Notes under the pieces: model-generated
What the model saw: only the letters and a program-made list of their open reading frames with translations
Database searches by the model: none
Told to the model about the DNA's origin: nothing
Translations under genes and position numbers: made by a program
IMG/VR virus record: IMGVR_UViG_3300042892_005961
Coordinates: 147,169-211,168 of that record
Strand: one strand, 5' to 3'
Length of the DNA stretch: 64,000 nt
In this document: positions 1 to 64,000 of the stretch, piece after piece
How the letters are laid out: each line of letters begins with the position of its first letter
Position numbering within the stretch: the stretch's first letter is position 1

Positions 1-1018
1 CACAAGCATTTACACCCGATGGTGTACAATGACTAATATAATCATCATATTTAAAAAATCTTTCAGGATCATTTGTAACATCTCCAAGTTCAGAATAATG
101 TATAATTGCAATACACCTTTGTTCTGACGGTAAAACTTCAACTAATTCATCGAATGAATTTTTAAATGTAGTTCCTGTTATAGTTGTTCCTACAAAATTT
201 GTAAATGTTTGTCCTGATTTTGTATATCCTAATAATTGTTTTGTTGAAACATATTGATTACTATTATAACCACTTAAACTTTCATCTAAATCATTTGTTG
301 GGTAATCTGCCCCGATTGGTTTGTCCGACCATACTGTATTTAATCTCCATGAATTAAGTTGTTGTGTATAATCAATTGGGTTAAATATGTCAGTTGTTGG
401 TGATTCGTCGAAATATTCATTTAATACTACTTGTACATTACCTGTTAGTCCTGTTAAATTAGGGAGTTTACGATCTAGTGTTAATGTATTATCTGTTTTT
501 GATACTACCTTATAGATCATACTATTTGTTTGTCCCGTAATTGTTGTACTTGAAAAACCATCTAAAACTACTGTTATAAAATCATTTGGTTTAAAATTCG
601 TACCATCCACCACAACGAGACTTGTTGTTCCACTTAGTTTACTATATGTTAATGGTTGTGGTGTTGTTTTTACTGTTGGTGCGGTTGAATACATAGATAC
701 AAATCCAGCACTACCCATTTCATTTCTTAAAGTTGTAGTTGAACTATTACTAATTGGTGTTCCGTATGTTGTTGAAGTTAAGACATCGCTACCTAAAGAA
801 TATGGATATTTTACCCCTGATTCGTTATCAAATGGGGAAAATACTTTTTGTTGTCCTGTTGTTCCTGTTAAACCACTAAAAATTGTATTATAATCATATT
901 CAGAATCTCCAATTTGAAAGAATTCAATATTGAAACTACCTTTGGCAATTGCCTTTCTACCCTCATTTGTTATTCGGGCTGTTAAATATTCTGCGTGATT
1001 ACTGTTTAAAAAACTCAT
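1..1018 (-). CDS. Probable virion structural protein, partial (runs off window start)
   Basis: Not in ORF track. ATG at 1018; my translation MSFLNSNHAEYLTARITNEGRKAIAKGSFNIEFFQIGDSEYDY... stays open to the window edge. TATTTATA lies 4 nt upstream. Confidence 0.8.
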   Translation of the reverse strand, partial: MSFLNSNHAEYLTARITNEGRKAIAKGSFNIEFFQIGDSEYDYNTIFSGLTGTTGQQKVFSPFDNESGVKYPYSLGSDVLTSTTYGTPISNSSTTTLRNEMGSAGFVSMYSTAPTVKTTPQPLTYSKLSGTTSLVVVDGTNFKPNDFITVVLDGFSSTTITGQTNSMIYKVVSKTDNTLTLDRKLPNLTGLTGNVQVVLNEYFDESPTTDIFNPIDYTQQLNSWRLNTVWSDKPIGADYPTNDLDESLSGYNSNQYVSTKQLLGYTKSGQTFTNFVGTTITGTTFKNSFDELVEVLPSEQRCIAIIHYSELGDVTNDPERFFKYDDYISHCTPSGVNAC

Positions 1019-1022
1019 ATGT

Positions 1023-1030
1023 TATAAATA
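1023..1030 (-). promoter_or_regulatory. TATTTATA upstream motif (candidate late promoter or leader element)
   Basis: Reads TATTTATA on the coding strand 4 nt before ATG 1018; the motif recurs before many structural genes. Confidence 0.6.
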
Positions 1031-1043
1031 TCTTTATTTTATT

Positions 1044-2354
1044 TTAATCACAAGGACAAGTTACGTTTGTAAATGATGAGAAGTATATTGCTGATGGATA
1101 GTTTGTTGCCATATAAGCACTATCTTTATTCGTGTCTATTCTTGAACAACATTCACTATTTATCGTCACAAAACTTAAATTACCCGCACTATAATCTACA
1201 TAATATATTGCTGTTAAATCACATCTCTCATACACATCATATGTTTGCGGTGTAGGAGTTGGTGGTAAAGGGGTTGAAGTTGGTGGTGCTCCTGAACAAG
1301 CTGTACAAGCTGTTTGTGCTGTTCCTGTTTGTGCCGAACCATCTCTCATAAATTCTCTTTCATCAGTACCATCAGAAACCCAAAATGTAGTGTTATTAGT
1401 CATATCACCATACACGCTACCATACATTGTGGAAGATAAACCTTTTACTTTTGTTAAATTACATAAAGACGTACCTACAACCGTAATATTAACATTACTA
1501 TATTCACCACCAGTACATGCTGTTGGTCCGTTAACTAAACTAACATAACCACTAAACGTAGTTTCAAATGGAGTTGGTTGTGGTGTTGCAGTTGCCGGTA
1601 AAGGAGTTGGTGTTGTAGGACAACTACAAGGCGTTGATCCATAAGATATATCCGTAATACTTGCACCAACTGCGAATAATGAACCATTTTGAATACAATC
1701 ATTTATTACTTGTGGTCCAATACCAAATGTTAAATCAATTGTCTCACCGCAACAATCAATATATCTAATATCACCTCCCGTATCAACCTCAAATTGTACA
1801 GATGTTACACAATTAGGTGTTGGGGTTGGGGTTACAGTTGCCGGTAATGGGGTTACAGTTGCCGGTAATGGTGTTACAGTTGCTGGTAATGGGGTTACTG
1901 TTGCCGGTAATGGGGTTACAGTTGCTGGTAATGGGGTTACTGTTGGTGTATTTGTGGGAGTTGCCGTTGGTACAACTGTTGGTGTGGGAGTTGGTGTGGG
2001 AGTTGGTGTGGGAGTTGGTGTAGTCGGCATTCTTATAGTTAAATTATTATAATCAACACATTCCACACATATAACAGAGTCATCATCTTTTCCATTAAAA
2101 TTTGATGGTATCACTCTAATTGTTTTTATTCCCTCGGGAACAACTACATATGTACCATTTAAACTTGATCTTGGAATATTGGAATATCCAACTAAAGGAA
2201 AATATTTTGACGAGTCAGATCCTGAAAGGGATCCTGTACATAAGGATCCAGAATTGTTGGTACAATCCTCTAAACTTCCCGTACAGGCATACAAATCAAC
2301 ATTTAATATTGATACTCCTAAAGTAAATCCTGTTAATCGTATTGTATATGACAT
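1044..2354 (-). CDS. Pro/Thr-repeat, Cys-rich modular protein (putative fibre or decoration)
   Basis: 436 aa; PTPTPT and (TVTPLPA)x5 linkers separate Cys-containing modules, two of which are shared with 10508..12640. Confidence 0.7.
   Translation of the reverse strand: MSYTIRLTGFTLGVSILNVDLYACTGSLEDCTNNSGSLCTGSLSGSDSSKYFPLVGYSNIPRSSLNGTYVVVPEGIKTIRVIPSNFNGKDDDSVICVECVDYNNLTIRMPTTPTPTPTPTPTPTPTVVPTATPTNTPTVTPLPATVTPLPATVTPLPATVTPLPATVTPLPATVTPTPTPNCVTSVQFEVDTGGDIRYIDCCGETIDLTFGIGPQVINDCIQNGSLFAVGASITDISYGSTPCSCPTTPTPLPATATPQPTPFETTFSGYVSLVNGPTACTGGEYSNVNITVVGTSLCNLTKVKGLSSTMYGSVYGDMTNNTTFWVSDGTDEREFMRDGSAQTGTAQTACTACSGAPPTSTPLPPTPTPQTYDVYERCDLTAIYYVDYSAGNLSFVTINSECCSRIDTNKDSAYMATNYPSAIYFSSFTNVTCPCD
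1318..1412. repeat. 95-nt exact duplicate, copy 1 (copy 2 at 10866..10960)
   Basis: Manual alignment shows identity from gctgttcctgtttgtgccg to catatcaccata. Confidence 0.9.
1829..1944. repeat. 21-nt tandem repeat, about 5 copies, encoding TVTPLPA
   Basis: ggggttacagttgccggtaat-like units visible directly. Confidence 0.9.
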
Positions 2355-2389
2355 ATTTCTATAAATAGTATTATATAGAATTTAAACAA

Positions 2390-2415
2390 AAAACCCCTTA
2401 AAATAAAGGGGTTTT
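2390..2415 (-). terminator. Intrinsic terminator (possibly bidirectional)
   Basis: AAAACCCCTT-6 nt-AAGGGGTTTT hairpin followed by a T-rich tract on the minus strand, downstream of 2438..3004. Confidence 0.8.
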
Positions 2416-2437
2416 AATATTGTTTTGTTTTTAAATT

Positions 2438-3004
2438 TTATGTTGAGCAAACATTAATGTCCGTTACAAATCCACTTGCTGAAATTTGTCCTGTATATGT
2501 TGCAAATCCACTGTCGGTTCTATAATAAGCGTGATATTCATCCTCTCCACCATAACCACTTGTTAAACCAGCATCAGTAAAGAATTGTTCTACATTGGCT
2601 GCATTATTTGTTGCGGCAAATACTTCAGTTAAGAGACTTTGAGGTTCTCCACCACCACCAGTAATAGCAGCACAAGCCTGTCCAATATTCGATTGTGTAA
2701 CTGATGGTCCTAATTGATATGAATATGATGTTACTACAGGTGTTGGACTCGGAGTAGGTGTTGGGGTTGCTGCTGCCGGTGTCGCCAGCCACGGGGTTGT
2801 AGTTGTACAAGTACCTGTACTTGCAATTGTTCCCCCTGTTATAGCATCATTAATACCGGTAATTGTATGACCTGCTGTTAATTGGGCTTTTGTAATACCA
2901 GAGGCTAATTCTGATACAACGTTAGCATTTGTTGTTCCTGAAATATTAAACGGACCCGCTGCAGTTCCTGAGGATTCCGATTTTAATGTAAATGTTACTG
3001 TCAT
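2438..3004 (-). CDS. Small two-domain PT-linked protein (putative virion decoration)
   Basis: 188 aa; C-terminal YQLGPS..AC..VEQFFTD..EYH module is homologous to the C-terminus of 3047..8098; TATTTATA upstream at 3021..3028. Confidence 0.7.
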   Translation of the reverse strand: MTVTFTLKSESSGTAAGPFNISGTTNANVVSELASGITKAQLTAGHTITGINDAITGGTIASTGTCTTTTPWLATPAAATPTPTPSPTPVVTSYSYQLGPSVTQSNIGQACAAITGGGGEPQSLLTEVFAATNNAANVEQFFTDAGLTSGYGGEDEYHAYYRTDSGFATYTGQISASGFVTDINVCST

Positions 3005-3046
3005 ATTATTTGTTTCTTTTTATAAATATCTGTTTATTTTGTTTTA

Positions 3047-6000
3047 TTAAGGTTGTTCAGCACAAACACTTTTGTCCGATACCTGACCAGTATATGAAAT
3101 TCTTCCTGAATATGGTGATCCTCCACTATTTAAAGCGAATGAGTGATATTCATTTTCACCGGTATATACGTTTACTAAATTAGGATCTGTAAAGAATTGT
3201 TCTACATTAAATGGTTGATCTGCCGCCGCATATGCTAGAATATAGAAATCCTGACCGTAATTTTGACAAGCCAAACTCGATGATGTATAAGATGGTCCTA
3301 ATTGATAAGCATACGATGTTGCAGGTACAGGTGTGTCTGTAGGTACCGGTGTTGCCGTTGGTGGGAATGGTGTTGGTGTTGGTGATTCTGTTGGTACGTT
3401 TGTTGGTACTGCTGTTGGTACGTTTGTTGGTACTGCTGTTGGTATTGCTGTTGGTACGTTTGTTGGTACGTTTGTTGGTACGTTTGTTGGTACGTTAGTT
3501 GGTACTGCTGTTGGTACGTTAGTTGGTACTGGTGTTGGTGTTGGTCCACAATATGTACAATCACTTGATATGTTACAAGTATTACCACATTCAACATCAG
3601 TTAATAAACCTGAATTAATAATTGGAGCTGTTCCACCTTGTAGACAATGCTGTCTACTTGTACCAGGTAATAAATTAATTGATTGTTCAGTTCCATTACA
3701 ATTTGTTATTGTATAGTTTCCTGTTGTTCCACCTTCATTATAAATTGTCCAACATATACAAGGTAATGGTGTCGAAGTTGGTATTGCTGTTGGTACGTTT
3801 GTAGGTACTGCTGTTGGTACGTTTGTTGGTACTGCTGTTGGTATTGCTGTTGGTACGTTTGTTGGTACGTTTGTTGGTACGTTAGTTGGTATGTTAGTTG
3901 GTATGTTAGTTGGTATATTGGTTGGTTCTGGTGTATTAGTTGGGACCGCCGTTGGTACGTTAGTTGGTATGTTGGTTGGTATGTTGGTTGGTATATTGGT
4001 TGGTACTGCTGTCGGTACTGCTGTTGGTACGTTAGTTGGTAATGGTGTTGGTGTGCTGTAGATAACATCAACATCAACATTAAAGTTACAATCTGGCGTT
4101 GGAGTTGGAGTTGGTGTTGTAGTGTTAGTAGGTGTTGGGGTTGGTGTATTTGTCGCTGGTAATGGCGTAGGAGTTGGTGTATTTGTTGCGGATTCCGGTA
4201 ATGGTGTTGGAGTATTTGTATTTGTTGGTGTAGGAGTTGGTGTACTATAGATAACATCAACATCAACATTAAAGTTACAATCTGGTGTTGGAGTTGCGGT
4301 ATTTGTTGGTGTTGGAGTTGGGGTATTTGTTGGTGTTGGAGTTGGGGTATTAGTTGCTAATTCTGGTGTATTTGTATTTGTTGGTGTTGGGGTTGGTGTT
4401 GGTGTACCATATATAATGTCCACATTTATTTCAAAATCACAATTTGGTGTAGAAGTTGGTGTACTAGTTGGTGTTGGAGTATTTGTATTTGTTGGTGTAG
4501 GAGTTGGTGTACTATATACAACTAAAACATCAACATTAAAGTTACAATCTGGTGTTGGTGTAGGTGTTGCAGTGTTAGTAGGTGTTGGAGTTGGGGTACT
4601 ATAAAATATTTCTACGTCAACAGCAAACTCACAATTTGGTGTGGCTGTTGGGGTTGGTGTTGGGGTTGGTGTACTAGTAACAACTAAAACATCAACTAAG
4701 AAATTACAATTTGGTGTAGGTGATGGAGTAGGTGTTGGTGTACTAGTAACAACTAAAACATCAACATTAAAATTACAATCTGGTGTTGGGGTTGGTGTTG
4801 GGGTTGGTGTACTAGTAACAACTAAAACATCAACATTAAAATTACAATCTGGTGTTGGGGTTGGTGTTGGTGTATTTGTTGCAGGTGATGCCGTTACTGT
4901 TGGTGTTGGGGTGGAAGGTAATGGTGTTGCAGTTGCTGGTAATGGTGTAGCTGTTGGTGTGGCTGTTGGTGTTGGTGTGTTTGTTGGAGTTGGTGTTGGT
5001 CCTGGCTCATATATCGCTAATCCTCCACTAAATCTACAATCTTTCACATCATTTTGACCAATTGATACATATCCATAATCTAAATAATTATTTACTGTAC
5101 AATCATTTGGACCGTATTTGTAAGATGTGAATTTAATTTTTTCACGTCCTTCATTATCTATGAAAAATTCATATGATATTATTTTTTGTTTTGTTGTTCC
5201 TGTAATCGATGAATTACCAATTTCGGTTCCGTATTGTGTGTTTTTACCTTCTCCATCTATAGTTGATCCAGAATAGGTGTTAATATATGTAATTGTATTT
5301 TGTATCGCCCTTTTCCACAGTATTTTTAATTGTTGGTCTATTTCACTATAAACCGAAAGGTTATTAGTTGTACCTCCACTATATAATTTAACACTAATAC
5401 CATTAGTTGTAACGGTATTATCGTTATTAAATGTTAATGTTGTTCCAGTTAATGAAGTTGCTCCACTGATTAAAACATATGTACATCCTGTAACATTTGT
5501 TGTTGTGTTTAATGCAGAAGCATTTTCAGGGTCAGTCATACCTGAATAAACTATACCGTCAATTTCAAATATTGGATAAAGTTTAACATAACCATCGTGT
5601 TTTGTTTCCCCATCTTCATCAATTTCAATAGAAAAACCAAGATCATCGTCAGCCTGTTGTATTAAATAATCAAAATAACTTGTAAATCCTGTTGGTATTT
5701 CTAAATCAAAATTAATGTGGTCTTCCGTTTCTGTAGGTTGACATCCATATCTATATTGATATTTTGATCTACCAAAAATATTATTTGAAATTAAATTACC
5801 TCCCGTCCATAAAGTTGTTGCAGGAATAATTTGATCGATAACACTTGTCCAATAAGGACTCATTTTTTCAATAAACAAATTAATGTCAGGAAATGTGTAT
5901 GCTTTGTTAGGTGAAAAATCTCTAGTAATATAATCTTGATAGATGTCCTCTAATGTAATATAATTCTTCTTATATTTTATTAAATTAGAATTTTTAATTT

Positions 6001-8098
6001 GTTGATGTATCATTAAATCGACATACTCAGCGAATGTTACTCCTGTTTGTGGTGTTAAACTATTTGTACCGAATGTTGTACCTGTTGGACCAAAGTCTCT
6101 AGATTTACGATATATGTCATAATCAACCGCTTGTGCTGATGATAAATAAACTTCAATATTTTTTCTATTTAATAATAAACCAGAATTATCATTAAGATTT
6201 TCTGTTTGATTATTATCAATAATATTTTTTAATTTATATCCTGAGTCTAATCCTGGCAATTTTCTATAAACGTCAAAATAATCTTCACCATAGGTATATG
6301 CACTATTTTTAGTAACAATATTTTTAGTTCTTCCTGTTACCGTTGAATTATCGATATCAATCACTAATGGTGATTTATGATCTGTAGTATTATCATACCA
6401 ACCAGATCCTTTTTGGAAAAAATATTCTGTTGATCCCGTAATTCCTTTAGGTAATAACGTATCTCCATTAACGGGATAATTTTCAGAATTAAATGTTGTT
6501 GTACCTGTAGTTATACCAGTATAATATCTATATGGAAGATATGTTACACCATTAATAGTTCCACCTGTTGGTAAGAATATTCCTGTTTTGTAAGTTTTAG
6601 TTCCCGATATAACATCATAAATGTCACCTTTTAAATCAAATGATTTAGGTAAAGATATTACCTTGTAAACATATTGATTAATTTTAATCATTGGTTCAGG
6701 AGCACCTAAAAATCTTAAAAAAAATTCTAAAGATTGTCTTGTACCTTTTGATTTATAAATGTAAGCCAAGTTAACTAACAACCTTCGATAAAATTCATAT
6801 TCGGCGTCTATTAAAGACGTTCCCGATACTAATCCAGAATATTGTTGTGATGTCTTAGTGTATAATAATTCATCTAAACCTTTCTCATCAATTAAGTTAA
6901 TTGTATCTAACCCTAAAGTATTTGCCAAGTTTTTTAACAATACATCGGGTACGTTATTAATACCGTCATAACTTACATTTCTCATGTAAGCAATATTATC
7001 AATATATTTTTTTACACTATCAAAACTTTGTCCATATAATTGAAATAATGATTCGGCCTTTTTATCGGGACTATCAAATTCAAACAATTGAGGTGATGTT
7101 AAAAACCTAACAAATAAGTTAGACTTATAATCATCAATTTCATCTGCTATATTACTTAAATTTGTTAAATAACTATCATATTCTAAACCTGTAATTTTAA
7201 TGTTCCAATCTTCCTTATCGGATAACGGCCAACTATAATTTACTGAAATTAATTCGGTTTTTGTTTCGTCAAAACTATCTCTTGGTACCTTAAAACTTGA
7301 AGTATATTTTGGAAAAGTGTCTCTGTTTAATAAACTTTCCTCTAAATCATCTAAACCTTTAAAGAACTCTTCAACAACACCATCATTTGGTTTAATTAAT
7401 ATATTTTCAGAAAACCCCGTTAAGTTATCAAATGGTTTACCACTTACCTTTAATGAAATTATATTATCACTATTAGGTTCAATATATGAAATTACATCAT
7501 ATGTTTTTCCACTTATTGAAATTAAATAGTTTTTAAAAGAAGTATAAAAATCTCTGTTTTTATTAATTGAAGGTAATATGGTATTACTTTTCGGTGTAAC
7601 CATAACAATCGAAAATGGATTGTATAGTTTACTGTACTCAACTTTAAATTGAGTGGTGTTACTTATATTATCATATGTAATATTATTAGCGGTAAAATTC
7701 GTTACTTTAATTAAACTATTAGAATCAATTAAAATAGCCGCAGGAAAATTATTAATTATATTAGTTGTCGCAACACCTAGTCTACTTTTTAATGATCCAA
7801 ATAAAGATTTAGCAGCATCATTTTTAGAACCTTTAAATTTTATTTCTTTATTTTTACTTGTAGTACCACTCGTAGTTGTACTTGAAGTTTGTCCTTTTAA
7901 ATCATCTAATGTTAAAAAATTAGAAAACGGATTTGTTTTAAAATTCTTTGTATCTCTTTGTATTACCTCACTATCTAACGCAAAGTTCGTATTAGTCAAT
8001 TGACCGGTACCCGTGGTAATTTGATTACCGACTAGATTGTCACTGAATGTATCGGCACCACTCGCAGCTTGACTTGGAATTTTACGTAATTTTGCCAT
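3047..8098 (-). CDS. Large baseplate-wedge-like protein (T4 gp7/P2 gpI-like motif) with long Pro/Thr repeat C-terminal extension
   Basis: 1683 aa; [20 protein letters not shown] resembles the YKxKGT motif of gp7/gpI-type wedge proteins; about the last 640 aa are PT repeats plus Cys modules. Confidence 0.6.
3389..4040. repeat. Two blocks of 12-nt tandem repeats encoding PTN(V/I)/PTA(V/I) (about 3389..3530 and 3779..4040)
   Basis: gttggtacgttt / gttggtactgct / gttggtatgtta units read directly. Confidence 0.9.
4055..4853 (-). repeat. Eight dispersed copies of (D/N)C(N/E/D)FxVDVxVx(T/Y)S peptide separated by PT linkers
   Basis: Counted in the translation of 3047..8098; DNA unit acatcaacattaaa(a/g)ttacaatctgg recurs. 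Confidence 0.9.
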
Positions 8099-9009
8099 TA
8101 GATATTAGTGATTGTATCAAAGTTTAAATTTTCATCAATATCATTACGGTTTTCTCTAACCTCATATAGAGTTTCGTTAAAGTTGTCTTTAATTTCAAAT
8201 AAGTTATATTGTTTATAGATGTTATTATCTTTATCGTAAATTGTGTAAATACCTGGAGTAACCGCCTTAGTTTGATTACCGTAAAGAGCATTTGCAAGTG
8301 TTGACGCATCATGTTCAACCATATCAATTTCGATAGTTGTTGGGTTCATATATGTATTTGATAAAATAACCATTTGACCTGGACTACCAATAAATGGAAC
8401 GGTATTTGGTTTGTTTGACGGTGCAGACGATGGTGTAATTGTTAAAAACATAAAGTTTGTTGCACCTTCACTATATTGATATCTTACTGACTTTTGTGTT
8501 GAACTATTTAGATTCGCCGTAACAGGAGTACAATAAAAAGAAGACGTAACAATTTTATAGAAATTTGGTGTTTTTTGTTTGTTATTAGAATTTATATATT
8601 CAATCCTATAACCAACTAAACCTTGTGGTGTAAATTTATTTCTATCTTCAGACTTAACATTTGATAAATCCAAGATTAGTCCTCTTACTGATGGTAATGA
8701 TGCTAAAACACCACAATCCATAATTGTTGTTCTAATTTGTTTTGGTCTGATATGAAGTGTGTATATTCCTAAATCAGGAAAATCTGTTGCATTTAATTTA
8801 AGATTATATAAACCTCCTAAGATTTCCACACCACTTTCTCCACCGGTATTTCCATTATGTAAAATAGGTGTTAATACCTGATTTGGGGTTAATTTCTTTA
8901 ATACTGTTGGAGTTGTTGAGATCCGATTGGGTGCATAATGATAAAGTATTTCTACATCATCGGGTGATACATCCGCCGGTCTAACTATTCCATATGATCC
9001 TACTGCCAT
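8098..9009 (-). CDS. Hypothetical structural protein (baseplate cluster)
   Basis: 303 aa; stop overlaps the next start; TATTTATA at 9020..9027. Confidence 0.6.
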
Positions 9010-9033
9010 ATTCTTTTATTATAAATATAAATC

Positions 9034-10506
9034 TTATTGTTTTTTAACTTTAAAAAATCCATTTCCATAAACATCTAACTCACTCATGTTGTCAATTTCA
9101 CCCAATCTTAGATTAACCTCCATGACACCTTGACGTCCTCTTTCCACAAAAATGTCAGAATATACTGTTGGGTCATCGATAAAACCTAAGAAATGTTCGT
9201 TTCTTGTTAACATATGATTTATAACATACTCGGTAGCAAATTCTGTTGTATTACCACTTGTTGTTAAATATGGTACAGTATTTATTGTGTTTCCCGATAT
9301 TTCATATGTATAACCACTAGTTGGTCCAAACCTATAATTTGGAACACTTCCCGTTATTTGTGTAAATCCATCTTCTCTATCCATATAATATAAATCATCT
9401 ACCGTATATCCTGTATACTTTGTTCCATCAGATAATGATCCTGAATCAACACCATAAGGTGTGGTTTCACCATATCTCTTAAATTCACCAATTCTGCTTT
9501 GACCTATTGCCATAAATTTAAATGTCTTTGTGGGTGTTGCAGTATATCCTGTGTTAGAATATTCATAATCATTTAAATAATTTAAAGATCCTGTTATTTG
9601 TGTATATGGTATTGTAAACCCGCTAAATGTCCCTAATACATTAACATTATCAGTAATAGAACCTGTATTAAAAATGGTTATGTTTTTAGTTATTTTTTGA
9701 TTTGACCATGGAGAGTTTAAAAAAATTGATATATCAAAACTACTTATATTTGATCCCGAATATGTTTCTTTATATGAACCTGTATATGACGATGTATATG
9801 GTGTATAATTAAATGACGCGGTTGGAAAATTTGAATATAAAACTCCTCCATTTGAATCTAATGAACCTGTAATTGATAGTGATCCTGTTATATTTTGTTT
9901 AACTCCCCAATCTATTGTAAAATCTTGATCAACAATTTTTCTTAATTTATCAGGATTTACAGTACTATAAATCGTAACATGTGATCCTGATATTCTATAT
10001 GTAAAATTAACTAATTGTTCTACTTGTTCCATATTTCCATCGAATGAAACCATAACACCCATTTCATCCACATCCGATTCTAAATAAATTGGTATCTCAT
10101 ATTCATAACCCGTAAATCCCGTGTATAAATTCCAATTATCTCCATCCCATTTATAATATTTCCCCTTTGTATTGTTAATTGCAACTTGTTCAACCTCTTT
10201 CCAATATACACTACCAGATGGTATGTTATTTAAATTACTACCTGTTAATGATTGATACGTTTTACCACTATAAAATAAAACAACGCTTCCTGTGTATGTA
10301 ATATCAGGATACCATTTTATGTCACGTACCAAATGTAAACTACCTGTCTCATTTGAAGACGGTACCATACCATCTATTGGGACTGACGCACTATACCAAG
10401 ATTTCCAATCGTTTATTTCTGTATCAAACCAAAAAGTACCAGTTTCTGAATGTAAATTAACATCAGGTATCTGTCTTTTTAATATTGTATATTCGTTTTT
10501 TTTCAT
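9034..10506 (-). CDS. Structural protein with one CBM5/12-like module
   Basis: 490 aa; WYPDITYTGSVVLFYSGKTYQSL...P..YW motif; very rich in TGS/SGxT. Confidence 0.55.
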   Translation of the reverse strand: MKKNEYTILKRQIPDVNLHSETGTFWFDTEINDWKSWYSASVPIDGMVPSSNETGSLHLVRDIKWYPDITYTGSVVLFYSGKTYQSLTGSNLNNIPSGSVYWKEVEQVAINNTKGKYYKWDGDNWNLYTGFTGYEYEIPIYLESDVDEMGVMVSFDGNMEQVEQLVNFTYRISGSHVTIYSTVNPDKLRKIVDQDFTIDWGVKQNITGSLSITGSLDSNGGVLYSNFPTASFNYTPYTSSYTGSYKETYSGSNISSFDISIFLNSPWSNQKITKNITIFNTGSITDNVNVLGTFSGFTIPYTQITGSLNYLNDYEYSNTGYTATPTKTFKFMAIGQSRIGEFKRYGETTPYGVDSGSLSDGTKYTGYTVDDLYYMDREDGFTQITGSVPNYRFGPTSGYTYEISGNTINTVPYLTTSGNTTEFATEYVINHMLTRNEHFLGFIDDPTVYSDIFVERGRQGVMEVNLRLGEIDNMSELDVYGNGFFKVKKQ

Positions 10507-10507
10507 T

Positions 10508-12640
10508 TTAGCACTGTTCTGATGATAATCCTGTTATTTGTCCTGTACTATTATTAATATCCCACGTTTCTCCATTAATTTGAACATATTCGTATCCTAT
10601 CAAAGCATTAGGGAATGTATCAACATATACAAAGCATCCTGTTGTAAAATCAAATGGTCCACAATCAGAATAGAATGTTCTATTATTTGATGCGTCATTA
10701 CAAACTCCACTAAATGTATTTCCTCTACCACAACCTGTATATGTTGTTAAAGGTATTGTAGTTGCTGTTGGAGTAGGCGTTGGTGTTGAACCGCCAGGAG
10801 TTGCTGTTGGCGTTGCGGTTGGAGTTGCAGTTGGCACACCTGAACAAGAGGTACATGCTGTTTGAGCTGTTCCTGTTTGTGCCGAACCATCTCTCATAAA
10901 TTCTCTTTCATCAGTACCATCAGAAACCCAAAATGTAGTGTTATTAGTCATATCACCATATACGTTACCATATATTGAAGAAGATAAACCTAATACTTTA
11001 GTTAGGTTACATAATGAAGTACCTTGAACTGTAACAGTCACCGCCTCATATTCACCACCACTACAAGCTGATGGACCATTAACTAAACTCACATAACCAC
11101 TAAATGTAGTTTGGAATGGTGTTGGAGTTGGTGGTAAAGGAGTTGGTGTTGCAGTTGGTGGTAAAGGAGTTGGTGTCGCCGTTGGTGGTAAAGGAGTTGA
11201 TGTTGGTGTTGGTGTTGCGGTTGATGGAAGACATGACGTTTCACCATAAAACACAGATGAAATTGACGCGATTACTCCTGATAATGAATTATTTTGAATA
11301 CAATCATTAATTACTTGTGGTCCAATACCAAATGTCTCCGTAACTTCACTACCCTCACAATTAAAATATCTAACAGTTCCACCAAAATCAACTTCAAAAC
11401 TTACTGACGTTACACAAGGACTTTCTGTAGGTGTTGGGGTTATTGTAGGAATTACCGTAGCCACTGGTGTAGGTGTTGAAGTTGGGAAAGGTGTTGACGT
11501 TGGTCTAGGTGTCGCCGTAACTCCACCAATAGGTGTCGGAGTTGGGGTTGATACCGGTAATAATACTCCTCCTCCTTTTTCGTAGAATGTTATACTATCA
11601 GTCGTTGTATAACCTGTACCTATTCTATCTAATTTTGTTGTCCCCGTATATCTATATATTTGATATGTTCTTTCATAGTGATCAAAATCAATTTGATAAT
11701 ACATATCTTTTTCTTCCGTTATATTATAACTTGTTGTTTGACCTGAATTTATAAAATCTAATATCTCACCTCTATCCGCATTGAAAAATTTTGCTGTCAT
11801 GAAAAACGTATTCATTCCGTGATAAAATGGTGATTTATTATCATTTGGGTTTTTTATAATTTCATATGTTAAATTTGGATATTGAAATGTTTGTCCCGTC
11901 CAACCAATTAATGTGGTACCTGTAGTACCTGTAGTTATTGGTATGTTTACTTGTGTTATATCGTTATTTTCATTTGTAAATAAAATAGTTTGTTCCGTTG
12001 TTGCGGTAAAACTATACATATCTAATGTTGTAGTTCCACTTAAATTAGTATCTGTTAAAACACTCTCATTATCAAACCAAAACAAATACATATTTTCTTT
12101 GTTTCGATAATTTGAACCTGTAAAAACAGGTACAAATATATTATACCCATAGTTACTACCTGTATGAAAATATTTTTCACCTAAGGGTAATGCTAAATTT
12201 TTAGAATTTATTAATCTTCTATTTTGTCTTGTCGGTGGCTCACATGTTAAAACATAATTTGTTATACTACCGGGTGTTTTATAAAACTCTAATCTAAAGA
12301 AACTTTCAGTTGATTGTTTTGTCATCAATTGATTTTCTTGTGTTGATATACCAACAGGATTATAATCTAAAACATAATTTGGTGTGTCTCCACTTGTTGC
12401 AAAATAAAATTGAAACCATATGTCAGTTTGTGTAAAATTAGGTGGGTAAGTGTTTCCCGTTACAATATATGGTTTATGAATGTATCTAACTGTTTCATAA
12501 TTTTTAGATGGATTAATAATATCTTTTAAAACTTCATCTTCAAAATCGGCAAGATTATCCTGCCAACCCAAATCGGTTCTAAAACTTTGTTCACTATTAA
12601 CTACAATATTTAAATTGTTACTATTTTTTAAAATTTCCAT
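10508..12640 (-). CDS. Structural protein with PT linkers and Cys-rich modules
   Basis: 710 aa; two modules shared with 1044..2354. Confidence 0.65.
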   Translation of the reverse strand: MEILKNSNNLNIVVNSEQSFRTDLGWQDNLADFEDEVLKDIINPSKNYETVRYIHKPYIVTGNTYPPNFTQTDIWFQFYFATSGDTPNYVLDYNPVGISTQENQLMTKQSTESFFRLEFYKTPGSITNYVLTCEPPTRQNRRLINSKNLALPLGEKYFHTGSNYGYNIFVPVFTGSNYRNKENMYLFWFDNESVLTDTNLSGTTTLDMYSFTATTEQTILFTNENNDITQVNIPITTGTTGTTLIGWTGQTFQYPNLTYEIIKNPNDNKSPFYHGMNTFFMTAKFFNADRGEILDFINSGQTTSYNITEEKDMYYQIDFDHYERTYQIYRYTGTTKLDRIGTGYTTTDSITFYEKGGGVLLPVSTPTPTPIGGVTATPRPTSTPFPTSTPTPVATVIPTITPTPTESPCVTSVSFEVDFGGTVRYFNCEGSEVTETFGIGPQVINDCIQNNSLSGVIASISSVFYGETSCLPSTATPTPTSTPLPPTATPTPLPPTATPTPLPPTPTPFQTTFSGYVSLVNGPSACSGGEYEAVTVTVQGTSLCNLTKVLGLSSSIYGNVYGDMTNNTTFWVSDGTDEREFMRDGSAQTGTAQTACTSCSGVPTATPTATPTATPGGSTPTPTPTATTIPLTTYTGCGRGNTFSGVCNDASNNRTFYSDCGPFDFTTGCFVYVDTFPNALIGYEYVQINGETWDINNSTGQITGLSSEQC
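10866..10960. repeat. 95-nt exact duplicate, copy 2
   Basis: Identical to 1318..1412. Confidence 0.9.
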
Positions 12641-14808
12641 TAACAGTTAGTTTTATTTTTATAATTATTAAATCCACCAAATAGATCATTTTTATTTTTA
12701 TATGATTTTTCATTTCTTAAATAAAAATTAATATCATTTACAACATAGTGTGTATTATTCATATATGGAAATCTTGTTCCATTACCATCTTGATCCACAA
12801 ATCCATGATCATATAAATCTCTCCATTTCCATAATTTATCATCATTATCGTAAATTGCATTTTCGGGTAAATTGATTAAATCGTTTGTTTTTGAACTTTC
12901 GATATATGGAGATAGTTCTCTTAATTTAACTCTGTAGTGTGGTTGGTAATAATACCCGACTGTATTTGATGGTGTTGCTCCTTGATAAAAACTATCTTGA
13001 TCTTGTGAGTGATAAAATAATCTATTACTTCCACCTACTGTTGTTCCAGAAAAAATTGTTTTGTGTGAAAATTTATGAAACGCCTCACTAATAATTCTTT
13101 CTTTTAATTCTTTTCTATTGTATTCAACGAAGGCACCTGTAAGACCTGTGGTTCCTACCGGTATAGTTGTTCCGCCAGTAAATGTTACACCCGTATAATT
13201 GTAGGTACTACCTAATATTGTATTTGTTTTACCACTGAACGTTTGTGTTAATCCTGTCATTACCTTTTCAACCGATGTTGTTCCACTAAATTGATTATCC
13301 AACCAATTATCATGAAAATTAAATTTAAATCCTACTTTTGGTGGGTAATCAAATAATCCGTTACCGTTTTTAAAAATTATACTTACATAAACTTCTGTTG
13401 GTGTGTAACCCAAATTATTGGTTATTCCGGTTAATGAGAATGTTTCTTTAAAATCAAATAATACAGATTCTTGTCGATTTCTTTCTACTAATATATCATT
13501 TTCTTGTAATGGATTTTCGAATAATATTTTTCTTTCGTCTTCAAAAATTGATGATTCAAAACCAACTTTATCCATAATATATTGTTGATCTCCTGTTAAT
13601 GTTTTATGTTTATGAACATAATATTGTGACGTTGTTCCTGAAATATTTTTAATATCTAAACATCTTTTACCTAACACAACTGAGCTTAATATTGTTCCCG
13701 ACGAAAATTCATTTTTTAATATGTTGATTACATAATTTTCTGAATTATAAGTTTGATTACCAACACTATCGATATAGTAAATTCTATATTTTTCGGTGTC
13801 GGAAGTAATTGGTATTGTATAATATTGTCTATTAGATGTTTGTTGCCAGAAACTTGTTGATCCCGTAATCGGTGGTATATTATTTAAATTAGAATTTACT
13901 AAAGATTTATAAGTTGCTCCCGAATAAAAAACTAAATTATTAACATCATAAGTTTCAGTTGAATTCCAATTAGTAACTAATTTCCAATTTGTATTTCCTG
14001 TTAGTGGTGGTATGTTATTTACATTACTATTTATTTTTGATGTATATATTTTATCAGAATAATGTATAATATTATCTTTACTATAGGTAACTCCTGAAAC
14101 CCAATTATGAGAAGTATATGTACCTCCCGATAGAATAATATATTCCCCTTGTGATATTCCGTGTTCAACTGGTGATGTTAATATATAATAATTTGGATCT
14201 GTTGTACTGTCTACTCTAAATGGTATTCCGTTACCAGCAACAAAGTTAAAATTAGTTTCATCTGATAAAGTATAGTTCATAGTGAATCCACTATCTTGTC
14301 CGTTCACATAACTTAAATATAAATTCCAATTTTTATAAGGAGCGTCGATTGATGTTGTGATGGTATGACCGGTGTATCTTCCAAATGGTGTTCCGTCAAA
14401 TAAATCAATTTTTGGTATTACATTTGTTGTTCCTAATGTAGATCCATATGAAGGGGTTGTCCTTTCTCGTAAAACATCATTTCTTAAAAATGCAAATTCA
14501 TTATATGGTACAAATCCTAAATCATTTCCCGTTCCGTCACCACATAAATAAAGGTTTCTTAATAGTGGAATATAATCAGTAAAACCATTATACATGTTTC
14601 TAAAAACCATTTTTAATTTACCATATATTTTATAATTAAAACTTTGGTTTCTTTCATCATCAAATAATTCGGTTAGATTTAACATTATATTTCTATCACC
14701 TTCTCTCATCAATGTCTCATCATTATCTAATTTAACATTAAGATTAAGATCCTGTTCATCTGCCTTAAAATATCTTTTACTCGGTAATAAAATTTGTTTC
14801 TTTTTCAT
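12640..14808 (-). CDS. Structural protein with two tandem CBM5/12-like modules
   Basis: 722 aa; WVSGVTYSKDNIIHYSDKIYTSK..P..NW and WNSTETYDVNNLVFYSGATYKSL..P..FW. Confidence 0.55.
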   Translation of the reverse strand: MKKKQILLPSKRYFKADEQDLNLNVKLDNDETLMREGDRNIMLNLTELFDDERNQSFNYKIYGKLKMVFRNMYNGFTDYIPLLRNLYLCGDGTGNDLGFVPYNEFAFLRNDVLRERTTPSYGSTLGTTNVIPKIDLFDGTPFGRYTGHTITTSIDAPYKNWNLYLSYVNGQDSGFTMNYTLSDETNFNFVAGNGIPFRVDSTTDPNYYILTSPVEHGISQGEYIILSGGTYTSHNWVSGVTYSKDNIIHYSDKIYTSKINSNVNNIPPLTGNTNWKLVTNWNSTETYDVNNLVFYSGATYKSLVNSNLNNIPPITGSTSFWQQTSNRQYYTIPITSDTEKYRIYYIDSVGNQTYNSENYVINILKNEFSSGTILSSVVLGKRCLDIKNISGTTSQYYVHKHKTLTGDQQYIMDKVGFESSIFEDERKILFENPLQENDILVERNRQESVLFDFKETFSLTGITNNLGYTPTEVYVSIIFKNGNGLFDYPPKVGFKFNFHDNWLDNQFSGTTSVEKVMTGLTQTFSGKTNTILGSTYNYTGVTFTGGTTIPVGTTGLTGAFVEYNRKELKERIISEAFHKFSHKTIFSGTTVGGSNRLFYHSQDQDSFYQGATPSNTVGYYYQPHYRVKLRELSPYIESSKTNDLINLPENAIYDNDDKLWKWRDLYDHGFVDQDGNGTRFPYMNNTHYVVNDINFYLRNEKSYKNKNDLFGGFNNYKNKTNC

Positions 14809-14821
14809 TTTTTAGTTTTTA

Positions 14822-17800
14822 TTAAGGAACTTGGTTTTCACATTCAAGTAAATTAAATGCCCCTTTAGGACCAAATAAATCTACAAACTTATCCATTCCC
14901 GTTTTACCCGCCATTAGTCCAAAATAAAAATGAAATGGTGTCGAAAGGATTTGTCTATTTCCACTGTAATAATCAATTGTTGGTCTTATGATATAATCAA
15001 TTGAACTACTCCAAAATTGTGAGTGCCAACCATTTGTTATTGTAATACCTTGGTATGTTGAGTTACCCGATACTGGACCAACTCTTGTATATAATGTTCC
15101 TCCTGTTGGTGCCTTAGTATATTGTCCCGACCCACCAGATAATAATTGATTTGTAAATCCTGTTACGTGTAAATAAGTAAAACCAGGATATTCTAAACCA
15201 TAGTCCTCACTACTATCAAAAGGATTTTCATCAAGATCAACAATATCAAAATCAATTTGATCTGTACCATCTCCATTTATTGTTAAACCACTAAAAGTAT
15301 AAGTCATTGGTAATAACAAATATTTGTCTGACGAATCATTTGGTGCTCCATTAATATTATAAGCATATGTCATTCCTTGTAAAGGTTGTAATTCAACGGA
15401 ACCATAATCCCAAGATTGACTATCTTTATATTCATTATATGGGCCAAATCCTTCACCTCCCTTATCCCACAAATAAAACGGTACTTTTTGTGAAGATCCA
15501 TAAGTATCAGAATCCCAACCCAATCTTCCTGGTTCATTTAAACACGCTCTAATTCTTTCACCATCTTCTTTTAGATCGAAAGTAACCGGTAATGGTCCAT
15601 ATTGAGAGTTTACGGTTTTAAAAACTTCAGGATAAATCTCAGGATCTAACTTATTGAATTGATATGCAAGATATTTTGAATTTTCTAAATCAAATCCTTC
15701 TATACCGGCTTCATTATTAATAGATAATAATTGTAGAATATCTCCATCTAAAATTTGTCTTAGACCTATTTTATTTTGAAATCCTTTGTTGGTAAAAAAC
15801 ATATCTAAATTTCCGAGAGCTCCTCCGACATCCATTCTATAATTAATTGCTAATCCAAGTAAATCTCCAATGTCTTGATATGAGGTAGGTCCAATACTTC
15901 TTGATACAGAACAATTTGGATCTAATCTTTTATCAATACATATTTCTTTAATAAATTCATCTCTTGGTCCTAAATCTACAAATGTCGTAGGGTGATTTAA
16001 TTCATTAGGTATAAAATTACCATTTTTAAATTTAGCTGACCTATAATAAAATTTATTAATTCCGTTACCTACGAATCTTACCAATGTCCTACAATATCTT
16101 ATTAATTTTTCATTATTACTACTTATAGCTCTAGTAACTCCTTTAGCTTTAAATTGTAAAAAATATAGTGATCCAGATAACCAATTATCAATAAAACCAT
16201 AATTAACGACACCACCACAAAACATTTTACCCACTCGTTTTCTTCTATAGTATTCTCTCAATATACCTGTTAATCTTGCTGGAGTTTGAGTACCTGGAAC
16301 AATATAAAAAACTCCGTTTGCGAATTCACTTCTTGCACTTGGGGTTGCGTATCCTCCATTATAATTATAACTTTCACAAGCAAAATCTTGAACACCTGTT
16401 ACGAATGGATTACCTGAATTATATGGATAATATGATTCTGGCACATTTATTGCTCCCCCATAAATTGCGGTGGAGATTAATATATTACCTGCACTTAATT
16501 CTGTTTTTAATTGTGCATTAGTTTGAACATATTTTCTTCCTATATTTTCTGGTAAAAGTGTAGCATTATAACCGCAACCTTTAAATTCACTCGTATTACT
16601 AGTATTCGTAACAAAATACCCTGTCACCAAATTATCATCATATAATGTATCATAATAACCACAACTACTATTTCCACTATAAGATATGCCAGAACCATTT
16701 CCACCTCCAATAGTGGAACTTTCATCTGAACATTCGACGCATTCAGGATAATTAATTAAACTTAATTTTGTTTGATTATTAATAACAAATTCTGTAAGTC
16801 TTGATCTTAGAGGTCTATTCCTTTTTGCCGCAACAGAAATTAACGCTTCGACTATAAATCCTAAAATAAAAACTGTAAAATTTAAAAATTGTAATGTTAA
16901 AAATTTAATAACAAAATCCAATACTAATAAAAAATCGGCAATTAATAATGGAAATGTATAATTCTTTATACCAAAATTTGATGGTGGTGTTAGTTTATCT
17001 CCACAATCTTCTTCTTCACTTGGAATTGTGTCATTTATATTAGCGAAACCGACTTGTCCAATTAAATTTGTGCCGTTATATCTCTGTTGAAATGACGATA
17101 CTGTATAGACTTTATTATATGTAAATCTATAAAAATAATCTTGTGGATAATACTCACCTCCATCATTATTTAAAATTAATGGTAAAGCCTCAGATGGATA
17201 ATCACTTAGACTTGTTGAAAACGCATATGATTTATCATTTGGAACATCATAAGAAAATCCACCTAACGTTTCGGTTAATTGATACTCTCTTATGTTTGGT
17301 AACAAATAATCAGCATTAAATCTAACTCTCGTTAAATCATTATCATTCATGTTAATTCTAAATCTATAACATCCTGATGTTGGAATACCTCTATTAATAT
17401 CATTAGTTATTTCATTCTCACCAAATTCATTTGTAATTACATAATCCATGTTCATAACAACCGGTAATACAAATCCACCGTCATCGGGTATATCCTCATT
17501 TATATTAACAACTTCTAAACGTGGGTAATTGTTATCATCTTTTTGAGGTGTGAATCTAATAGCTTCAATCTTACCTGACTTAGCAACTAAATCACATTTT
17601 CTTCCCATTTTTCTTCTTGGGGTACAAGCTTTATTAATTGCATTTTTACTACTGTCAGTAAAAATACCACCAATTACATATGCTTTAGGTTGAATATTAA
17701 CTCCGTTTTCTGTTAAGTCAAAATCTGTTCTTGTAATACCAATCTCACATAAAGATTCATTTCCCCAAAAAGGATAAACTTGGATGATTTTATTTATACT

Positions 17801-18439
17801 AACAATTTGTGGTAAAGAGTCTAAATCTTCAGATTCTTTAAATGAGAATTTGTTTTTAAATCCATCGACATTTATTCCTTGTCTAATAAAATCATACGGT
17901 CTTAAAGAGAAACAACCGACATCAGATAAGTCAGCATCCATATGTATTGTTTGTGCACCAATAGGTACACCCCAAATCATAAAATCACCCGCACTATTTG
18001 TTTTAACTGTGTATTTGTAATATTTCTCATATACCTCTAAAACTTCTTCTCTCTCTAAAATATTAGTTTGATCGGGAAACGTCCCCGTTTTTGCATGTCC
18101 ACTATGTTGTTGTCTTGATGGTAATAAGTTATAACGATAATTATTTTCGTCTCTGTCAGTAACTTCCTTATATGGGTAAAGAGTAGAAATTACAGGATCC
18201 TCTTCATCTTCTATTGTTAATGGTACAAATATTGATACTCTTACATTACCGAGTCCAAAACCATTGTTTGCAGTAACTCTACCACAGACAACTCCGTAAT
18301 CAGAGCACATCGAAGTGTAAATCTCTTTTTGACTAAATTTTAAAGATAAAATCTCTAAAACGTCAAAATCTTGTTTTAACTCAACTGTGATTTTTTGGTC
18401 AACCCCAATATTGGTTGAAATTCTATGCTTTTGTATCAT
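14822..18439 (-). CDS. Large baseplate-associated structural protein
   Basis: 1205 aa; N-terminal VCGRVTANNGFGLGNVRVSIF...TNSAGDFMIWGVP resembles an Ig-like (carboxypeptidase-regulatory-like) beta domain; lies between wedge genes. Confidence 0.55.
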   Translation of the reverse strand: MIQKHRISTNIGVDQKITVELKQDFDVLEILSLKFSQKEIYTSMCSDYGVVCGRVTANNGFGLGNVRVSIFVPLTIEDEEDPVISTLYPYKEVTDRDENNYRYNLLPSRQQHSGHAKTGTFPDQTNILEREEVLEVYEKYYKYTVKTNSAGDFMIWGVPIGAQTIHMDADLSDVGCFSLRPYDFIRQGINVDGFKNKFSFKESEDLDSLPQIVSINKIIQVYPFWGNESLCEIGITRTDFDLTENGVNIQPKAYVIGGIFTDSSKNAINKACTPRRKMGRKCDLVAKSGKIEAIRFTPQKDDNNYPRLEVVNINEDIPDDGGFVLPVVMNMDYVITNEFGENEITNDINRGIPTSGCYRFRINMNDNDLTRVRFNADYLLPNIREYQLTETLGGFSYDVPNDKSYAFSTSLSDYPSEALPLILNNDGGEYYPQDYFYRFTYNKVYTVSSFQQRYNGTNLIGQVGFANINDTIPSEEEDCGDKLTPPSNFGIKNYTFPLLIADFLLVLDFVIKFLTLQFLNFTVFILGFIVEALISVAAKRNRPLRSRLTEFVINNQTKLSLINYPECVECSDESSTIGGGNGSGISYSGNSSCGYYDTLYDDNLVTGYFVTNTSNTSEFKGCGYNATLLPENIGRKYVQTNAQLKTELSAGNILISTAIYGGAINVPESYYPYNSGNPFVTGVQDFACESYNYNGGYATPSARSEFANGVFYIVPGTQTPARLTGILREYYRRKRVGKMFCGGVVNYGFIDNWLSGSLYFLQFKAKGVTRAISSNNEKLIRYCRTLVRFVGNGINKFYYRSAKFKNGNFIPNELNHPTTFVDLGPRDEFIKEICIDKRLDPNCSVSRSIGPTSYQDIGDLLGLAINYRMDVGGALGNLDMFFTNKGFQNKIGLRQILDGDILQLLSINNEAGIEGFDLENSKYLAYQFNKLDPEIYPEVFKTVNSQYGPLPVTFDLKEDGERIRACLNEPGRLGWDSDTYGSSQKVPFYLWDKGGEGFGPYNEYKDSQSWDYGSVELQPLQGMTYAYNINGAPNDSSDKYLLLPMTYTFSGLTINGDGTDQIDFDIVDLDENPFDSSEDYGLEYPGFTYLHVTGFTNQLLSGGSGQYTKAPTGGTLYTRVGPVSGNSTYQGITITNGWHSQFWSSSIDYIIRPTIDYYSGNRQILSTPFHFYFGLMAGKTGMDKFVDLFGPKGAFNLLECENQVP

Positions 18440-18494
18440 TCTTATAATAAATAGAAACTATGTGATTTTCTATATATTATAACGAAAAAACATT

Positions 18495-20324
18495 TTAAAA
18501 TGTAGCCGTTCCTAATGTTTTAACCCTAACTTTAATATCTTTATTTGGGAATCTAATTTGGAAGATTTGATTTGACTTCATAAAGATCATATTATCGGAT
18601 TGATTTATCAATCTAGTGTTTTGATCTGTTGTTTGTGATGGCTCCGCAGATGAATACTCACCTCCTATTTTACTGTAAACTCTTGTCTCAATTACATTTA
18701 TCACACCTGATACGCTACCTACGATTTTGTTTAAAGCACCGATAAACAAAGGATCACCCATTTTACGTTTTTCTATTGCAAAATGTTCAATTGTATCCTG
18801 AATTACCGTTTGTATGATATCCGTCTGATTTGCGTTTTTATCTATGTTTAAATCAATTTCTAACCCCATATCGATGACTTCACCACTTACAATATCCAAA
18901 TAGTCATTAATCATTTTATATTCCGTAAGATAGGTTAAAATGTTCGATTTTAGTGTATAAGAAACAGTATCAGTTAAATTACCTTGGTCGTCATATGATA
19001 ATAATTTAATTCTAATCTTATTATCTTCCTCCATAACATTAACCTTAGCTGGTGCTCCGTATGTTGATGGCATCGTTTCAATTAATGATTTATAATCATT
19101 TAATGTAACCGCCCTATTTTGTGCTGCAAAGTTATATGAAACCATATTACGAATTTCTTCGATTGTTGGTTGGTCCGCACCACCTACTGCAGGTGTTATG
19201 TTATTAACTCTAAGTGATTGTACCACACCAGTATTCTTTGCTGGCACAGGTCCTGAAACTATAAATTCAACATCATCTACGTTTGTAATTACATTCACCC
19301 CTAAGTTACTATCTTTACCACCACCCACACGATATTGTACAAATAATGTTGTATTAATTTTTGGTGTAGTTCCTAATGATAGATTATTTAAATAACTCGC
19401 CAAATTAACTTTCAATTGTCCTGTCATATAGTTGTCCAAATTGTCTAATGGATTAACTGTACCCGAACCAAATGTTAATGAAAAATAACCTTCAGGTGTA
19501 TATTCTGTTATGAATTTATTATTAACAGGTAAAAACGTTCCTGCGGTAAAATTATTTGTATCCGATACAGACGTTGGGTCTGGCACAAATACTTTATCTT
19601 GAATTAATGATTTAACCTCATACCATTTGTTTGAGGTATTAGAAAATTCATTTGATGTTGGATTACTTGTAAAAGTTGTACCGTCCTTATGAATAACAGA
19701 TGTTACTCCTAATACGTTTTGTTCGGGTAAGTATAATTTTAAGAAAGGTTTTTGATCCGCTTGGTTTATAACTCTTCTATAAATTTTTGTTATACCATTT
19801 ACAACAGGTTCTCTTTTTGTAATTGTATAAGATATTAATCTATTATTTACATCAAAATTTGGTATCTTTAATCTATTAGGTTCTCCTTTTTTATTAAATG
19901 GAACAGAAAAATCAATATCATCAATTGTTTCAAAAACTTGACCTCCTCCTGAAACTTGAGCACCACTCTTTAATATACCCAAATATCTAACATCTTCTTT
20001 ATCTCCTCTAACATCCACAGTAATTGAAAAATCACATAATGCAACTGATGGTCTAACTCCTGGTAATCTAATACCATATGTTTTTGCAATATGATATAAT
20101 GATTGTCTTTGTTGTGCAAAATCCAACATAGTTTCCTGCCAAACTCTATCAATGTGAAAGTGTAAGTTATCCGCAACCGCGGCATTAATATCTAATAACA
20201 CCGAATAAATCGATGCGTCGTTAAAATTTTTAACTAAATCAGGATAGTAATTTTTAGTTAATGTTACTAATTCATTTCTTAATCCCTGAAAATCTCTTGT
20301 TGCGTATGATATCTGTTTACTCAT
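18495..20324 (-). CDS. Baseplate wedge subunit (T4 gp6 / baseplate J-like)
   Basis: 609 aa; ISYATRDFQGLRNEL, YHIAKTYG, YRVGGG, GGADQPTIEEIR, QNRAVTLNDY are typical gp6 motifs. Confidence 0.85.
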   Translation of the reverse strand: MSKQISYATRDFQGLRNELVTLTKNYYPDLVKNFNDASIYSVLLDINAAVADNLHFHIDRVWQETMLDFAQQRQSLYHIAKTYGIRLPGVRPSVALCDFSITVDVRGDKEDVRYLGILKSGAQVSGGGQVFETIDDIDFSVPFNKKGEPNRLKIPNFDVNNRLISYTITKREPVVNGITKIYRRVINQADQKPFLKLYLPEQNVLGVTSVIHKDGTTFTSNPTSNEFSNTSNKWYEVKSLIQDKVFVPDPTSVSDTNNFTAGTFLPVNNKFITEYTPEGYFSLTFGSGTVNPLDNLDNYMTGQLKVNLASYLNNLSLGTTPKINTTLFVQYRVGGGKDSNLGVNVITNVDDVEFIVSGPVPAKNTGVVQSLRVNNITPAVGGADQPTIEEIRNMVSYNFAAQNRAVTLNDYKSLIETMPSTYGAPAKVNVMEEDNKIRIKLLSYDDQGNLTDTVSYTLKSNILTYLTEYKMINDYLDIVSGEVIDMGLEIDLNIDKNANQTDIIQTVIQDTIEHFAIEKRKMGDPLFIGALNKIVGSVSGVINVIETRVYSKIGGEYSSAEPSQTTDQNTRLINQSDNMIFMKSNQIFQIRFPNKDIKVRVKTLGTATF

Positions 20325-20325
20325 C

Positions 20326-20778
20326 TTATATGTTTAAAATTATAAAGTCGGAAGTTGAAAATGACCCGTTATTAACTGTATATTCTATTTTAACTACCGC
20401 CGTATATGGTTTTGTCGATTCATCAGAAACCCTAAATAATCTTTCATCTTCATCTTGTGCAATACTTCTTTGTCGATTTGGATCATCTTCGGCGGATGTT
20501 ATAGATATATTTGTAATATCTAAGTTTGGTATGAATTTTTTAACTCCTTCTCTGATTTCTTCTTCAATTAAATTATATGTAATTGCGTCATTTTGATCAA
20601 AAATATATTGATATATTCTTGTTCCAAAATCAGGTAAGTAATATCTACTACCTTTTCTTGTTAAAATAAGGTGTATAAGATTGGCTCTAATCTCCTTTTC
20701 AGGGATTTCAGTCATATTAAGATAATCTCCTTTAGGACTATCTCTAAATGGATAATCAATACCGTACGTTACTGCCAT
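20326..20778 (-). CDS. Baseplate wedge / sheath initiator (T4 gp25-like, GPW_gp25)
   Basis: NLIHLILTRKGSRYYLPDFGTRIYQYIFD motif. Start moved to ATG 20778 because the upstream motif TATTTATT occupies 20783..20790. Confidence 0.85.
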   Translation of the reverse strand: MAVTYGIDYPFRDSPKGDYLNMTEIPEKEIRANLIHLILTRKGSRYYLPDFGTRIYQYIFDQNDAITYNLIEEEIREGVKKFIPNLDITNISITSAEDDPNRQRSIAQDEDERLFRVSDESTKPYTAVVKIEYTVNNGSFSTSDFIILNI

Positions 20779-20808
20779 ATTCAATAAATATAGATAAACC
20801 TAAAATGG

Positions 20809-20982
20809 TTATGTATCCTCTTTTATTTTTGAGTTCCCTTTTATAATATGTGGGGGGTCATAAGGACAATTTGCGCATCCATTGGAACAACAATGTCCTC
20901 TCTTCTGTAAAAAAAGAGAAGTCAGAACCATAAGCCCCGACTTCTCATCTATGTAATAATCTACTCCTTCCTCTAATTTCAT
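20809..20982 (-). CDS. DUF5522-like small Cys-rich protein
   Basis: Not in ORF track. My translation MKLEEGVDYYIDEKSGLMVLTSLFLQKRGHCCSNGCANCPYDPPHIIKGNSKIKEDT (57 aa); ATG overlaps the RNR stop (TAATG). KRGxCCxxGCxxCPY matches my recollection of DUF5522. Confidence 0.75.
   Translation of the reverse strand: MKLEEGVDYYIDEKSGLMVLTSLFLQKRGHCCSNGCANCPYDPPHIIKGNSKIKEDT
20909..20946 (-). terminator. Terminator-like hairpin inside the DUF5522-like ORF
   Basis: GAGAAGTCGG-11 nt-CTGACTTCTC followed by T7. Confidence 0.55.
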
Positions 20983-23243
20983 TAGATACTTGTCACATCA
21001 CATTGTGCTCCACTACAAGATTGTGCCGCATAATCGGAAATACTCTTGTATTGTGGTTTATCTAAAATTTCACCGAAGTTTACTTCTTTGAATTGACGAG
21101 TAATAGTCTCCCACTTATAGAATAAATGAACGTCTTTTAAACAATAAACCATCTTCTTCAAATCACCTTTAAAGTAATTCTTCGCAAATTTCTTCGCTCT
21201 TGAGATCCAATATTTCTTTAATAAGACTTGTTCTCTTGTTCCTGTAATTTGTATTGAATCGTCTAATAAAGTATCTGTTGCTAACCATAAGTTTTGATTA
21301 AAATAATGTAAACCATCAATAATCAAACCAGATGCTAATACCGAACCTTTACCATATACCTCAACTAATTCGTCAAGATTTAATACTGACGTAAATGGCG
21401 CTTGATTGAAATCTTTATCTCCGTAGTCTGACATGAAACTAACCGCAGTAAATAAATCTCTTTGTTCCCAAATATAATCAACAATTGCATCTTTATCGTC
21501 AATAATAACTGTACAAGATGTATTATGATTTACCGGCATATAAGCACATAACTCAGGATTAGTTCCAGCATTTACCCAATGTTGTTGAACCAACTTAATT
21601 AACTCAAGGTGTTTAATACCTTTCATATCTTTTTTGAATAAACCAACTTTTGGATTTTCAACAGGAACGAATACAACATAATCTGATTTAGTTGAAGACC
21701 ATACACTTTCTTCTAATAAGAAAGCCATATTTTCTTCTAACCATTTTGCAGTGTTACTTTCTTTATTTAACTGCATGATACGGAAATACTTTTCAGAGTG
21801 TTCAGGGTGAATACCTGATGCAGTTCCTAATACAACTGACGCATTACCTGAAGGTTTTACACAAGTAGTTCTTGCCGCTTGGTTAATTCCAATTACCGCT
21901 GCCAATTCTTTATTAGCATCTTTTACGGCTTGTGCTCCTTCTTCTAATAATTCAGCATTAAATAATTTAGGATTATTCATCCAACCTGTAATACTAACAC
22001 CTAACAAAGCTTCTCTTTCAAAGATTGCTTTACTTGTTTCACCTAAATAAGGAAAATTAGTATAACCCGCTTGTAATGTTCCTAAGAAAGAAGCATCTTT
22101 ACATGCCTTTAAAAACTTTTCTTTTGTTGTTGCCTTCTCAGCATTGATCTCGGTTAAATTACAACCTTGAATACCGAACTTAGATTTGTTGTCTTTAACA
22201 TATTGTTCAACTTCATCATATTTGATTTTACCAAAATCAATTGTATCTAATACAGGGATTTTCATAATCTCAAAACATGGATTAAACATATCAAACCAAC
22301 TGTTCGCAAAAACAAAACCAATATCATTTGCTCCGTCATTTAATTGTACCAAGTAATTGAATTGTTCTTTAACAACTTCACTTCTCAATAAAATAACTGA
22401 GTTATTACTACGACCTCTTTGTGGGTTTTCTATTCTCCAATTACCTGTCTTAGCGTGGATCATCTCATCATCATTAGGATCAACGATCATATTCAACGCT
22501 GAACGTCTAACACCACCCGACAATACTGCATCCGCTGAGTGACAAATAATATCAAACGCTAAGATAGGACGAATTTTTTCTCCTTCATTAGTTAACCACT
22601 TTTCAATTAACGATTCTATTTTTTCTAAAGATTGTTTTAAACCATCAGGACCAGGTGCTTTAAAACCACCGCTGATGAATGAACCTTTCTCACGAATTAA
22701 AGAATAATCTAATTTAACTTCATAACCTGCATATTCAGGGAATGGTTGTTCGTCAACAAAGTAAGATGATAACAATACACCCAATGCGTTTGCCCAACCT
22801 TCAATTGAATCTTCAATATAAAAAGTTTTAGTCCCTAAAGTTCTTTTTTGAATTCTACTTAAATTATTTACAAAAGGAGTTAATAATCCTCCACCGAATC
22901 CACAACCAGATAATGCCAAGTAAAAAATCTCTTGGAATACTCTATTACGTGCAATGTGTCCTGATGTACAGTTAAACATTCTCGTGTTATGTTTCATAAT
23001 TTGTTCGTGTCTGTATTGTAAGTTTCTTTGTGAAGCTAATACAGCTTGATCTTTCATACTCTCAACGGCAGATTGTAAATATGGTTCAATTGCCTCAGCA
23101 TAATCCACATATTTTTTTCTGTGTCCGTCAATTATGTTCTCACACGCGTCTTCCCACGTTTCATATCTTTTTTCATCTTCCTTCCATTTGAAATAGTCTG
23201 AGTGTAACTTTAAGTCACTCAGAAATTTTTTACCTTTCTGCAT
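20982..23243 (-). CDS. nrdJ: Ribonucleotide reductase, probably class II (adenosylcobalamin-dependent)
   Basis: 753 aa; FNC, NPCFEI, GCNLTEIN, TTCVKPSG catalytic motifs; no ATP-cone seen and no adjacent beta subunit. Confidence 0.8.
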   Translation of the reverse strand: MQKGKKFLSDLKLHSDYFKWKEDEKRYETWEDACENIIDGHRKKYVDYAEAIEPYLQSAVESMKDQAVLASQRNLQYRHEQIMKHNTRMFNCTSGHIARNRVFQEIFYLALSGCGFGGGLLTPFVNNLSRIQKRTLGTKTFYIEDSIEGWANALGVLLSSYFVDEQPFPEYAGYEVKLDYSLIREKGSFISGGFKAPGPDGLKQSLEKIESLIEKWLTNEGEKIRPILAFDIICHSADAVLSGGVRRSALNMIVDPNDDEMIHAKTGNWRIENPQRGRSNNSVILLRSEVVKEQFNYLVQLNDGANDIGFVFANSWFDMFNPCFEIMKIPVLDTIDFGKIKYDEVEQYVKDNKSKFGIQGCNLTEINAEKATTKEKFLKACKDASFLGTLQAGYTNFPYLGETSKAIFEREALLGVSITGWMNNPKLFNAELLEEGAQAVKDANKELAAVIGINQAARTTCVKPSGNASVVLGTASGIHPEHSEKYFRIMQLNKESNTAKWLEENMAFLLEESVWSSTKSDYVVFVPVENPKVGLFKKDMKGIKHLELIKLVQQHWVNAGTNPELCAYMPVNHNTSCTVIIDDKDAIVDYIWEQRDLFTAVSFMSDYGDKDFNQAPFTSVLNLDELVEVYGKGSVLASGLIIDGLHYFNQNLWLATDTLLDDSIQITGTREQVLLKKYWISRAKKFAKNYFKGDLKKMVYCLKDVHLFYKWETITRQFKEVNFGEILDKPQYKSISDYAAQSCSGAQCDVTSI

Positions 23244-23276
23244 TTGTTCTTTTTTCTTTTATGTTTGTTTTATTAA

Positions 23277-24653
23277 TTACTTTCCAGCCACTTGTTGTCT
23301 CCTTTTAAATGCTTCCGCCGCTCTATTAGCATTTATCTGAACTTTTTGTTCTTCGTGTCCCAATAATGTATTTTGAGACTCTGTATCAATAAGAAGAAAC
23401 TCGTTATTGAATTTACAGTTTTGGAATACAACACCATCTCGACCAATACGAGATTTTAATAATGTAAGAGTTGCTAAGTTATGATCTTTTTGTTCTAATG
23501 TTTTACCAATAGATAATATAACGTGTGCAATTTGTGCTTTCTTAATTGACCCACCCATTTGATCTCCAGTTACTACTTCACTTGAAATTGATTCACGGTT
23601 ACCTTGTGTTGCCGTCCATATTGCCATTTCAAATTCTCCTGTCATTGATTCTAAACTTCTCATAATAGAACCTTCACCTTTCCATTCTTCACCATTAGCT
23701 GATTTATCAGTTGAAATACAATCTACATAATCTATTACTAATAAATCAACTTTTTTAGTTCCATCAGAATTCATCTTTCTGATTTTATTTTTAATCTCAG
23801 AAACTGTAACATTATCACTTGCTAATTTTAATAATTTTAAACTACCTTTAGATTTAGCTTGAGCTTCCTCTACTTTAGCTTTAACTTCTTCTTTAAATTC
23901 AGGTTGACTATCAGGTGCAATCTCAGTCCAAATCGTATAGTGTTTTCTTTTAATATTACCCGGATTATCTTCAAAGAAAATCTGAACGACATTATAACCT
24001 AAGTTATATGCGGTGTTAGCGAACTTAGTAAGTAAGGTAGTTTTACCAGTACCTGTGGGAGCTAATACAACCCCCAATTCTCCGATCCCTAACCCACCTT
24101 TAAGTAAGTTGTCAATTCCCACAATACCTGTCGGTAATGGGTGTCTAAAGTCCTTTTCTAACGCTCCATCAATATCATGGAATACATCCGTCGCTTCATC
24201 ATTTGAAATACCAACTTGTAATGCCTTTTGGATAATTTCCTCAATCTTATTGTAAGCCTCGAACTCACCACTTTCAATAATACTCTGTACACTTTTTAAC
24301 TCTCTTTTCAAGTTTTGTTGTTTACAAAAATTAAGTGCGGTATCTTTAACATACTCAATTTGAGAATCATTATTTTTAATTGCTTCTAATGTATCTACGT
24401 GAATTTTAGAGGAATCTTTGTTACCACCTTCAGCCATGATTTTCTGTGCCAATGTATTGTAATCAGGAATTTTATTGTAATTCTTATACAACTCCTTTGT
24501 ATTTTCCATAATAAATCTAAATGAGTTATTATCAAAAAATTTACTATCTAATACATCAATAATTGTTTCTCCATACTTCTTATCTTCAATGATCGCTTTA
24601 ATAAGGGATTGTTGAAACGAAAACCCCAAATACCCAAAATTCCTTTCTTCCAT
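23277..24653 (-). CDS. dnaB: DnaB-like replicative helicase
   Basis: 458 aa; Walker A APTGTGKT, VIDYVD, WTATQGNR, KSRIG motifs. Confidence 0.9.
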   Translation of the reverse strand: MEERNFGYLGFSFQQSLIKAIIEDKKYGETIIDVLDSKFFDNNSFRFIMENTKELYKNYNKIPDYNTLAQKIMAEGGNKDSSKIHVDTLEAIKNNDSQIEYVKDTALNFCKQQNLKRELKSVQSIIESGEFEAYNKIEEIIQKALQVGISNDEATDVFHDIDGALEKDFRHPLPTGIVGIDNLLKGGLGIGELGVVLAPTGTGKTTLLTKFANTAYNLGYNVVQIFFEDNPGNIKRKHYTIWTEIAPDSQPEFKEEVKAKVEEAQAKSKGSLKLLKLASDNVTVSEIKNKIRKMNSDGTKKVDLLVIDYVDCISTDKSANGEEWKGEGSIMRSLESMTGEFEMAIWTATQGNRESISSEVVTGDQMGGSIKKAQIAHVILSIGKTLEQKDHNLATLTLLKSRIGRDGVVFQNCKFNNEFLLIDTESQNTLLGHEEQKVQINANRAAEAFKRRQQVAGK

Positions 24654-24678
24654 AGTGTTTATTATATATTGTTTTTTC

Positions 24679-25137
24679 TTATAATTCGTATCCTAAATAA
24701 CTTGTCTCCAATTCTTCTGAAGACAAAATGTCTGTCAAATCTGACAAAATTCTCTTCAATCTTGGACGAATGTCCACCGTGTATCTTGCCTTTGGATGAT
24801 AAAGATATGCGGGGAATAGTCTTTGAATAAATACATCCTCGCCCAACTTAATTTCCATTAAAAAATGTTCTTTTTCTGGAATTGCCGACTCATCCACAAC
24901 CTCCGAATGAAGGATATAGTTTTGATTCTCACATAGATAGTTAGAACTTTTTATTTTCAAATCTTCCATAAAATCCTCACAAATATTTTTTATATAATAG
25001 TGAAGATCCATTGAACGTCTAGCCTGATCAACATGATCTCTAACGTTAAAAAATCTTTGACATACGATATGTCCTTCTAATGACAACAAGAACTCAAATT
25101 TGGTTATGTTGTCTTGGTTTTGGTAATCTCTACTCAT
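24679..25137 (-). CDS. Hypothetical protein (replication block)
   Basis: 152 aa; overlaps the upstream exonuclease; no motif recognised. Confidence 0.6.
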   Translation of the reverse strand: MSRDYQNQDNITKFEFLLSLEGHIVCQRFFNVRDHVDQARRSMDLHYYIKNICEDFMEDLKIKSSNYLCENQNYILHSEVVDESAIPEKEHFLMEIKLGEDVFIQRLFPAYLYHPKARYTVDIRPRLKRILSDLTDILSSEELETSYLGYEL

Positions 25138-26164
25138 AGGGTCTTACTTTAATTGTTTTTGTTTTATTATTATTTATGTTTTTTTCTTTTCTTGTTAATC
25201 TAAGAAAAGGGTTTATAAAATTTATCCAAGCGTCTTCCGCTTTTGGTAAGATGTTGAAGATTCCGTCTTCTTGCATCATCTTCATTGCATTTTTATATGA
25301 TCTACCTTCTTGGTCTAACGGTTCATTTATTAATAGATCTATGGTTTCTTTTGCGTCGTCCGTTAAAAACGGTTCATCCAAACTTACTATCCTATTGTTT
25401 ACGTCGAAGAATTCCTCACCGAGTACACCGTGTTTTGTAACACCTGTCAATAAATTAGCAATTAACTTATTATGTTTGTCTTGTTCAAATAATTGGTTAC
25501 ATCTATCTCTAACCTGATCAACTGTAATTGGTTGATTTCTTAGTTCAGGAACCAAAGACAATAATCTTTTGAGTCCCATTCCTCTTATTCCTGCAATGTT
25601 GTCTGATGAGTCTCCACAAATCATTTTAACTAAACGAACATTTTCGATGAGAATTTCTTCGTGTTCGTAAACGATTATATCATTAGGTGAATATAATTTC
25701 CTATGTGATGGATTGTAAACTTGTGTGTTTTGTGAAACGAGTTGAGTTAAGTCCCCGTCTGATGAATAAATAATTTTCCTTTCGTTGGGTGAATTTTGAG
25801 TATAGTAAGCGATGTTGTCATCAGTCTCACAATACTCAAATTCCCCTTGTCTTACATAAACCTCTTCAAGATATTGTTTGATTCTATCTCTCTGATATAA
25901 GTAAGATTGTAAATCTTCTTCTGTTCTAACTCTTTGTCTTCTGTTTTCCTTGTAATGAGAATATATTTTTCTTCTACATTGAGATCCTTCTAATCCGTCC
26001 CAAAAGACAACAATCTTATCTAATTGGTATTGTTCAAAAGATCTTCTTAAAGTGTTTAGAAAGTGGTAGATACCACCGATGTGCGTTCCTTTATAAAACA
26101 CGTTCTTTGCACCGTAATAACCAATAGTTAATAGATTGTCTCCATCAACAAGTAAAACCGACAT
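25130..26164 (-). CDS. 5'-3' exonuclease / flap endonuclease (T4 RNase H-like)
   Basis: 344 aa; LLVDGDNL, VFWDG, ETDD, SSDGDL, GDSSDNIAGIRGMG (helix-3-turn-helix). Confidence 0.9.
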   Translation of the reverse strand: MSVLLVDGDNLLTIGYYGAKNVFYKGTHIGGIYHFLNTLRRSFEQYQLDKIVVFWDGLEGSQCRRKIYSHYKENRRQRVRTEEDLQSYLYQRDRIKQYLEEVYVRQGEFEYCETDDNIAYYTQNSPNERKIIYSSDGDLTQLVSQNTQVYNPSHRKLYSPNDIIVYEHEEILIENVRLVKMICGDSSDNIAGIRGMGLKRLLSLVPELRNQPITVDQVRDRCNQLFEQDKHNKLIANLLTGVTKHGVLGEEFFDVNNRIVSLDEPFLTDDAKETIDLLINEPLDQEGRSYKNAMKMMQEDGIFNILPKAEDAWINFINPFLRLTRKEKNINNNKTKTIKVRPYE

Positions 26165-26173
26165 TTGTTAAAT

Positions 26174-27154
26174 TTAAAGATCACTTTCTTCTGTTACAAC
26201 TTCTACGTCTGCGATGTCTGTAACATTAACACCTAACATCTTACTGATGTAATCACCACTTTCTTTTTTATACTCCTCGATAGATTTCTTCTCTTCAGTG
26301 TCTTCTCTACCTGGCATAAATCCGTGTGATGTAACCAAGATACGTCCATCCTCATATCCTAAACCATTGATGTGGTTTTTCATAATTGAGATTTTCGTTC
26401 TTGTTGCAATTTTTACTTTTCTCTTATCTTTTGTGATTGAGATTTTTGTTGTTCCCGCTCCTTTTTGATTACCAAATAAGAATACGATACTTGAGTTTAA
26501 CCAAATTGCTTCTCCACCTTTTGCTTTAATCTTTGGTTGTCCGAAAGGATTATCAGGTAATTCTACCCAAGGTTGGTTAACAATGATTAATGTGTTTGTA
26601 TAAGGTTTATCTGTTCTTCTTGACCCTGAAATACGTTGGTTGATACCCATTCCAATTTTATCGGCTAATACCGATGCGTTGTGTTGTTTACCACCTTTAC
26701 CATCGTAAGTCATCTTACATGGAACCGAACCTACCGAATCCCATAAGATTAATAAATCGTGAGGTAAATCTCCTTTCTCTTGTGCGTCTAATAGTTCGTT
26801 GATATATTCTGTAATTTGTTCGATATATTCAAAATCACTATTGAAAAGATAGTCTCCATCTTTATTAAACCCCATTAACTCCGCATGATCCCAACTCCAT
26901 TTTTGTTCGGTAATAACAAACACAGGAACGACTCCTTTCTTTTGTGCATCAACCGCAGCTTTTACAAGTGCTGTTGTTTTACCCGTATCACTATGTCCTA
27001 ACAACATATTGATGTGTCCCATTGCAGGACCTGGAATACCACAAGCGTCTAAGAAAGCATCTCCCAAATCAAAGAAACGATCTGGTTTATATTCTGCCTC
27101 TTTCGAGAACTTCTTTTTAATTGCTGAAAAATCAGTCTTTTTTATACCTGCCAT
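26174..27154 (-). CDS. recA: RecA/UvsX-like recombinase
   Basis: 326 aa; GHSDTGKT Walker A, ILWDSVG Walker B, IIVNQ, KAKGGEA, KNHI. Confidence 0.85.
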   Translation of the reverse strand: MAGIKKTDFSAIKKKFSKEAEYKPDRFFDLGDAFLDACGIPGPAMGHINMLLGHSDTGKTTALVKAAVDAQKKGVVPVFVITEQKWSWDHAELMGFNKDGDYLFNSDFEYIEQITEYINELLDAQEKGDLPHDLLILWDSVGSVPCKMTYDGKGGKQHNASVLADKIGMGINQRISGSRRTDKPYTNTLIIVNQPWVELPDNPFGQPKIKAKGGEAIWLNSSIVFLFGNQKGAGTTKISITKDKRKVKIATRTKISIMKNHINGLGYEDGRILVTSHGFMPGREDTEEKKSIEEYKKESGDYISKMLGVNVTDIADVEVVTEESDL

Positions 27155-27208
27155 AATATTGTTTTAAAAATGGGGTTTCTGACGTTATCTCCACCCCTCC
27201 GTTAATAA

Positions 27209-28051
27209 TTAGAACGGTAAGTCACCGTCTACTTCTGCGTCATCTTGTGGATCAACAACAGGAGTTGAAGACTTCGGTGCTCCGATAGTTTCTTCTGTTG
27301 TTAAATTAGAAACCCATTTGCTACTTGCGGTATCCCAACGTGGAACTTCACCTCTCGCAACCATTTCCAAATAATCTTCACCTTTTTTAGAGTAAACATC
27401 TGACCAAGTTAACTCATCATCTAACCACGTTTTTGCAACGTCTGCGTCAGTATGTAATGGACTTGGATCGTCGTTTAATACTGAATTGATAACTGTGTAT
27501 TCTTTACCTGTTCCCGCTTTTGTTAAAGCCAAAGACAAGATCAAATCACGACCATTTTCAGGATTGGTAACATCTCCTTTATTACGGAAGATTGGGAAGA
27601 TTTTGTCAATAACACCATCACCTTTGTGATTATGTTTAAATCTCCAAAATTTAACTCCATCAGCTTCATGATCACGATCGATCACTTTAACGATATAAAA
27701 CTTACGAGAACGGTAGTTACGTGCTAATTCTTTGTCAGAATCTACACCACTCATCATCAATCCTTCGTAAACCTCATTTAATGGAGAACGTTTTCCTTCT
27801 TGTGCTGGGTCATATAATTTAACCCATTTTCCGTCCACTTGAACTTCGTGGAACTTTACCTCTACGAATGGTGAAGAACCATCTTTTGTAGGTAAAATAC
27901 GGATACGTCTTTCTTCACCTTTAGAACCTTTTTGTAATACGGTTGTGAAATAACGTTTTAATCTATCCTCTGAGGATATCTTGTTGTTGTTGCCACCTGT
28001 GGCGTTTTTGTTTTTCTCGTACTGTGCAAGTACTGCATCAAATGTACTCAT
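27209..28051 (-). CDS. Single-stranded DNA-binding protein (gp32-like)
   Basis: 280 aa; RRIRILP, GRDLIL, acidic C-terminus ending DGDLPF; adjacent to the recombinase. Confidence 0.8.
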   Translation of the reverse strand: MSTFDAVLAQYEKNKNATGGNNNKISSEDRLKRYFTTVLQKGSKGEERRIRILPTKDGSSPFVEVKFHEVQVDGKWVKLYDPAQEGKRSPLNEVYEGLMMSGVDSDKELARNYRSRKFYIVKVIDRDHEADGVKFWRFKHNHKGDGVIDKIFPIFRNKGDVTNPENGRDLILSLALTKAGTGKEYTVINSVLNDDPSPLHTDADVAKTWLDDELTWSDVYSKKGEDYLEMVARGEVPRWDTASSKWVSNLTTEETIGAPKSSTPVVDPQDDAEVDGDLPF

Positions 28052-28097
28052 AGAATTAAAATTTAAATTATAAAATCATTTATGTTATAATATACAT

Positions 28098-28126
28098 AAA
28101 AAAACCCAGACTATAAAATCTGGGTT
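28098..28126 (-). terminator. Intrinsic terminator
   Basis: AACCCAGA-8 nt-TCTGGGTT followed by a T tract. Confidence 0.8.
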
Positions 28127-28151
28127 GAATTATTTTTAAAGTATTTTTTTG

Positions 28152-28379
28152 TTACCAACTAATCACATAATCGTTATTGGTACCCATGAAATTGTTCTTA
28201 GTCTGAATTTTATAACCATAATTTCTTAATGTGGTTACTATTGCGTCATTCACGTATCTTGGGTCTAAAGTAATTTGATATTGTCCTTGAGCTGTTGCTC
28301 CTGATATTAAACCATCGATATATGTTAATGAACCTGTTGCTGTATTTGAAGCTGTTCTTGCTGCTGATCCTGATTGCAT
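28152..28379 (-). CDS. Hypothetical protein
   Basis: 75 aa; co-oriented, followed by a terminator. Confidence 0.6.
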   Translation of the reverse strand: MQSGSAARTASNTATGSLTYIDGLISGATAQGQYQITLDPRYVNDAIVTTLRNYGYKIQTKNNFMGTNNDYVISW

Positions 28380-28400
28380 CTTAAATATTTTTTTTTATTT

Positions 28401-28772
28401 TTATTCTAATGTTAATAGATATGTTATTTTATTTAATAGTCCTAAAATCTCATCACGGATATTCAATAAATCCGTATCTGTTGAATCAAACTCACTACTC
28501 CATTGGATTAACGCCTCTTTAGATGTTTGTAACATGTTCTTTAAATCCAATTCAGATAAATTTACAACGTTTAATGTTTTATCTTCATTTTCTAATTTAA
28601 ATCTACCGTACTTACCCATCGCGGCCTCAGCAAACGTGTCTGTCAAATCAACTAATCCTTCATATAACTTGTCAAAGGCTTTATGTCTTGCGTAACCTTT
28701 GGTTTGCCAATGGTTAATCTTAACTTGAGCCTGAAGTTCCATTAAGAACTTTATTTTAGAAGCTATATTCAT
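28401..28772 (-). CDS. Ferritin/Dps-like four-helix protein (DUF5856-like)
   Basis: 123 aa; HWQTKGYARHKAFDKLYEGL..D.FAE and RDEILGLLNKITYLL. Confidence 0.7.
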   Translation of the reverse strand: MNIASKIKFLMELQAQVKINHWQTKGYARHKAFDKLYEGLVDLTDTFAEAAMGKYGRFKLENEDKTLNVVNLSELDLKNMLQTSKEALIQWSSEFDSTDTDLLNIRDEILGLLNKITYLLTLE

Positions 28773-29433
28773 CTTTTTGTTCTTCGTTTGGGTTAAATGA
28801 TGATCTTAATGCGTCAGGAGCGTAGTTTTCAACATCATCCTTAGTTAATACATATTCGTTTTTACCACTAGCTCTCATTTCACCTTGTTTGTGTGCGAAG
28901 AACTCTTGTGGTTTTTCATTGAATGGGTATGAATCTAAAGATCTCATTTCCAATTTTTCAATTTCAGTTTTAGGTTTGTTAGCCTCAACTGTTGCTCCTA
29001 ATTGGTCAATCTTAGCCATAACTTGATCCATTTGAGCCAATTTACTTTCTAAGTCATTCAATTTGGTGAATACGTCGTCCATTTTATTTATAACCGCAGA
29101 ATTGTCTTGTTTATTATTTTCAAGGTCGTTTTTGATATTCTTAGTCATATTAACTAAATCTGTAATATCCATTTCTTCAGTATCACCACCCATACCTGCT
29201 TCATCCATTGGAGGGGTTCCCATATCATCTGCTGGTGGAGGTGGTACATCACCACCCATGTCACCTGCTGGAGGTGGAGGAGGTACATCACCTGCTGGTG
29301 GAGGTGGTACATCACCTAATGGATCTTCTGCTGGTGCTGGTGGTGGAGCGTCTTGCTCCATGATCATTTTCTTACTATACTTGTTGATAGCATTAAAACG
29401 TTTTACTTCTTCTAATAATTTTTTCTCTAACAT
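28756..29433 (-). CDS. Acidic Pro-rich coiled-coil protein (possibly head or scaffold associated)
   Basis: 225 aa; LLEEVKRFNAINKY N-terminus, (GDVPPPP) repeats, heptad-rich middle. Confidence 0.5.
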   Translation of the reverse strand: MLEKKLLEEVKRFNAINKYSKKMIMEQDAPPPAPAEDPLGDVPPPPAGDVPPPPPAGDMGGDVPPPPADDMGTPPMDEAGMGGDTEEMDITDLVNMTKNIKNDLENNKQDNSAVINKMDDVFTKLNDLESKLAQMDQVMAKIDQLGATVEANKPKTEIEKLEMRSLDSYPFNEKPQEFFAHKQGEMRASGKNEYVLTKDDVENYAPDALRSSFNPNEEQKDEYSF

Positions 29434-29436
29434 GGC

Positions 29437-29640
29437 TTAATCTTGTAATAATTGTCTACCGTCATTGGTAATATATCTTTTATTTATTCTTTCAACGATA
29501 CCGTCTTTTTCTCTGATTGTATAACATTCTCCTGTTACTAAATCACATTCTTCTCTTTCCATACCATCATTAGATACGTTTTTAACCTTTTTAGGGTTTA
29601 AAAACTGATCCATGGTATTATTTAATCTATTATTTTCCAT
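29437..29640 (-). CDS. Hypothetical protein
   Basis: Start moved to ATG 29640 (MENNRLNN...); TATTTATA at 29658..29665 lies upstream and the longer ORF overlaps the previous gene. Confidence 0.65.
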   Translation of the reverse strand: MENNRLNNTMDQFLNPKKVKNVSNDGMEREECDLVTGECYTIREKDGIVERINKRYITNDGRQLLQD

Positions 29641-29683
29641 AATATTTGTTTTATTACTATAAATATCCCAAGTTTTATTAATA

Positions 29684-32600
29684 TTACACTTTCTCCAATT
29701 TAAAATAAACAATATCACCATCTTGTAAATCTAAATCTTTCATCAATTTAGGTGATAGAGCAATTCCATATTCTTTTTCATCCCTAATATTGTCAATTGG
29801 ACCTCTAGCTATTGGTTTAGTTTTATCTGAACTATCTTGATGATTTACTGTTATATTTTTATTTTTATTTGGATTTAGGAAAAGTGTTTTATAATCTGTT
29901 AATGTTTCATTAACATCCATTTTATCTAAAATAAATCTGGTTGAATAGAAATAATTTTTATCACTAAATTGTCTAATATTACCCCAAGTAAACGCTGGAT
30001 CTTGTTTAAAATTAGATTTAGTTATTAAAGACATACTATCTGTATCGTTCATTGAATAATTTGATTCTCCCATTCTAACCACCTGTGCTCTTAACCATTT
30101 ATCTCCTTTATATTCAACTTGAACAATATATCTAAATTCATTAAATCCATTATATGGTATTCCATTTACGGTTACTCCCACATCGTCTAAAGTAACCTTT
30201 TCTCCCGGTACTTTCTTTTTATCAGGACCCATATCATATGTGTATTGACTACCATCGGCAGTGACAATAGATGCACTTGTTTCCGTAACTTTATCTGAAC
30301 CATTAACCCTATTGATTGCCTTTTGTTGTAGTTTATCAAATAATGTTCTATAACTTGACATAAATGAATCTGTCAAATCTGGTAATGCCGTGTATGGCAT
30401 TCTTGATCCTTTAAATTTGGTTACAATATTATTATTTCTAATTTCATGACCAACTTCAGTTATCCAATATGTTCCTTTAAACATAGGGATATTTTTTAAA
30501 TAGAAAAACATCGTAGGTTGTATCATAACATTACCCATACAAGTTATTTCACATGTGTATGCCGCTTGTCTATAATACTCATATAAACCAATATCAACAT
30601 TATGTGATGATGAACCTGATTCACTTCTAGCTAAGTTTTCTAATACATAAAATGACTCTGTAGTATTTTTAATTGATGCCTGATCTAAACTAATACCTTT
30701 AAAAATACTTTGATTTTGATCTCCAAAACTTACTTCAAATGCAACTACTTTATTTGTTTTAGATAAATCTCCTGTTTGAAATACTTTAGGTAAAGTAATC
30801 ATAACTGGATTGTTATTGGTATTACCAATATTAAAACTATCGTCAGTAAATCTATATTTTTTATTATCTGACATATCAGGTCTTGTCGAATTTTTACCTA
30901 CATATTGTACAATAATTTTAGGTGATGATTCTTGATAATCAACTTCTAAGAATGTTCCAAATATATTTTGTGCTATTTTTTTGGATGGTGTTAATTTAGG
31001 TGTGTTTGAAAAATTTGTTCCATAGAAATTAATATAAGCTGGTAATGCCCTTAAATCAAAACCCGTATCTTGTAATAATATTGATATTGAACTGAATAAA
31101 TTTTGTTTAATGTTTTCGGGTTCTCCTAAATTAAGTAATCGTGCTATGTCTATATAATATTCATTACCTATGTCTTTATTGGCCTTATCTAAAAATAAAA
31201 ACTCTTCTAAAAGTGACCTTTGACCTATAGAATTTCCTGCAATCCATTTATCGTTCATAGATTTAAAGAAATTATATAACTCAACCTTTAATGGTTTATT
31301 ATTATAACCATCAAAAAAATCTATTTTACTTTTAGATTCTTCAATATTAAAAGATGAAAATTGAGGTATCAAAGTACTAAAGAATAATGACATTCTATTA
31401 TTTAGACCTGTATTATTTTCACTATTAAAAATAATATTTTTATATAGATATTGTTGGAATGTATATTTGTCTCGTGTTCCTCCATTTTTTATATATCCCG
31501 CATAAATGTATATTAACGATCTAAACATCAACACATTTGATTCACTTAGTTTAATATTATTATCATCGAAGAAATCTAAATATTCATTATTATTACCAGT
31601 ATCCGTTAGATTTAAATATGGTCCAACATATAATTGAATATATTTTGTATCTCCCGATTGTGCGGTCAAATCGTAAGTATCGTATTTAAATTTATCTGTT
31701 TTATTAATATCAATAAAACCATTAATTACATGTGGGTCTAACTCTTTTGGGTTTCCGATTGTTATGTTTATTAAATCATTATTTGATAATAATGAAGTTG
31801 TAATTGTTTTTAATTTTTCAGACTGTTTAATTTTTAAATTCTGAATTTGGGTATCGATATTATCAGAATCACCATTTTTATCATATGAAAGGTTTACAAT
31901 GTCTCTTAATACTTCTTGGAACTTACCGTATTTTGTTAAACTAAATGATTTATCGGAATAATTTAAATTAACTTTTTCAGACGCAAAGTTTAAAAAGTGA
32001 GTTTCAAAATCTTCTAACATTTGTGGATTAAACGTTGCAATTAAATCAAATACCTTTTTGTTGTTACTACTTAAATTATAAAAATTACCTATTGTTCTAT
32101 TATACTCTTCTGGTGAAAAAAATGTCTCATTACTATATTTGTTATTAATATACTCATCTTCCCAAATAATTCTAAAATTATTTTGTTCTTCTAACGCAAA
32201 AGAATTATCACTAAATGGTGTGTCATTATTTACTAATGATTGTTTTTTACCGTGATGTAAGTTACCACCTGTGGACGGTAATAAAGTATACCCATTATTT
32301 CCATTATTAACATATTGTGTCCAATAATTAATTTTGTTGGTTCCTCTACTATCGTATTTTTTTAATTTTAATTTTCCATTTGTAATTGCGGTTGTATAAT
32401 TTTCAGTGGCACCACTTAGATATATGAAGAAACTATCGTTGTTTACTACATTATAAAAAACATTATCATAATAAGGATGTATACCTACATCAGTATAACC
32501 ACTAGTGTCACCAGTATATTTAACAGATTGAGTTTCCCCTGAATTAGTAAAAAATGTTAAGTTATTTTGATTATCAAAAAATTGTCTTCCGTTTATATTT

Positions 32601-35494
32601 GTTGTGGTTCCACCTGATAAAAATCCTTCTTTTAGAACAACATTTGAACTGTTTTTTTGAACGTCTAATATATCTTTACCTTCTAATATATATTTTTTGT
32701 ATCTGTGATAAATTGATCCCCATTTCAACATTAAAAAATAAGGAACATATTGTGACGTGCTAATTTCTCTAAATAATGATGAAACCATTATAATTGATCC
32801 TTCATAATTTACATTATCATCTAAATCAACAAAAGGTAATGAATTTAAAAATAAATAAGCTGAAGCGGTATATCTACCGTTTGGTCCGTTGACATCTGTA
32901 TCCATAAAATCCGCAAACAATTGTTTATGGAAATATGGGGTGTTTAATATGTTAGTTTTATTATTATCAACATTAATTGGCATTGAAAATAAATTACTTG
33001 TATAACCCGATTTTACCCAAAATTTAGAGTCTTTTTTACCTGATATTAATCCTTGTGTTGTATCGATTTCTAAAAACCCTTGATATGTAAAATTATCTAC
33101 TCCAAATTTATCAACAGAGGTCCCATTAAGATTTAAATAACTTAAATATTTCGTTGAACTGAATGGATATATGTTTGTCCTATAATCATCAACTCTATAA
33201 TTTAATAAATTATTTTTTAATTTTGGGTATACTTCAACGTCATTAAATGTACGGATCGGAAAATATTGTTTAATGGAATATGATTGTGAATAAAATGATT
33301 TTAAATAATCTGTTGTTGGTAAACTATCTAAATAATAATTATAACTCTCAAATGGTGCAATTTTCTGTAATTGTAATAAAAGATCAGTTTGACTTTTGAT
33401 ACTATCTTTTAATAATTTTCTTAGATTATTATCTCCTTTTACCGATTCTAATATATTTTGAAATTCAATATTCGCCAATTCTTTAATTGTATCTTTATTA
33501 AATGTATCGACTAAATTATATGTTAATGCCCTTTCATAAATTTCATATACAAATGATGATGGTGTTTTATTTACATAAGGTAATATATTAGTAACTGAAT
33601 TAGCCGTATTGATTTTCTTTATTTTATTAACATCAGTATCAGTTTCAAATTGTGTTTTATTTTTATCAACTCCACTCTCTTTATTTGTTAATGAATCCAC
33701 TTTATTTGTTGATATTCCAATATATGTTTCAATAAACTCAACTTCAGGCCATCTAACCGGATTATCCGAACCTAATCTAACATGAAAATCGGGGTCTCCA
33801 GGATAAATAATTGTATTTTCTTTACCTAAAATAGTTGATTTTAATTCCGGCCACGGATATATCGACTCTCCTTTTGATTCTTTAGAAAATTCACCTACTA
33901 CTTTTTTTCTTGTGTCCGCCTGATCAATTGCTCTTCTGTGTACGTCTTTCATTAAACGTATTAGAACTTCAGCATTGGCCAATATAACTGCAAAAATATT
34001 TCTAATTGTGGGTTCAAATCCAAAACCGTTCTTTTTATTACGAACAATTTCGTTCATTTTTTTCTCCACATCATTTTCCAATCTATTTCTTTGTTGTTCA
34101 AAACTTCTTCTAACGTCTCGAATATCATCGACTAATTTCTCAATTGCAACCGCAACAAATTTTTGGTCATCGGTTGTGGTATAACCACTTATTCCCTCTA
34201 TTTTGTTAATACCTAAACTATTTTTTGAAAAAACAGAAGTTGTATTATTAATTAAAGATGGTTGTTGTGGTTTACTTGATAAAAAATTAGTAAACATTTG
34301 ATTTTCATTTATTTTTTTATCATATAATTTTAATAAATTTTCTAATGTTCCATTACCATCACCTATTACTTGTGTTGTTTTCTTTTTGTCCTCGTTATTA
34401 ACATAAAAATATTGAACTATTGTACCGTTCGGTTGCTTGGAGTTTAATGAATTTACAGGAGTGTTAATTAAATTACTTGATGCCCACGATCTAACTGACT
34501 TTTCATATTCATCTATAGTTTCACCAAATTCTTTTGTGGCAGCAAATAATCTCATGTCAACCACTTGATCAAATATTTGTTTTTCCAATAAAGAATCTAA
34601 ATTAGATGCAATAGTTAAAATTTCTCTAACTGTTTTTACTGGAAAATCTTTTGGTATAAGTCCTTTTAATTTATATTCATTATAAACTGTCTTTAATATT
34701 TCGTACCCTCTTGAAGATTTTTTTAATTCTTCTTTTTCTAATCCTAAAGTTTCATTAAAACGAGTTGTTCGTGTTGACTCATTAGGAAAAAGATATGGGG
34801 CATTTAATATTCCTTGTAATGGAATATCGGACAACCACGCATATGTTGATCCAACGAATGTTGTACTAACTTCAAAATTACCACTAGATTCATTAAATTT
34901 ACTTGTAAACTTAACTAAATGAAGTCTATATTTGATCGCTTTACCATAATAACCTTTTACCGTTAAATAAAATATTGGCCAAGGTATATGAAAGAATGCT
35001 TTATATGGTGAATTTTCAGGTGATTCAAATAATGTTTTACCTCTTACATCAATAAAATTTATTCGAACTTGTGGTATCGCATTAAATCCTTTAATTTCTA
35101 TTGAAATACTATCGATACCAAAGGACTGTCCAGTTTTATCTGATTGAAAAAATTCACCTGTTGGATTACCTTTATTATCTTTTTTTTCTTCTGTATTTAA
35201 AAATGAGTCAGTCCATGTTGTATCATAGTCTTGTCCGTCTCCATTTTTTAGAAAATTAAGGGTTCCACTTGCAATACTTGTTAATGTGTTAGTTTCATTA
35301 TCTGATACTAAAATAGATCTTGGAACGATGTCCGCCTCTAAATTAACATACATGATTAACTTTTCCGCTTGTATGTTTCTTGGGTTTACATTTCCATCCG
35401 CGTCAACAGTTGAGTTTGGGTCAATATAAATTAAATTATTTTGATCAACTTTTACTTGTATATCTTCAGTATTTGTTACGTTATTTTTCACCAT
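29684..35494 (-). CDS. Very large baseplate hub protein (gp27/GpD-like C-terminal region)
   Basis: 1936 aa; CEITCMGNVMIQPTMFFYLKNIPMFKGTYWITEVGHEI is typical of hub proteins; follows the LysM-like gene. Confidence 0.6.
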   Translation of the reverse strand: MVKNNVTNTEDIQVKVDQNNLIYIDPNSTVDADGNVNPRNIQAEKLIMYVNLEADIVPRSILVSDNETNTLTSIASGTLNFLKNGDGQDYDTTWTDSFLNTEEKKDNKGNPTGEFFQSDKTGQSFGIDSISIEIKGFNAIPQVRINFIDVRGKTLFESPENSPYKAFFHIPWPIFYLTVKGYYGKAIKYRLHLVKFTSKFNESSGNFEVSTTFVGSTYAWLSDIPLQGILNAPYLFPNESTRTTRFNETLGLEKEELKKSSRGYEILKTVYNEYKLKGLIPKDFPVKTVREILTIASNLDSLLEKQIFDQVVDMRLFAATKEFGETIDEYEKSVRSWASSNLINTPVNSLNSKQPNGTIVQYFYVNNEDKKKTTQVIGDGNGTLENLLKLYDKKINENQMFTNFLSSKPQQPSLINNTTSVFSKNSLGINKIEGISGYTTTDDQKFVAVAIEKLVDDIRDVRRSFEQQRNRLENDVEKKMNEIVRNKKNGFGFEPTIRNIFAVILANAEVLIRLMKDVHRRAIDQADTRKKVVGEFSKESKGESIYPWPELKSTILGKENTIIYPGDPDFHVRLGSDNPVRWPEVEFIETYIGISTNKVDSLTNKESGVDKNKTQFETDTDVNKIKKINTANSVTNILPYVNKTPSSFVYEIYERALTYNLVDTFNKDTIKELANIEFQNILESVKGDNNLRKLLKDSIKSQTDLLLQLQKIAPFESYNYYLDSLPTTDYLKSFYSQSYSIKQYFPIRTFNDVEVYPKLKNNLLNYRVDDYRTNIYPFSSTKYLSYLNLNGTSVDKFGVDNFTYQGFLEIDTTQGLISGKKDSKFWVKSGYTSNLFSMPINVDNNKTNILNTPYFHKQLFADFMDTDVNGPNGRYTASAYLFLNSLPFVDLDDNVNYEGSIIMVSSLFREISTSQYVPYFLMLKWGSIYHRYKKYILEGKDILDVQKNSSNVVLKEGFLSGGTTTNINGRQFFDNQNNLTFFTNSGETQSVKYTGDTSGYTDVGIHPYYDNVFYNVVNNDSFFIYLSGATENYTTAITNGKLKLKKYDSRGTNKINYWTQYVNNGNNGYTLLPSTGGNLHHGKKQSLVNNDTPFSDNSFALEEQNNFRIIWEDEYINNKYSNETFFSPEEYNRTIGNFYNLSSNNKKVFDLIATFNPQMLEDFETHFLNFASEKVNLNYSDKSFSLTKYGKFQEVLRDIVNLSYDKNGDSDNIDTQIQNLKIKQSEKLKTITTSLLSNNDLINITIGNPKELDPHVINGFIDINKTDKFKYDTYDLTAQSGDTKYIQLYVGPYLNLTDTGNNNEYLDFFDDNNIKLSESNVLMFRSLIYIYAGYIKNGGTRDKYTFQQYLYKNIIFNSENNTGLNNRMSLFFSTLIPQFSSFNIEESKSKIDFFDGYNNKPLKVELYNFFKSMNDKWIAGNSIGQRSLLEEFLFLDKANKDIGNEYYIDIARLLNLGEPENIKQNLFSSISILLQDTGFDLRALPAYINFYGTNFSNTPKLTPSKKIAQNIFGTFLEVDYQESSPKIIVQYVGKNSTRPDMSDNKKYRFTDDSFNIGNTNNNPVMITLPKVFQTGDLSKTNKVVAFEVSFGDQNQSIFKGISLDQASIKNTTESFYVLENLARSESGSSSHNVDIGLYEYYRQAAYTCEITCMGNVMIQPTMFFYLKNIPMFKGTYWITEVGHEIRNNNIVTKFKGSRMPYTALPDLTDSFMSSYRTLFDKLQQKAINRVNGSDKVTETSASIVTADGSQYTYDMGPDKKKVPGEKVTLDDVGVTVNGIPYNGFNEFRYIVQVEYKGDKWLRAQVVRMGESNYSMNDTDSMSLITKSNFKQDPAFTWGNIRQFSDKNYFYSTRFILDKMDVNETLTDYKTLFLNPNKNKNITVNHQDSSDKTKPIARGPIDNIRDEKEYGIALSPKLMKDLDLQDGDIVYFKLEKV

Positions 35495-35807
35495 AATATA
35501 GATTATACAATTCTACACCTCTTTTATAATCTTGTAAAGAGCTAATTAATGGGTACGGTATTCTTATGAAGAAATTATCTGGTATATCAAATTCTAAACT
35601 TCCCGCCTGTGGATTTGCTAACATAATTAACCATCCAAAAGTGGGTCCACCATAATATTCTTGTGACATTTTATCTAATCTGTCTTTACCTTTCTTAAAT
35701 AAAATATATTTATCCGTTCCTTTAATTGGGATTTCAATTCCCGGTACAATTCTAAATGTACCATCATCTATAAAAAACTGATACCTATCAAAATAATCCC
35801 TACTCAT
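35481..35807 (-). CDS. LysM-like tail/baseplate protein (gp53/Tail_X-like)
   Basis: 108 aa; GKDRLDKMSQEYYG..GWLIMLANP...IRIP. Confidence 0.75.
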   Translation of the reverse strand: MSRDYFDRYQFFIDDGTFRIVPGIEIPIKGTDKYILFKKGKDRLDKMSQEYYGGPTFGWLIMLANPQAGSLEFDIPDNFFIRIPYPLISSLQDYKRGVELYNLYYGEK

Positions 35808-38800
35808 TTTCTATAATAGTTTAATTTATCTGTCACATTATTTGATGATCCGAATAACTTTTTAACTTCATCTATAATAGTTATTACAGTTTCTTCTGAT
35901 TCTCCCATTGGTTCCAAATCAATCTTAATTTGTTTATCATTTTTACGAACAGGATCTTTACTAAATTTAATATTAATTTCCGATGGTTGGTATAGTGATT
36001 GATTTAATTTTTTAGTTATTCTGTCCAAAAGATCATTATCCGTTGTAGATAAAGTAGTTCCTATTTTACTAACTATAGATGATTTATCATCGTAAAATAA
36101 TACTCTTATAATGTCTTCAGCAATTTCAAATGTATATTGTATATTTAAAAAGTTAATTGAAGTATCTAATTTAGAATACATCTTTTCGGTATTCTTTTTT
36201 ATATGTTCAATACAATCACTATAATTTGAATAGAAGCTTACTTTTCTTTGTTCGTCTGTTGTTCCGTCTAATTTATATATATTCTTTGTTACTTTTTCTT
36301 TTTCAATTTTAACATCTCTAGCGTATTTTGTAATAAAATTAACATTATCAATAGATTTAATTAATTCATTTCTATTATTTTCAAAATCTGTAATATTTTT
36401 AAATGTTGATAAATCAATCATTTTTGATGGTATTTGTTCTATCACATACGAGTGTAGAACATTAGCAACATCATCTTTTATATTTAATGGAATGGTGTCC
36501 TCAAGTTTCAATATCTTTAAAATATAATACTTATCTGATAAGAAGTTAAGGTCATTTAAATAAGTTTTTAACGAATCGGCGGTGTGATTACATAGTGAAG
36601 GTAAACTAGAATTGTTAGGATATAATCCAAATAAATTTAAAGTTGTTGCCGCTCCACCGGTTTCCACATCATAAACATTTATTTTACGATAATCTTTATT
36701 AAAAACTAAATTTGTTAAATGTTTACCATATTTTGTTAGAGTACTATTATAAAAACTTTCATATGAGACAAAATATTGACTTGTATTTTTATAAAGATTA
36801 TCAATAACGGTCGTATAATCTAATGCCGATCCATCTATCAAAGCACCAATATATTGTCCTTCAGATACGTTATTTTTACTAGGACTATCTTTTAGTAATG
36901 TTGGTGGAAATAATTTATCGTTTAAACCTTGTATGAATTCTTTTGTAAATTCATTTGCATCCATACCTCCTATTTTTGTATTAGTAGATTCAGATCTTTC
37001 GTCGTACATTTCAGTATTTGCGTAGAAATTTGACGATAACGCATTTTGTAATCTTTCAATAGGTCTTTCTAAACCTTGTCCACCTAAGAAATTCAATTGT
37101 ATTGTTACAGTTGCAATCATAGGTTGTATTCCAATACCTTCAGAATTCAAATCCCATACGTTTTCTTCAAATTGAATATTAAGATCTCTAATAACAACTT
37201 TTGAATTATAGAAATCACCAACTCTTAACACACAAACAGGTGGGGGTCCAAATGTTGTATTTCTCGCATTTATATCGGAATCATCAGATGATCCTTTTAT
37301 TGGTATTGTGTTGCCTGGTCTTAAACATTGTTGTAAAAACGTCAATCGTGAGTTCAAACCTTCAGGAGTCATTGAGTGAAATCCAGGATGAAAATATCTT
37401 AATTTTTCTTTTAATGAACTATAAATCATTGGAGACGTTTCTTCTAATTTCTTAAAATAAAACTCTTCAGATAATGTTTTCATTATGATTCTTTTCATCA
37501 AATCAATAGGTGGTTTAGTTTTGTTAGTACTAACATTACCCGTAGGTGACATTCTTATACTAGACACGTTTGAAGGTCCATCTACATTCGTTTTAGTATC
37601 GTAATCGATTGATACTGTAGATTGTCTACATCCATATGATAATGGTGAAAATCGGTTTAAATTTGGAGTTTCATACGTTACTCTACCACAGTCAACATTA
37701 TCTACGTTTTTTTTCTTTCCGTAATTAATTGTTCTAAAAATTATAGACTTATCTAAACCATCAAAACCTAAATCTAAGTTTAAGGTATAATTAACTTCAA
37801 TTGGAAACACTTCGAATCCTGGTGAAAACTCTTTCGATGTTACGTTTTTAAACTCCCACTTATCTTTTATAAATGGGTTTAATGTTTCTATAACATATTT
37901 AACAATAGAATGTGATCTCCTCATAGATAAGTTATAATCACTAACATCATCTCCTGTAGCTGAAGTTGTAGATCCAATTAAAACAACAATGTCACTATTT
38001 ATATTTTTATTTTCTATATTTGTTTTTAATTTTTTAATTGCCGCTTTAAAACTATCAAAGTTTGTTTGTTGATTTTCAAAAACTTTTAATAAATCATCTT
38101 TAACATTTTGAATTGATTGTGTCGATTCTGGTCCGCTTATATTATCTTTTCCAAATACATTAACTAAATCTGTTTTTTTATTTTGACTAATAATAGTGAT
38201 TAATGCGGTCTCTAATCGAGCCAATGCAGTTTGTTGATTTGTTGTTCCACTTAAACTTTGGGCAATATCATTATAATTCTGAATTGATTTAAAACTTGTT
38301 CCACTATCACTATCTGGATCTGAATTAGGGAATATTAATTTTACCTTTAATGATTCATTTTTCTTATTAGCATCGTTTGTTGAACTTCCTTCAGGATTAT
38401 TCCCCACTATAGTCGGAACAGCATCTTTTAATCGATTAATGTCATTTGGATTTTTATTGGTGTTTAAATAATTCTGTATTGCAGTAATATCATCTTCATT
38501 TAAATTTGCGTATGTTCTTATTAAACTATAAAAATCAATATCTTTTGCTCCCGCAAAAAATGAATTAATATAATCATCCGCCTGTTCATCGTTTAAATTT
38601 TTAAAATGTTCTCTAACAAGTAAATTCATAATACTTGGGTGATCCACAACAATTTTAAAATTTAATGTTCCACTTCTTTCAGTATTTTGATATGTATAAA
38701 TTGGTTCGGGTCTACCTAAAAACGTATTAGATTCCCATTTAGCACTATTTTGTTCAGATACTTTTAAATCATATGGTGGAAACCACATTACTCTACCTCC

Positions 38801-40570
38801 GTTAGGTCCTCTTTCTGAGAAAGGTAAATCATTTACTGTATAACCTGGTAATGTTGATGAACCCCATGCTAAATTTTCAATTGACAACATATACTTTTTA
38901 GCATAAAAATTTTTCTCTCCTCTAACAATATTTGTTGAACCTGGAAATTCAGGGTTAGTCGTTCCGTCCGACATAGGAGCCATATTCAAATTCCATGTAT
39001 CTGACATAACACTTCCATCAAAACGTCTTATACCTTTTCTTCTAAATGGTGTTTCTTTTCCCTTATAATATGGTTTATCTTCCGTTTCCTTATAAAATGG
39101 CATTGTATTACCATAATTAAAATATGGTCTATCTTTAGTCCATACTCTTGCATATTCAACACCTATATCTCTACCTGAATTATCTATATATTTTACACCT
39201 GAACCTCTTGATATTAATGTGTCTCCATCTTTAAAATATCTACTTGTTTGATCAATAACGTGACCGATATGTGCTAAAGAATCTCCACCATTTTGTGGTT
39301 TTGAATCTAATATTTGTTGAGTAACTTCTAAAATTGAATCTGGTCTAAATTTATATCTTGTAGATAAATCTTCATTAATATTTTGTAAATTTACACCTTT
39401 GGTTGTTCCATTTTTACTAGCCCATGTTAATTTACCACCTATTTTACCTCCCTGTGTAATATTTTTATTACTATGAAAAAGTTCAGCAGCAATTGTATCA
39501 AACATTAATGAAAGATAATAACTACTTCTTATTGGTCTACCACTAAATAAATCGGTAGTGGCGTTTTTAACATTATTTGCTCTATCATCTCCAATATATG
39601 CAGCTCCGGCTGGTGCCTCAACACCTAATATACTTTTAACACCTTGAGCAACCATACTCGGTATTCTACCTAATCCGGTTGACATTTGAGATCTTGCACC
39701 TGTTGTATAGTTAGGAGCATAAGCGTTGAAACTTAATAAATCAAATAATCTATACTTTGTGGCATCTCCCATATTTTCAATTAATATGTCGGACGGTTTT
39801 CTTGTTGGTAAAGGTCTTCTTTGAATACCTACAATTGAACCTAATACCCCCGTTAAATCTTGCCATACTTTAGTCCCCGTAGAAACGTCTGTAGGTCTTA
39901 CATTAATGGGTGCTCTTGGGTTTGTTAAGTAATCTCCAGGTATTGTACTAAACGGTAATTGTGTTCCCGCCACGGTACCTAAAAAATCAATTCCTTTACC
40001 TAATATACTTCTAGATGCGGTAATTTTTTCATTACCCTCAATTAAAGGTTGTTTACCTCTAATAATGTTTATTAGTGTGTTAGTATTACCTAATAATGCT
40101 TCTCCTATTTTATTTTTAGCAACCGTTGCGGTATATAAATTTTGATTAATTCTTGCTAAAACAGGACCATTACTATTGGTTCTAATATTATGTGCTGCAA
40201 ACTTAAATAATTCGGATTCTGTATCATAACTTCTAGTGGCCATAATACTAATCAAATTTTCGTCCGTCTTTACAAAATATGGATATAAATTTAAATTTGC
40301 TCTTCTTGGTAAATCTGCTATTGTTTCTTTAATGAAATATTCCGTTGGTTTAAAAATATTAGATTTTTGAGGAACCAAAAGATCATTCTTTCTATTGTCG
40401 TCGACTTGAGGAAGTAATAGATTTGGACTGTCTCCTAATGTTTGAATACTATAATCATCACTTTTAAAGGTTTTAGGAGACGGACTTCTTCCGTAAACAG
40501 GATCTAAGGTCCTATTTAACATTCTATCTCTAATGTCCTTAGTAGCGTCAAAACTTAAGTATTTTGGCAT
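35804..40570 (-). CDS. Large tail-tube-initiator/baseplate protein with OmpA-like domain
   Basis: 1588 aa; WESNTFLGRPEPIYTYQNTERSG and PPVCVLRVGDFY..VVI resemble tube-initiator motifs; IGSTTS...YNLSMRRSHSIVKYV resembles OmpA-C. Confidence 0.55.
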   Translation of the reverse strand: MPKYLSFDATKDIRDRMLNRTLDPVYGRSPSPKTFKSDDYSIQTLGDSPNLLLPQVDDNRKNDLLVPQKSNIFKPTEYFIKETIADLPRRANLNLYPYFVKTDENLISIMATRSYDTESELFKFAAHNIRTNSNGPVLARINQNLYTATVAKNKIGEALLGNTNTLINIIRGKQPLIEGNEKITASRSILGKGIDFLGTVAGTQLPFSTIPGDYLTNPRAPINVRPTDVSTGTKVWQDLTGVLGSIVGIQRRPLPTRKPSDILIENMGDATKYRLFDLLSFNAYAPNYTTGARSQMSTGLGRIPSMVAQGVKSILGVEAPAGAAYIGDDRANNVKNATTDLFSGRPIRSSYYLSLMFDTIAAELFHSNKNITQGGKIGGKLTWASKNGTTKGVNLQNINEDLSTRYKFRPDSILEVTQQILDSKPQNGGDSLAHIGHVIDQTSRYFKDGDTLISRGSGVKYIDNSGRDIGVEYARVWTKDRPYFNYGNTMPFYKETEDKPYYKGKETPFRRKGIRRFDGSVMSDTWNLNMAPMSDGTTNPEFPGSTNIVRGEKNFYAKKYMLSIENLAWGSSTLPGYTVNDLPFSERGPNGGRVMWFPPYDLKVSEQNSAKWESNTFLGRPEPIYTYQNTERSGTLNFKIVVDHPSIMNLLVREHFKNLNDEQADDYINSFFAGAKDIDFYSLIRTYANLNEDDITAIQNYLNTNKNPNDINRLKDAVPTIVGNNPEGSSTNDANKKNESLKVKLIFPNSDPDSDSGTSFKSIQNYNDIAQSLSGTTNQQTALARLETALITIISQNKKTDLVNVFGKDNISGPESTQSIQNVKDDLLKVFENQQTNFDSFKAAIKKLKTNIENKNINSDIVVLIGSTTSATGDDVSDYNLSMRRSHSIVKYVIETLNPFIKDKWEFKNVTSKEFSPGFEVFPIEVNYTLNLDLGFDGLDKSIIFRTINYGKKKNVDNVDCGRVTYETPNLNRFSPLSYGCRQSTVSIDYDTKTNVDGPSNVSSIRMSPTGNVSTNKTKPPIDLMKRIIMKTLSEEFYFKKLEETSPMIYSSLKEKLRYFHPGFHSMTPEGLNSRLTFLQQCLRPGNTIPIKGSSDDSDINARNTTFGPPPVCVLRVGDFYNSKVVIRDLNIQFEENVWDLNSEGIGIQPMIATVTIQLNFLGGQGLERPIERLQNALSSNFYANTEMYDERSESTNTKIGGMDANEFTKEFIQGLNDKLFPPTLLKDSPSKNNVSEGQYIGALIDGSALDYTTVIDNLYKNTSQYFVSYESFYNSTLTKYGKHLTNLVFNKDYRKINVYDVETGGAATTLNLFGLYPNNSSLPSLCNHTADSLKTYLNDLNFLSDKYYILKILKLEDTIPLNIKDDVANVLHSYVIEQIPSKMIDLSTFKNITDFENNRNELIKSIDNVNFITKYARDVKIEKEKVTKNIYKLDGTTDEQRKVSFYSNYSDCIEHIKKNTEKMYSKLDTSINFLNIQYTFEIAEDIIRVLFYDDKSSIVSKIGTTLSTTDNDLLDRITKKLNQSLYQPSEINIKFSKDPVRKNDKQIKIDLEPMGESEETVITIIDEVKKLFGSSNNVTDKLNYYRK

Positions 40571-40610
40571 TATCTTCTTTTATCTATAAATAGATAATAT
40601 ATGATTTTAA

Positions 40611-42491
40611 TTATTTTTTATTGTGTAACATAATATAAGGAGTTCCTTTAACATTAACCGCTGGTTCCATGTTAAATCCTTTATTTGTAACTTCTATTTG
40701 TGATTTTATAACAAATTCATTTGTTCTAGGATTTGATCTTTCGTAATAATCTTTTTTCTCTTTATCATAAGCCTCAAGACGATTTCTTCCAGTTTCATCT
40801 CCTGTGAGATATTTTCTTAAATTCTCTGCTTGTTTGTTCATCGCATTCTCTAAAACTGAACTATAACCTCCTATAGTTTTGGCAAACTTATCTATTTCAT
40901 TACCGAAACTTGTCGGTATACCTTTTAATATTTTATCTGAAAAGTCTGTTGCATATTTTAAATTATCTTGTGCTATTTTTTCTATAGAAATAGTTCCTTT
41001 ATATCTTTCGTCATTATTCAGACCTTCATTTCTTCCAAATGAACTATCTTTTACGTTCTTAACACTTTTTAGACCTGCACCTTGCATCACATTTAATATC
41101 TGTTTAACTGTAGAAAATTGTTCTTTGGCAATTTGCTCAGGGCTCATATTCTCGAACGCCTTCCTATTTTCTTTTAACACATCTATTTGTGCTTGTGTTA
41201 ATGAATCTAATGTAACTTCTGTTTGTTTACCAAATTTATCCGATAAACTTTCAGGTATGGTAATTGACATTTTACCATCCTTCATTTGTGACATATTTGT
41301 AAGAAACTCTCTATCCTTACTATTCATATCAAACCCTTTAGCTAATAAAACGTTATTAGCTAGTATTCTTTCTTGAGCAGCAATTGCTGTTTTATTTAAA
41401 TCACCGGTTGACATACCTAATTTATCGGCCATCTCTTTTGCTCTTCTTAAATTTGCACCCGTAACTTCAAATTTTCCTTGCTCCTTATTGTATGTCGCTA
41501 AACCACCCGCAGCACCAATTAACGCATCTTGTAAACCTTCAACGTTATTTGTTGCCATATACATTAACTTAAGTGGATCATTAAAATCACCAATTGCACC
41601 ACCTAATACTTGTAAATTTGCAGTTAATTCAATTGCACTATCAGGACTCATAACTTTATCCGCAATCTTAAATACGTCATTCATATTCGTTCTAAATTCA
41701 AGAGATTTTTGTATCATTCTATTTAATCCTTGAACACCAGCCGAAAACCCATATTCGTTTAATTTACCTAAATCTTTTTGCAACATTTCTGTTGTTTTCT
41801 TTGCATTTAAACCTAAAGAAATTGACGATCTACCTGCCGTATCAATTTTTAATAAAGTATCGGCAGCACCAAATCCCACTTTTTCAAATTCACTCATTGT
41901 CTCCGACATATCTCTTAAAGAACTACCAAACGCCCTAGTTGTCACTAAAGAGTTTTCCATTGTTTTTTGAGATAATAAGTTAAATCTACCGGATTTTTCA
42001 CCCAACCCCGTAACTAATTCCCCCAAATTTTCCATATCAAACCCTAAGGTTGCTGCCATAGGAACGGTCTCTAATATGACATCTCTATATGCTCTCGATA
42101 GTTCTCCTGTAATACCTATTTTTTCATTAATAGTTGTATGTAATTGAGACTCTCTTTCTAATTGTTTGAATATTTCCTTTTCAAGTGTTAATAATGTTGT
42201 TGCAGGATTTAATAATCCCTTCATGTCAACTTTAAATTCACTACCCATTTCTGATTTTGATGAAACACTTTTTGCCATTGCATCACCGACATCTATTGGG
42301 TTTGTTAAACTTCTATATGCATTTTGTGTAGTTGATGTAGTATTTGATTGTATTGATCTTCCGTATCTAGATTGTCTACCGATCCAACTCTGTGTTGCAG
42401 GATCATTTCCACCATCATTCATATAAGCACCAACAGCAGAATTTTTATCTGCATAATTGTTTACGTAATATTCTTTATCTCTTACCGCCAT
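40611..42491 (-). CDS. Tape measure protein
   Basis: 626 aa; helical, Ala/Gly/Leu/Lys-rich; canonical position after tube and chaperone genes. Confidence 0.7.
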   Translation of the reverse strand: MAVRDKEYYVNNYADKNSAVGAYMNDGGNDPATQSWIGRQSRYGRSIQSNTTSTTQNAYRSLTNPIDVGDAMAKSVSSKSEMGSEFKVDMKGLLNPATTLLTLEKEIFKQLERESQLHTTINEKIGITGELSRAYRDVILETVPMAATLGFDMENLGELVTGLGEKSGRFNLLSQKTMENSLVTTRAFGSSLRDMSETMSEFEKVGFGAADTLLKIDTAGRSSISLGLNAKKTTEMLQKDLGKLNEYGFSAGVQGLNRMIQKSLEFRTNMNDVFKIADKVMSPDSAIELTANLQVLGGAIGDFNDPLKLMYMATNNVEGLQDALIGAAGGLATYNKEQGKFEVTGANLRRAKEMADKLGMSTGDLNKTAIAAQERILANNVLLAKGFDMNSKDREFLTNMSQMKDGKMSITIPESLSDKFGKQTEVTLDSLTQAQIDVLKENRKAFENMSPEQIAKEQFSTVKQILNVMQGAGLKSVKNVKDSSFGRNEGLNNDERYKGTISIEKIAQDNLKYATDFSDKILKGIPTSFGNEIDKFAKTIGGYSSVLENAMNKQAENLRKYLTGDETGRNRLEAYDKEKKDYYERSNPRTNEFVIKSQIEVTNKGFNMEPAVNVKGTPYIMLHNKK

Positions 42492-42502
42492 ACCTATAAA
42501 TA

Positions 42503-42646
42503 CTATTGAGTATTATTTTCCAACTCAATTATGTAATTTACATAATATCTACGTAAGTGAACCGGCATTGTTAATAAATCGCCGTAAGAAAACCCTTTTT
42601 TAATTAAAAATAAAATTTCGTCTAACTGTCCTTTCTTATATTCCAT
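42503..42646 (-). CDS. Small tail-assembly chaperone partner (G-T / gp51-like), possibly frameshift-expressed
   Basis: Not in ORF track. MEYKKGQLDEILFLIKKGFSYGDLLTMPVHLRRYYVNYIIELENNTQ (47 aa), in the +1 frame relative to 42636..43385. Confidence 0.75.
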   Translation of the reverse strand: MEYKKGQLDEILFLIKKGFSYGDLLTMPVHLRRYYVNYIIELENNTQ

Positions 42647-43385
42647 AGAAAGGGCGAAAAAACTCTACCCCAAATCCAATTCTAACTTGGACATCTTCTC
42701 CTGATGGGGTTCTTACTGTTTGGGTTAAATCTAACCCGGGTTTATTATCTTTTACAAATTTCCTAAAATCTTGTGAATCTTTAATTGGCATGGTTTCAAT
42801 AAAACCTCTAATTTTTAACGCATCTCTCACTCCACCAACAGATTTAATCATCATCTCAAGTTGTTTGGTTATAACAGGTGCAACACCATTACCATTCCAA
42901 CTCTCTTTAATTTTTTCAATTTCATCTTCTTGTTTTTGTGTTAAAAACTTGAACGTGATTTCTGTTTTACTTTTTTCTAAATAATGACCGTATTCTCCGT
43001 TTGTATCTTCTACTAAATTAAAATCTTTTATTTTTAATGAACCTAAATCTACCTCAACGGTAAATTCATTTCCAGTTTTATCGTCAGTAATTGTTAAATT
43101 ATAATCAGAACCAAATGCCGTATTTCTTAAAAATATTAAAATTGCTTGTCTATCTTCCTCAACAATTTCTTCTATGTTTAAATCTTTATCTAAAATTTTT
43201 CTTTTTAAAAGTTCAGTAATAACGGTATTTGTATTTAAAAAACTTGGGGATGATAAAATGTTCTCATCTGAAGCCGTTAAATAAGCCACTCTTACCGATT
43301 TTTTCTTATTCGTATAATGAATACCTTTACTTGGTAATTCTATTACATCATAGGCGATCGCCGGGTCAATTCTAGTTTCTTCCAT
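42636..43385 (-). CDS. Tail assembly chaperone / baseplate hub assembly protein (gp26-like)
   Basis: 249 aa; IELPSKG, YLTASDENIL, ILIFLRNTAFG; ends FFRPFYGI; lies between tube and tape measure. Confidence 0.75.
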   Translation of the reverse strand: MEETRIDPAIAYDVIELPSKGIHYTNKKKSVRVAYLTASDENILSSPSFLNTNTVITELLKRKILDKDLNIEEIVEEDRQAILIFLRNTAFGSDYNLTITDDKTGNEFTVEVDLGSLKIKDFNLVEDTNGEYGHYLEKSKTEITFKFLTQKQEDEIEKIKESWNGNGVAPVITKQLEMMIKSVGGVRDALKIRGFIETMPIKDSQDFRKFVKDNKPGLDLTQTVRTPSGEDVQVRIGFGVEFFRPFYGI

Positions 43386-43430
43386 AATACTATAATTTAC
43401 TTAATAACTACTTCAAAGTAAAGTTTTTAA

Positions 43431-43467
43431 AAAAGAAAAACCGATAATCTTTTGAACTATCGGTTTT
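43431..43467 (-). terminator. Intrinsic terminator after tail tube gene
   Basis: AAAACCGATA-11 nt-TATCGGTTTT then TCTTTTTT. Confidence 0.8.
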
Positions 43468-43488
43468 CGTATATGAAAATCTGTAATA

Positions 43489-43977
43489 TTAGTATATTAA
43501 AATACATCTATCCATTCTCAAAGAACATGTAATATTAGCTAATTCATCTCTGTTATAGTCTAATTCACCAAAGTTCAAGTCAGTTAAAAAACAGTTTTCT
43601 AATAACCATTTTTCAACTACTACTCCTGTTGGGTCTAACATCTCCAATTCAATATCCTTTTTATAACCTGCAGCATAACCCATACGACCTGTTACAGATT
43701 CAGCATGTAAACGGAACCATTCCATTAAAGCTTGAGAAGCTGAAGGTCCAATTGGATCTCTAAAAGTCATTTTAATTTCATTCCACTCAAATCTACCTGC
43801 AACATATGTTGATGTGTTCAGGAAAGGAATTGCAACTGAATTGATTTTAGCACTTGGTCTTGACGCGGCAGATACATACCATTCGTTTATACCCAAAGAT
43901 GAGTTGAATCTTACGATAAATCGGTTGACCCTTTTCGGTTCGTAAGGTGTCGGCATTTTCATTAATAAATCGGCCAT
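43489..43977 (-). CDS. Tail tube protein (T4 gp19-like)
   Basis: 162 aa; EPKRVNRF, FRDPI, YKKDIELEMLDPTG, W.L.NCF..D.NFG.LDY. Confidence 0.9.
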   Translation of the reverse strand: MADLLMKMPTPYEPKRVNRFIVRFNSSLGINEWYVSAASRPSAKINSVAIPFLNTSTYVAGRFEWNEIKMTFRDPIGPSASQALMEWFRLHAESVTGRMGYAAGYKKDIELEMLDPTGVVVEKWLLENCFLTDLNFGELDYNRDELANITCSLRMDRCILIY

Positions 43978-44057
43978 ATTGTGTGTTTGTTAAGTTTTGT
44001 TAGTTATTTACTTTCTAATAAATATATCCAAAAGGAAAATAATTTTATTTTGAATTA

Positions 44058-44085
44058 ATTATCTCAAAAAGGTTGTTTATGTCAA
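44058..44085 (-). promoter_or_regulatory. Sigma70-like promoter upstream of tail tube
   Basis: TTGACA-N16-GATAAT on the minus strand; the TATTTATT motif also occurs at 44017..44024. Confidence 0.35.
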
Positions 44086-44114
44086 TTATTTTTCGTAGTT
44101 TTTTACAGGCCCCA

Positions 44115-44190
44115 GTATCTAGTTCCAGTTTAATACTCTACTTTAATAAATAATATATCATTAATAAATACTAGTGTATCTAGTTCCAGT
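44115..44190. repeat. 15-bp direct repeat GTATCTAGTTCCAGT x2 (44115..44129, 44176..44190)
   Basis: Exact copies 61 bp apart in an AT-rich intergenic region. Confidence 0.9.
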
Positions 44191-44228
44191 ATTCTGGGTA
44201 AAGTATAATTATTTTTTTGTTATACATA

Positions 44229-44244
44229 TGTTCCACGTGGAGCA
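44229..44244. promoter_or_regulatory. parS-like palindrome TGTTCCACGTGGAGCA
   Basis: 15/16 match to the palindromic parS variant TGTTCCACGTGGAACA; intergenic. Confidence 0.6.
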
Positions 44245-44246
44245 TT

Positions 44247-44274
44247 AAAAAAGGGCACCATTTCTGATACCCTT
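44247..44274 (-). terminator. Intrinsic terminator after sheath gene
   Basis: AAGGGTATCA-GAAA-TGGTGCCCTT (two G-U pairs, GNRA loop) then TTTT. Confidence 0.85.
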
Positions 44275-44298
44275 CTTATTTTTATATCTCCTTTTAGA

Positions 44299-47283
44299 TT
44301 AGATATTTTCAAATGAAGCTCCTGTTGGTGTAATAATGAATTCCACATCGATATATTCAAGAGAACGAGTTGGTTTAATGTAAATCTTACCTCTCATTGT
44401 GTTTGCGTCGATATCCTCAGGATCGTTAGAAACTGTTACACGGAAGTCATACAAACCTCTTTCTTTCTTAATTGCGTCCAAGATAGGGTTTACCAATCTT
44501 AAGAATTCATTTCTTACTTGGTCATCGTTTTGTTCAAACAATAATCTTACAGAAACTGCAGAAATTAACTTTCTTGCTCTTAATAACAATCTTCTTACGT
44601 TGATTCTATCTAAAGCGGATTCTCTAACTTGTAACGTTTTGTTACCCCAAATAATAGTACCTGTATCAGAGAATGTAGCGATTGGGTTAATTCTGTTCTT
44701 ATATAATACGTCTCTATCATCTAAAGTCAATTTTTTAGTTGCTTTGATCGCATTTACTAAACCTCTACTATAACCCGCAACCGCGAACCAAGGATAAGAC
44801 ACGTTGTCAGTTAAGGCAATGTTCTTTACAACCTCACCTGTTGGTGGGATATATAATTGAGTTGCATTATCTGTATCTCTTACTTGAATCCAAGGCCAAT
44901 ATGTTGCAGAATAGTTAGAATCTATACCCGCGTCATCTAAAGCAGATACAATAGAATCTGTTGCAGTTGCCCCTGTGATATTTGGTGAGTTCATAATATA
45001 TAATGAATCAGCTCTTTCAGTTTCAATCATATCAATCGCTTGATTAACTAATGAACTATGATCTTGGAAGTTAATACCAGGTGTTGCAAATACGTTAATA
45101 TCTACAGCTTCAGGATTTGAATACGTCTCAATACCTTGTAAGTAAGCGTAATAGTCAGAATTACCTACTGAATCACTAAACACTCCTCCGGGGGTTGTAT
45201 GTCCTAACTTATAGATAGATTTACCAAAAATATAACGATCGTCGTTAGTTCTTATTGATCTATATATATCCCAACCATCCCTACCTCCATAAACTGCAAA
45301 AGTGAATTTACGGAAATTAATATTAGTTAATTTATTATTACCATTATTATTAAGCTCATCTTGACCTTCTAAATCATATGGTGTTGTTTGGAAAGTTGTT
45401 GTTCCAGTAATTGTGGAGGCGTTTACAGACAAATGGAAACCAAATGTTTCTGTTGTTGCCATCTCACCTTTATATTTTAATAAATCTCTATCGAATCCAA
45501 CAGCGTCAGATAAACCTAACATAACTTTTCTTACCTTATCTCCACCTTCAATATTAGGTGAACCATTCACATCGTAAGTTTCAACATCACCCGCATCGTT
45601 ATATTTTGTTTTGAATATTACATTACCTAATCCCATATTAATTCCTGATACAGTACCAAAGTTTTTGTTGTTTGCAAAACCTCTAAAACCAGCAGGAATA
45701 GCATCTACAGGTGCTCCGTCCGCCATAACCAACATAATTCTTTTAGAAACTAACGCGTATTCACCATCAGATGTACCGATTTTCTTACCTATATAACCTG
45801 GAGTATCTGGATTCATAGAACATCTTGAATATTTTTCAAGAGCTACTTGATTCTCATCAGTATCGTTAAAATCACGAACCACTAAATCAAACTCCATAGT
45901 TTCTAAATTAATATTTTGAATATTGATTTTTACTTCAAAGTTAGCAGCCTCTCCGTCGGAGATTGTAATAACTTGAAATAAATCAGCAACATTACCACCA
46001 CGAACTTCAGAAACAACCATCGGTGAAATTGTTGTATCCCATGGTTTTAAGTAATTATATGAATTAGAATCTTCTTCTGATTCATATGAAACGTCCATAG
46101 AAATACCTCTTACTAATCCTCTTTCAAAGGCGGTTCCTAAATAATTAGGATATGATTCATGTACATATACCGGATAGTCACCTTTATCTTTATCAAATAC
46201 ATCAGTTCCTAAAACTTTAGAAATATATTTTGATGATGATCGATTTAATGAACAAACAAATTGTTTAACTCCACTTGTCGTACCTGTTACGTTGATTGAA
46301 AACTCACCCATTGGGTTTGTATTCATATCAGATCCCGTAACACCTGATAATATGAATTTATTATCATCCTTAACTTCATGTATTAATGTTTGTCCGCTAT
46401 ATATACCTCTTGATCTTATTGCTGCAACCACTACATTATGGTATTCATCGGCTAAAAGTGCTTCCCAATCAAATTGAGTAATTGACCATTTGTTAGTTGA
46501 ATTTGTAAATGTGAATAAATAAGAATAAATACCATTTACACCGTCACCGTCTGGAGGAGTGACCAAACCATCAGATTGGTGATGCATTGTATTCCACCAT
46601 TCTTTTGTATTATTACTATTACTATATTTTTCTCCAGATAATGGAGATACTAATTCTGTACCATTTCCAACAATTGCACTATCTTCTGTTCCTTCCGTAT
46701 TTCTTCCTATCCAAAAATATTCATTAGTTGATCCGGTAGTTGAACCTTCATAATCACCGTAATTATCTTTTAAATATGTTACAATATCAGTACCATCAAC
46801 AGATGTTACACCTGACAAATGAGCAATAATTTCATTTAATGAATTTATTGAAGATCCGGTTTCTGTTGTTGTAATTCCTGTTGTTGTAATTGTTACACTA
46901 CCAACTTCATTAGTTACGCCAGAATACCCTTCTAAAATTACACCACCTACGGTTTTAATACCGAATGTTTTATATGGTCTATAACCTGTAAGACCCAATA
47001 CTCTCGTTACGAATAATTGATTAGATTCTTGTAAATATGATTTTGCAACATATCCTAATTCATATTTTGGATTACCGTCACTGAACTTTTCAGGTGAAGT
47101 AGATCCAAAATACAATTTGAATTCGTCAAAATTTGAAATTAAAATAGGTTCGAAAGCTGGACCTTTTAAAGTCTCACCAGCTAAACCTAATGTTGTAACA
47201 CCTACACTCTGTGCTACAAATGTTAAATCGAGCTCGGATGTATAGACACCTGGAGACACGAAAACTCTGTTATTACTTGCCAT
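44299..47283 (-). CDS. Tail sheath protein
   Basis: 994 aa; FVSPGVYTSELD N-terminus; YWPWIQ, PWFAVAGYSRG, LYKNRINPIA, WGNKTLQ, LDRINVRRLL, IKPTRSLEYI. Confidence 0.95.
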   Translation of the reverse strand: MASNNRVFVSPGVYTSELDLTFVAQSVGVTTLGLAGETLKGPAFEPILISNFDEFKLYFGSTSPEKFSDGNPKYELGYVAKSYLQESNQLFVTRVLGLTGYRPYKTFGIKTVGGVILEGYSGVTNEVGSVTITTTGITTTETGSSINSLNEIIAHLSGVTSVDGTDIVTYLKDNYGDYEGSTTGSTNEYFWIGRNTEGTEDSAIVGNGTELVSPLSGEKYSNSNNTKEWWNTMHHQSDGLVTPPDGDGVNGIYSYLFTFTNSTNKWSITQFDWEALLADEYHNVVVAAIRSRGIYSGQTLIHEVKDDNKFILSGVTGSDMNTNPMGEFSINVTGTTSGVKQFVCSLNRSSSKYISKVLGTDVFDKDKGDYPVYVHESYPNYLGTAFERGLVRGISMDVSYESEEDSNSYNYLKPWDTTISPMVVSEVRGGNVADLFQVITISDGEAANFEVKINIQNINLETMEFDLVVRDFNDTDENQVALEKYSRCSMNPDTPGYIGKKIGTSDGEYALVSKRIMLVMADGAPVDAIPAGFRGFANNKNFGTVSGINMGLGNVIFKTKYNDAGDVETYDVNGSPNIEGGDKVRKVMLGLSDAVGFDRDLLKYKGEMATTETFGFHLSVNASTITGTTTFQTTPYDLEGQDELNNNGNNKLTNINFRKFTFAVYGGRDGWDIYRSIRTNDDRYIFGKSIYKLGHTTPGGVFSDSVGNSDYYAYLQGIETYSNPEAVDINVFATPGINFQDHSSLVNQAIDMIETERADSLYIMNSPNITGATATDSIVSALDDAGIDSNYSATYWPWIQVRDTDNATQLYIPPTGEVVKNIALTDNVSYPWFAVAGYSRGLVNAIKATKKLTLDDRDVLYKNRINPIATFSDTGTIIWGNKTLQVRESALDRINVRRLLLRARKLISAVSVRLLFEQNDDQVRNEFLRLVNPILDAIKKERGLYDFRVTVSNDPEDIDANTMRGKIYIKPTRSLEYIDVEFIITPTGASFENI

Positions 47284-47316
47284 TGATTTTTGTTTGGTTA
47301 ATTAATTTTATTACTT

Positions 47317-47395
47317 ATCTTATAAATATCTTTGTTTTTATCAAAGATTTCCCAACTTTTCTTAAAAAGATAGTTATTTATCTTTTAATATCTTT
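47317..47395. promoter_or_regulatory. Divergent promoter region with ATCTTT/AAAGAT operator-like array
   Basis: Inverted repeats ATCTTTG-7-CAAAGAT (47328..47348) and AAAAGATA-6-TATCTTTT (47365..47386); TATTTATA (minus, 47321..47328) and TATTTATC (plus, 47375..47382). Confidence 0.55.
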
Positions 47396-47398
47396 TAT

Positions 47399-47557
47399 AT
47401 GGAAAACACTCAAAAAAACGTTAAAATAAGTGGGAAACACCACGAAATGTTAAAAAATTACTGTGATAAAAATGGTTTAAAAATCTATAAAGTTTTAGAA
47501 AAACACATAGAAGAACTTTGTAAACCTAAAAAGAAGGACATATACGGGGATGATTAA
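47399..47557 (+). CDS. Ribbon-helix-helix-like DNA-binding protein
   Basis: Not in ORF track. MENTQKNVKISGKHHEMLKNYCDKNGLKIYKVLEKHIEELCKPKKKDIYGDD (52 aa): alternating strand KNVKIS, helix, G turn, helix. Confidence 0.7.
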   Translation: MENTQKNVKISGKHHEMLKNYCDKNGLKIYKVLEKHIEELCKPKKKDIYGDD

Positions 47558-48816
47558 TAAAGATAAACAAAATCTAAAGTGGCACCGAATACAGGAGCAC
47601 TTGTTAGTGTTATTTGTTTTTGTCCTGTTATTTCATATCCCTCATCACTAAATTCAATAAGTCCATTTGTGGTAACACTAATAACACTATTAATCTTTTC
47701 TTGTAGATCAAAAACTAAGTTGACTCCATTGAAATTAAAACTTTCACGACCAACCTGTAATTCATTACCGTTTTGGTCATACATTTTGTTATTTCTACCT
47801 TTATAGTAACTTACAACAATTACATCACCTTGTAATGGGGTTCCGCTAAAATTTATGTTTGATAATCCCCCAAAATGAGAATGTGAATAATGTACGTCTT
47901 TTTCCTGTACAATTCCATTAATTGATACGTTAAATAAAACTGTTATATTCTCACCTACACTATATATTGTACTAGTACCATTTGATATTAATGTGGCTAA
48001 CGTTATATCAATTGTTTTAGATATATATTTTTTAGTTAAACTACCTCCACCTTTCATCGATTCATTTACGATAAAAGCTCGACTAATAGCTGGTTTAACC
48101 TCGAATTCATCACTATCAATTAAAAACCCTAACATAGTACATTTATATGTTTGCATATAAAATCTACGACCATCAATTGTTTCCATAGGTGTATTGTCTT
48201 CTATTGTGTCTAAAACAATTGGAATATAATGACCTTTAACTTGAGTGTAATCTTGTCTAGATGAAAAATTTTGTAAAACTAATTTATTAAATTTATTTAA
48301 ATCTCTAAACTTATTACAAACAATAGTAATATCATATGTAATATCACATGGAATCGGTTGTGGTATTTTATAAATGTCCGCTCCCATAGAATTACCATTC
48401 CAAGTTGGAACTGTTGCATAATGAAACTGATGTCTATCAGGAATAGTTCTTTGTATTGACGGGTTTGTACCAAACTGTACGTCAGGTTTTCTAATGATTG
48501 TAATAAATGGTAATTTTACATTACCGTCAGAATCTGAAAATTCCCAATTGTTTGAAAATTCACCCCATCTTTGAATTGTTAATATTTTATCAATAACAGG
48601 TATTTGTACACCATCAGAAACAACTTTAAATGTATTTTTTACATAATCCAACATACCCCTATCCAAATCATCATGTAAAATAGAGTCAGGTAAAAAAGAA
48701 TCGGATTTTGTAATCATATCCAATAACTCCTCTCTTCTTTTTAATATACCTTCACCTTGGTAAGTATCCTTACCACCGTAAACGTTGATCATGTTTTTTC
48801 TTTTAGGTATTCCCAT
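47554..48816 (-). CDS. Tail completion/terminator protein (gp15-like) with two C-terminal small beta domains
   Basis: Start moved from TTG 48855 to ATG 48816, right after the upstream stop. LPFITIIR, PIPCDITYDITI; C-terminal repeated SV..NG...I.F..P..G..Y units. Confidence 0.65.
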   Translation of the reverse strand: MGIPKRKNMINVYGGKDTYQGEGILKRREELLDMITKSDSFLPDSILHDDLDRGMLDYVKNTFKVVSDGVQIPVIDKILTIQRWGEFSNNWEFSDSDGNVKLPFITIIRKPDVQFGTNPSIQRTIPDRHQFHYATVPTWNGNSMGADIYKIPQPIPCDITYDITIVCNKFRDLNKFNKLVLQNFSSRQDYTQVKGHYIPIVLDTIEDNTPMETIDGRRFYMQTYKCTMLGFLIDSDEFEVKPAISRAFIVNESMKGGGSLTKKYISKTIDITLATLISNGTSTIYSVGENITVLFNVSINGIVQEKDVHYSHSHFGGLSNINFSGTPLQGDVIVVSYYKGRNNKMYDQNGNELQVGRESFNFNGVNLVFDLQEKINSVISVTTNGLIEFSDEGYEITGQKQITLTSAPVFGATLDFVYLY

Positions 48817-48817
48817 A

Positions 48818-49330
48818 TTAAACTCCTCTAAATTCACCTTCTTGTGTTGGAGCACAAACTATACTTCTATAGTGTGGTTTGTACCCAAACATTTTATGTT
48901 TATTATCCGATGTAATTCTACCGTCATTTGTAACGGTATAATATCTTAATCTTTCTTCTGAATCCGCATAACCAATATAATCACCATATCTAATATCAAC
49001 ACCCAATTCATTAAGGTGTGTAATATAAACCGATAATATCATATTACCTGGCTCATTATATCTCATAAGACCTTTTGTGTATGATGAATTTTTTGGTTCA
49101 TCAATTTTAACCAACGCATTAAACTCAACGGGAGGAAAAAACTTAATTTCATCCATTCCCGCCTCGGCGTATACGTCGTCATTGTCGGTCTTTTGTCTAT
49201 CAACACGATATAAGACCAATTTCATATTTAAATCCCCGTGTAGATACTCCTGACCCATCTGAATGTTAATATCAAAGTCATCTTGGGAGAAGAATTTACC
49301 TAAACGAGTAATTGGTAGTTTATTGTTCAT
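48818..49330 (-). CDS. Head completion / neck protein (gp14-like)
   Basis: 170 aa; VLYRVD...DDVYAEA...PPVEF, GDYI; TATTTATT at 49336..49343. Confidence 0.65.
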   Translation of the reverse strand: MNNKLPITRLGKFFSQDDFDINIQMGQEYLHGDLNMKLVLYRVDRQKTDNDDVYAEAGMDEIKFFPPVEFNALVKIDEPKNSSYTKGLMRYNEPGNMILSVYITHLNELGVDIRYGDYIGYADSEERLRYYTVTNDGRITSDNKHKMFGYKPHYRSIVCAPTQEGEFRGV

Positions 49331-49384
49331 ATCCTAATAAATAGTTTAATCTTCCATTCTATTTAGTTATATTATATATAATAG

Positions 49385-51136
49385 ATGGAAAAGAAAATAC
49401 CTGAGGTTGAAGCAAGGGAAATATTAAATGAATATGACGGATCTAATAATGTTTTATTAGAATACAAACGTAAATTTGTGGAAGTTAAAAACTTTAAATT
49501 AACTCGTCCACAGTCGGAATACGTTATCAAATATAAAGACACCTCCCCTAAAGTTGCTCGTAAACACATCAATATCGTTTCCACATTTGGTGAGAAATTA
49601 ATGGAAGAAATGTTATTACCATTACCACCCGAAAAAGTGTGGTGTGAAAAATTGTTATGTGAATCCGATAAAGCATTTCATATTTGGGGTAAAGTAATTG
49701 ATAGTCAACAAAACCACGCAATGTGGTTACCTAAGTCTGCAATTGTTCAAGAAGAAAAAAAGTTAAATCGTGTAATTGATTATAGTCCGTATGATAATCG
49801 TCCCCCTATGGAACACCAGAAGGTCGCCATAGAGAAATTATTAGCAAACAATAAGTTTATATTAGCTGATGATATGGGTCTCGGAAAAACGACAGCAGCG
49901 GTTATTGCGTCAATGGAAAGTGGTGCGAAGAAAGTTTTAATTGTTTGTCCCGCATCCCTTAAAATAAATTGGGATAGAGAGATTAAAAATTATACAGATA
50001 GGAAAGTTTTAATTGTTGAAGGTCGTAAATGGGGGTCTACTTTTGATTACTACATTATCAATTATGATATATTAAAGAATTATCACACCACAGAAAAAAG
50101 TGAAGATAGTGATGACTATAAATTATTAGTAAATGAAAAGTTTGATTTAGCAATTGTGGATGAAGCACATTACGTTAGTAATAGTACAGCAAACAGAACT
50201 CGTTTATTAAATGACGTATTGGAAACCATACCACGAGTTTGGTTATTAACAGGAACCCCAATGACATCGAGACCAATTAACTATTTTAATTTATTAAAGA
50301 TTGTTGACTCACCTTTAACATTAAATTGGCAATCATACGTTCGTCGTTATTGTAAAGGTTATCAATTCACGGTTGGAAATAGAAAAGTGTGGAACACAAG
50401 TGGGGCAAGTAATTTAGATGAATTAAGAGAAAGAACTAAATCATATGTTCTTCGTAGAATGAAAACTGACATTTTAGATTTACCTGAAAAAATTGTTACA
50501 CCTGTATTTGTAGAATTAAGTAGTAAAATGTATGATGAGGAGTTAGAAGAGTTTACAAGAATTAGTAATGACAATAAAGATAAAGAAACATTAAGTGTAA
50601 CATTAAATCGTTTAATGAAAATTAGACAACTTATTGCTTACGAAAAAATTCCATATACTTGCGAGATTATAGATAAATGTTTAGACCAAGGAAAAAAAGT
50701 AATCGTATTCACCAACTTTACAATGTCATTGGATATGTTACATGAAAAATACAAAAAGAACTCTGTAATATTAAATGGTAGTATGTCTAAAGAAAAGAAA
50801 CAAGAGAGTGTTGATAGATTTCAAAATGAAGATAAAATAAAAATATTTATTTCTAATATCATTGCTGGTGGTGTCGGTATTACATTAACTGCGGGTGAGG
50901 TTGTTGTAATGAATGATTTATCATTTGTACCTGCTCATCATAGTCAAGCGGAAGATAGAGCATATCGTTACGGACAACAGAATAGTGTATTAGTTTATTA
51001 TCCCGTGTTTGAAAATACGGTTGAAAAAATAATATACAATATATTACAAAAGAAAAAGAACGTCATTGACCAAGTTATGGGTGACGGAGAATATTCCGAA
51101 TCGTTCAGTAAAGACCTACTTAAAAGTCTCTTTTAA
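49385..51136 (+). CDS. SNF2/HARP-family helicase
   Basis: 583 aa; ADDMGLGKT, IVCPASL, IVDEAH, LTGTP, QAEDRAYRYGQ. Confidence 0.9.
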   Translation: MEKKIPEVEAREILNEYDGSNNVLLEYKRKFVEVKNFKLTRPQSEYVIKYKDTSPKVARKHINIVSTFGEKLMEEMLLPLPPEKVWCEKLLCESDKAFHIWGKVIDSQQNHAMWLPKSAIVQEEKKLNRVIDYSPYDNRPPMEHQKVAIEKLLANNKFILADDMGLGKTTAAVIASMESGAKKVLIVCPASLKINWDREIKNYTDRKVLIVEGRKWGSTFDYYIINYDILKNYHTTEKSEDSDDYKLLVNEKFDLAIVDEAHYVSNSTANRTRLLNDVLETIPRVWLLTGTPMTSRPINYFNLLKIVDSPLTLNWQSYVRRYCKGYQFTVGNRKVWNTSGASNLDELRERTKSYVLRRMKTDILDLPEKIVTPVFVELSSKMYDEELEEFTRISNDNKDKETLSVTLNRLMKIRQLIAYEKIPYTCEIIDKCLDQGKKVIVFTNFTMSLDMLHEKYKKNSVILNGSMSKEKKQESVDRFQNEDKIKIFISNIIAGGVGITLTAGEVVVMNDLSFVPAHHSQAEDRAYRYGQQNSVLVYYPVFENTVEKIIYNILQKKKNVIDQVMGDGEYSESFSKDLLKSLF

Positions 51137-51319
51137 TTCTTTAATTTTATCAGTTAATAACTGATCTAACTCCTTATCTTCAATATCAGGAATATTAACT
51201 ATGATGGTTTTAGGGTCTAAAGTATAGTCTATAAAGTTAGTTTCCCCCTCTTTTTGTAAGTGGAATACAAAATCGTTAATCCCACAGATACTGAATAATT
51301 CGTTTAGTTTCTCGTTCAT
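51116..51319 (-). CDS. Hypothetical protein
   Basis: 67 aa; fills the gap between two plus-strand genes with plausible composition. Confidence 0.55.
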   Translation of the reverse strand: MNEKLNELFSICGINDFVFHLQKEGETNFIDYTLDPKTIIVNIPDIEDKELDQLLTDKIKELKETFK

Positions 51320-51334
51320 AATAGAAATATAAGA

Positions 51335-51342
51335 TATTTATA
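51335..51342 (+). promoter_or_regulatory. TATTTATA motif on plus strand
   Basis: 15 nt upstream of the plus-strand neck gene; motif orientation flips with gene orientation. Confidence 0.65.
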
Positions 51343-51357
51343 AGAATAAATCAAATT

Positions 51358-52473
51358 ATGTCTCAAATTATTTCACAAGCGGAAAAGGATAAATTATATA
51401 CTCAGGTCTTTCATCTATTAGGTATGCCAGTTCGTGGTATTGAACTTACCGAAGAACAAATGGATACCTTCATGGAATTGGCTTTATCTGAATACGAACA
51501 ATACGTTAGTGATTGGTTGATTGAATCTCAGTGGTCGGCACTTGCGGGATTAGATATAGATACACAATCATTATCAAGAGCTTTTACAACAAGAAGTTTA
51601 GATTACGAAACACAATATACTCACTCATACTCCAAAATTGTAGGTTTACAATCTGGTGGTGATTGGGAACTAAAAAAGGATTATTTTACACTTTCAGGAG
51701 AAACTCAAGTTTATGAAATTCCCGCTGGCCGTGAAGTAAATGAATTATTATGGTTTGCTCGTGCTGAATTAAGTGATTCATTTGTTGATCCGTTTATGGC
51801 GGGATTTGGTGGTCTTGGTGGATTAGGTTTCGGTGGTGCCGGTGGATTTGCACAAATGGGTAATGCTGGATCTTACTTTATGACTCCCGCATTTGACTTA
51901 TTATTAAGAATGCAAGATAGAAGTATTAAAAATAGACTAATTGGTGGTGATTTAACTTATAGAATAACTGCAGGTCCTGAAGGTAAAAAATTAGTTCATT
52001 TATATAATGTACCGGGTGGTAAATTTGATTTTGGTTCAATAAAACAAAAAAATTATAATGTTTGGTATTGGTATTATGATACTATGGATAGAGATTCATG
52101 TCTTAAAGATAATAAAGACGTAATTAAATTACCATCTGATGTTGATACTGAACAATTGGTATGGGAAAACTTAAATAAACCAGCTCAAAACTGGGTTAGA
52201 AAGTATTTGATTGCCTATTCTAAAGAAGGTTTAGGTCGTATTTGGGGTAAATTCTCAGGTGATTTACAAGTTCCTGATAGTCAAGTTAAGTTAGATTATC
52301 AATCTTTAATTACGGAAGGTAAAGATGAGAAATCTAAATTAGTTGAAGAACTTATGGCTAGATTAGAAAGACTCCGCCCCGACAAACTTCTTGAAAGAAA
52401 AGGTGCCGAAGCGGAGAATCTTAATAAGGCACTTAAGTTTAGAGCAATGCCTTCATCTATTATTGTAATCTAA
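51358..52473 (+). CDS. Neck / head-tail adaptor protein (gp13-like)
   Basis: 371 aa; LGMPVRGIELTEEQM, WVRKYLIA..KEGLGRIWGKF, EGKDEKSKLVEEL. Confidence 0.8.
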   Translation: MSQIISQAEKDKLYTQVFHLLGMPVRGIELTEEQMDTFMELALSEYEQYVSDWLIESQWSALAGLDIDTQSLSRAFTTRSLDYETQYTHSYSKIVGLQSGGDWELKKDYFTLSGETQVYEIPAGREVNELLWFARAELSDSFVDPFMAGFGGLGGLGFGGAGGFAQMGNAGSYFMTPAFDLLLRMQDRSIKNRLIGGDLTYRITAGPEGKKLVHLYNVPGGKFDFGSIKQKNYNVWYWYYDTMDRDSCLKDNKDVIKLPSDVDTEQLVWENLNKPAQNWVRKYLIAYSKEGLGRIWGKFSGDLQVPDSQVKLDYQSLITEGKDEKSKLVEELMARLERLRPDKLLERKGAEAENLNKALKFRAMPSSIIVI

Positions 52474-55367
52474 CTTTCAATTGCGTGAAAGGCGTAATCG
52501 TGACCATTTGTTTCAATTATTTCTTCTTCATTTGATTTAGTACTTTCAGCTTGAAGTGTAACAACCTTTCTATTATGTTCCACCCAATATTGGTCAGCAA
52601 GTTCTAAACTATTTTCTACATACATAAAGTAAGGATCACGTCCAACTCTATTCCAAAATATTACTTCACTATCAGATAAAGTCATAACCTCATCTAATTT
52701 ATCTTGACCTTCTTCTTTTAACGGAAAACCATTAACTAAATCACATTGAGACTTTGTAAAGTATTGTCTATCTTTTGGATCTTCAATTAATATATCTTCT
52801 CTAATTGCCGGATTAAAAACAACCAATAAAGGTTCAACACGTTTGTTAAAATTGTTAAGATAACGAGGAACATTATACTCACCTTTTAAATCTGGGTTAT
52901 TTAATATTTCCTTTTCATCAATCATATAACAATTGACCTCGATATAATCATTTGGCATCGGATAACCATTCTTTGCTGTAAATTCTTCTTGTTGTTTCTT
53001 TGTTGGTTTTGTAATCTTCTGTACGTCACCTGATGATTTTTTTGTTCCATTATTAACATAATAAATTGTATCACCTAAACCTGCGGGATAATCACTATTC
53101 ATAATCAATTCCATATGTGCTTGACGAGACATTAATGAACCAGCCTTAGTAGTTTTCATAACATACTTTTTATATTCATTAATACTTTGTTTAACACGTG
53201 CTTTGTTTGCAATCTTTGATAATGGAATTTCTTTTTCGTAAATCTTTGTCACATAATCGTAATATAATTCCACGAATGAATGACCATCACCATTTAACAA
53301 ATATTTTAATCCTTCATCTAAAAACTCAACAATATATGTTTGTAATTTTTTAGATTTAATTGTGTTACCTGTCAATTTAATTTTCTCTTTTCCTTTCTTT
53401 ATTATCTTAATGATATAGTTCTTACGAGAAACATTAATACAAGCTGGCGCAACATAGTCAATATCTAAACCCATTTCACCTCTCATAAAAATATCATTAA
53501 ACTCCGCAGTATGTGCTTCAATACCCGTATATTCTTTTCCTTCGGTTACTAATTCATTTAATCCTTTACCGACATACACAGCATCTTTTGCAGTATCGGG
53601 CGTTTCAAAGTTCACACCATCCGTATCCATTACGAGAGGTTTATAACCCTTCTTCATGTAGAACATAATCATCATACGTAAACACTGACGACCAATACAG
53701 GTAATGGTTTCACCTGAATTCATTTCACCCCAAGGGAATACGTGTGGTGCCGATAAACTACCAAAATACGCATTGATAAAAATCTTAATTGGTAATTGTT
53801 TACGATCATATACCTCAGACATAACAGGATCACTATTCTTTAATTCACCCGCTAAGTTTTTATATTTAATACGAATGTTTCTAAAATATTTTAACATTGA
53901 TTTCTGAACTCCCATAACATCACAATCAGGAAATACATCATATACTAATTGAATAGATGGATAGAGTGATGAATAGTCAAACTTAACAATATTCTTTGCA
54001 AATCCCACATTTAATAAACGAGATAATCCACCTGTGAAAGCACGTTTCTCATCTTTTGCTGGTATTGCTAAATTGTGTTCGTATGACCACGCTAACATGA
54101 TAATTTTCCATAGTGTTGCAGTTCCCATTGTTGCAATTCTTTCATACGTCGTAGGAACTAATTTTGAAAGTAAAAATGTTGATTGAGAGAAACTATCATC
54201 TACAATCATAGTCTCATACAAATCATCATCAAGATATTGTTCTACAATTTTTCTTCCCGTCCATATCTCAAACTTGCCAGGATATTTCTGTGTTAGATTT
54301 TCTGTGCCAGGTTCTCCAATTTGTTTATAACCACCTGTCTTTGGATTCACATAATAACTTTCGTTCTCCAAATATATTTTTGAAATCTTTGCACCATCAA
54401 CGTATACACGATTAGGTTTTTCTTTCTCCAAATATGTTGTAATATATTTTAATCCCCAACTTTTAATTTCAGAGTTAATAGCTTGTGCTCTACGAACTGA
54501 ATGTGCAATATCAATAATATTAAATCCCCAAATAACGTGTTGTTTATATGGTTCAATTTCATTTGCAAGTTTTAACATTCCTTCCTTCTCTTTCATTCCT
54601 TGTGTTGTAAAGATTTGTGTTAAACCATCAACATCAACACCAAGAATTTCTGCACGTTTTAATATAAAAGGCCAGTCAAAAAACGCTGAATTATAACCTG
54701 CAACAATGGTTGGTTTTAAATCTTTAATATACTTGAAAAATCTTTCTATACATTTCTTTTCACCGTCTTCGCCAAACGCTGGAATTGTTTCATTCATACC
54801 ACGATTGTCTTTTACTCCAATCAATATGATAACACAAGTCTCAGGATCAAGACCTGTAGTCTCAATATCAAATACAAATCTATTCACACCACCGTAATCT
54901 TCAATACCTTTAAATAATCTTTTTTTCTTTTGTATAAGGTATTGTTCAACGGGGTTTAAGATTGTAAAATTATGTCTAACTTTTTCATCCCATGGATTTA
55001 ATCCACCCATTCTAAAAAACGAAACTAAATCCGTATATGATTTAATACTTTTAACGATATGGGTCATACCATTTTCTAAACGTTCGTTTCCGTGTGTGTC
55101 TAACTTTTCAATTAATATACCAAACTCACCCATACGTTTCTTTTGCATGGCTTTTGAGTTGTTATAAAAATTTAAACCTGTTAAATCACCCACCCATAAA
55201 AACGGAGTAAATGTATCAGTTTTAATAATTTTACCCTCAATTGGGTCCTGAATAATCTTGTAGATTGTGTTGGTTGGGTAGTCGTATTCAACTCCGACGA
55301 TATACATTTCATCGTCGCCACCATTGAGGAAGCCTTCAATAACTTCCTGAGAGATAACCTCTTTCAT
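52470..55367 (-). CDS. polB: Family B DNA polymerase
   Basis: 965 aa; exonuclease FDIETTG and YNSAFFDWPF; polymerase DYSSLYPS, KIFINAYFG, MDTDG. Confidence 0.95.
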   Translation of the reverse strand: MKEVISQEVIEGFLNGGDDEMYIVGVEYDYPTNTIYKIIQDPIEGKIIKTDTFTPFLWVGDLTGLNFYNNSKAMQKKRMGEFGILIEKLDTHGNERLENGMTHIVKSIKSYTDLVSFFRMGGLNPWDEKVRHNFTILNPVEQYLIQKKKRLFKGIEDYGGVNRFVFDIETTGLDPETCVIILIGVKDNRGMNETIPAFGEDGEKKCIERFFKYIKDLKPTIVAGYNSAFFDWPFILKRAEILGVDVDGLTQIFTTQGMKEKEGMLKLANEIEPYKQHVIWGFNIIDIAHSVRRAQAINSEIKSWGLKYITTYLEKEKPNRVYVDGAKISKIYLENESYYVNPKTGGYKQIGEPGTENLTQKYPGKFEIWTGRKIVEQYLDDDLYETMIVDDSFSQSTFLLSKLVPTTYERIATMGTATLWKIIMLAWSYEHNLAIPAKDEKRAFTGGLSRLLNVGFAKNIVKFDYSSLYPSIQLVYDVFPDCDVMGVQKSMLKYFRNIRIKYKNLAGELKNSDPVMSEVYDRKQLPIKIFINAYFGSLSAPHVFPWGEMNSGETITCIGRQCLRMMIMFYMKKGYKPLVMDTDGVNFETPDTAKDAVYVGKGLNELVTEGKEYTGIEAHTAEFNDIFMRGEMGLDIDYVAPACINVSRKNYIIKIIKKGKEKIKLTGNTIKSKKLQTYIVEFLDEGLKYLLNGDGHSFVELYYDYVTKIYEKEIPLSKIANKARVKQSINEYKKYVMKTTKAGSLMSRQAHMELIMNSDYPAGLGDTIYYVNNGTKKSSGDVQKITKPTKKQQEEFTAKNGYPMPNDYIEVNCYMIDEKEILNNPDLKGEYNVPRYLNNFNKRVEPLLVVFNPAIREDILIEDPKDRQYFTKSQCDLVNGFPLKEEGQDKLDEVMTLSDSEVIFWNRVGRDPYFMYVENSLELADQYWVEHNRKVVTLQAESTKSNEEEIIETNGHDYAFHAIES

Positions 55368-55456
55368 GTTTTATATTTTTTTAATGTGACGTATTAGCTT
55401 GTGGAAAACCACAGTTTGCCTTGTTTACATTATAAATATAATTAAAAAAGGGGGTA

Positions 55457-55813
55457 TTAAGAAATATTGATGTATAATTTTTCTTTAATAGGTAGAATAA
55501 GGATATTACCGTTATCAAATGTAATAGTTACTTTACCCTCAAACCTTCCCACTTGTGATGTATGTTCGGTTGTAAATCTATGTGTGATATAATATTCGTC
55601 AGTTGTATAGTTATACTTCTTTGTTCTATTGGTTAAAAGACATTCAGATCCTAACACCATAGGTTCGCCCGTTGTAACATCAGACATCTCAAAGGTGATT
55701 GTTGTACCACTTGCTAACATTTCATTGAATGATGACTTATCGTTTTTACCGTCGTCAATCATTCTCATCTTTAATATTGGGTCAGTTGCCCCTTGTCTTA
55801 TGTGAAATTCCAT
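55457..55813 (-). CDS. BppU-N-like small structural protein
   Basis: 118 aa; F.IRQG.T.P.L....D...G.FEG.V.ITF..G....P; TATTTATA 4 nt upstream. Confidence 0.5.
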   Translation of the reverse strand: MEFHIRQGATDPILKMRMIDDGKNDKSSFNEMLASGTTITFEMSDVTTGEPMVLGSECLLTNRTKKYNYTTDEYYITHRFTTEHTSQVGRFEGKVTITFDNGNILILPIKEKLYINIS

Positions 55814-55856
55814 ATGTTATAAATACATTAAGAACCGATTGTTGTTTATGTTTGTT

Positions 55857-56501
55857 TTAATTGGTGGTTTCTATTGTTTTCTGAAAATACCTTTCAATTC
55901 TTTTACTTAATCGGACTCTTACATCGGTTGTAGTTCTACCCACCACATCGTATGGTAATATAAAACCAAAACTTAGGAAAACTCTTCTTGATTTGAATTC
56001 GTTCGTCCAATGTTTGTATAGAGATGCCTCAAATCCGTATAGATCACCTTGATTTATTTTTATAACATCTTTATCTAAAAATAATTCGTAATCCTCTGAT
56101 AAAACACTAATATTACATTTATAATTAACATGTCCTTCAACTGCCGCGTCATAGTGAGGATTTATCTTTCCCCCACTATTCATATCTACCGCTTGTAAGA
56201 AGATATGATTTTTAGGAAATTCAAATTCTTCTGCAATTCTATCAATAATGGTATCAATCAAATCAGGTAGTTTATCTTTTGAAACATCTGATACCGCTTG
56301 AAACTTTGTAATATAATTTGTAAAAGGTGTATCCGAAATATCAAACATATAAGTTTTACCTTTTAGTTCTTTTGATAATTCCGAAAGATGATGATTAGCA
56401 CCATTACCACTATGGTCAATTGAGTCTATCCAATTTATTATTTGTTTGGACTCGGATGGTGTAATAAATCCCCTTTTAATTTTATAATTATTATTTTTCA
56501 A
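55857..56501 (-). CDS. 2OG-Fe(II) oxygenase
   Basis: 214 aa; HxD (PHYD), distal His (KHWT), Arg (RRVFLSF). Confidence 0.8.
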   Translation of the reverse strand: MKNNNYKIKRGFITPSESKQIINWIDSIDHSGNGANHHLSELSKELKGKTYMFDISDTPFTNYITKFQAVSDVSKDKLPDLIDTIIDRIAEEFEFPKNHIFLQAVDMNSGGKINPHYDAAVEGHVNYKCNISVLSEDYELFLDKDVIKINQGDLYGFEASLYKHWTNEFKSRRVFLSFGFILPYDVVGRTTTDVRVRLSKRIERYFQKTIETTN

Positions 56502-56739
56502 TTTTTTTCAAATTATGTTTTGCTAAAAACTCTTTGGGGTTCATCGCCTCTATTATAGTTAATTCAGCAGAATCCATCATCTGTTTAGCCTTTTCTTCCG
56601 TAACCGCCATTACACACAATTTGTGAGTTGAAGGCGACTCTCCGGTTGGTGATAAATCTATTTTTAAGATATTATCATCTTTCATTTTTTCTCTTGCTTG
56701 CTGAACTTTGGAGTCTTCACATAATATACATATTCTCAT
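56491..56739 (-). CDS. Hypothetical protein
   Basis: 82 aa; overlaps the oxygenase start. Confidence 0.6.
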   Translation of the reverse strand: MRICILCEDSKVQQAREKMKDDNILKIDLSPTGESPSTHKLCVMAVTEEKAKQMMDSAELTIIEAMNPKEFLAKHNLKKIEK

Positions 56740-56754
56740 ATTTCTTTTGTTTTA

Positions 56755-59028
56755 TTAGTCTATTGGTTCGGTTATTTGTTGTGCTATATACCATTGACCA
56801 TTATTATCTAATGCAGTTAATATAGGTGTTCCATCAAACCTTCTTTGAATAGTTTTATTGTAATATTCATAAACCATTGGTGTTGTGGTAATTGTATCTA
56901 CCGTCAAAACTAAATCAGTAGTTCCACCAAATGAACCAGAAGCAATTGTTATTGTATCACCTGTTAGGTATAGTTTTCCAATAGTTGAAGCTTCAACATT
57001 ACTAACAAGAGTTGACGCAACAGTGATAGTAAATACTGAATTTACTCCTGCCCCTGATGATGTTCCAGTTACACCTGTATAAACTCCATCGGTTCCGGTA
57101 GTTGATGGGTATGAATAATCAATAGGGTTTCCTAAATATGCGGTAAAATCTATTCCATTTAGAGGAGTTTCTATTCTATTAAATTGAAAATCGTTACCTA
57201 CTGTATTGTTTTCAAACTCATCCCCAATATTATTATTATAGAAATATTCTCCAATTGTGTTGCCATAAAAATAGTTTCCAATTACATTACGCCTACTGTC
57301 ACTGCCACCAAATCCAAAACCGTCACCGATGTTGTTACTATAAAAACTATTTCCAATTTGATTATATCTAAAATCATCTGTTATTCCGTTATCAAAAAAA
57401 TTATTTAATATAAAATTATTTTTAAAATTTAATCCTATATCATTTGATTGAAAGGTATTTCCAATGTTATTATTTGTAAAATAATTTTCAATCTCATTTC
57501 CCCCAAAGTCGTTCCCAATTTTATTATCATCAAACTGACCCACTATTAAATTCGCCTTAAATTCATTACCAATATGATTGTCCTCAAAAGTTGAACTATT
57601 ATTAATTGTCCCTAATGTATTATTGTGAAAACCAAACCCAATTGTATTCCTATAAAAAGAGTTATAAATATTATTTGTATAGAAATTATCCCCCACCGTG
57701 TTATTATTAAAATCATTTTTAATAAAATTACTGTTAAAATTACCAACTACGTTATCATCAAAACTAGTTTGTATAATGTTTCCATAAAAAGAGGATTTTA
57801 ATATGTTATTGGCGAAAGAGTCGTCACCAGTGTAAAAATTACCATAGAATGATCCCATTATTAAATTATTATCAAAATCATTTGAGTCATTATCACCTAA
57901 ATTGTTGTTATAAAACTCATCTTGAATAATATTATTTGTGAAATCACATATAATTATGTTATCGTAAAAATCTGAAGATATTGTATTGTAATCAAAATCA
58001 TTATCAATTATGTTACCATAGAAATTACCACTAATTGTATTATTTGCACAATCATCATTAAAGGTATTGTTTCTAAAATTACTTCCAAAAGAGTTATCTC
58101 TATATGGGCCATCTCTGAAAACGTTGTTTGGAAGTAAGAAAGTATATTCTTCACCAATAGTGTTTGCAACTCTATTACCACAAGTATTGTTAAAACATTC
58201 ATCATAACTTGTGAATGTATTGTATTCGGTAAATCCTGTGTTAGAAATAATATTGCTTTGTTTGTAAGACATTCGAGTATCAATTTCGCGGTCTGTATAG
58301 AAAGTGTCATTGACACTATAAATTGTGCGTCCCGTAACAGTCATACTCGTTTCTGAATCAATAGAAACAATTTGATAAAAATTTACACCATACGCCGTAT
58401 TTGGATTCACGATACCTATAACTTCTCCGGTAGTTCTACCTGTAAAATTTGTTCCTACACCCGTTACAACACCAACACTATTAATACTTACTTTTCCGTC
58501 ATAAATTTCCTCGGCACTATATGCGTCATATCTCTTAAATAAAACTTCTCTAAAGTCATAATCAAAGGCATTTCCTTTATCGTCAATTCTGTATGTAATT
58601 CTACCAAACGCAGCACCTGCTGTAACTTCAGTAGATGTAAAATATGGATCATATTGTATTGTATCACCTGAATATTCTGGTTGATATGCGTGTTCTGAAA
58701 TTTTATCAACATCAGTTGCCAACACAAGTATAGGTGCCACATTACCTTGTTTGTAATTACCTGTTTCAATTGTGTTACCATTATGGTCATAATCAGGTTG
58801 GTCGTAACAAGTTTTGAAATCTGTGATTAAATAATGTTTACCTGGTGTTAATGTTGCACCTGTTAAAAGAGAGTATAACTCACTATGTGTTACTTCCTCA
58901 TATATTGAGACACTTAGTAAATTACTTACGCTTACTTTTTTAGTTTCTCCGTTGTTAACTATTGGTAACATATCTCCCGATAAAGGTTCGGTAAGTTCAT
59001 TTAATTGTGAAATTTTTTGATCTGCCAT
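56755..59028 (-). CDS. Putative tail fibre/spike with Asn-rich beta-solenoid
   Basis: 757 aa; KISQL..L...D.LPIV..GETKKV N-terminal fibre-type motif; about 11-aa FxxNxIGxx repeats. Confidence 0.65.
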   Translation of the reverse strand: MADQKISQLNELTEPLSGDMLPIVNNGETKKVSVSNLLSVSIYEEVTHSELYSLLTGATLTPGKHYLITDFKTCYDQPDYDHNGNTIETGNYKQGNVAPILVLATDVDKISEHAYQPEYSGDTIQYDPYFTSTEVTAGAAFGRITYRIDDKGNAFDYDFREVLFKRYDAYSAEEIYDGKVSINSVGVVTGVGTNFTGRTTGEVIGIVNPNTAYGVNFYQIVSIDSETSMTVTGRTIYSVNDTFYTDREIDTRMSYKQSNIISNTGFTEYNTFTSYDECFNNTCGNRVANTIGEEYTFLLPNNVFRDGPYRDNSFGSNFRNNTFNDDCANNTISGNFYGNIIDNDFDYNTISSDFYDNIIICDFTNNIIQDEFYNNNLGDNDSNDFDNNLIMGSFYGNFYTGDDSFANNILKSSFYGNIIQTSFDDNVVGNFNSNFIKNDFNNNTVGDNFYTNNIYNSFYRNTIGFGFHNNTLGTINNSSTFEDNHIGNEFKANLIVGQFDDNKIGNDFGGNEIENYFTNNNIGNTFQSNDIGLNFKNNFILNNFFDNGITDDFRYNQIGNSFYSNNIGDGFGFGGSDSRRNVIGNYFYGNTIGEYFYNNNIGDEFENNTVGNDFQFNRIETPLNGIDFTAYLGNPIDYSYPSTTGTDGVYTGVTGTSSGAGVNSVFTITVASTLVSNVEASTIGKLYLTGDTITIASGSFGGTTDLVLTVDTITTTPMVYEYYNKTIQRRFDGTPILTALDNNGQWYIAQQITEPID

Positions 59029-59093
59029 TTTGTGTTTGTTTTTCTTTTATATAAATAGTTTTATTTTTTGTCTATTACTTAGTATTTTTATTA

Positions 59094-62000
59094 TTAACTA
59101 CCGAATGTTATTGATATTGGGTCGGCATATACAAATGGATTAGCTGATGTTACTGTTTGTGTGGCAGGTCCCGTTTGTATTGTAAAGATTCCGCCAATAG
59201 TATCAGCAAAGAACGTACCTGGTGTTGTACTTGTGTATGTTACAGTGTTAGCACCTTGTGTTATAGATATTGTACCACCATTAGTTGCCAATTCAGTAAA
59301 TTGAGTTGTGTAGTTGGTACCATTACTATCATCTAAATTGAAATAAATTTCATTAACACCGTTTGATTTATTTGGATTAAATGTTTCAGTTACTTCATTA
59401 GTTTCATTATTTCTTATTAAAAATATAGAATTACCATCTGATAACGGTGGTTGTGCATCAAAAATACCTCCTTCATCACTATAGAAATACCACGCACCTA
59501 TTCCTCCACCTATTGATGTTGGTGTGGGTGTCGGTGTTGGTCCTCCTAATCCTATACCTACAACGACATCAATCGAACCGCCAGACCATGTGTAAGTATA
59601 TGTTCCATTAGTTAAACCTAAACTTGATAATGTTTGACCTGTAAATGTTTGACTACTTGAAATATTTGCACCTGAAGTATAACCTGTTGGTACAATCAAT
59701 AAGTATGGTGGTGCCATATTCATGATTACACCAAACGATTGTCCAGTACCTGAACTATGTGGTAATCCAGAACCACTTCCAAAATTACTTGGTACAGATG
59801 TGAATCCACTATATGAACTACCTGATGAACCACTAGCCCCACAAACAAATGTTGCATTACTAATACCTAAACCTCCATTTCCAAATGGTCCAGCACTTGA
59901 TGATACTAAAGTTAATCCGCTAAGGTCAACTGTTCCCGATGCAGACATAACAACATTTGAACCAACTTCAGTTATTGTAACCGTCATTGGTGCTGAACCG
60001 GATGTCGGTGTAGGGGTGGGAGTACTTGTTGCTGGCACCTCTGTCGCCGTTGGTGTAGGAGTTGGTGTACTTGTCGGAGTAGGAGTTGGTGTTGAACATA
60101 AAATATCCGTACAATCCGTTACTATAGTTGCATTATCTAAATCATAATCATAATAAGGTCCGTCATCATTTCCTGCGATTGTATAACATATATTAGTATC
60201 AACATTAAATGTAAAACCAGACAAATTTATATCTGGGTCTAAACTCCTACCATATTTGTTATCACCTAAATTACAATTCAATAAATAATAGTAGTAATAA
60301 ATTGGTGTTGGTGTAGGAGTTGGTGTACTTGTTGCCGGTAAAGGTGTTTCAGTACTTGTCGGTTCTGGAGTTGGTGTACTTGTTGCTGCTAAAGGTGTTG
60401 GCGTTGGTGTATCTGTCGGTACCCCTGTTGGTACTGGTGTTGCCGTTGCAGGTTCAGGAGTACTTGTTGCCTCAGGTGTTGGTGTAGGTGTGTCTGTTGG
60501 AACGTTTGTTGGTTCTGTTGTAGATGTAGGTGTTGGAGTTGGTGTCGATTGACCTGAAACTAATATATCTATATAGAAAACCTCCCCAAATGTAAATGTA
60601 GAAACAGGCGAACTTTGTACTAATGATAATTTAGTTGAATCTAAAAAATACGAATAATTAAAACTGTCATATACCATAGCGCTATTTGTACCTGAATATA
60701 TTGCACTATTTCCATTTTGACATAATGTTACAGTAAATGAAGTACCTACTGCATTTCCGAAGTATGTTGTTTGGTCTGTTCCATCATTATCAATTTCATT
60801 AAAATATAATACCGAAGAATTAGTACCTAATATATTAACGAGATTTAATGCTGTTGCCGGTATAATATTTGATAACCAAAGTGATTCACCTGAACTTGGT
60901 GTTGTTAATAAATTTGACAACACATAAGGTTTACCACTACACGATGCAACTGGTGTTGGTGTTGGTGTCGGTGTATCTGTTGGACCTGATGTTGGTTCAG
61001 GAGTTGGTGTCGGCGTATCCGTCGGTGGGACTTCCGTTGCCGTTGGTGTAGGAGTTGACTCAACTGTTGGTTCAGGTGTTGGTGTATTAGTTGCCGGTAA
61101 TGGTGTTGCGGTCGATGTACAATCAAATGTTATTGATTTAGCAAAAACATCTGTAGGATTATTTCTATCTCTAATTGAAACCCAAAGAGTACCACTAGAA
61201 AACGGTGGTACAATACCTGTTGTTACAAAATTGTTTGGATTTGGTAATTCAAACCAACTGGTTTCTGCTAACGCCTCTTCTTCTGTATTAAATAAATTAT
61301 TACTTCTATCAATTACTCCCGAACCACCACCGTGATTAGATGTACTAATACGTCCACCAGCTGTACAATTATAACTGATAGTGAAATCTAAAGGTCCAAC
61401 CGTTATTGTAGGAGTTGGAGTACTCGTTGTTGTTGGTGTTGGTGTTGCCGTTGCCGGTTCAGGTGTTGGTGTTGCTGTTGGTGTGGAAGTTGGTAATGGG
61501 GTTGGTGTTTCAGTAGGTGCTAAAGTTGCTGCTGCGTAGAAATTAGCTTGTAATGTTGCCGTACTACCTGTTACATATACAATCGTAAACTTAGAATTTG
61601 CTGCAGGTAAATTAATTCCGTCTCCTGACCAATACCAAAAATCACTTAAACCATAATCTAAATTAATAGTGTATTGTTGATTTTTAATAACACCCGCACT
61701 TACATTTGATGTATATGTTTCACCATCAAAAATAATACTTGGTGATCCTGGTGGTACAATAATAGTTAATACCGCACCTTCAGGTGTTGATGTTGGTGTT
61801 GTTGTTGGTGTAGGTGTTCCTTCTGGGGTAGGAGTTGGTGTAGCGGTTGCTGGTGTACAGTTAACACCACTTACAAATTGACTATCGGTAAACTGAGTTA
61901 AGAAATATAATCCGCTACCATCGGCAAGAATGTAATACCCATCAAATAGTAATGAAACTGTTTCATTTGAATTTGAACTTACGTAAACATAATCAAAAAT

Positions 62001-62822
62001 TTCACCATCGACATAACCGATAATTGAATCCTGTGCGGAACAACTTGAATTCATTAAACAATCAAGTGCACTACAAGCGGTGGTTAAATCATTAAAAAAT
62101 GGACCCGTATTATCGGTATTACCAATTATTGTAATTTGATATGGATGATTAATTGGTTCATTCGTTGGTGTTGGTGTACTTGTTGCCGGTACAGGTGTGT
62201 CTGTTGGTACGGGAGTTGGTGTACTTGTTGCCGGTAAAGGTGTAGGAGTATCAGTTGGTACCGATGTTGCATCTGGCGTTGGTGTAGGAGTTGGTGTTGT
62301 TGATGTAGATTCTAATAAAATATTATCACCATTTTCTTGTAATAAACTATCACCATTCTCTTGTAATAAATTATCACCTAAATTATCAGTTGGTGTAGGT
62401 GTAGGTGTTGCCGTTGGTAAATTTGTAGGTGTAGGGGTTGGTGTTGGTAAATCTTCACCATATGTTGTAAAATAACCGTTATCATTTAACCAAGTTTTAG
62501 CATCACTACCATTTGTAAACGGTTCTAAACCATTTGTTATTGGTAAAACGTTTAATAAATCTAATAAAGATTGTTCGGTTAAATCTGTTGATCTCCAAAA
62601 ATTAATATAAGAATCTTCATCGACAGGTGTTGGGTGGTCACCTGTTGGTACTTGATTGGCAATAACATAACCTAACTCTTCATCAGGTCCCATCCACCAT
62701 TTAACCCCACCTGGATCTTGTGAATAATCTTGATCTGAAACACCTATTGCAATGTTTCCAATTTGTATTGTTCCGTCTATGGTGGAACCTGTGTTGTATG
62801 CGAAGGGTCTTGTTGTTGCCAT
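59094..62822 (-). CDS. Large multi-domain PT-linked protein (putative fibre or decoration)
   Basis: 1242 aa; about seven globular segments separated by long P/T/A/E linkers; TATTTATA at 62830..62837. Confidence 0.7.
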   Translation of the reverse strand: MATTRPFAYNTGSTIDGTIQIGNIAIGVSDQDYSQDPGGVKWWMGPDEELGYVIANQVPTGDHPTPVDEDSYINFWRSTDLTEQSLLDLLNVLPITNGLEPFTNGSDAKTWLNDNGYFTTYGEDLPTPTPTPTNLPTATPTPTPTDNLGDNLLQENGDSLLQENGDNILLESTSTTPTPTPTPDATSVPTDTPTPLPATSTPTPVPTDTPVPATSTPTPTNEPINHPYQITIIGNTDNTGPFFNDLTTACSALDCLMNSSCSAQDSIIGYVDGEIFDYVYVSSNSNETVSLLFDGYYILADGSGLYFLTQFTDSQFVSGVNCTPATATPTPTPEGTPTPTTTPTSTPEGAVLTIIVPPGSPSIIFDGETYTSNVSAGVIKNQQYTINLDYGLSDFWYWSGDGINLPAANSKFTIVYVTGSTATLQANFYAAATLAPTETPTPLPTSTPTATPTPEPATATPTPTTTSTPTPTITVGPLDFTISYNCTAGGRISTSNHGGGSGVIDRSNNLFNTEEEALAETSWFELPNPNNFVTTGIVPPFSSGTLWVSIRDRNNPTDVFAKSITFDCTSTATPLPATNTPTPEPTVESTPTPTATEVPPTDTPTPTPEPTSGPTDTPTPTPTPVASCSGKPYVLSNLLTTPSSGESLWLSNIIPATALNLVNILGTNSSVLYFNEIDNDGTDQTTYFGNAVGTSFTVTLCQNGNSAIYSGTNSAMVYDSFNYSYFLDSTKLSLVQSSPVSTFTFGEVFYIDILVSGQSTPTPTPTSTTEPTNVPTDTPTPTPEATSTPEPATATPVPTGVPTDTPTPTPLAATSTPTPEPTSTETPLPATSTPTPTPTPIYYYYYLLNCNLGDNKYGRSLDPDINLSGFTFNVDTNICYTIAGNDDGPYYDYDLDNATIVTDCTDILCSTPTPTPTSTPTPTPTATEVPATSTPTPTPTSGSAPMTVTITEVGSNVVMSASGTVDLSGLTLVSSSAGPFGNGGLGISNATFVCGASGSSGSSYSGFTSVPSNFGSGSGLPHSSGTGQSFGVIMNMAPPYLLIVPTGYTSGANISSSQTFTGQTLSSLGLTNGTYTYTWSGGSIDVVVGIGLGGPTPTPTPTSIGGGIGAWYFYSDEGGIFDAQPPLSDGNSIFLIRNNETNEVTETFNPNKSNGVNEIYFNLDDSNGTNYTTQFTELATNGGTISITQGANTVTYTSTTPGTFFADTIGGIFTIQTGPATQTVTSANPFVYADPISITFGS

Positions 62823-62848
62823 TATGTTATATAAATACTTTTATTTTT

Positions 62849-64000
62849 TTATAATCCGTATTTTGATTTGTCTGCGTTATAGTTATTCAAAACTTCAGTT
62901 GATGTTAATGCACTACTATATATTCTAGTTATACCAATCTTTCCATCAAACCATTGTGCATATTCACCTCCATTGTATGAACCAATGTATAAGTTTGTAG
63001 TCGTATTTAATATACTAGTCAAACTATGTCCTACACTACCGATACTTGTACCATTAACAAATGTTTGGAATGTATTTGCAGCAACATTGGTAAAAACGTA
63101 AACTATTTGATACCAATTGTTTATTGTTGTTGCGGTGTAATTTATACTATCTTGAATTAAAGTATCTCCCGAACCCGAACCCGAACCATATTGTGCATAA
63201 AATCTTGTACCAAAAGTTCTAATACTATAACCCACATTTGTCGAAAGTCCACCTGCATTAAATTTACCAAGTACTACATCGTTACCCGACACCGCCTGAT
63301 TGACCCAAACTTCTACTGTCCAATCACCACTTCCTGGTTCTAATGCTGCATTATCTGCAACTGAAATTTGTGATGAAGAACCATTGTATGTAAAGTATGG
63401 TGATGTGTGTGAGATATTACTCATTGTTCCATGTCTACCATTGCCACTCAAATCCGTAATGGTTGTTCCACTACCAGGATAAGATGATACATTAGAAGGG
63501 TCATAATGTAACACCAAATTACTCGTAGTAAATCCGTCCAATGTAACACTTGGTGTTGGGGTTATTGTGGGGGTACTCGTAGGCGTTGGTGTAGGAGTAG
63601 GTTCAACAAATCTCGGAGCCAAATAATTATATTGTTGTGTTATTTCAGATAAACTTAATTGTCTATTATAGAAATACATGTTGGCAATATGTCCCCAAGG
63701 TTGAGCAACAATATCATTATTACCCCATCCCCAATGTGTGGTTCCACCAGCACCCGCACTGATTGTGCTACCCACTTGGGAACCATTTATGTAGAATGTT
63801 TGAGACGTACTTGTTCCAACTACCGCATACTGAACCCAAACACCGGCAGATGCAACATCATATCCCGAACTTTTCAAAGAAGTATCCCAATATCCTAATG
63901 TGTTTGATGCGTTAGGGATTGTAATTGGTGTGTATTTTGGCGAGTTTGTGTAAAGTAATGTTCTAAATCCAGCAGTGCTTGTTATTAATCTTGCCCAAGT
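62849..64000 (-). CDS. Concanavalin A-like (LamG) tandem-domain protein, partial (starts beyond window end)
   Basis: Frame stays open from 63877 to 64000 (TWARLITSTAGFRTLLY...). LVLHYD, DLSGNGRHG, WTVEVWV, WYQIV, FDGKIGITRIYSSAL are LamG motifs; two domains joined by a PT linker. Confidence 0.85.
   Translation of the reverse strand, partial: TWARLITSTAGFRTLLYTNSPKYTPITIPNASNTLGYWDTSLKSSGYDVASAGVWVQYAVVGTSTSQTFYINGSQVGSTISAGAGGTTHWGWGNNDIVAQPWGHIANMYFYNRQLSLSEITQQYNYLAPRFVEPTPTPTPTSTPTITPTPSVTLDGFTTSNLVLHYDPSNVSSYPGSGTTITDLSGNGRHGTMSNISHTSPYFTYNGSSSQISVADNAALEPGSGDWTVEVWVNQAVSGNDVVLGKFNAGGLSTNVGYSIRTFGTRFYAQYGSGSGSGDTLIQDSINYTATTINNWYQIVYVFTNVAANTFQTFVNGTSIGSVGHSLTSILNTTTNLYIGSYNGGEYAQWFDGKIGITRIYSSALTSTEVLNNYNADKSKYGL

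What the first reader, a model, noticed from the sequence alone, without database searches (positions are those of the whole stretch)
1023..62837. Strand-specific TATTTAT(A/T) motif before structural genes, the reverse complement of the T4 late promoter
Seen on the coding strand upstream of starts at 1018 (4-nt gap), 2354 (5), 3004 (16), 9009 (10), 18439 (6), 20778 (4), 29640 (17), 40570 (14), 42491 (3), 43977 (39), 47283 (37), 49330 (5), 55367 (63), 55813 (4), 59028 (21) and 62822 (7). It flips to the plus strand before the plus-strand neck gene (51335..51342). It was not seen just upstream of RNR, DnaB, SSB or SNF2. Known: T4 late promoters are TATAAATA. Inference: a phage-specific late promoter that yields near-leaderless mRNAs, or an RNA-level translation element, given the 3-5 nt gaps.
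Basis: partly seen in the sequence, partly recalled or inferred. Interest (0 to 1): 0.65.

Follow-up and report, generated by a model that had tools for sequence, protein, structure and literature searches.

The report
Late-gene promoter of freshwater jumbo phages
A short DNA word, TATTTATA, sits just before the tail and baseplate genes of a giant freshwater phage and its many relatives; it is most likely the phage's own late-gene promoter, a two-letter variant of the classic T4 late promoter, and it is often placed so close to the start codon that the messages would have no leader.

Summary
In the 75-kb contig that holds the window, 22 of 36 TATTTAT(A/T) copies lie in the 4% that is non-coding. 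All 22 are on the sense strand of the gene downstream, against 2.3±1.4 expected.

In a complete 335-kb relative the count is 72 sense to 3 other. The gap to the ATG peaks at 4 nt, and there is no -35 element. The motif is kept before tube, sheath, neck and other genes in every relative examined, while the flanks diverge. It is also the leading sense-strand intergenic 8-mer in two cultured phages, Flavobacterium phage immuto and Microcystis phage Mel-JY01.

These phages share an unannotated 233-aa sigma-like protein whose closest named relative is T4 gp55. No phage RNA polymerase was found.

Best reading: a T4-type, -10-only late promoter (TATAAATA changed to TATTTATA), read by host polymerase with a phage sigma, giving leaderless mRNAs at about 40% of sites. 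No transcript 5' ends could be mapped. The sigma gene lies outside the window's contig. The site before the DNA polymerase gene is probably a different promoter.

The parts
1023..1030 (-). TATTTATA, 4 nt before the ATG at 1018 of a 707-aa ORF that runs off the window start. Predicted leaderless late promoter.
   Evidence: ortholog in G001 keeps the motif and the 4-nt gap
2360..2367 (-). TATTTATA, 5 nt before the ATG at 2354 (436 aa, unknown). It follows a terminator-like hairpin plus T-run.
   Evidence: G001 ortholog has a 4-nt gap
3021..3028 (-). TATTTATA, 16 nt before the ATG at 3004 (188 aa, unknown); A-rich leader.
9020..9027 (-). TATTTATA, 10 nt before the ATG at 9009 (303 aa). It heads a unit with the 1683-aa ORF 3047-8098.
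18446..18453 (-). TATTTATT, 6 nt before the ATG at 18439 (1205 aa). It heads the run of large ORFs down to 9034.
20783..20790 (-). TATTTATT, 4 nt before the ATG at 20778 (gp25-like baseplate wedge, followed by the gp6-like wedge 18495-20324).
29658..29665 (-). TATTTATA, 17 nt before the ATG at 29640 (67-aa ORF, followed by 28756-29433 and the Dps-like 28401-28772).
40585..40592 (-). TATTTATA, 14 nt before the ATG at 40570 (1588 aa, followed by the baseplate-wedge-like 35481-35807 and the 1936-aa ORF).
   Evidence: kept in 12 of 12 distinct relatives
42495..42502 (-). TATTTATA, 3 nt before the ATG at 42491 (626 aa, unknown). Predicted leaderless.
   Evidence: kept in 3 of 3 relatives with a 3-nt gap
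44017..44024 (-). TATTTATT, 39 nt before the ATG at 43977 of the tail tube gene.
   Evidence: kept in 38 of 38 distinct relatives. The same arrangement is seen before the 162-aa tube-like genes of immuto and Mel-JY01. Metatranscriptome contig depth drops to about 0 upstream in 3 of 4 runs (not start-site grade).
44145..44170 (-). Two further TATTTATT copies (44145-44152, 44163-44170) in the sheath-tube spacer, between two direct repeats. Role uncertain; one copy has the disfavoured T before it.
47321..47328 (-). TATTTATA, 37 nt before the ATG at 47283 of the tail sheath gene. It abuts an inverted repeat at 47328-47348.
   Evidence: invariant in 39 of 39 distinct relatives down to 62% protein identity and 36 of 36
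49336..49343 (-). TATTTATT, 5 nt before the ATG at 49330 (170 aa, followed by the tail-fibre-like 47554-48855). It lies in a 54-nt divergent spacer.
   Evidence: kept in 29 of 29 relatives, 27 of them with a 5-nt gap
51335..51342 (+). TATTTATA on the + strand, 15 nt before the ATG at 51358 of the + strand head-tail adaptor (neck) gene.
   Evidence: kept in 26 of 26 relatives with gaps of 4-21 nt while the flanks diverge
55431..55438 (-). TATTTATA, 63 nt before the DNA polymerase ATG at 55367, after a terminator-like hairpin. DOUBTFUL member: probably the -10 box of another promoter class that happens to read TATTTATA here.
   Evidence: Only 6 of 19 relatives have the word here; the others have TATAAT-like or TATACT-like boxes at the same place.
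55818..55825 (-). TATTTATA, 4 nt before the ATG at 55813 (118 aa, unknown). Predicted leaderless.
   Evidence: 12 of 19 relatives keep the motif, 11 of them with a 4-nt gap, although the upstream DNA is unrelated among them
59050..59057 (-). TATTTATA, 21 nt before the ATG at 59028 (757 aa, unknown).
62830..62837 (-). TATTTATA, 7 nt before the ATG at 62822 (1242 aa, unknown).

Best explanation
RV-TATTTAT(A/T) is the -10-like, -35-less late promoter of a large clade of T4-related phages: about 335-kb freshwater jumbo phages, Flavobacterium phage immuto and Microcystis phage Mel-JY01. On the non-template strand it equals the T4 late promoter TATAAATA except for the two central bases (AA to TT). 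It keeps the two adenines, positions 2 and 6, that T4 gp55 puts into deep pockets. It is most likely read by host core RNA polymerase carrying a phage-encoded, highly diverged sigma of 233 aa. This sigma has a sigma region 2 domain nearest to T4 gp55 and is found in relatives about 10 kb beyond the end of this contig. Transcription would start about 5 nt after the motif. At 8 of the 17 window sites the ATG lies 3-7 nt after the motif, so the mRNA would begin at or next to the AUG and be leaderless. The other sites give short A-rich leaders without a Shine-Dalgarno sequence. Shown here: position, strand, enrichment, conservation, lack of a -35 box, co-occurrence with the sigma, and absence of a phage RNA polymerase. 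Inferred: promoter activity, late timing, which sigma reads it, and the exact start site.
For: Enrichment and strand: 22 sense to 0 antisense in the intergenic DNA of the contig, against 2.3 +/- 1.4 in shuffles. The counts are 72 to 3 in the complete relative G001 and 41 to 3 in the 211-kb contig of the same phage. Anatomy: information is confined to 10 positions, with non-T at -1 in 62 of 65 sites and no -35 signal. Nine of 65 G001 sites directly follow a terminator-like hairpin, and one back-to-back pair sits in a divergent spacer. Conservation: the motif is kept in 38/38 tube, 36/36 sheath, 29/29, 26/26 and 12/12 distinct orthologous upstream regions, against 1/29 before the hub gene. Before gene 55813 it recurs with the same 4-nt gap next to unrelated upstream DNA. 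Spacing: the gap peaks at 4 nt (16 of 65; p about 6e-13 against uniform) and 30 of 65 gaps are 3-7 nt. That places the motif start about 12 nt before the ATG, the published in-silico signature of leaderless genes (PMC3160421). Gene class: the motif precedes baseplate, tube, sheath, fibre-like and adaptor genes, but not RNR, DnaB, exonuclease, UvsX-like or SSB. Reader: the 233-aa ORF in G001 hits PHROG 234 'late sigma transcription factor' (E 9e-5) and Pfam Sigma70_r2 (E 1e-3). T4 gp55 is its best PDB sequence hit (E 1e-3). A deeper profile hits only sigma factors. An AlphaFold model (pLDDT 92) aligns to gp55 chain 7d7c_F at Z 10.6 over 118 of 137 residues. Pocket residues R57, F86 and Y97 of gp55 align with conserved R53, F81 and Y92, whereas H95, which lines the A-9 pocket, aligns with Y90 (PMC7892883). 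Immuto has this sigma (E 9e-17) and the same motif before its tail genes, but lacks the phage's other sigma. Mel-JY01 also has both sigma and motif, there with SD-bearing leaders. No Rpb1, Rpb2 or T7-type RNA polymerase domain was found in the complete relative.
Against: No transcript 5' end was mapped. The only RNA data are short metatranscriptome contigs, which cannot show starts. Reproducible contig ends with adapter sequence lie at 43971-43974, not at the predicted start near 44012. One contig spans the tube promoter. The sigma gene is not on the window's contig or on the 211-kb contig of the same phage; it is inferred from relatives. Its sequence similarity to gp55 is weak, and it has an extra C-terminal helical domain that aligns with sigma region 4 in full-length sigma matches, yet no -35 box is seen. 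No gp45-type clamp was detected, so T4-style clamp activation is unsupported. With strict T4 geometry (+1 six nt after the motif) the modal 4-nt gap would start transcription on the T of ATG, so a 1-nt shorter spacing must be assumed. 'Late' rests on gene function only, and many motif-led genes have no annotation.
Confidence: 0.72

Rival explanations
1. The motif is a promoter, but it is read by the phage's other sigma factor. That is a bona fide sigma-70-family protein with regions 2 and 4 (269 aa; G001:214427-215236; G002:133555-134364, about 1.6-2.4 kb outside this contig), not the gp55-like protein.
For: This sigma is present in the same phage as the window (88.9% identical copy in G002). 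It scores well above the Pfam cut-offs. In G001 it lies about 1.2 kb downstream of a TATTTATA site.
Against: Flavobacterium phage immuto uses the same motif but has no detectable homologue of this sigma (best tblastn E 0.75), whereas it has the gp55-like protein. A sigma with region 4 would be expected to need a -35 element, and none is present.
Confidence: 0.13
2. The motif acts in RNA: either an A/U-rich translation enhancer next to the start codon, or a cleavage site for a phage or host RNase that trims polycistronic RNA to leaderless messages.
For: The motif is strand-specific and lies close to the start codon at many genes (gaps 3-7 nt). Contig ends with adapter sequence near the tube start codon hint at discrete RNA ends that are not at the predicted start.
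Against: Gaps range from 3 to 41 nt with two classes, which does not fit one ribosome-positioning role. In Mel-JY01 the motif lies 30-36 nt upstream of leaders that carry their own GGAG. Sites follow terminator-like hairpins and sit in divergent spacers where no upstream transcript on that strand is expected. The word matches a known -10-type element at 6 of 8 positions.
Confidence: 0.07
3. It is the host's housekeeping promoter box (for a Bacteroidota host, the -7 element), not a phage-specific signal.
For: The leaders are A-rich and lack Shine-Dalgarno sequences. The nearest cultured phage with the same sigma infects Flavobacterium, so a Bacteroidota host is plausible.
Against: The Bacteroidota consensus, TTG at -33 and TAnnTTTG at -7 (from my own knowledge of the literature), is not matched, and there is no -33 signal. 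Separate sites of that host type occur in these phages: 10 sense to 1 antisense in G001, 6 to 0 in G002, and a distinct TTG-N20-TATATTTAG class before immuto's array of small genes. The motif is shared by phages reported on hosts of different phyla and is absent before the replication genes.
Confidence: 0.05
4. The functional word is TATAAATA on the opposite strand: a true T4-type promoter firing away from the adjacent gene, antisense into the upstream gene.
For: TATTTATA is the exact reverse complement of the T4 late promoter.
Against: All 22 contig sites and 72 of 75 sites in G001 point toward a start codon. The distance to that ATG is sharply peaked. The flanking preferences, non-T before the motif and A-rich after it, are asymmetric in the sense direction. 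No genes lie in the antisense direction.
Confidence: 0.02
5. It is a chance by-product of AT-rich intergenic DNA.
For: The window-wide count is not above expectation (33 found, 41.7 expected).
Against: Intergenic shuffles give 2.3 +/- 1.4 against 22 observed, and the strand split is 22 to 0. The motif is conserved across relatives while the flanks change.
Confidence: 0.01

Closest known systems
Bacteriophage T4 late promoters (TATAAATA) read by gp55 with gp33 and the gp45 clamp
   Same: An 8-bp A/T word at the -10 position on the non-template strand. There is no -35 element. It lies before virion genes. A small phage sigma with a region 2 domain is present. Six of 8 letters are identical, including the adenines that correspond to T4 A-12 and A-8, which gp55 inserts into deep pockets (PMC7892883).
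   Different: The central AA is TT, so A-9 of T4 is replaced. The candidate sigma is 233 aa with an extra C-terminal helical domain and only weak sequence similarity to gp55. No gp45-type clamp was detected in the complete relative. About 40% of sites sit 3-7 nt from the ATG, whereas T4 late mRNAs have Shine-Dalgarno leaders (own knowledge).
Leaderless genes recognised by a -10-like 'TA' signal about 12 nt before the start codon (Zheng et al. 2011, PMC3160421)
   Same: In the modal class the motif begins 12 nt before the ATG. All such starts in the window are ATG.
   Different: Here the signal is a long, phage-specific word tied to one gene class rather than the host TANNNT box. No 5' ends have been mapped.
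Thermus phage P23-45 middle and late promoters, which are -35-less and give mostly leaderless transcripts (Berdygulova et al. 2011; recalled from memory, not checked here)
   Same: Phage late genes are driven by -10-only promoters that yield leaderless mRNAs.
   Different: The promoter word is different and is read by host sigma A with phage-encoded modifiers rather than a phage sigma. The phage lineage is unrelated.
Jumbo phages with their own multisubunit RNA polymerases (phiKZ, AR9)
   Same: The genome exceeds 300 kb and has a short A/T-rich late promoter word without a -35 element.
   Different: No Rpb1 or Rpb2 domains were found in the complete relative, and sigma-like proteins are present instead.

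Membership tests
T4-type late transcription system (gp55-dependent promoters) | A -10-like element alone, with no conserved -35 region, on the non-template strand before late genes | tested here: met
   Information content is confined to R-V-TATTTATA in 65 aligned sites and is nil between -60 and -3. Orientation is sense for 22 of 22 and 72 of 75 sites.
T4-type late transcription system (gp55-dependent promoters) | Consensus word TATAAATA | tested here: not met
   The word is TATTTATA. TATAAATA on the sense strand is not enriched: 14 sense in G001, against 46 on the other strand that largely mirror the TATTTATA sites.
T4-type late transcription system (gp55-dependent promoters) | A phage-encoded gp55-family sigma (region 2 homology domain, no region 4) | tested here: inconclusive
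   A 233-aa ORF in relatives G001 and G003 hits PHROG 234 (E 9e-5). Its best PDB sequence hit is gp55 (E 1e-3). hhalign gives 55% probability. The structural match to 7d7c_F has Z 10.6. However, it has an extra C-terminal domain, other sigma region 2 domains score similarly, and the gene is not on the window's own contig.
T4-type late transcription system (gp55-dependent promoters) | A gp45-type sliding clamp and gp33 co-activator | tested here: not met
   PHROG 223 (the gp45 family) found nothing in the complete relative G001 or in G002. A diverged clamp could have been missed. gp33 was not searched.
T4-type late transcription system (gp55-dependent promoters) | Transcription starts about 6 nt downstream, late in infection, coupled to replication | not testable with these tools
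   Only assembled metatranscriptome contigs were available.
Leaderless mRNA genes | A -10-like signal beginning about 10-12 nt before the start codon | tested here: met
   Eight of 17 window sites have gaps of 3-7 nt. In G001 the mode is 4 nt (16 of 65), and 30 of 65 gaps are 3-7 nt. The criterion comes from PMC3160421.
Leaderless mRNA genes | The mapped mRNA 5' end coincides with the A of AUG | not testable with these tools
   No raw-read RNA run was available, and contigs cannot show starts.
Bacteroidota housekeeping promoter (TTG at -33, TAnnTTTG at -7) | A bipartite -33/-7 consensus | tested here: not met
   There is no -33 signal, and the word differs from TAnnTTTG. Separate sites that do fit that consensus occur elsewhere in these phages.
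phiKZ/AR9-type jumbo phages with their own RNA polymerase | Phage-encoded beta and beta-prime-like subunits | tested here: not met
   PF00623 and PF00562 gave no match in the complete 335-kb relative, while all 14 control genomes matched. The T7-type family PF00940 also gave no match, but its control matched nothing either.

The most novel reading that the evidence does not exclude
The 233-aa protein founds a large, so far unannotated branch of phage late sigma factors: at least 1,412 clusters at 50% identity, with every source name seen being 'hypothetical protein' or a mislabel. This branch would have re-tuned the T4-type -10 word at its two central positions. In phages of hosts that do not use Shine-Dalgarno sequences, the promoter would be fused directly to the start codon, so that one 12-nt cassette (TATTTATA-N4-ATG) supplies both transcription and translation initiation and can move with a gene.
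Probability: 0.45. Interest if true: 0.65.

Novelty: new variant of a known kind. Interest (0 to 1): 0.52.

Why it matters
The motif gives a simple, testable rule for annotating late transcription units in a very abundant group of uncultured freshwater jumbo phages. There are 389 sheath relatives in IMG/VR and thousands of copies of the sigma in public metagenomes. It extends the T4 late-transcription model to a diverged sigma and promoter pair, where the change in the DNA word can be compared with changes in the sigma's base-binding pockets. It also suggests wholesale use of leaderless late mRNAs by a phage. Two cultured phages, Flavobacterium phage immuto and Microcystis phage Mel-JY01, carry the same sigma and motif, so the proposal can be tested at the bench.

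Tried and rejected
**DNA search for close relatives.** A megablast of the window against GenBank phages found nothing.

**Literature.** Full-text searches for TATTTATA with phage promoter terms, for immuto and for Mel-JY01 found no description of this promoter.

**RNA reads.** Ten lake and river metatranscriptome runs hold parts of the tube and sheath region, but only as assembled contigs. Four were laid on 42401-48400. They show coverage of both genes and near-zero depth in the bins upstream of both motifs (44001-44200 in three of four runs; 47401-47600 in all four). They cannot define starts, and one contig spans the tube promoter. I do not count this as support.

**Structure of the sigma.** Foldseek on the good model gave only weak E-values (at least 0.03), although nearly all of the top 50 rows were sigma factors.

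**Word-based protein search.** It was saturated by near-identical relatives and gave no names.

**Phage polymerase and clamp.** Searches for Rpb1, Rpb2, T7-type RNA polymerase and the gp45-type clamp in the complete relative were negative. The T7-type control matched nothing anywhere, so that result is uninformative.

**Second motif class.** A simple k-mer contrast on motif-free intergenic regions of G001 gave no clear second motif. The regex for the Bacteroidota-type bipartite promoter found sense-biased intergenic sites in G001 and G002, but only chance matches inside genes in the window.

**Annotation.** Pfam and PHROG left most motif-led genes unannotated, so 'structural' is shown for only part of them.

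**Not analysed.** The 484-kb uncultured phage LR756508, which also has the sigma, was not analysed for intergenic enrichment. Only raw counts were seen.


Full report
**What the window is.** The window is bases 11239-75238 of a 75,240-nt IMG/VR viral contig that CheckV rates 24% complete. It has 31% G+C, and nearly all genes are on the minus strand. PHROG scans identify the parts of a contractile-tail phage with T4-like components. These are gp6-like and gp25-like baseplate wedge proteins, another wedge-like protein, a hub, tube, sheath and head-tail adaptor. There are also RNR, DnaB, an exonuclease, a UvsX/RecA-like protein, SSB, an SNF2 helicase and a family B DNA polymerase. Several ORFs of 1200-1900 aa have no match.

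The sheath protein has 389 relatives in IMG/VR. They include a 211-kb contig of the same phage (G002) and a complete 335,630-nt relative (G001, 76% sheath identity). Runs that hold parts of the region are lake, river and other freshwater metatranscriptomes. Start codons are preceded by A-rich stretches without GGAG.

**The observation.** The window-wide count of TATTTAT(A/T) is not above chance (33 against 41.7 expected), but the distribution is. In the contig, 22 of 36 copies lie in the 4.2% that is non-coding. All 22 are on the sense strand of the gene downstream, and none is antisense. Dinucleotide-preserving shuffles of the intergenic DNA give 2.3 ± 1.4, with a maximum of 8 in 2000. TATTTATA is the most frequent sense-strand intergenic 8-mer. 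Copies inside genes show no strand bias.

With my own ORF calls, G001 has 72 non-coding sense copies against 3 others, and G002 has 41 against 3.

**Anatomy.** Sixty-five G001 sites were aligned. Information is confined to the 8-mer and the two bases before it (purine, then non-T in 62 of 65). Nothing is conserved between -60 and -3, so there is no -35 box. Nine of the 65 sites directly follow a G+C hairpin with a T-run, and one pair sits back to back in a divergent spacer. In the window, the sites at 2360 and 55431 follow such hairpins, and 49336 sits in a 54-nt divergent spacer.

The distance from the motif to the start codon has two classes:
- a sharp peak at 4 nt (16 of 65 sites), with 30 of 65 at 3-7 nt;
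- a broad class of 10-41 nt with A-rich leaders.

**Conservation.** Before the sheath gene the word is invariant in 39 of 39 distinct upstream sequences, from relatives down to 62% protein identity. A tblastn-anchored survey gave these counts of distinct upstream regions that keep the motif:

| Gene | Motif kept |
|---|---|
| tube | 38/38 |
| sheath | 36/36 |
| gene 49330 | 29/29 |
| neck gene | 26/26 |
| gene 40570 | 12/12 |
| hub gene (control) | 1/29 |

Before gene 55813 the motif recurs with the same 4-nt gap next to upstream DNA that is unrelated among relatives. Before the neck gene it shifts between gaps of 4 and 21 nt.

The site 63 nt before the DNA polymerase gene is kept in only 6 of 19 relatives; the others have TATAAT-like or TATACT-like boxes at the same place, so it is probably another promoter class. 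SNF2, which lacks the motif in the window (where TATTTAG stands at 49360), has it in 15 of 26 relatives.

**Who reads it.** PHROG 234 (the T4 gp55 family, found with T4's own gp55) matches one 233-aa ORF in G001. That ORF also hits Pfam Sigma70_r2 just below the cut-off. A profile of close homologues has T4 gp55 as its best PDB hit. The full representative search finds 1,412 clusters at 50% identity. A profile of 82 diverse members hits only sigma factors in the PDB and aligns with gp55 by hhalign.

With that alignment, AlphaFold2 gives pLDDT 92. Foldseek's top 50 rows are almost all sigma factors, though with weak E-values. VIA-align places gp55 chain 7d7c_F second, at Z 10.6 with 118 of 137 residues aligned, among sigma region 2 domains of similar score. 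The C-terminal 90 residues form a further helical domain that aligns with region 4 in full-length sigma matches.

The gene is absent from the window's contig and from G002. By synteny with G001 it would lie about 10 kb past the shared end of both contigs.

The same phage also encodes a conventional sigma with regions 2 and 4 (269 aa), just outside the contig. No Rpb1, Rpb2 or T7-type polymerase domains and no gp45-type clamp were found in G001.

**Link between sigma and motif.** In GenBank phages the 233-aa protein has homologues only in Flavobacterium phage immuto, Microcystis phage Mel-JY01 and one 484-kb uncultured phage.
- In immuto, TATTTATA is again the top sense-strand intergenic 8-mer (24 against 6). 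It precedes the tail spike, the 162-aa tube-like gene and other large genes. A separate TTG-N20-TATATTTAG class precedes its array of small genes. Immuto lacks the 269-aa sigma.
- In Mel-JY01 the motif is again among the most sense-biased intergenic 8-mers (16 against 3). It lies 30-36 nt before genes whose leaders carry GGAG.

The DNA word is therefore constant across phages whose leaders differ. That fits a promoter read by a shared phage factor. It does not fit a host promoter or a translation signal.

**Relation to T4.** The T4 structure paper shows that gp55 flips non-template A-12, A-9 and A-8 of the -10-like element into pockets, and that no -35 conservation exists (PMC7892883). Placing TATAAATA at -13 to -6 is my inference, from my own knowledge and consistent with those flipped positions; I did not read it in that paper. 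Written on the same strand, the new word differs only at positions 4 and 5. It keeps the adenines that correspond to A-12 and A-8.

In the alignment, gp55 pocket residues R57, F86 and Y97 face conserved R53, F81 and Y92, while H95 of the A-9 pocket faces Y90 (conservation). This is inference from a weak alignment.

**Leaderless reading.** A -10-like signal about 12 nt before the start codon is the accepted in-silico mark of leaderless genes (PMC3160421), and the 4-nt class fits it exactly. With T4's spacing, the start would fall one base later, on the T of ATG. A spacing one base shorter, as for sigma-70 (own knowledge), has to be assumed. This step is inferred.

**RNA data.** Four lake metatranscriptomes held as contigs cover the tube and sheath genes. 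Depth is near zero in the bins upstream of both motifs: 44001-44200 in three of four runs, and 47401-47600 in all four. One contig spans the tube promoter. In two runs contigs end with adapter sequence at 43971, and a contig of a third run ends at 43974 with unmatched letters. These ends are unexplained, and the data cannot map starts.

**Verdict.** The element is best explained as a T4-type late promoter with an altered word, probably read by a diverged gp55-like sigma and often fused to the start codon. It is a new variant of a known kind. I found no published description. Promoter activity, timing, the start site and the identity of the sigma remain to be shown experimentally.

Noticed in passing
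window 55396-55420 (-), in the leader of the DNA polymerase gene (ATG at 55367): A conserved hairpin (CTGTGG-loop-CCACAAG) has compensatory changes at four base pairs across 20 relatives. It recalls the translational operator through which T4 DNA polymerase represses its own mRNA (own knowledge).
   Followed up: partly
G002:133555-134364 (-), about 1.6-2.4 kb before the start of the window's contig; G001:214427-215236: The phage encodes a second, conventional sigma-70-family factor with regions 2 and 4 (269 aa). Its promoter class was not identified.
   Followed up: partly
window 47328-47348 (-): A perfect 7-bp inverted repeat (ATCTTTG-N7-CAAAGAT) abuts the sheath promoter motif. It is nearly invariant in 39 relatives and has no T-run. 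It could be a regulator site.
   Followed up: no
window 44115-44190 (-), sheath-tube spacer: Two 15-nt direct repeats (ACTGGAACTAGATAC) flank two extra TATTTATT copies. The same arrangement is present in G001 near 157898.
   Followed up: no
window 43971-43974: In two independent lake metatranscriptomes contigs end at 43971 and run into Illumina adapter; a contig of a third run ends at 43974 with 19 unmatched letters. The ends lie a few bases inside the tube coding sequence. They could reflect a discrete RNA end or an RT stop; they are unexplained.
   Followed up: no
G001 and G002 intergenic regions; Mel-JY01; immuto 60-76 kb: Bipartite sites fitting TTG-N17-21-TAnnTTTG, the Bacteroidota-type promoter consensus, are sense-biased: 10 to 1 in G001, 6 to 0 in G002 and 17 to 0 in Mel-JY01. 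Immuto has a repeated TTG-N20-TATATTTAGGTATCAATAATTAAAAC cassette before about 17 small genes. It is odd that a phage reported on Microcystis also shows the Bacteroidota-type pattern.
   Followed up: partly
window 49359-49384 (+), before the SNF2 helicase gene: The window has TATTTAG at the spot where 15 of 26 relatives have TATTTAT before SNF2. This may be a decayed or weakened copy of the promoter.
   Followed up: partly
window about 3370-3900, inside the 1683-aa ORF 3047-8098: A long run of short tandem repeats (the + strand reads TTGGTACGTTTG and similar) gives a weak Pfam PT-repeat hit. It is probably a low-complexity linker in a large virion protein.
   Followed up: no
G001:86275-91590 (L093): The complete relative carries a predicted tmRNA gene and four tRNA genes (Glu, Ser, Met, Thr) in one cluster.
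   Followed up: no
G000 and G002 contig ends (window 64000 and beyond): The 75-kb and 211-kb contigs of this phage end at the same place, about 10 kb short of where relatives carry the gp55-like sigma. IMG/VR labels the 211-kb contig 'provirus', which looks unlikely for this kind of phage.
   Followed up: no

What the first reader, a model, noticed from the sequence alone, without database searches (positions are those of the whole stretch)
44040..44250. parS-like centromere plus direct repeats in the sheath-tube intergenic region
Seen: the largest intergenic gap in the window (about 320 bp) holds TGTTCCACGTGGAGCA (44229..44244) just past the sheath terminator, two exact 15-bp repeats (GTATCTAGTTCCAGT), a CCAG-TATT-CTGG mini-palindrome and AT-rich tracts. 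Known: bacterial parS sites are 16-bp palindromes (TGTTTCACGTGAAACA and the TGTTCCACGTGGAACA variant), bound by ParB, origin-proximal, and load SMC. A one-mismatch hit in 64 kb is expected about 1e-3 times under uniform composition. Inference: the phage recruits host (or its own) ParB to position or segregate its genome, and this locus may be its replication origin.
Basis: partly seen in the sequence, partly recalled or inferred. Interest (0 to 1): 0.75.

Follow-up and report, generated by a model that had tools for sequence, protein, structure and literature searches.

The report
Host-type parS in jumbo phage
A family of lake jumbo phages that probably infects Flavobacteriaceae keeps one copy of exactly the 16-base site those bacteria use to segregate their chromosome, between its tail sheath and tail tube genes, so the phage probably gets the host ParB protein to load onto its own DNA.

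Summary
TGTTCCACGTGGAGCA (44229-44244) is the only parS-like site in the 75-kb contig and lies just after the sheath terminator. The window is about a quarter of a ~300-kb jumbo phage. In two samples of relatives (about 140 spacers, some contigs in both) almost all keep the palindrome at this position. Many have the perfect TGTTCCACGTGGAACA, which is single-copy in four genomes of 171-311 kb.

The probable host is a Bacteroidota, likely Flavobacteriaceae. The evidence is no Shine-Dalgarno signal, TAnnTTTG promoters, and a related contig binned in a Flavobacteriaceae MAG. The exact 16-mer is that family's chromosomal parS: it occurs in 80 of 121 genomes, often as pairs that flank mnmG where checked. 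Canonical ParB was found in 5 of 5 genomes tested. No phage ParA or ParB was found.

Best reading: a hijacked loading site for host ParB. ParB binding itself is untested, and the benefit to the phage is inferred.

The 15-bp repeats belong to a separate conserved array of ACTRG/CTAG motifs, unique in the genome, followed by two unique boxes and a late promoter. Their function is unassigned. GC skew does not support an origin here, but an origin is not excluded.

phi29's host-type parS sites are the closest precedent.

The parts
44299..47283 (-). Tail sheath gene (994 aa)
   Evidence: phrog_23 tail sheath E = 5e-61; Pfam Phage_sheath_1 and Phage_sheath_1C.
44247..44277 (-). Rho-independent terminator of the sheath gene (13-bp stem, 4-nt loop, T-run)
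   Evidence: Folds at -16.5 kcal/mol, z = -4.98. The G.U pairs are valid only on the gene strand. In relatives the hairpin sequence differs but stays paired, always followed by a T-run.
44229..44244 (.). parS-like 16-bp palindrome TGTTCCACGTGGAGCA, one mismatch to the host-family parS TGTTCCACGTGGAACA
   Evidence: Unique in the 75-kb contig. Conserved at the same position in relatives. Perfect and single-copy in G001-G004. The exact 16-mer occurs in 80 of 121 genomes of the probable host family.
44203..44225 (.). Inverted repeat GTATAA-N11-TTATAC
   Evidence: Read directly from the sequence. The TATAA...TTATA arms are conserved in the spacer alignment. Function unassigned.
44186..44197 (.). 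Palindrome CCAGTATTCTGG (CCAGTATACTGG in many relatives)
   Evidence: Unique in the contig at up to 2 mismatches. Conserved in relatives, including those without parS.
44176..44190 (-). 15-bp direct repeat, copy far from the tube gene (gene strand ACTGGAACTAGATAC); part of the ACTRG/CYAGT array
   Evidence: The spacer holds 7 ACTRG/CYAGT motifs in 150 bp against a contig mean of 0.18.
44132..44170 (.). AT-rich core (39 bp, 90% A+T) between the two repeat clusters
44115..44129 (-). 15-bp direct repeat, copy near the tube gene
44091..44106 (-). Conserved box GTAAAAAACTACGAAA
   Evidence: Second most conserved 16-column block of the spacer. Unique in G000; its AAAAACTACGAAA core is unique in G001. 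Function unknown.
44073..44085 (-). TTGACATAAACAA (palindrome TTGAT-AAA-ATCAA in relatives); also forms the -35 half of a sigma-70-like match at 44058-44085
   Evidence: The -10 half is not conserved, and the inferred host phylum does not use this promoter type.
44011..44025 (-). Probable phage late promoter ATATTTATTAGAAAG, 34-48 nt upstream of the tube ATG
   Evidence: Most conserved block of the spacer. ATATTTATAA-type motifs recur upstream of the sheath gene and other structural genes. ATATTTAT and TATTTATA are the most enriched upstream 8-mers in G001.
43489..43977 (-). Tail tube gene (162 aa)
   Evidence: phrog_4542 tail tube E = 4e-28; Pfam Phage_T4_gp19.

Best explanation
The 16-bp palindrome is a working copy of the host chromosome's centromere, parS. 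It is carried once per genome by a clade of roughly 300-kb lake jumbo phages that probably infect Flavobacteriaceae.

It sits in a gap between the sheath terminator and the tube late promoter that is probably not transcribed. Proposed mechanism (inferred): host ParB dimers recognise the site, bind CTP, close into clamps and spread over the neighbouring phage DNA. This makes the phage genome a substrate for the host ParA and SMC machinery. The most likely benefit is that unintegrated phage genomes are positioned or partitioned in cells that keep dividing (carrier state or pseudolysogeny). Draining ParB away from the host chromosome is an alternative benefit.

The phage supplies no ParA or ParB of its own.

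The window's own copy has one mismatch (T to C at position 3 on the gene strand) and is probably a somewhat weaker site.

The 15-bp direct repeats are not part of parS. They belong to a separate conserved array of ACTRG/CTAG motifs around an AT-rich core, unique in the genome. Two unique boxes and the tube late promoter follow. Together these form a roughly 270-bp module upstream of the tube gene, most likely bound by a phage-encoded protein.

Shown: sequence identity with the host-family parS, conservation, uniqueness, and the absence of detectable phage ParA/ParB.
Inferred: ParB binding, spreading, and the benefit to the phage.
For: 1. Conservation. In 75 sheath-tube spacers (74 relatives plus the window; tube protein 85-100% identical), 73 have the palindrome within 3 mismatches of the perfect parS and 11 are perfect. 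In a second sample drawn by a different conserved box, 64 of 67 relatives (tube 78-100% identical) have it. Some contigs occur in both samples. The block's mean column identity is 0.83 against 0.61 for the whole spacer.
2. Uniqueness. There is exactly one site within 2 mismatches in each of four relatives of 171-311 kb. In each it is a perfect 16/16 match; in G001 it lies in the sheath-tube spacer (checked directly), and in the other three the coordinates fall in the sheath-tube loci and their spacers carry the perfect site.
3. Host inference. Upstream of 309 ORFs of the complete relative G001 there is no Shine-Dalgarno enrichment, and TATATTTG/TATCTTTG (the Bacteroidota -7 box TAnnTTTG) is enriched. 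A related 248-kb contig sits in a Flavobacteriaceae MAG.
4. Match to the host parS. That MAG has two perfect copies flanking mnmG on a bacterial contig. The exact 16-mer is present in 80 of 121 genomes of that family, 1-3 copies each and often in pairs about 1.9 kb apart, with zero hits for the reversed-pattern control. Elsewhere in the phylum the T/A variant predominates among the matches listed.
5. A host partner exists. Canonical ParB (TIGR00180, 165-176 bits) was found in 5 of 5 family genomes tested.
6. No phage partner. No ParB_N, HTH_ParB, TIGR00180 or ParA (AAA_31) hit passes its cut-off in G000-G004, including the complete 310-kb genome.
7. Variant spectrum. Variants in relatives (GGAACC end, CACGAG or CACATG core, CGTT start) are of the same kinds as natural P. 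aeruginosa parS sites that ParB binds in vitro (PMC4368675).
8. A given perfect 16-bp palindrome equals one specified sequence with probability 1 in 65,536 (my calculation).
9. Precedent. Virulent phage phi29 carries host-type parS sites and exploits host Spo0J (PMC2731898).
Against: - No binding data of any kind exist.
- The host is inferred, not known.
- The window's own site has a mismatch, and many relatives carry 2-3 mismatches, including in the CACGTG core that the P. aeruginosa study found important for affinity.
- A few relatives have lost the site (L043, L077, L102, L237, L239, L242), so it is dispensable.
- The site stays at a fixed 247-316 nt upstream of the tube ATG even when genes are inserted in the spacer. 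That also fits a role as an operator of the tube gene.
- No lysogeny or plasmid-maintenance genes are shared by the clade. One tyrosine recombinase occurs only in G001.
- The advantage of ParB loading for a lytic jumbo phage is speculative.
Confidence: 0.6

Rival explanations
1. The spacer is a replication origin of the phage. The ACTRG/CTAG repeats would act as iterons on both sides of a 39-bp AT-rich unwinding element next to a promoter, with parS placed origin-proximal as in bacteria. This could coexist with the parS reading.
For: The motif array is the single densest cluster in a 310-kb genome: 10 per 150 bp against a mean of 0.16, with the next-best window at 3. The array flanks a 90% A+T core. 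All elements of the module are unique in the genome. T4-type origins are known to combine a promoter with an unwinding element (established knowledge).
Against: Cumulative GC skew shows no extremum or switch at the locus in the window or in the complete relative G001, where it follows gene strand; the site is at 59 kb, with extremes near 4 kb and 235 kb. Both flanking genes are structural, and no initiator gene is adjacent. Skew is a weak test for phages that replicate by recombination. Read-depth profiling could not be run.
Confidence: 0.2
2. The palindrome is the operator of a phage-encoded regulator that is not a ParB and that controls the tube late promoter. Its identity with parS would then be coincidental.
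For: The site keeps a fixed distance of 247-316 nt to the tube ATG even when genes are inserted between sheath and tube. It is embedded in a module of other unique conserved boxes.
Against: The chance that an arbitrary perfect 16-bp palindrome equals the host family's parS is about 1 in 65,536. The CC/GG variant is kept in a 30-32% G+C genome and matches the probable host family rather than the variant common elsewhere in the phylum. Relatives without the palindrome keep the rest of the module and the promoter, so the tube promoter does not need it.
Confidence: 0.12
3. The palindrome acts as an RNA hairpin, for example a second terminator stem or an RNase processing site in read-through sheath-tube transcripts.
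For: Two symmetric double changes keep the arms complementary: GTTCT..AGAAC in L018 and GTTTC..GAAAC in L032. Several changes fall in what would be the 4-nt loop.
Against: The gene-strand hairpin is weak, -4.1 kcal/mol, z = -2. It lies after the terminator's T-run and has no T-run of its own. Single-arm changes break pairing on either strand: 12 of 55 distinct spacers give a C.A mismatch on the gene strand, and about 8 give one on the opposite strand. So neither strand's RNA is consistently paired. In four lake metatranscriptomes the 100-nt bin holding the palindrome has little or no RNA-contig depth and the central spacer 44115-44215 has none; these data show presence only, not absence.
Confidence: 0.05
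4. The site is a chance match or a neutral remnant with no function.
For: The window's copy is imperfect, and a few relatives have lost the site.
Against: The expected number of such matches is about 1e-3 per window. The site is conserved well above the rest of the spacer across about 140 spacers in the two samples.
Confidence: 0.03

Closest known systems
Host-type parS sites of Bacillus phage phi29, bound by host Spo0J (PMC2731898 and the work it cites)
   Same: A phage without its own ParB carries sites that match the host chromosomal parS, so that the host partition protein acts on the phage genome.
   Different: phi29 is a 19-kb podovirus with five sites, and their role is to trap the phage genome in the host's spore. 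Here there is a single site in a roughly 300-kb myovirus, between the sheath and tube genes. The inferred host phylum does not sporulate, so the biological purpose must differ.
Chromosomal parS/ParB (Spo0J) centromeres, e.g. P. aeruginosa TGTTCCACGTGGAACA (PMC4368675)
   Same: Identical 16-bp sequence in many relatives and one mismatch in the window. One to a few sites per replicon. Located in intergenic DNA.
   Different: The site is on a phage genome, with no demonstrated origin nearby and no cognate ParAB on the same replicon.
Partition cassettes of plasmid-prophages (P1 parABS, N15 sopABC)
   Same: A centromere on a phage genome. In N15 the centromere sites are scattered, including in the late-gene region (my recollection, not checked here).
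   Different: Those phages encode their own ParA and ParB and use their own centromere sequence. Neither protein was found here, and the sequence is the host's.
SGI1 carrying a parS that hijacks the IncC helper plasmid's ParAB (PMC10954446)
   Same: A mobile element keeps only the cis-acting site and relies on another replicon's partition proteins.
   Different: That element is an integrative mobilizable element exploiting a plasmid system, not a phage exploiting the chromosomal system.

Membership tests
Chromosomal-type parS (ParB/Spo0J binding site) | 16-bp palindrome matching TGTTNCACGTGNAACA | tested here: met
   The window's site has 1 mismatch. The match is perfect 16/16 in G001-G004 and other relatives.
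Chromosomal-type parS (ParB/Spo0J binding site) | Specific binding and CTP-dependent loading of ParB | not testable with these tools
   Needs EMSA, ChIP or clamp-loading assays with ParB from a Flavobacteriaceae host.
Chromosomal-type parS (ParB/Spo0J binding site) | A cognate ParB is present in the same cell | tested here: inconclusive
   Canonical ParB was found in 5 of 5 genomes of the inferred host family, and the same 16-mer is their chromosomal parS. But the host is inferred, not demonstrated.
Chromosomal-type parS (ParB/Spo0J binding site) | Located close to the replication origin | tested here: inconclusive
   No GC-skew feature at the locus. The phage's origin or origins are unknown.
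phi29-type exploitation of host ParB by a phage | Host-type parS on a phage genome that encodes no ParB | tested here: met
   No ParB_N, HTH_ParB or TIGR00180 hit above cut-off in G000-G004.
phi29-type exploitation of host ParB by a phage | Several sites per genome, used for spore entrapment in a sporulating host | tested here: not met
   One site per genome. The inferred host phylum, Bacteroidota, does not form endospores (established knowledge).
Plasmid-prophage partition cassette (P1 or N15 type) | Phage-encoded ParA and ParB, as in P1 parABS and N15 sopABC | tested here: not met
   No AAA_31 ParA and no ParB in the complete 310-kb relative or the others. The flanking genes are sheath and tube.
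Iteron-type replication origin | Repeated short motifs flanking an AT-rich unwinding element | tested here: inconclusive
   An ACTRG/CYAGT array (7-10 per 150 bp) lies around a core of 90% A+T. There is no initiator gene, no skew switch, and spacing between the repeats varies from 45 to 68 bp among relatives.
Rho-independent terminator (the element just upstream of the palindrome) | G+C-rich hairpin followed by a T-run, kept paired by compensatory changes | tested here: met
   -16.5 kcal/mol, z = -5. Relatives have different stem sequences that stay paired.

The most novel reading that the evidence does not exclude
A whole clade of uncultured lake jumbo phages has captured the exact centromere of its Flavobacteriaceae hosts and keeps it under selection. 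Host ParB-CTP clamps, and through them ParA and SMC, would then act on a lytic-type phage genome that encodes no partition proteins. This may be one case of a wider, undescribed habit. The exact 16-mer occurs in more than 120 IMG/VR contigs of many G+C contents. It is mostly found without a ParB gene, about half the time outside ORFs, and about three times more often than random positions directly after a terminator.
Probability: 0.4. Interest if true: 0.8.

Novelty: new variant of a known kind. Interest (0 to 1): 0.68.

Why it matters
If host ParB really loads on these phage genomes, this would extend a trick known from phi29 in sporulating Bacillus. The new setting is abundant freshwater jumbo phages of a non-sporulating phylum.

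It would point to an unrecognised phase of the infection in which the phage genome must be positioned, partitioned or compacted by host machinery, such as a carrier state or pseudolysogeny. Alternatively, it would point to a way of draining ParB from the host chromosome.

It also gives a cheap sequence-based host predictor: the phage's parS variant matches the host family's variant. And it offers a directly testable system using the ParB of cultured Flavobacterium strains.

The neighbouring unique CTAG-motif array is a second well-defined cis element with no known binding partner.

Tried and rejected
- DNA search of the INPHARED phage collection with the sheath-tube region: no match. By tube protein the nearest cultured phages are only 33-41% identical.
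- Rfam scan of the spacer: only sub-threshold hits that look like terminators.
- The sigma-70-like promoter TTGACA-N16-GATAAT (11 of 12 matches) was set aside. Its -10 half is not conserved, and the inferred Bacteroidota host uses TAnnTTTG promoters.
- Phage-encoded ParB: the only lead was a 251-aa ORF in G002 and G003 at 15-17 bits. It carries a DGQHR motif, weakly resembles GmrSD_N (below Pfam's cut-off), and is absent from the complete genome G001. It is not a canonical ParB.
- Half-parS heptamers: GTTCCAC occurs 19 times against 5.6 expected in G000, but the copies are scattered through coding sequence (possibly a coding bias; not tested). There is no enrichment in G001.
- RNA evidence: contigs from four lake metatranscriptomes cover both flanking genes, and none covers 44115-44215. 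One 151-nt contig reaches 44113, upstream of the proposed late promoter. Contig data show presence only, so transcript ends could not be mapped.
- Cultured distant relatives (Flavobacterium phage immuto, Microcystis phage Mel-JY01) have sheath-tube spacers of 45-94 bp and no parS anywhere. The module is therefore specific to this uncultured clade.

Full report
**What is in the window.** The window is bases 11239-75238 of a single 75,240-bp virus contig with 31.6% G+C. CheckV rates the contig 24% complete. Nearly all genes are on the minus strand.
- The finding lies in the 321-bp spacer 43978-44298, between the tail sheath gene (44299-47283, minus strand) and the tail tube gene (43489-43977, minus strand). 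Both are confirmed by PHROGs and Pfam.
- It is the largest ORF-free gap in the window.
- The palindrome is the only site within three mismatches of parS in the whole contig. From base composition I expect about 3e-4 to 1.4e-3 such sites within one mismatch per window.

**Layout on the gene strand.** In order:
1. Sheath stop codon.
2. A strong rho-independent terminator at 44247-44277 (-16.5 kcal/mol, z = -5). Its G.U pairs work only on the gene strand.
3. The palindrome, two bases after the T-run.
4. An inverted repeat GTATAA-N11-TTATAC.
5. CCAGAATACTGG, overlapping the first 15-mer.
6. The AT-rich core.
7. The second 15-mer.
8. The box GTAAAAAACTACGAAA.
9. TTGACATAAACAA.
10. ATATATTTATTAGAAAG, 34-48 nt before the tube ATG.

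ATATTTATAA-type motifs recur upstream of the sheath gene and several other structural genes. They are the most enriched upstream 8-mers in a complete relative. I read this motif as the phage's late promoter.

**Relatives.** A tube-protein search of IMG/VR found more than 599 relatives, of which 80 were fetched. Some lie on contigs of 170-311 kb, so this is a jumbo-phage clade. One relative, G001, is 310,542 bp with terminal repeats and is rated 100% complete.
- The sheath-tube spacer is about 290-370 bp in almost all relatives.
- In 75 spacers (74 relatives plus the window), 73 carry the palindrome within three mismatches of TGTTCCACGTGGAACA, and 11 are perfect.
- A second sample, drawn by the unrelated box GTAAAAAACTACGAAA, gave 64 of 67 relatives with it, at tube identities of 78-100%. 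Some contigs occur in both samples.
- The palindrome block is the third most conserved part of the spacer: 0.83 mean column identity against 0.61 overall.
- In each of four relatives of 171-311 kb there is exactly one site within two mismatches, and it is perfect. In G001 it lies in the sheath-tube spacer. In the other three the coordinates fall within the sheath-tube loci, whose spacers carry the perfect site.
- A few relatives lack the palindrome (L043, L077, L102, L237, L239, L242) yet keep the rest of the module.
- Where extra genes are inserted in the spacer (L006, L012, L060, L122), the palindrome stays 247-316 nt upstream of the tube ATG. It therefore belongs with the tube-upstream module rather than with the sheath terminator.

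**DNA site or RNA hairpin.** As gene-strand RNA the palindrome folds weakly (-4.1 kcal/mol). It follows the terminator's T-run and has none of its own. Single-arm transitions occur in both directions. Twelve of 55 distinct spacers would give a C.A mismatch on the gene strand, and about eight would give one on the other strand. Neither RNA is consistently paired. A double-stranded protein-binding site that tolerates changes in one half-site fits better. The variant types seen (GGAACC end, CACGAG or CACATG core, CGTT start) are of the same kinds as natural P. aeruginosa parS sites, which ParB binds with graded affinity (PMC4368675).

**Host and its parS.**
- Upstream of 309 ORFs of G001 there is no Shine-Dalgarno enrichment. 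TATATTTG and TATCTTTG are enriched; these match the Bacteroidota -7 box TAnnTTTG, which is established knowledge.
- A scan of species-representative genomes found a related 248-kb contig (tube 83% identical) inside a MAG titled Flavobacteriaceae bacterium.
- A bacterial contig of that MAG carries two perfect TGTTCCACGTGGAACA copies flanking mnmG/gidA, in the order ybeY, parS, mnmG, parS, methyltransferase.
- In a sample of 121 genomes of that family, 80 hold the exact 16-mer. They have one to three copies, often in pairs about 1.9 kb apart. The reversed-pattern control gave zero hits.
- Five of five family genomes tested encode canonical ParB (TIGR00180, 165-176 bits).
- Across the phylum, 73 of 101 genomes have TGTTYCACGTGRAACA. 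Outside this family the T/A variant predominates among the matches listed.

So the phage's CC/GG variant, kept in a genome of 30-32% G+C, matches the probable host family specifically.

**No phage partition proteins.** ParB_N, HTH_ParB, TIGR00180 and the ParA family AAA_31 give nothing above cut-off in the window's contig or in G001-G004. The only weak hit is a 251-aa protein in G002 and G003 that carries a DGQHR motif and weakly resembles GmrSD_N (below Pfam's cut-off). It is absent from the complete genome G001.

**Interpretation.** The most economical reading is that the palindrome is a functional host-type parS, on which host ParB loads. Virulent phage phi29 is a precedent: it carries five host-type parS sites and exploits Spo0J to get its genome into the spore (PMC2731898). 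SGI1 does the analogous thing with a helper plasmid's ParAB (PMC10954446). Here the host does not sporulate and there is one site per roughly 300 kb, so the purpose must differ. My best guess is positioning or partition of unintegrated genomes in dividing cells. Recruitment of SMC or titration of ParB are alternatives. All of this is inference; nothing here shows binding.

**The repeats.** The two 15-mers are made of ACTRG sub-motifs (ACTGG-A-ACTAG-AT-AC).
- ACTRG/CYAGT motifs are rare in these genomes: 0.16-0.18 per 150 bp. CTAG itself occurs 49 times against 215 expected in the contig.
- The spacer holds 7 of them in 150 bp in the window and 10 in G001. It is the densest cluster in 310 kb; the next-best window has 3.
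- The median is 7 per spacer across 58 distinct relatives.
- The array persists in relatives that lack parS, so it is a separate element.
- The box AAAAACTACGAAA and the TTGAYA-N-TCAA palindrome are also unique in G001.

I cannot assign what binds these elements. An operator array for a phage regulator of the tube promoter, or iterons of an origin, are the candidates.

**Origin claim.** Cumulative GC skew follows gene orientation in the window and in G001. There the site lies at 59 kb and the extremes lie near 4 kb and 235 kb. This does not support an origin at the locus. Skew is a weak test for such phages, and I could not profile read depth.

**Other checks.**
- Lake metatranscriptome contigs cover both flanking genes, and none covers 44115-44215. 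One contig reaches 44113, and such data show presence only.
- Rfam gave only sub-threshold, terminator-like hits.
- Cultured distant relatives (Flavobacterium phage immuto, Microcystis phage Mel-JY01) have 45-94 bp spacers and no parS.

**Verdict.** The parS interpretation is well supported by comparative evidence but is untested biochemically. 'Own ParB' is not supported, and the origin idea is unsupported but not excluded. I file this as a new variant of a known kind: a phage or mobile element that carries only the cis site of someone else's partition system.

Noticed in passing
Only 2 of the 80 fetched belong to this phage family. Of 78 sites, 37 lie outside ORFs of at least 70 aa. Of 30 records searched whole, only 2 encode a ParB_N protein. 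Four records rated complete carry the site without ParB. Host-type parS without a phage ParB may be widespread among phages.
   Followed up: partly
L110:288, L112:5343, L116:1553, L148:6483, L160:8770, L171:11828, L186:820: In unrelated viral contigs the exact parS again sits directly after a terminator-like hairpin plus T-run. This holds for 8 of 81 sites, against 3.2% of random positions in the same loci. One of the eight (L130) looks dubious by eye. The layout is the same as in the window.
   Followed up: partly
G001 (L096, L098, L099; about 248-310 kb of the complete relative): The complete 310-kb relative carries 31 tRNA genes, 28 of them in one 10-kb array, plus a tmRNA (L098:8514-8918).
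   Followed up: no
L006, L012, L060, L122 (sheath-tube spacers): Some relatives have genes inserted between the sheath terminator and the palindrome: a 138-aa ORF (L006, L012), a 213-aa ORF on the opposite strand (L060), and about 1.6 kb in L122. None of these was annotated.
   Followed up: no
window 4663-4812 and 2000-6000: A second cluster of 6 ACTRG/CYAGT motifs lies inside the 1683-aa ORF 3047-8098 (minus strand). This region has higher G+C (0.35-0.37) and a GC skew opposite to the rest of the minus-strand genes.
   Followed up: no
whole contig G000 and G001: CTAG is strongly avoided: 49 observed against 215 expected in G000, and 176 against 849 in G001.
   Followed up: no
G001 upstream regions; window 47319, 51333, 9018, 55429, 3015, 59044: Two promoter-like motif classes occur upstream of genes: ATATTTATAA (about 30 genes in G001, including the structural genes here) and TATATTTG/TATCTTTG, which is Bacteroidota-type. 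There is no Shine-Dalgarno signal.
   Followed up: partly
L082:958-1713 (G002; the same ORF in G003): A 251-aa protein with a DGQHR motif gives weak ParB_N and GmrSD_N-like matches. It is present in two relatives and absent from the complete genome G001.
   Followed up: partly
G001:187797-188246: A 273-aa tyrosine recombinase (Phage_integrase, E = 5e-36) is present in G001 but not detected in G000 or G002-G004.
   Followed up: no
window 49385-52473: A short plus-strand island sits inside the minus-strand structural block. It holds an SNF2-type helicase (583 aa) and a 371-aa protein with a weak head-tail adaptor match.
   Followed up: no
window 47332-47344: TTGATAAAAACAA, two mismatches from the tube-upstream TTGACATAAACAA, lies directly upstream of the sheath gene's ATATTTATAAG motif. 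Sheath and tube may share a regulator.
   Followed up: no

What the first reader, a model, noticed from the sequence alone, without database searches (positions are those of the whole stretch)
47284..47557. Hidden RHH regulator with operator array, divergent from the tail sheath gene
Seen: an unannotated 52-aa RHH-like ORF on the plus strand. The 115-bp divergent gap has five ATCTTT/AAAGAT half-sites (47328, 47343, 47366, 47380, 47390) plus ATCTT at 47317. They form two inverted repeats that abut or overlap both TATTTAT motifs. Known: Arc/CopG/ParG-type RHH proteins bind arrays of short repeats at their own promoters, and some are centromere-binding proteins. Inference: an autoregulatory switch that also gates sheath transcription, or a partner for the parS/repeat locus on the other side of the sheath gene.
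Basis: partly seen in the sequence, partly recalled or inferred. Interest (0 to 1): 0.6.

Follow-up and report, generated by a model that had tools for sequence, protein, structure and literature searches.

The report
Small phage repressor beside sheath gene
A real, strongly conserved 52-residue DNA-binding protein of the ribbon-helix-helix type lies back-to-back with the tail sheath gene of an uncultured freshwater T4-like jumbo phage, and the short gap between them holds a conserved array of its likely binding sites over both promoter-like boxes. It is an ordinary kind of switch in an unusual place, and binding is still untested.

Summary
ORF 47399..47557(+) is a genuine gene. It is intact in every related locus that could be read (213). 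dN/dS is about 0.045. It is much better conserved (73-100% identity) than the neighbouring 433-aa gene (about 60%). All 37 aligned family members give weak but convergent matches to ribbon-helix-helix (RHH) families only: RepB/CopB, ParG, Omega and 56B/SvtR.

The 115-bp gap holds five ATCTTT/AAAGAT half-sites, better described as TATCTTT heptads. They form IR1 (47328-47348), IR2 (47366-47385) and a 10-bp direct repeat. The layout, spacings and arm sequences are kept in 81 distinct gaps from relatives, while loops and flanks vary. IR1 occurs only at this locus in each of three related genomes of 217-324 kb.

The sheath box (47328..47321, minus strand) overlaps IR1. The ORF52 box (47375-47381) lies inside IR2.

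Best reading: an autoregulatory RHH repressor that also acts on the sheath promoter, much like Arc, omega or SvtR. The parS/partition alternative is rejected: the sheath-tube gap has no heptads and near-complete relatives have no ParA. Binding and regulation are inferred, not shown. It is a new member of a known kind, of moderate interest.

The parts
47399..47557 (+). ORF52, a 52-aa ribbon-helix-helix protein. Predicted strand about residues 6-11 (KNVKIS), helix A 12-25, invariant G26 turn, helix B 29-41, and a near-invariant C-terminal tail KPKKKDIYGDD.
   Evidence: Intact in all 213 related loci that could be read. Codon-position entropy is 0.14/0.11/0.70 and dN/dS about 0.045. RHH-only family matches in 37/37 members. 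PDB profile matches to omega, SvtR and ParG. AF2 helices at 12-25 and 29-41.
47328..47348 (.). IR1: ATCTTTG-N7-CAAAGAT, a head-to-head heptad pair and putative operator over the sheath promoter-like box.
   Evidence: The arms are invariant across 81 distinct gaps while the 7-nt loop has 12 variants. The exact IR occurs only at this locus in each of three genomes of 217-324 kb.
47321..47328 (-). Promoter-like box of the sheath gene. It reads TATTTATA on the minus strand, about 38 nt upstream of the sheath ATG, and overlaps heptad H1 (47327-47333).
   Evidence: The box class is defined: all 19 intergenic copies are in sense orientation, 6-193 nt upstream of the next same-strand start (17 of them within 71 nt). 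ATAAATATC is present in 81/81 gaps. RNA-library contigs cover the sheath 5' end up to about 47301 and none cover 47310-47350 (weak evidence).
47366..47385 (.). IR2: AAAGATA-N6-TATCTTT, a tail-to-tail heptad pair around the ORF52 promoter-like box.
   Evidence: I25. Present in 69 of 81 distinct gaps, with a '<>' spacing of 13 in 58.
47375..47382 (+). Promoter-like box of ORF52 (TATTTATC), 16 nt before the ATG.
   Evidence: TATTTAT lies within 50 nt of the ORF52 ATG in 69 of 81 distinct gaps.
47379..47395 (+). Direct repeat of TATCTTT (47379-47385 and 47389-47395) at 10-bp period, covering the expected ORF52 transcription start. Relatives carry 2 or 3 copies.
   Evidence: A '>>' spacing of 10 occurs 71 times and of 11 occurs 16 times in 81 gaps.
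47316..47322 (+). Degenerate heptad TATCTTA on the downstream (transcribed) side of the sheath box. It is variable in relatives.
   Evidence: TATCTTA, TATCTAA or TATTCTA in relatives.
44299..47283 (-). Tail sheath gene (994 aa), divergent from ORF52 and the proposed second target of the switch.
   Evidence: PHROG 23 tail sheath, E = 5e-61; Pfam Phage_sheath_1 and 1C. About 34% identity to the gp18 of T4-like cyanophages and T-even-type (T4-like) phages of enterobacteria and Aeromonas.
47554..48855 (-). Convergent 433-aa gene, with a weak tail-fibre PHROG match. Its stop codon overlaps the ORF52 stop (TTAA, 47554-47557), and no terminator lies between the two genes.
   Evidence: Synteny holds in 80/80 loci.

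Best explanation
ORF52 encodes a small ribbon-helix-helix DNA-binding protein of a T4-like freshwater jumbo phage.

Inferred mechanism:
- Dimers insert their paired N-terminal strands into successive major grooves. The base-facing residues are the invariant N7 and K9.
- They bind the TATCTTT heptads in the 115-bp gap between ORF52 and the sheath gene.
- Heptads at IR2 and the 10-bp direct repeat cover the ORF52 promoter-like box and its start, giving negative autoregulation.
- Heptads at IR1 overlap the sheath promoter-like box, so the same protein also lowers or times transcription from the sheath's own promoter.

Shown here: the gene is real and under strong purifying selection; it matches RHH families; the array is conserved, locus-specific and overlaps both boxes.

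Inferred: dimerisation, binding to these heptads, the sign of the effect (repression), and that the boxes are promoters.
For: Gene reality:
- 50 distinct nucleotide versions, third-position entropy 0.70 against 0.11-0.14, dN/dS about 0.045.
- Intact and syntenic in all loci.
- 1608 protein clusters in public data.
- 87-100% identical in the 80 nearest loci; in the 80 loci fetched with the 433-aa neighbour it stays 67-100% identical while that neighbour falls to about 60%.

RHH:
- Pfam RepB-RCR_reg in 37/37 members (best 2e-5), ParG in 29, Omega_Repress in 20 (1e-4), 56B_RHH in 7. No other family recurs in more than 8 members.
- PHROG Arc-like repressors, E about 1e-3.
- PDB profile matches to omega, SvtR and ParG at E 0.16-0.37.
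- The nearest named Atlas clusters are all RHH.
- AF2 helices at 12-25 and 29-41, with invariant G26 between them.
- In the HMMER alignment to omega, N7 and K9 fall in its DNA-reading strand.

Operator:
- Cluster statistics.
- 81/81 gaps keep the array; the dominant layout is ><<>> with fixed spacings 16, 23-24, 13 and 10.
- Arms and box are invariant while loops and flanks vary.
- IR1 occurs only at this locus in each of three related genomes.

Promoter overlap: the TATTTAT box class.

Precedent:
- Omega binds 7-bp heptads in direct and inverted order over promoters (PMC9499535).
- SvtR represses its own gene and a virion tail-fibre gene (PMC5569661).
Against: - No experiment or prediction here shows binding.
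- All family matches lie below the curated cut-offs for the window's own protein (16.5 bits against 21).
- The monomer model is of low confidence (pLDDT 65) and does not form the strand.
- The recognition residues and the heptad are both invariant, so there is no co-variation to tie protein to site.
- The heptad next to the sheath box could partly be promoter context: AAAGATATTTATAA also stands before gene 2..1018, and AAGATATTTAT occurs about 6 times per genome.
- Heptad spacings of 10, 13 and 14 bp differ from omega's contiguous 7-bp register.
- If both promoters are of one class, the circuit's purpose (a cap, a pulse or a delay) is unclear.
Confidence: 0.6

Rival explanations
1. ORF52 is an RHH protein that binds the array but acts as an activator or architectural factor for the sheath promoter, or switches from activation to repression with concentration as AvtR does. 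It would not be a simple repressor.
For: On each gene's coding strand, an AAAGATA heptad sits immediately upstream of the box in the same orientation (12-nt mirror repeat, I9). That is a position typical of activators. AvtR, a viral RHH, both activates and represses depending on concentration (PMC5569661). The sheath is a very highly expressed gene and shows the densest coverage in RNA libraries.
Against: IR1 overlaps the box itself rather than lying upstream of it. The direct repeats cover the expected ORF52 start. Most characterised small RHH proteins repress (PMC5569661).
Confidence: 0.15
2. The heptads belong to the promoters themselves or are sites for another factor, such as extended promoter elements read by the phage's transcription machinery. 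ORF52 would then bind elsewhere or have another role.
For: AAAGATATTTATAA recurs before gene 2..1018. AAGATATTTAT occurs about 6 times per 310-324 kb genome, against 1-2 for the control word. No co-variation links protein and site.
Against: The multi-copy, two-orientation array is unique to this locus. At the 371-aa gene's promoter the box is conserved in 39/39 relatives but the heptad-like AAGA beside it is not. At the sheath promoter it is invariant in 81/81. An RHH gene directly beside a repeat array is the classic autoregulation layout.
Confidence: 0.15
3. ORF52 is a ParG/omega-type centromere-binding protein. The array, or the repeat beyond the sheath gene, is a partition site.
For: Weak profile matches to ParG and omega. 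The sites form an array of short repeats.
Against: Relatives that are 97% and 93% complete contain no AAA_31 or CbiA (ParA-type) ATPase, and the controls were positive in 14/14 genomes. The neighbouring genes are tail genes. Only about five residues precede the strand, so there is no long ATPase-stimulating tail. The sheath-tube gap holds no heptad. The phage is a T4-like virulent type.
Confidence: 0.03
4. ORF52 is the RHH antitoxin of a toxin-antitoxin pair.
For: Many RHH proteins are antitoxins. One nearby Atlas cluster carries Antitox_RHH.
Against: There is no co-directional partner gene. Downstream lies a convergent 433-aa structural gene whose stop overlaps the ORF52 stop. The protein consists of the DNA-binding domain plus an 11-residue tail.
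Confidence: 0.02

Closest known systems
Omega (ParB-pSM) repressor of plasmid pSM19035 (PDB 2bnw, 1irq; Pfam PF07764)
   Same: A small RHH protein. It binds non-palindromic 7-bp heptads (WATCACW) arranged in direct and inverted order over promoters, including its own, with one dimer per heptad and cooperative binding (PMC9499535). It is a profile match here. The heptad here, TATCTTT, shares the WATC start.
   Different: Omega heptads are contiguous, in a 7-bp register and in runs of 7-10. Here there are 5-6 heptads at 10-, 13- and 14-bp spacings. Omega has a long N-terminal tail and a ParA partner; neither is present here.
SvtR (gp08, 56B) of archaeal virus SIRV1 (PDB 2kel; Pfam PF21432)
   Same: A viral RHH of similar size that represses its own promoter and the promoter of a virion structural (tail-fibre) gene, thought to prevent premature expression (PMC5569661). 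There is a weak sequence match.
   Different: SvtR comes from an archaeal virus with a TATA/BRE promoter. Its site is a long imperfect inverted repeat about 80 nt from the promoter. It is not divergent from its structural target.
Arc and Mnt repressors of phage P22 (immI region)
   Same: Small phage RHH repressors acting at closely spaced divergent promoters, with autoregulation (own knowledge of the P22 immI literature). PHROG 'Arc-like repressor' matches at E about 1e-3.
   Different: Arc uses a single 21-bp operator bound by a tetramer and controls antirepressor, not a structural gene. P22 is temperate. Sequence similarity is marginal.
CopB/RepB regulators of plasmid replication (Pfam PF10723)
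   Same: This is the best-scoring family for all 37 members (best E = 2e-5). Some relatives carry the domain in precomputed annotation. The Atlas names the cluster 'putative CopB'.
   Different: Those proteins regulate plasmid rep genes. There is no replication gene beside ORF52. The window's own protein scores below the curated cut-off.

Membership tests
Ribbon-helix-helix superfamily (MetJ/Arc type) | Sequence-profile match to RHH families across the strand-helix-helix core | tested here: met
   37/37 family members match PF10723, 29 match ParG, 20 match Omega_Repress and 7 match 56B_RHH. Only RHH families recur. PHROG Arc-like matches and PDB matches to omega, SvtR and ParG. Caveat: the window's own protein scores 16.5 bits, under the curated cut-off of 21.
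Ribbon-helix-helix superfamily (MetJ/Arc type) | Secondary structure: a short N-terminal strand, helix A, a tight turn with a conserved Gly, then helix B, about 45 residues in all | tested here: inconclusive
   AF2 gives helices at 12-25 and 29-41 with invariant G26 between them. Residues 1-11 are unstructured in the monomer model (pLDDT below 50), as expected if the strand forms only in a dimer. Fold searches were uninformative.
Ribbon-helix-helix superfamily (MetJ/Arc type) | Obligate homodimer through an antiparallel two-stranded sheet | tested here: inconclusive
   The two-copy complex job returned 'no answer'. It is not evidence either way.
Ribbon-helix-helix superfamily (MetJ/Arc type) | Sequence-specific binding to repeated operator subsites | not testable with these tools
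   Only indirect evidence: a conserved, locus-specific heptad array lies immediately upstream.
Autoregulated RHH repressor (Arc/CopG/omega/SvtR style) | Operator repeats overlap the regulator's own promoter | tested here: met
   IR2 and the direct repeat enclose the TATTTATC box and the 16 nt before the ATG. That the box is a promoter is inferred from its orientation and position statistics.
Type Ib partition centromere-binding protein (ParG/omega) | A ParA-type Walker ATPase partner is encoded by the element | tested here: not met
   No PF13614 or PF01656 match in G002 (97% complete), G003 (93%) or the window's record. The control search was positive in 14/14 genomes.
Type Ib partition centromere-binding protein (ParG/omega) | A flexible N-terminal tail that stimulates the ATPase | tested here: not met
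   Only about 5 residues precede the predicted strand.
Type II antitoxin with RHH domain | An adjacent co-transcribed toxin gene and a toxin-binding C-terminal extension | tested here: not met
   The downstream neighbour is a convergent 433-aa tail-module gene. The C-terminal tail is only 11 residues long.

The most novel reading that the evidence does not exclude
A gene-specific repressor is built into the tail module of a large clade of virulent T4-like jumbo phages. It governs how much, or when, sheath protein is made from the sheath's own promoter. This would add a local feedback layer to late transcription, which in T4-type phages is usually regarded as globally controlled. The near-invariant C-terminal tail KPKKKDIYGDD may couple the protein to the transcription or replication machinery or mediate dimer-dimer cooperativity.
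Probability: 0.25. Interest if true: 0.6.

Novelty: new member of a known kind. Interest (0 to 1): 0.4.

Why it matters
Structural genes of T4-like phages are usually thought to be controlled as a block by the late sigma and clamp system. A dedicated small repressor would be a new, testable control point for tail assembly stoichiometry. This one is fixed in position next to the sheath gene across more than 1600 protein clusters of uncultured freshwater jumbo phages. Its operators overlap the sheath promoter-like box. The work also gives a functional label to a very widespread 'hypothetical protein' (mis-named 'coproporphyrinogen III oxidase' in some sources). It defines a promoter-like box (TATTTAT) useful for annotating these phages. 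If binding fails, it is simply one more small conserved phage ORF.

Tried and rejected
- Homodimer prediction: 'no answer', score 0.38 against a mark of 0.42. Not used as evidence either way.
- Fold searches with the low-confidence monomer model: Foldseek against the PDB gave only SvtR at E = 9.9. VIA wide gave generic helical hairpins at Z of 4.1 or less, with omega at rank 49. Both are uninformative.
- INPHARED phages: no DNA match and no meaningful tblastn match for ORF52, so there is no cultured close relative.
- Rfam on 43300-49500: nothing.
- Sigma-70 promoter scan: not above shuffles. No intrinsic terminators.
- Bacteroidota-type TAnnTTTG box: H1 fits it (TATCTTTG), but the motif is not enriched before other genes in the window. 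Dropped in favour of the TATTTAT box.
- Regulon search: tandem or inverted heptad pairs are essentially confined to this locus in three related genomes. The single heptad-like word beside the 371-aa gene's box is not conserved, so a wider regulon is not supported, though gene 2..1018 remains open.
- parS/partition idea: rejected.
- Protein-operator co-variation: sought in the most diverged relatives, but both N7/K9 and the heptad core are invariant, so the test has no power.
- Metatranscriptome contigs: they show the sheath 5' region and one contig over ORF52 in RNA libraries. Contigs cannot give strand, ends or prove transcription.
- The large representative-protein search was not run, because family scans had already placed the protein.

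Full report
**Context**

The window is part of a 75-kb IMG/VR virus record judged 24% complete. GC content is 31%. Relatives reach 211-334 kb.

Almost all genes from 2 to 49330 lie on the minus strand and form a tail module:
- The sheath gene is 44299..47283, with PHROG 23 at E = 5e-61 and Pfam Phage_sheath_1 and 1C.
- A gp19-like tube gene is 43489..43977.
- A baseplate-hub-like gene is 42636..43385.

The sheath is about 34% identical to the gp18 of T4-like cyanophages and T-even-type (T4-like) phages of enterobacteria and Aeromonas. This is therefore an uncultured freshwater T4-like jumbo phage. No close relative exists among deposited phage genomes.

**The observation**

The repeated unit is better read as the heptad TATCTTT:
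- H1 is at 47327-47333 (+).
- H2 is AATCTTT on the minus strand (47343-47349).
- H3 is at 47366-47372 (-).
- H4 is at 47379-47385 (+).
- H5 is at 47389-47395 (+).
- A degenerate copy, TATCTTA, is at 47316.

H1 and H2 form IR1 (ATCTTTG-N7-CAAAGAT). H3 and H4 form IR2 (AAAGATA-N6-TATCTTT). H4 and H5 are a 10-bp direct repeat.

Statistics:
- This is the only place in 64 kb with three or more copies of the hexamer within 70 bp.
- Five copies were reached by 0 of 300 window shuffles and 0 of 5000 shuffles of the gap itself.
- I note that 'some hexamer five times' is common in shuffles of so AT-rich a gap. The stronger argument is comparative.

**The gene is real**

Two scans of viral contigs brought in 160 loci, and a third added 58.
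- The ORF is intact in every locus in which the region could be read. It is always convergent with the 433-aa gene and divergent from the sheath gene.
- Fifty distinct nucleotide versions show a clear period-3 pattern. Entropy is 0.14, 0.11 and 0.70 bits at codon positions 1, 2 and 3.
- Mean dN is 0.05 against dS 1.12, a ratio of about 0.045.
- In the 80 loci fetched with the 433-aa neighbour, which falls to about 60% identity there, ORF52 stays 67-100% identical, 73% or more in all but one.
- A profile search finds 1608 clusters at E of 0.01 or below. They are called 'hypothetical protein', or in a few records 'coproporphyrinogen III oxidase', and some carry PF10723.

So the gene is not invisible to gene callers, but it has no functional annotation.

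**RHH assignment**

- The window's protein matches RepB-RCR_reg (E = 0.008) and Omega_Repress (E = 0.16) in Pfam, and three 'Arc-like/transcriptional repressor' PHROGs (E about 1e-3). All are below the curated cut-offs.
- Scanning all 37 aligned members singly gives RepB-RCR_reg in 37 (best 2e-5), ParG in 29, Omega_Repress in 20 (best 1e-4) and 56B_RHH in 7. No unrelated family occurs in more than 8 members.
- A profile of the alignment finds omega (2bnw, 1irq), SvtR (2kel) and ParG (1p94) in the PDB at E 0.16-0.37.
- The language-model atlas places the protein among 'putative CopB' clusters. The nearest clusters with a Pfam label are Arc, 56B_RHH, RHH_3 and Antitox_RHH.
- AF2 on the alignment gives helices at 12-25 and 29-41, with an unstructured N-terminus and pLDDT 65. 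That fits a strand which forms only in the dimer.

Invariant residues are K6, N7, K9, H15, L18, K19, C22, G26, L27, K28, Y30, K31, K35, I37, D47, Y49 and G50. In the HMMER alignment to omega, N7 and K9 fall on the alternate, outward-facing positions of omega's strand. From my own knowledge of the omega-DNA structures, those are the base-contacting positions. I did not verify this here beyond the paper titles cited in PMC9499535.

**The array is a conserved, local feature**

I extracted 81 distinct sheath-ORF52 gaps of 104-128 bp.
- All contain ATAAATATC, which is the box plus the start of H1.
- All contain 3-6 hexamer half-sites.
- 78 have IR1 (68 exactly), 69 have IR2, and 68 have a direct repeat.
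- The dominant order is ><<>> (36 gaps), with one extra copy at either end in 27 more gaps (16 and 11).
- Spacings are fixed at 16, 23-24, 13 and 10 bp.
- The columns of ATAAATATCTTTG and CAAAGATTT have zero entropy. The IR1 loop has 12 variants, and the flanks vary.
- The most diverged members (L210, L213-L216) keep the heptad but reshuffle the number and placement of copies. That is the turnover expected of a binding-site array.

In three related genomes (217, 311 and 324 kb; 65, 93 and 97% complete), ATCTTTG-N7-CAAAGAT occurs only at this locus. Tandem heptads are nearly confined to it as well. The heptad is therefore not a general promoter word.

**The promoter-like box**

Looking at all intergenic gaps, I found TATTTAT(A/T) in the sense orientation 6-71 nt before many gene starts.
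- Of 40 copies in the window, 19 lie in the 3.9% of the window that is intergenic.
- All 19 point towards the downstream gene.
- The binomial probability is about 1e-11 for location and 2e-6 for orientation.
- Before the 371-aa gene, the box is kept in 39 of 39 distinct relatives.

The box is the reverse complement of the T4 late promoter word TATAAATA (own knowledge), but it also precedes the DNA polymerase gene. I therefore call it only 'promoter-like'.

The sheath copy (47328..47321, minus strand) overlaps H1 and the left arm of IR1. The ORF52 copy (47375-47381, plus strand) lies in the IR2 spacer and H4, 16 nt before the ATG, and H5 covers the expected start.

**RNA libraries**

Contigs from four lake or freshwater metatranscriptomes cover the sheath 5' region up to 47275-47301, and none cover 47310-47350. 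One contig covers 47379-47503. This fits a sheath start shortly downstream of its box and the presence of the ORF52 region in RNA libraries. However, contigs cannot show strand or ends, and DNA carry-over is not excluded.

**Mechanism**

The best reading is a small RHH autoregulator whose operators also occupy the divergent sheath promoter.

The layout resembles several known systems:
- Omega binds heptads in direct and inverted order over promoters, one dimer per heptad (PMC9499535).
- SvtR is a viral RHH that represses its own gene and a tail-fibre gene (PMC5569661).
- Arc and Mnt act at divergent P22 promoters (own knowledge).

A 10-bp period puts successive heptads on one face of the helix, which suits cooperative dimer-dimer binding. 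This point is inferred.

Because both boxes are of one class, I favour a feedback cap or pulse on sheath-promoter output rather than an early-to-late delay. That is speculation.

**Rivals**

- Activator or dual role. A heptad lies just upstream of each box in the same relative orientation (I9). AvtR is a precedent (PMC5569661).
- Heptads as promoter context or sites for another factor. AAAGATATTTATAA also precedes gene 2..1018, and AAGATATTTAT occurs about six times per genome against 1-2 for the control. At the 371-aa gene, however, the heptad-like part is not conserved.
- Partition. Rejected: there is no ParA, no N-terminal tail, no heptads in the sheath-tube gap, and that gap's repeat is a different word.
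- Antitoxin. Rejected on gene context.

**Verdict**

This is a new member of a known kind of regulator in an unusual, strongly conserved position. No step had to be referred. The reads call used 1201 letters.

Noticed in passing
window-wide, e.g. 1030, 2367, 3028, 9027, 18453, 40592, 42502, 44024, 49343, 55825, 59057, 62837 (minus strand) and 51335 (plus strand): A promoter-like box TATTTAT(A/T) lies in sense orientation 6-71 nt before many gene starts. All 19 intergenic copies point at the downstream gene. It is conserved in 39/39 relatives before the 371-aa gene. It is the reverse complement of the T4 late promoter word TATAAATA, yet it also precedes the DNA polymerase gene. Several copies sit only 3-6 nt from the ATG, which hints at near-leaderless mRNAs.
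   Followed up: partly
window 44115-44129 and 44176-44190 (sheath-tube gap 43978-44298): A perfect 15-nt direct repeat, GTATCTAGTTCCAGT, with copies 61 bp apart. The exact 15-mer is found in 38 of 219 loci, and related words (ACTGGAACTAGATA, TATTCTAGAAC) sit at similar spacing in other relatives. It is unrelated to the TATCTTT heptad, and its function is unknown.
   Followed up: partly
window 47522-47554 (ORF52 residues 42-52): The C-terminal tail KPKKKDIYGDD is nearly invariant across the family, although it lies outside the RHH core. HMMER noted a non-significant likeness of KKDIYGD to KKDIMGD, which in omega sits just before the DNA-reading strand.
   Followed up: no
window 1024-1037 (minus strand), upstream of gene 2..1018: AAAGATATTTATAA, the same heptad-plus-box word as at the sheath promoter, stands 12 nt before this gene's ATG. 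AAGATATTTAT occurs about 6 times per 310-324 kb related genome, against 1-2 for a control word. This could be a small regulon or just a promoter subclass.
   Followed up: partly
window 47554-47557: ORF52 and the convergent 433-aa gene share overlapping stop codons (TTAA), with no terminator-like hairpin between them. Transcripts of either gene would run antisense into the other.
   Followed up: no
protein family of ORF52: Several public records name this 52-aa protein 'coproporphyrinogen III oxidase'. This probably comes from a spurious short match (PF01218, 6 of 37 members, E of 0.028 or above).
   Followed up: no
window 28052-28400 and 20785-20981: Two long gaps in the list of ORFs of 90 aa or more. 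The first contains an open minus-strand frame of roughly 75 codons that starts with ATG, so it is probably a small gene rather than a true gap.
   Followed up: no
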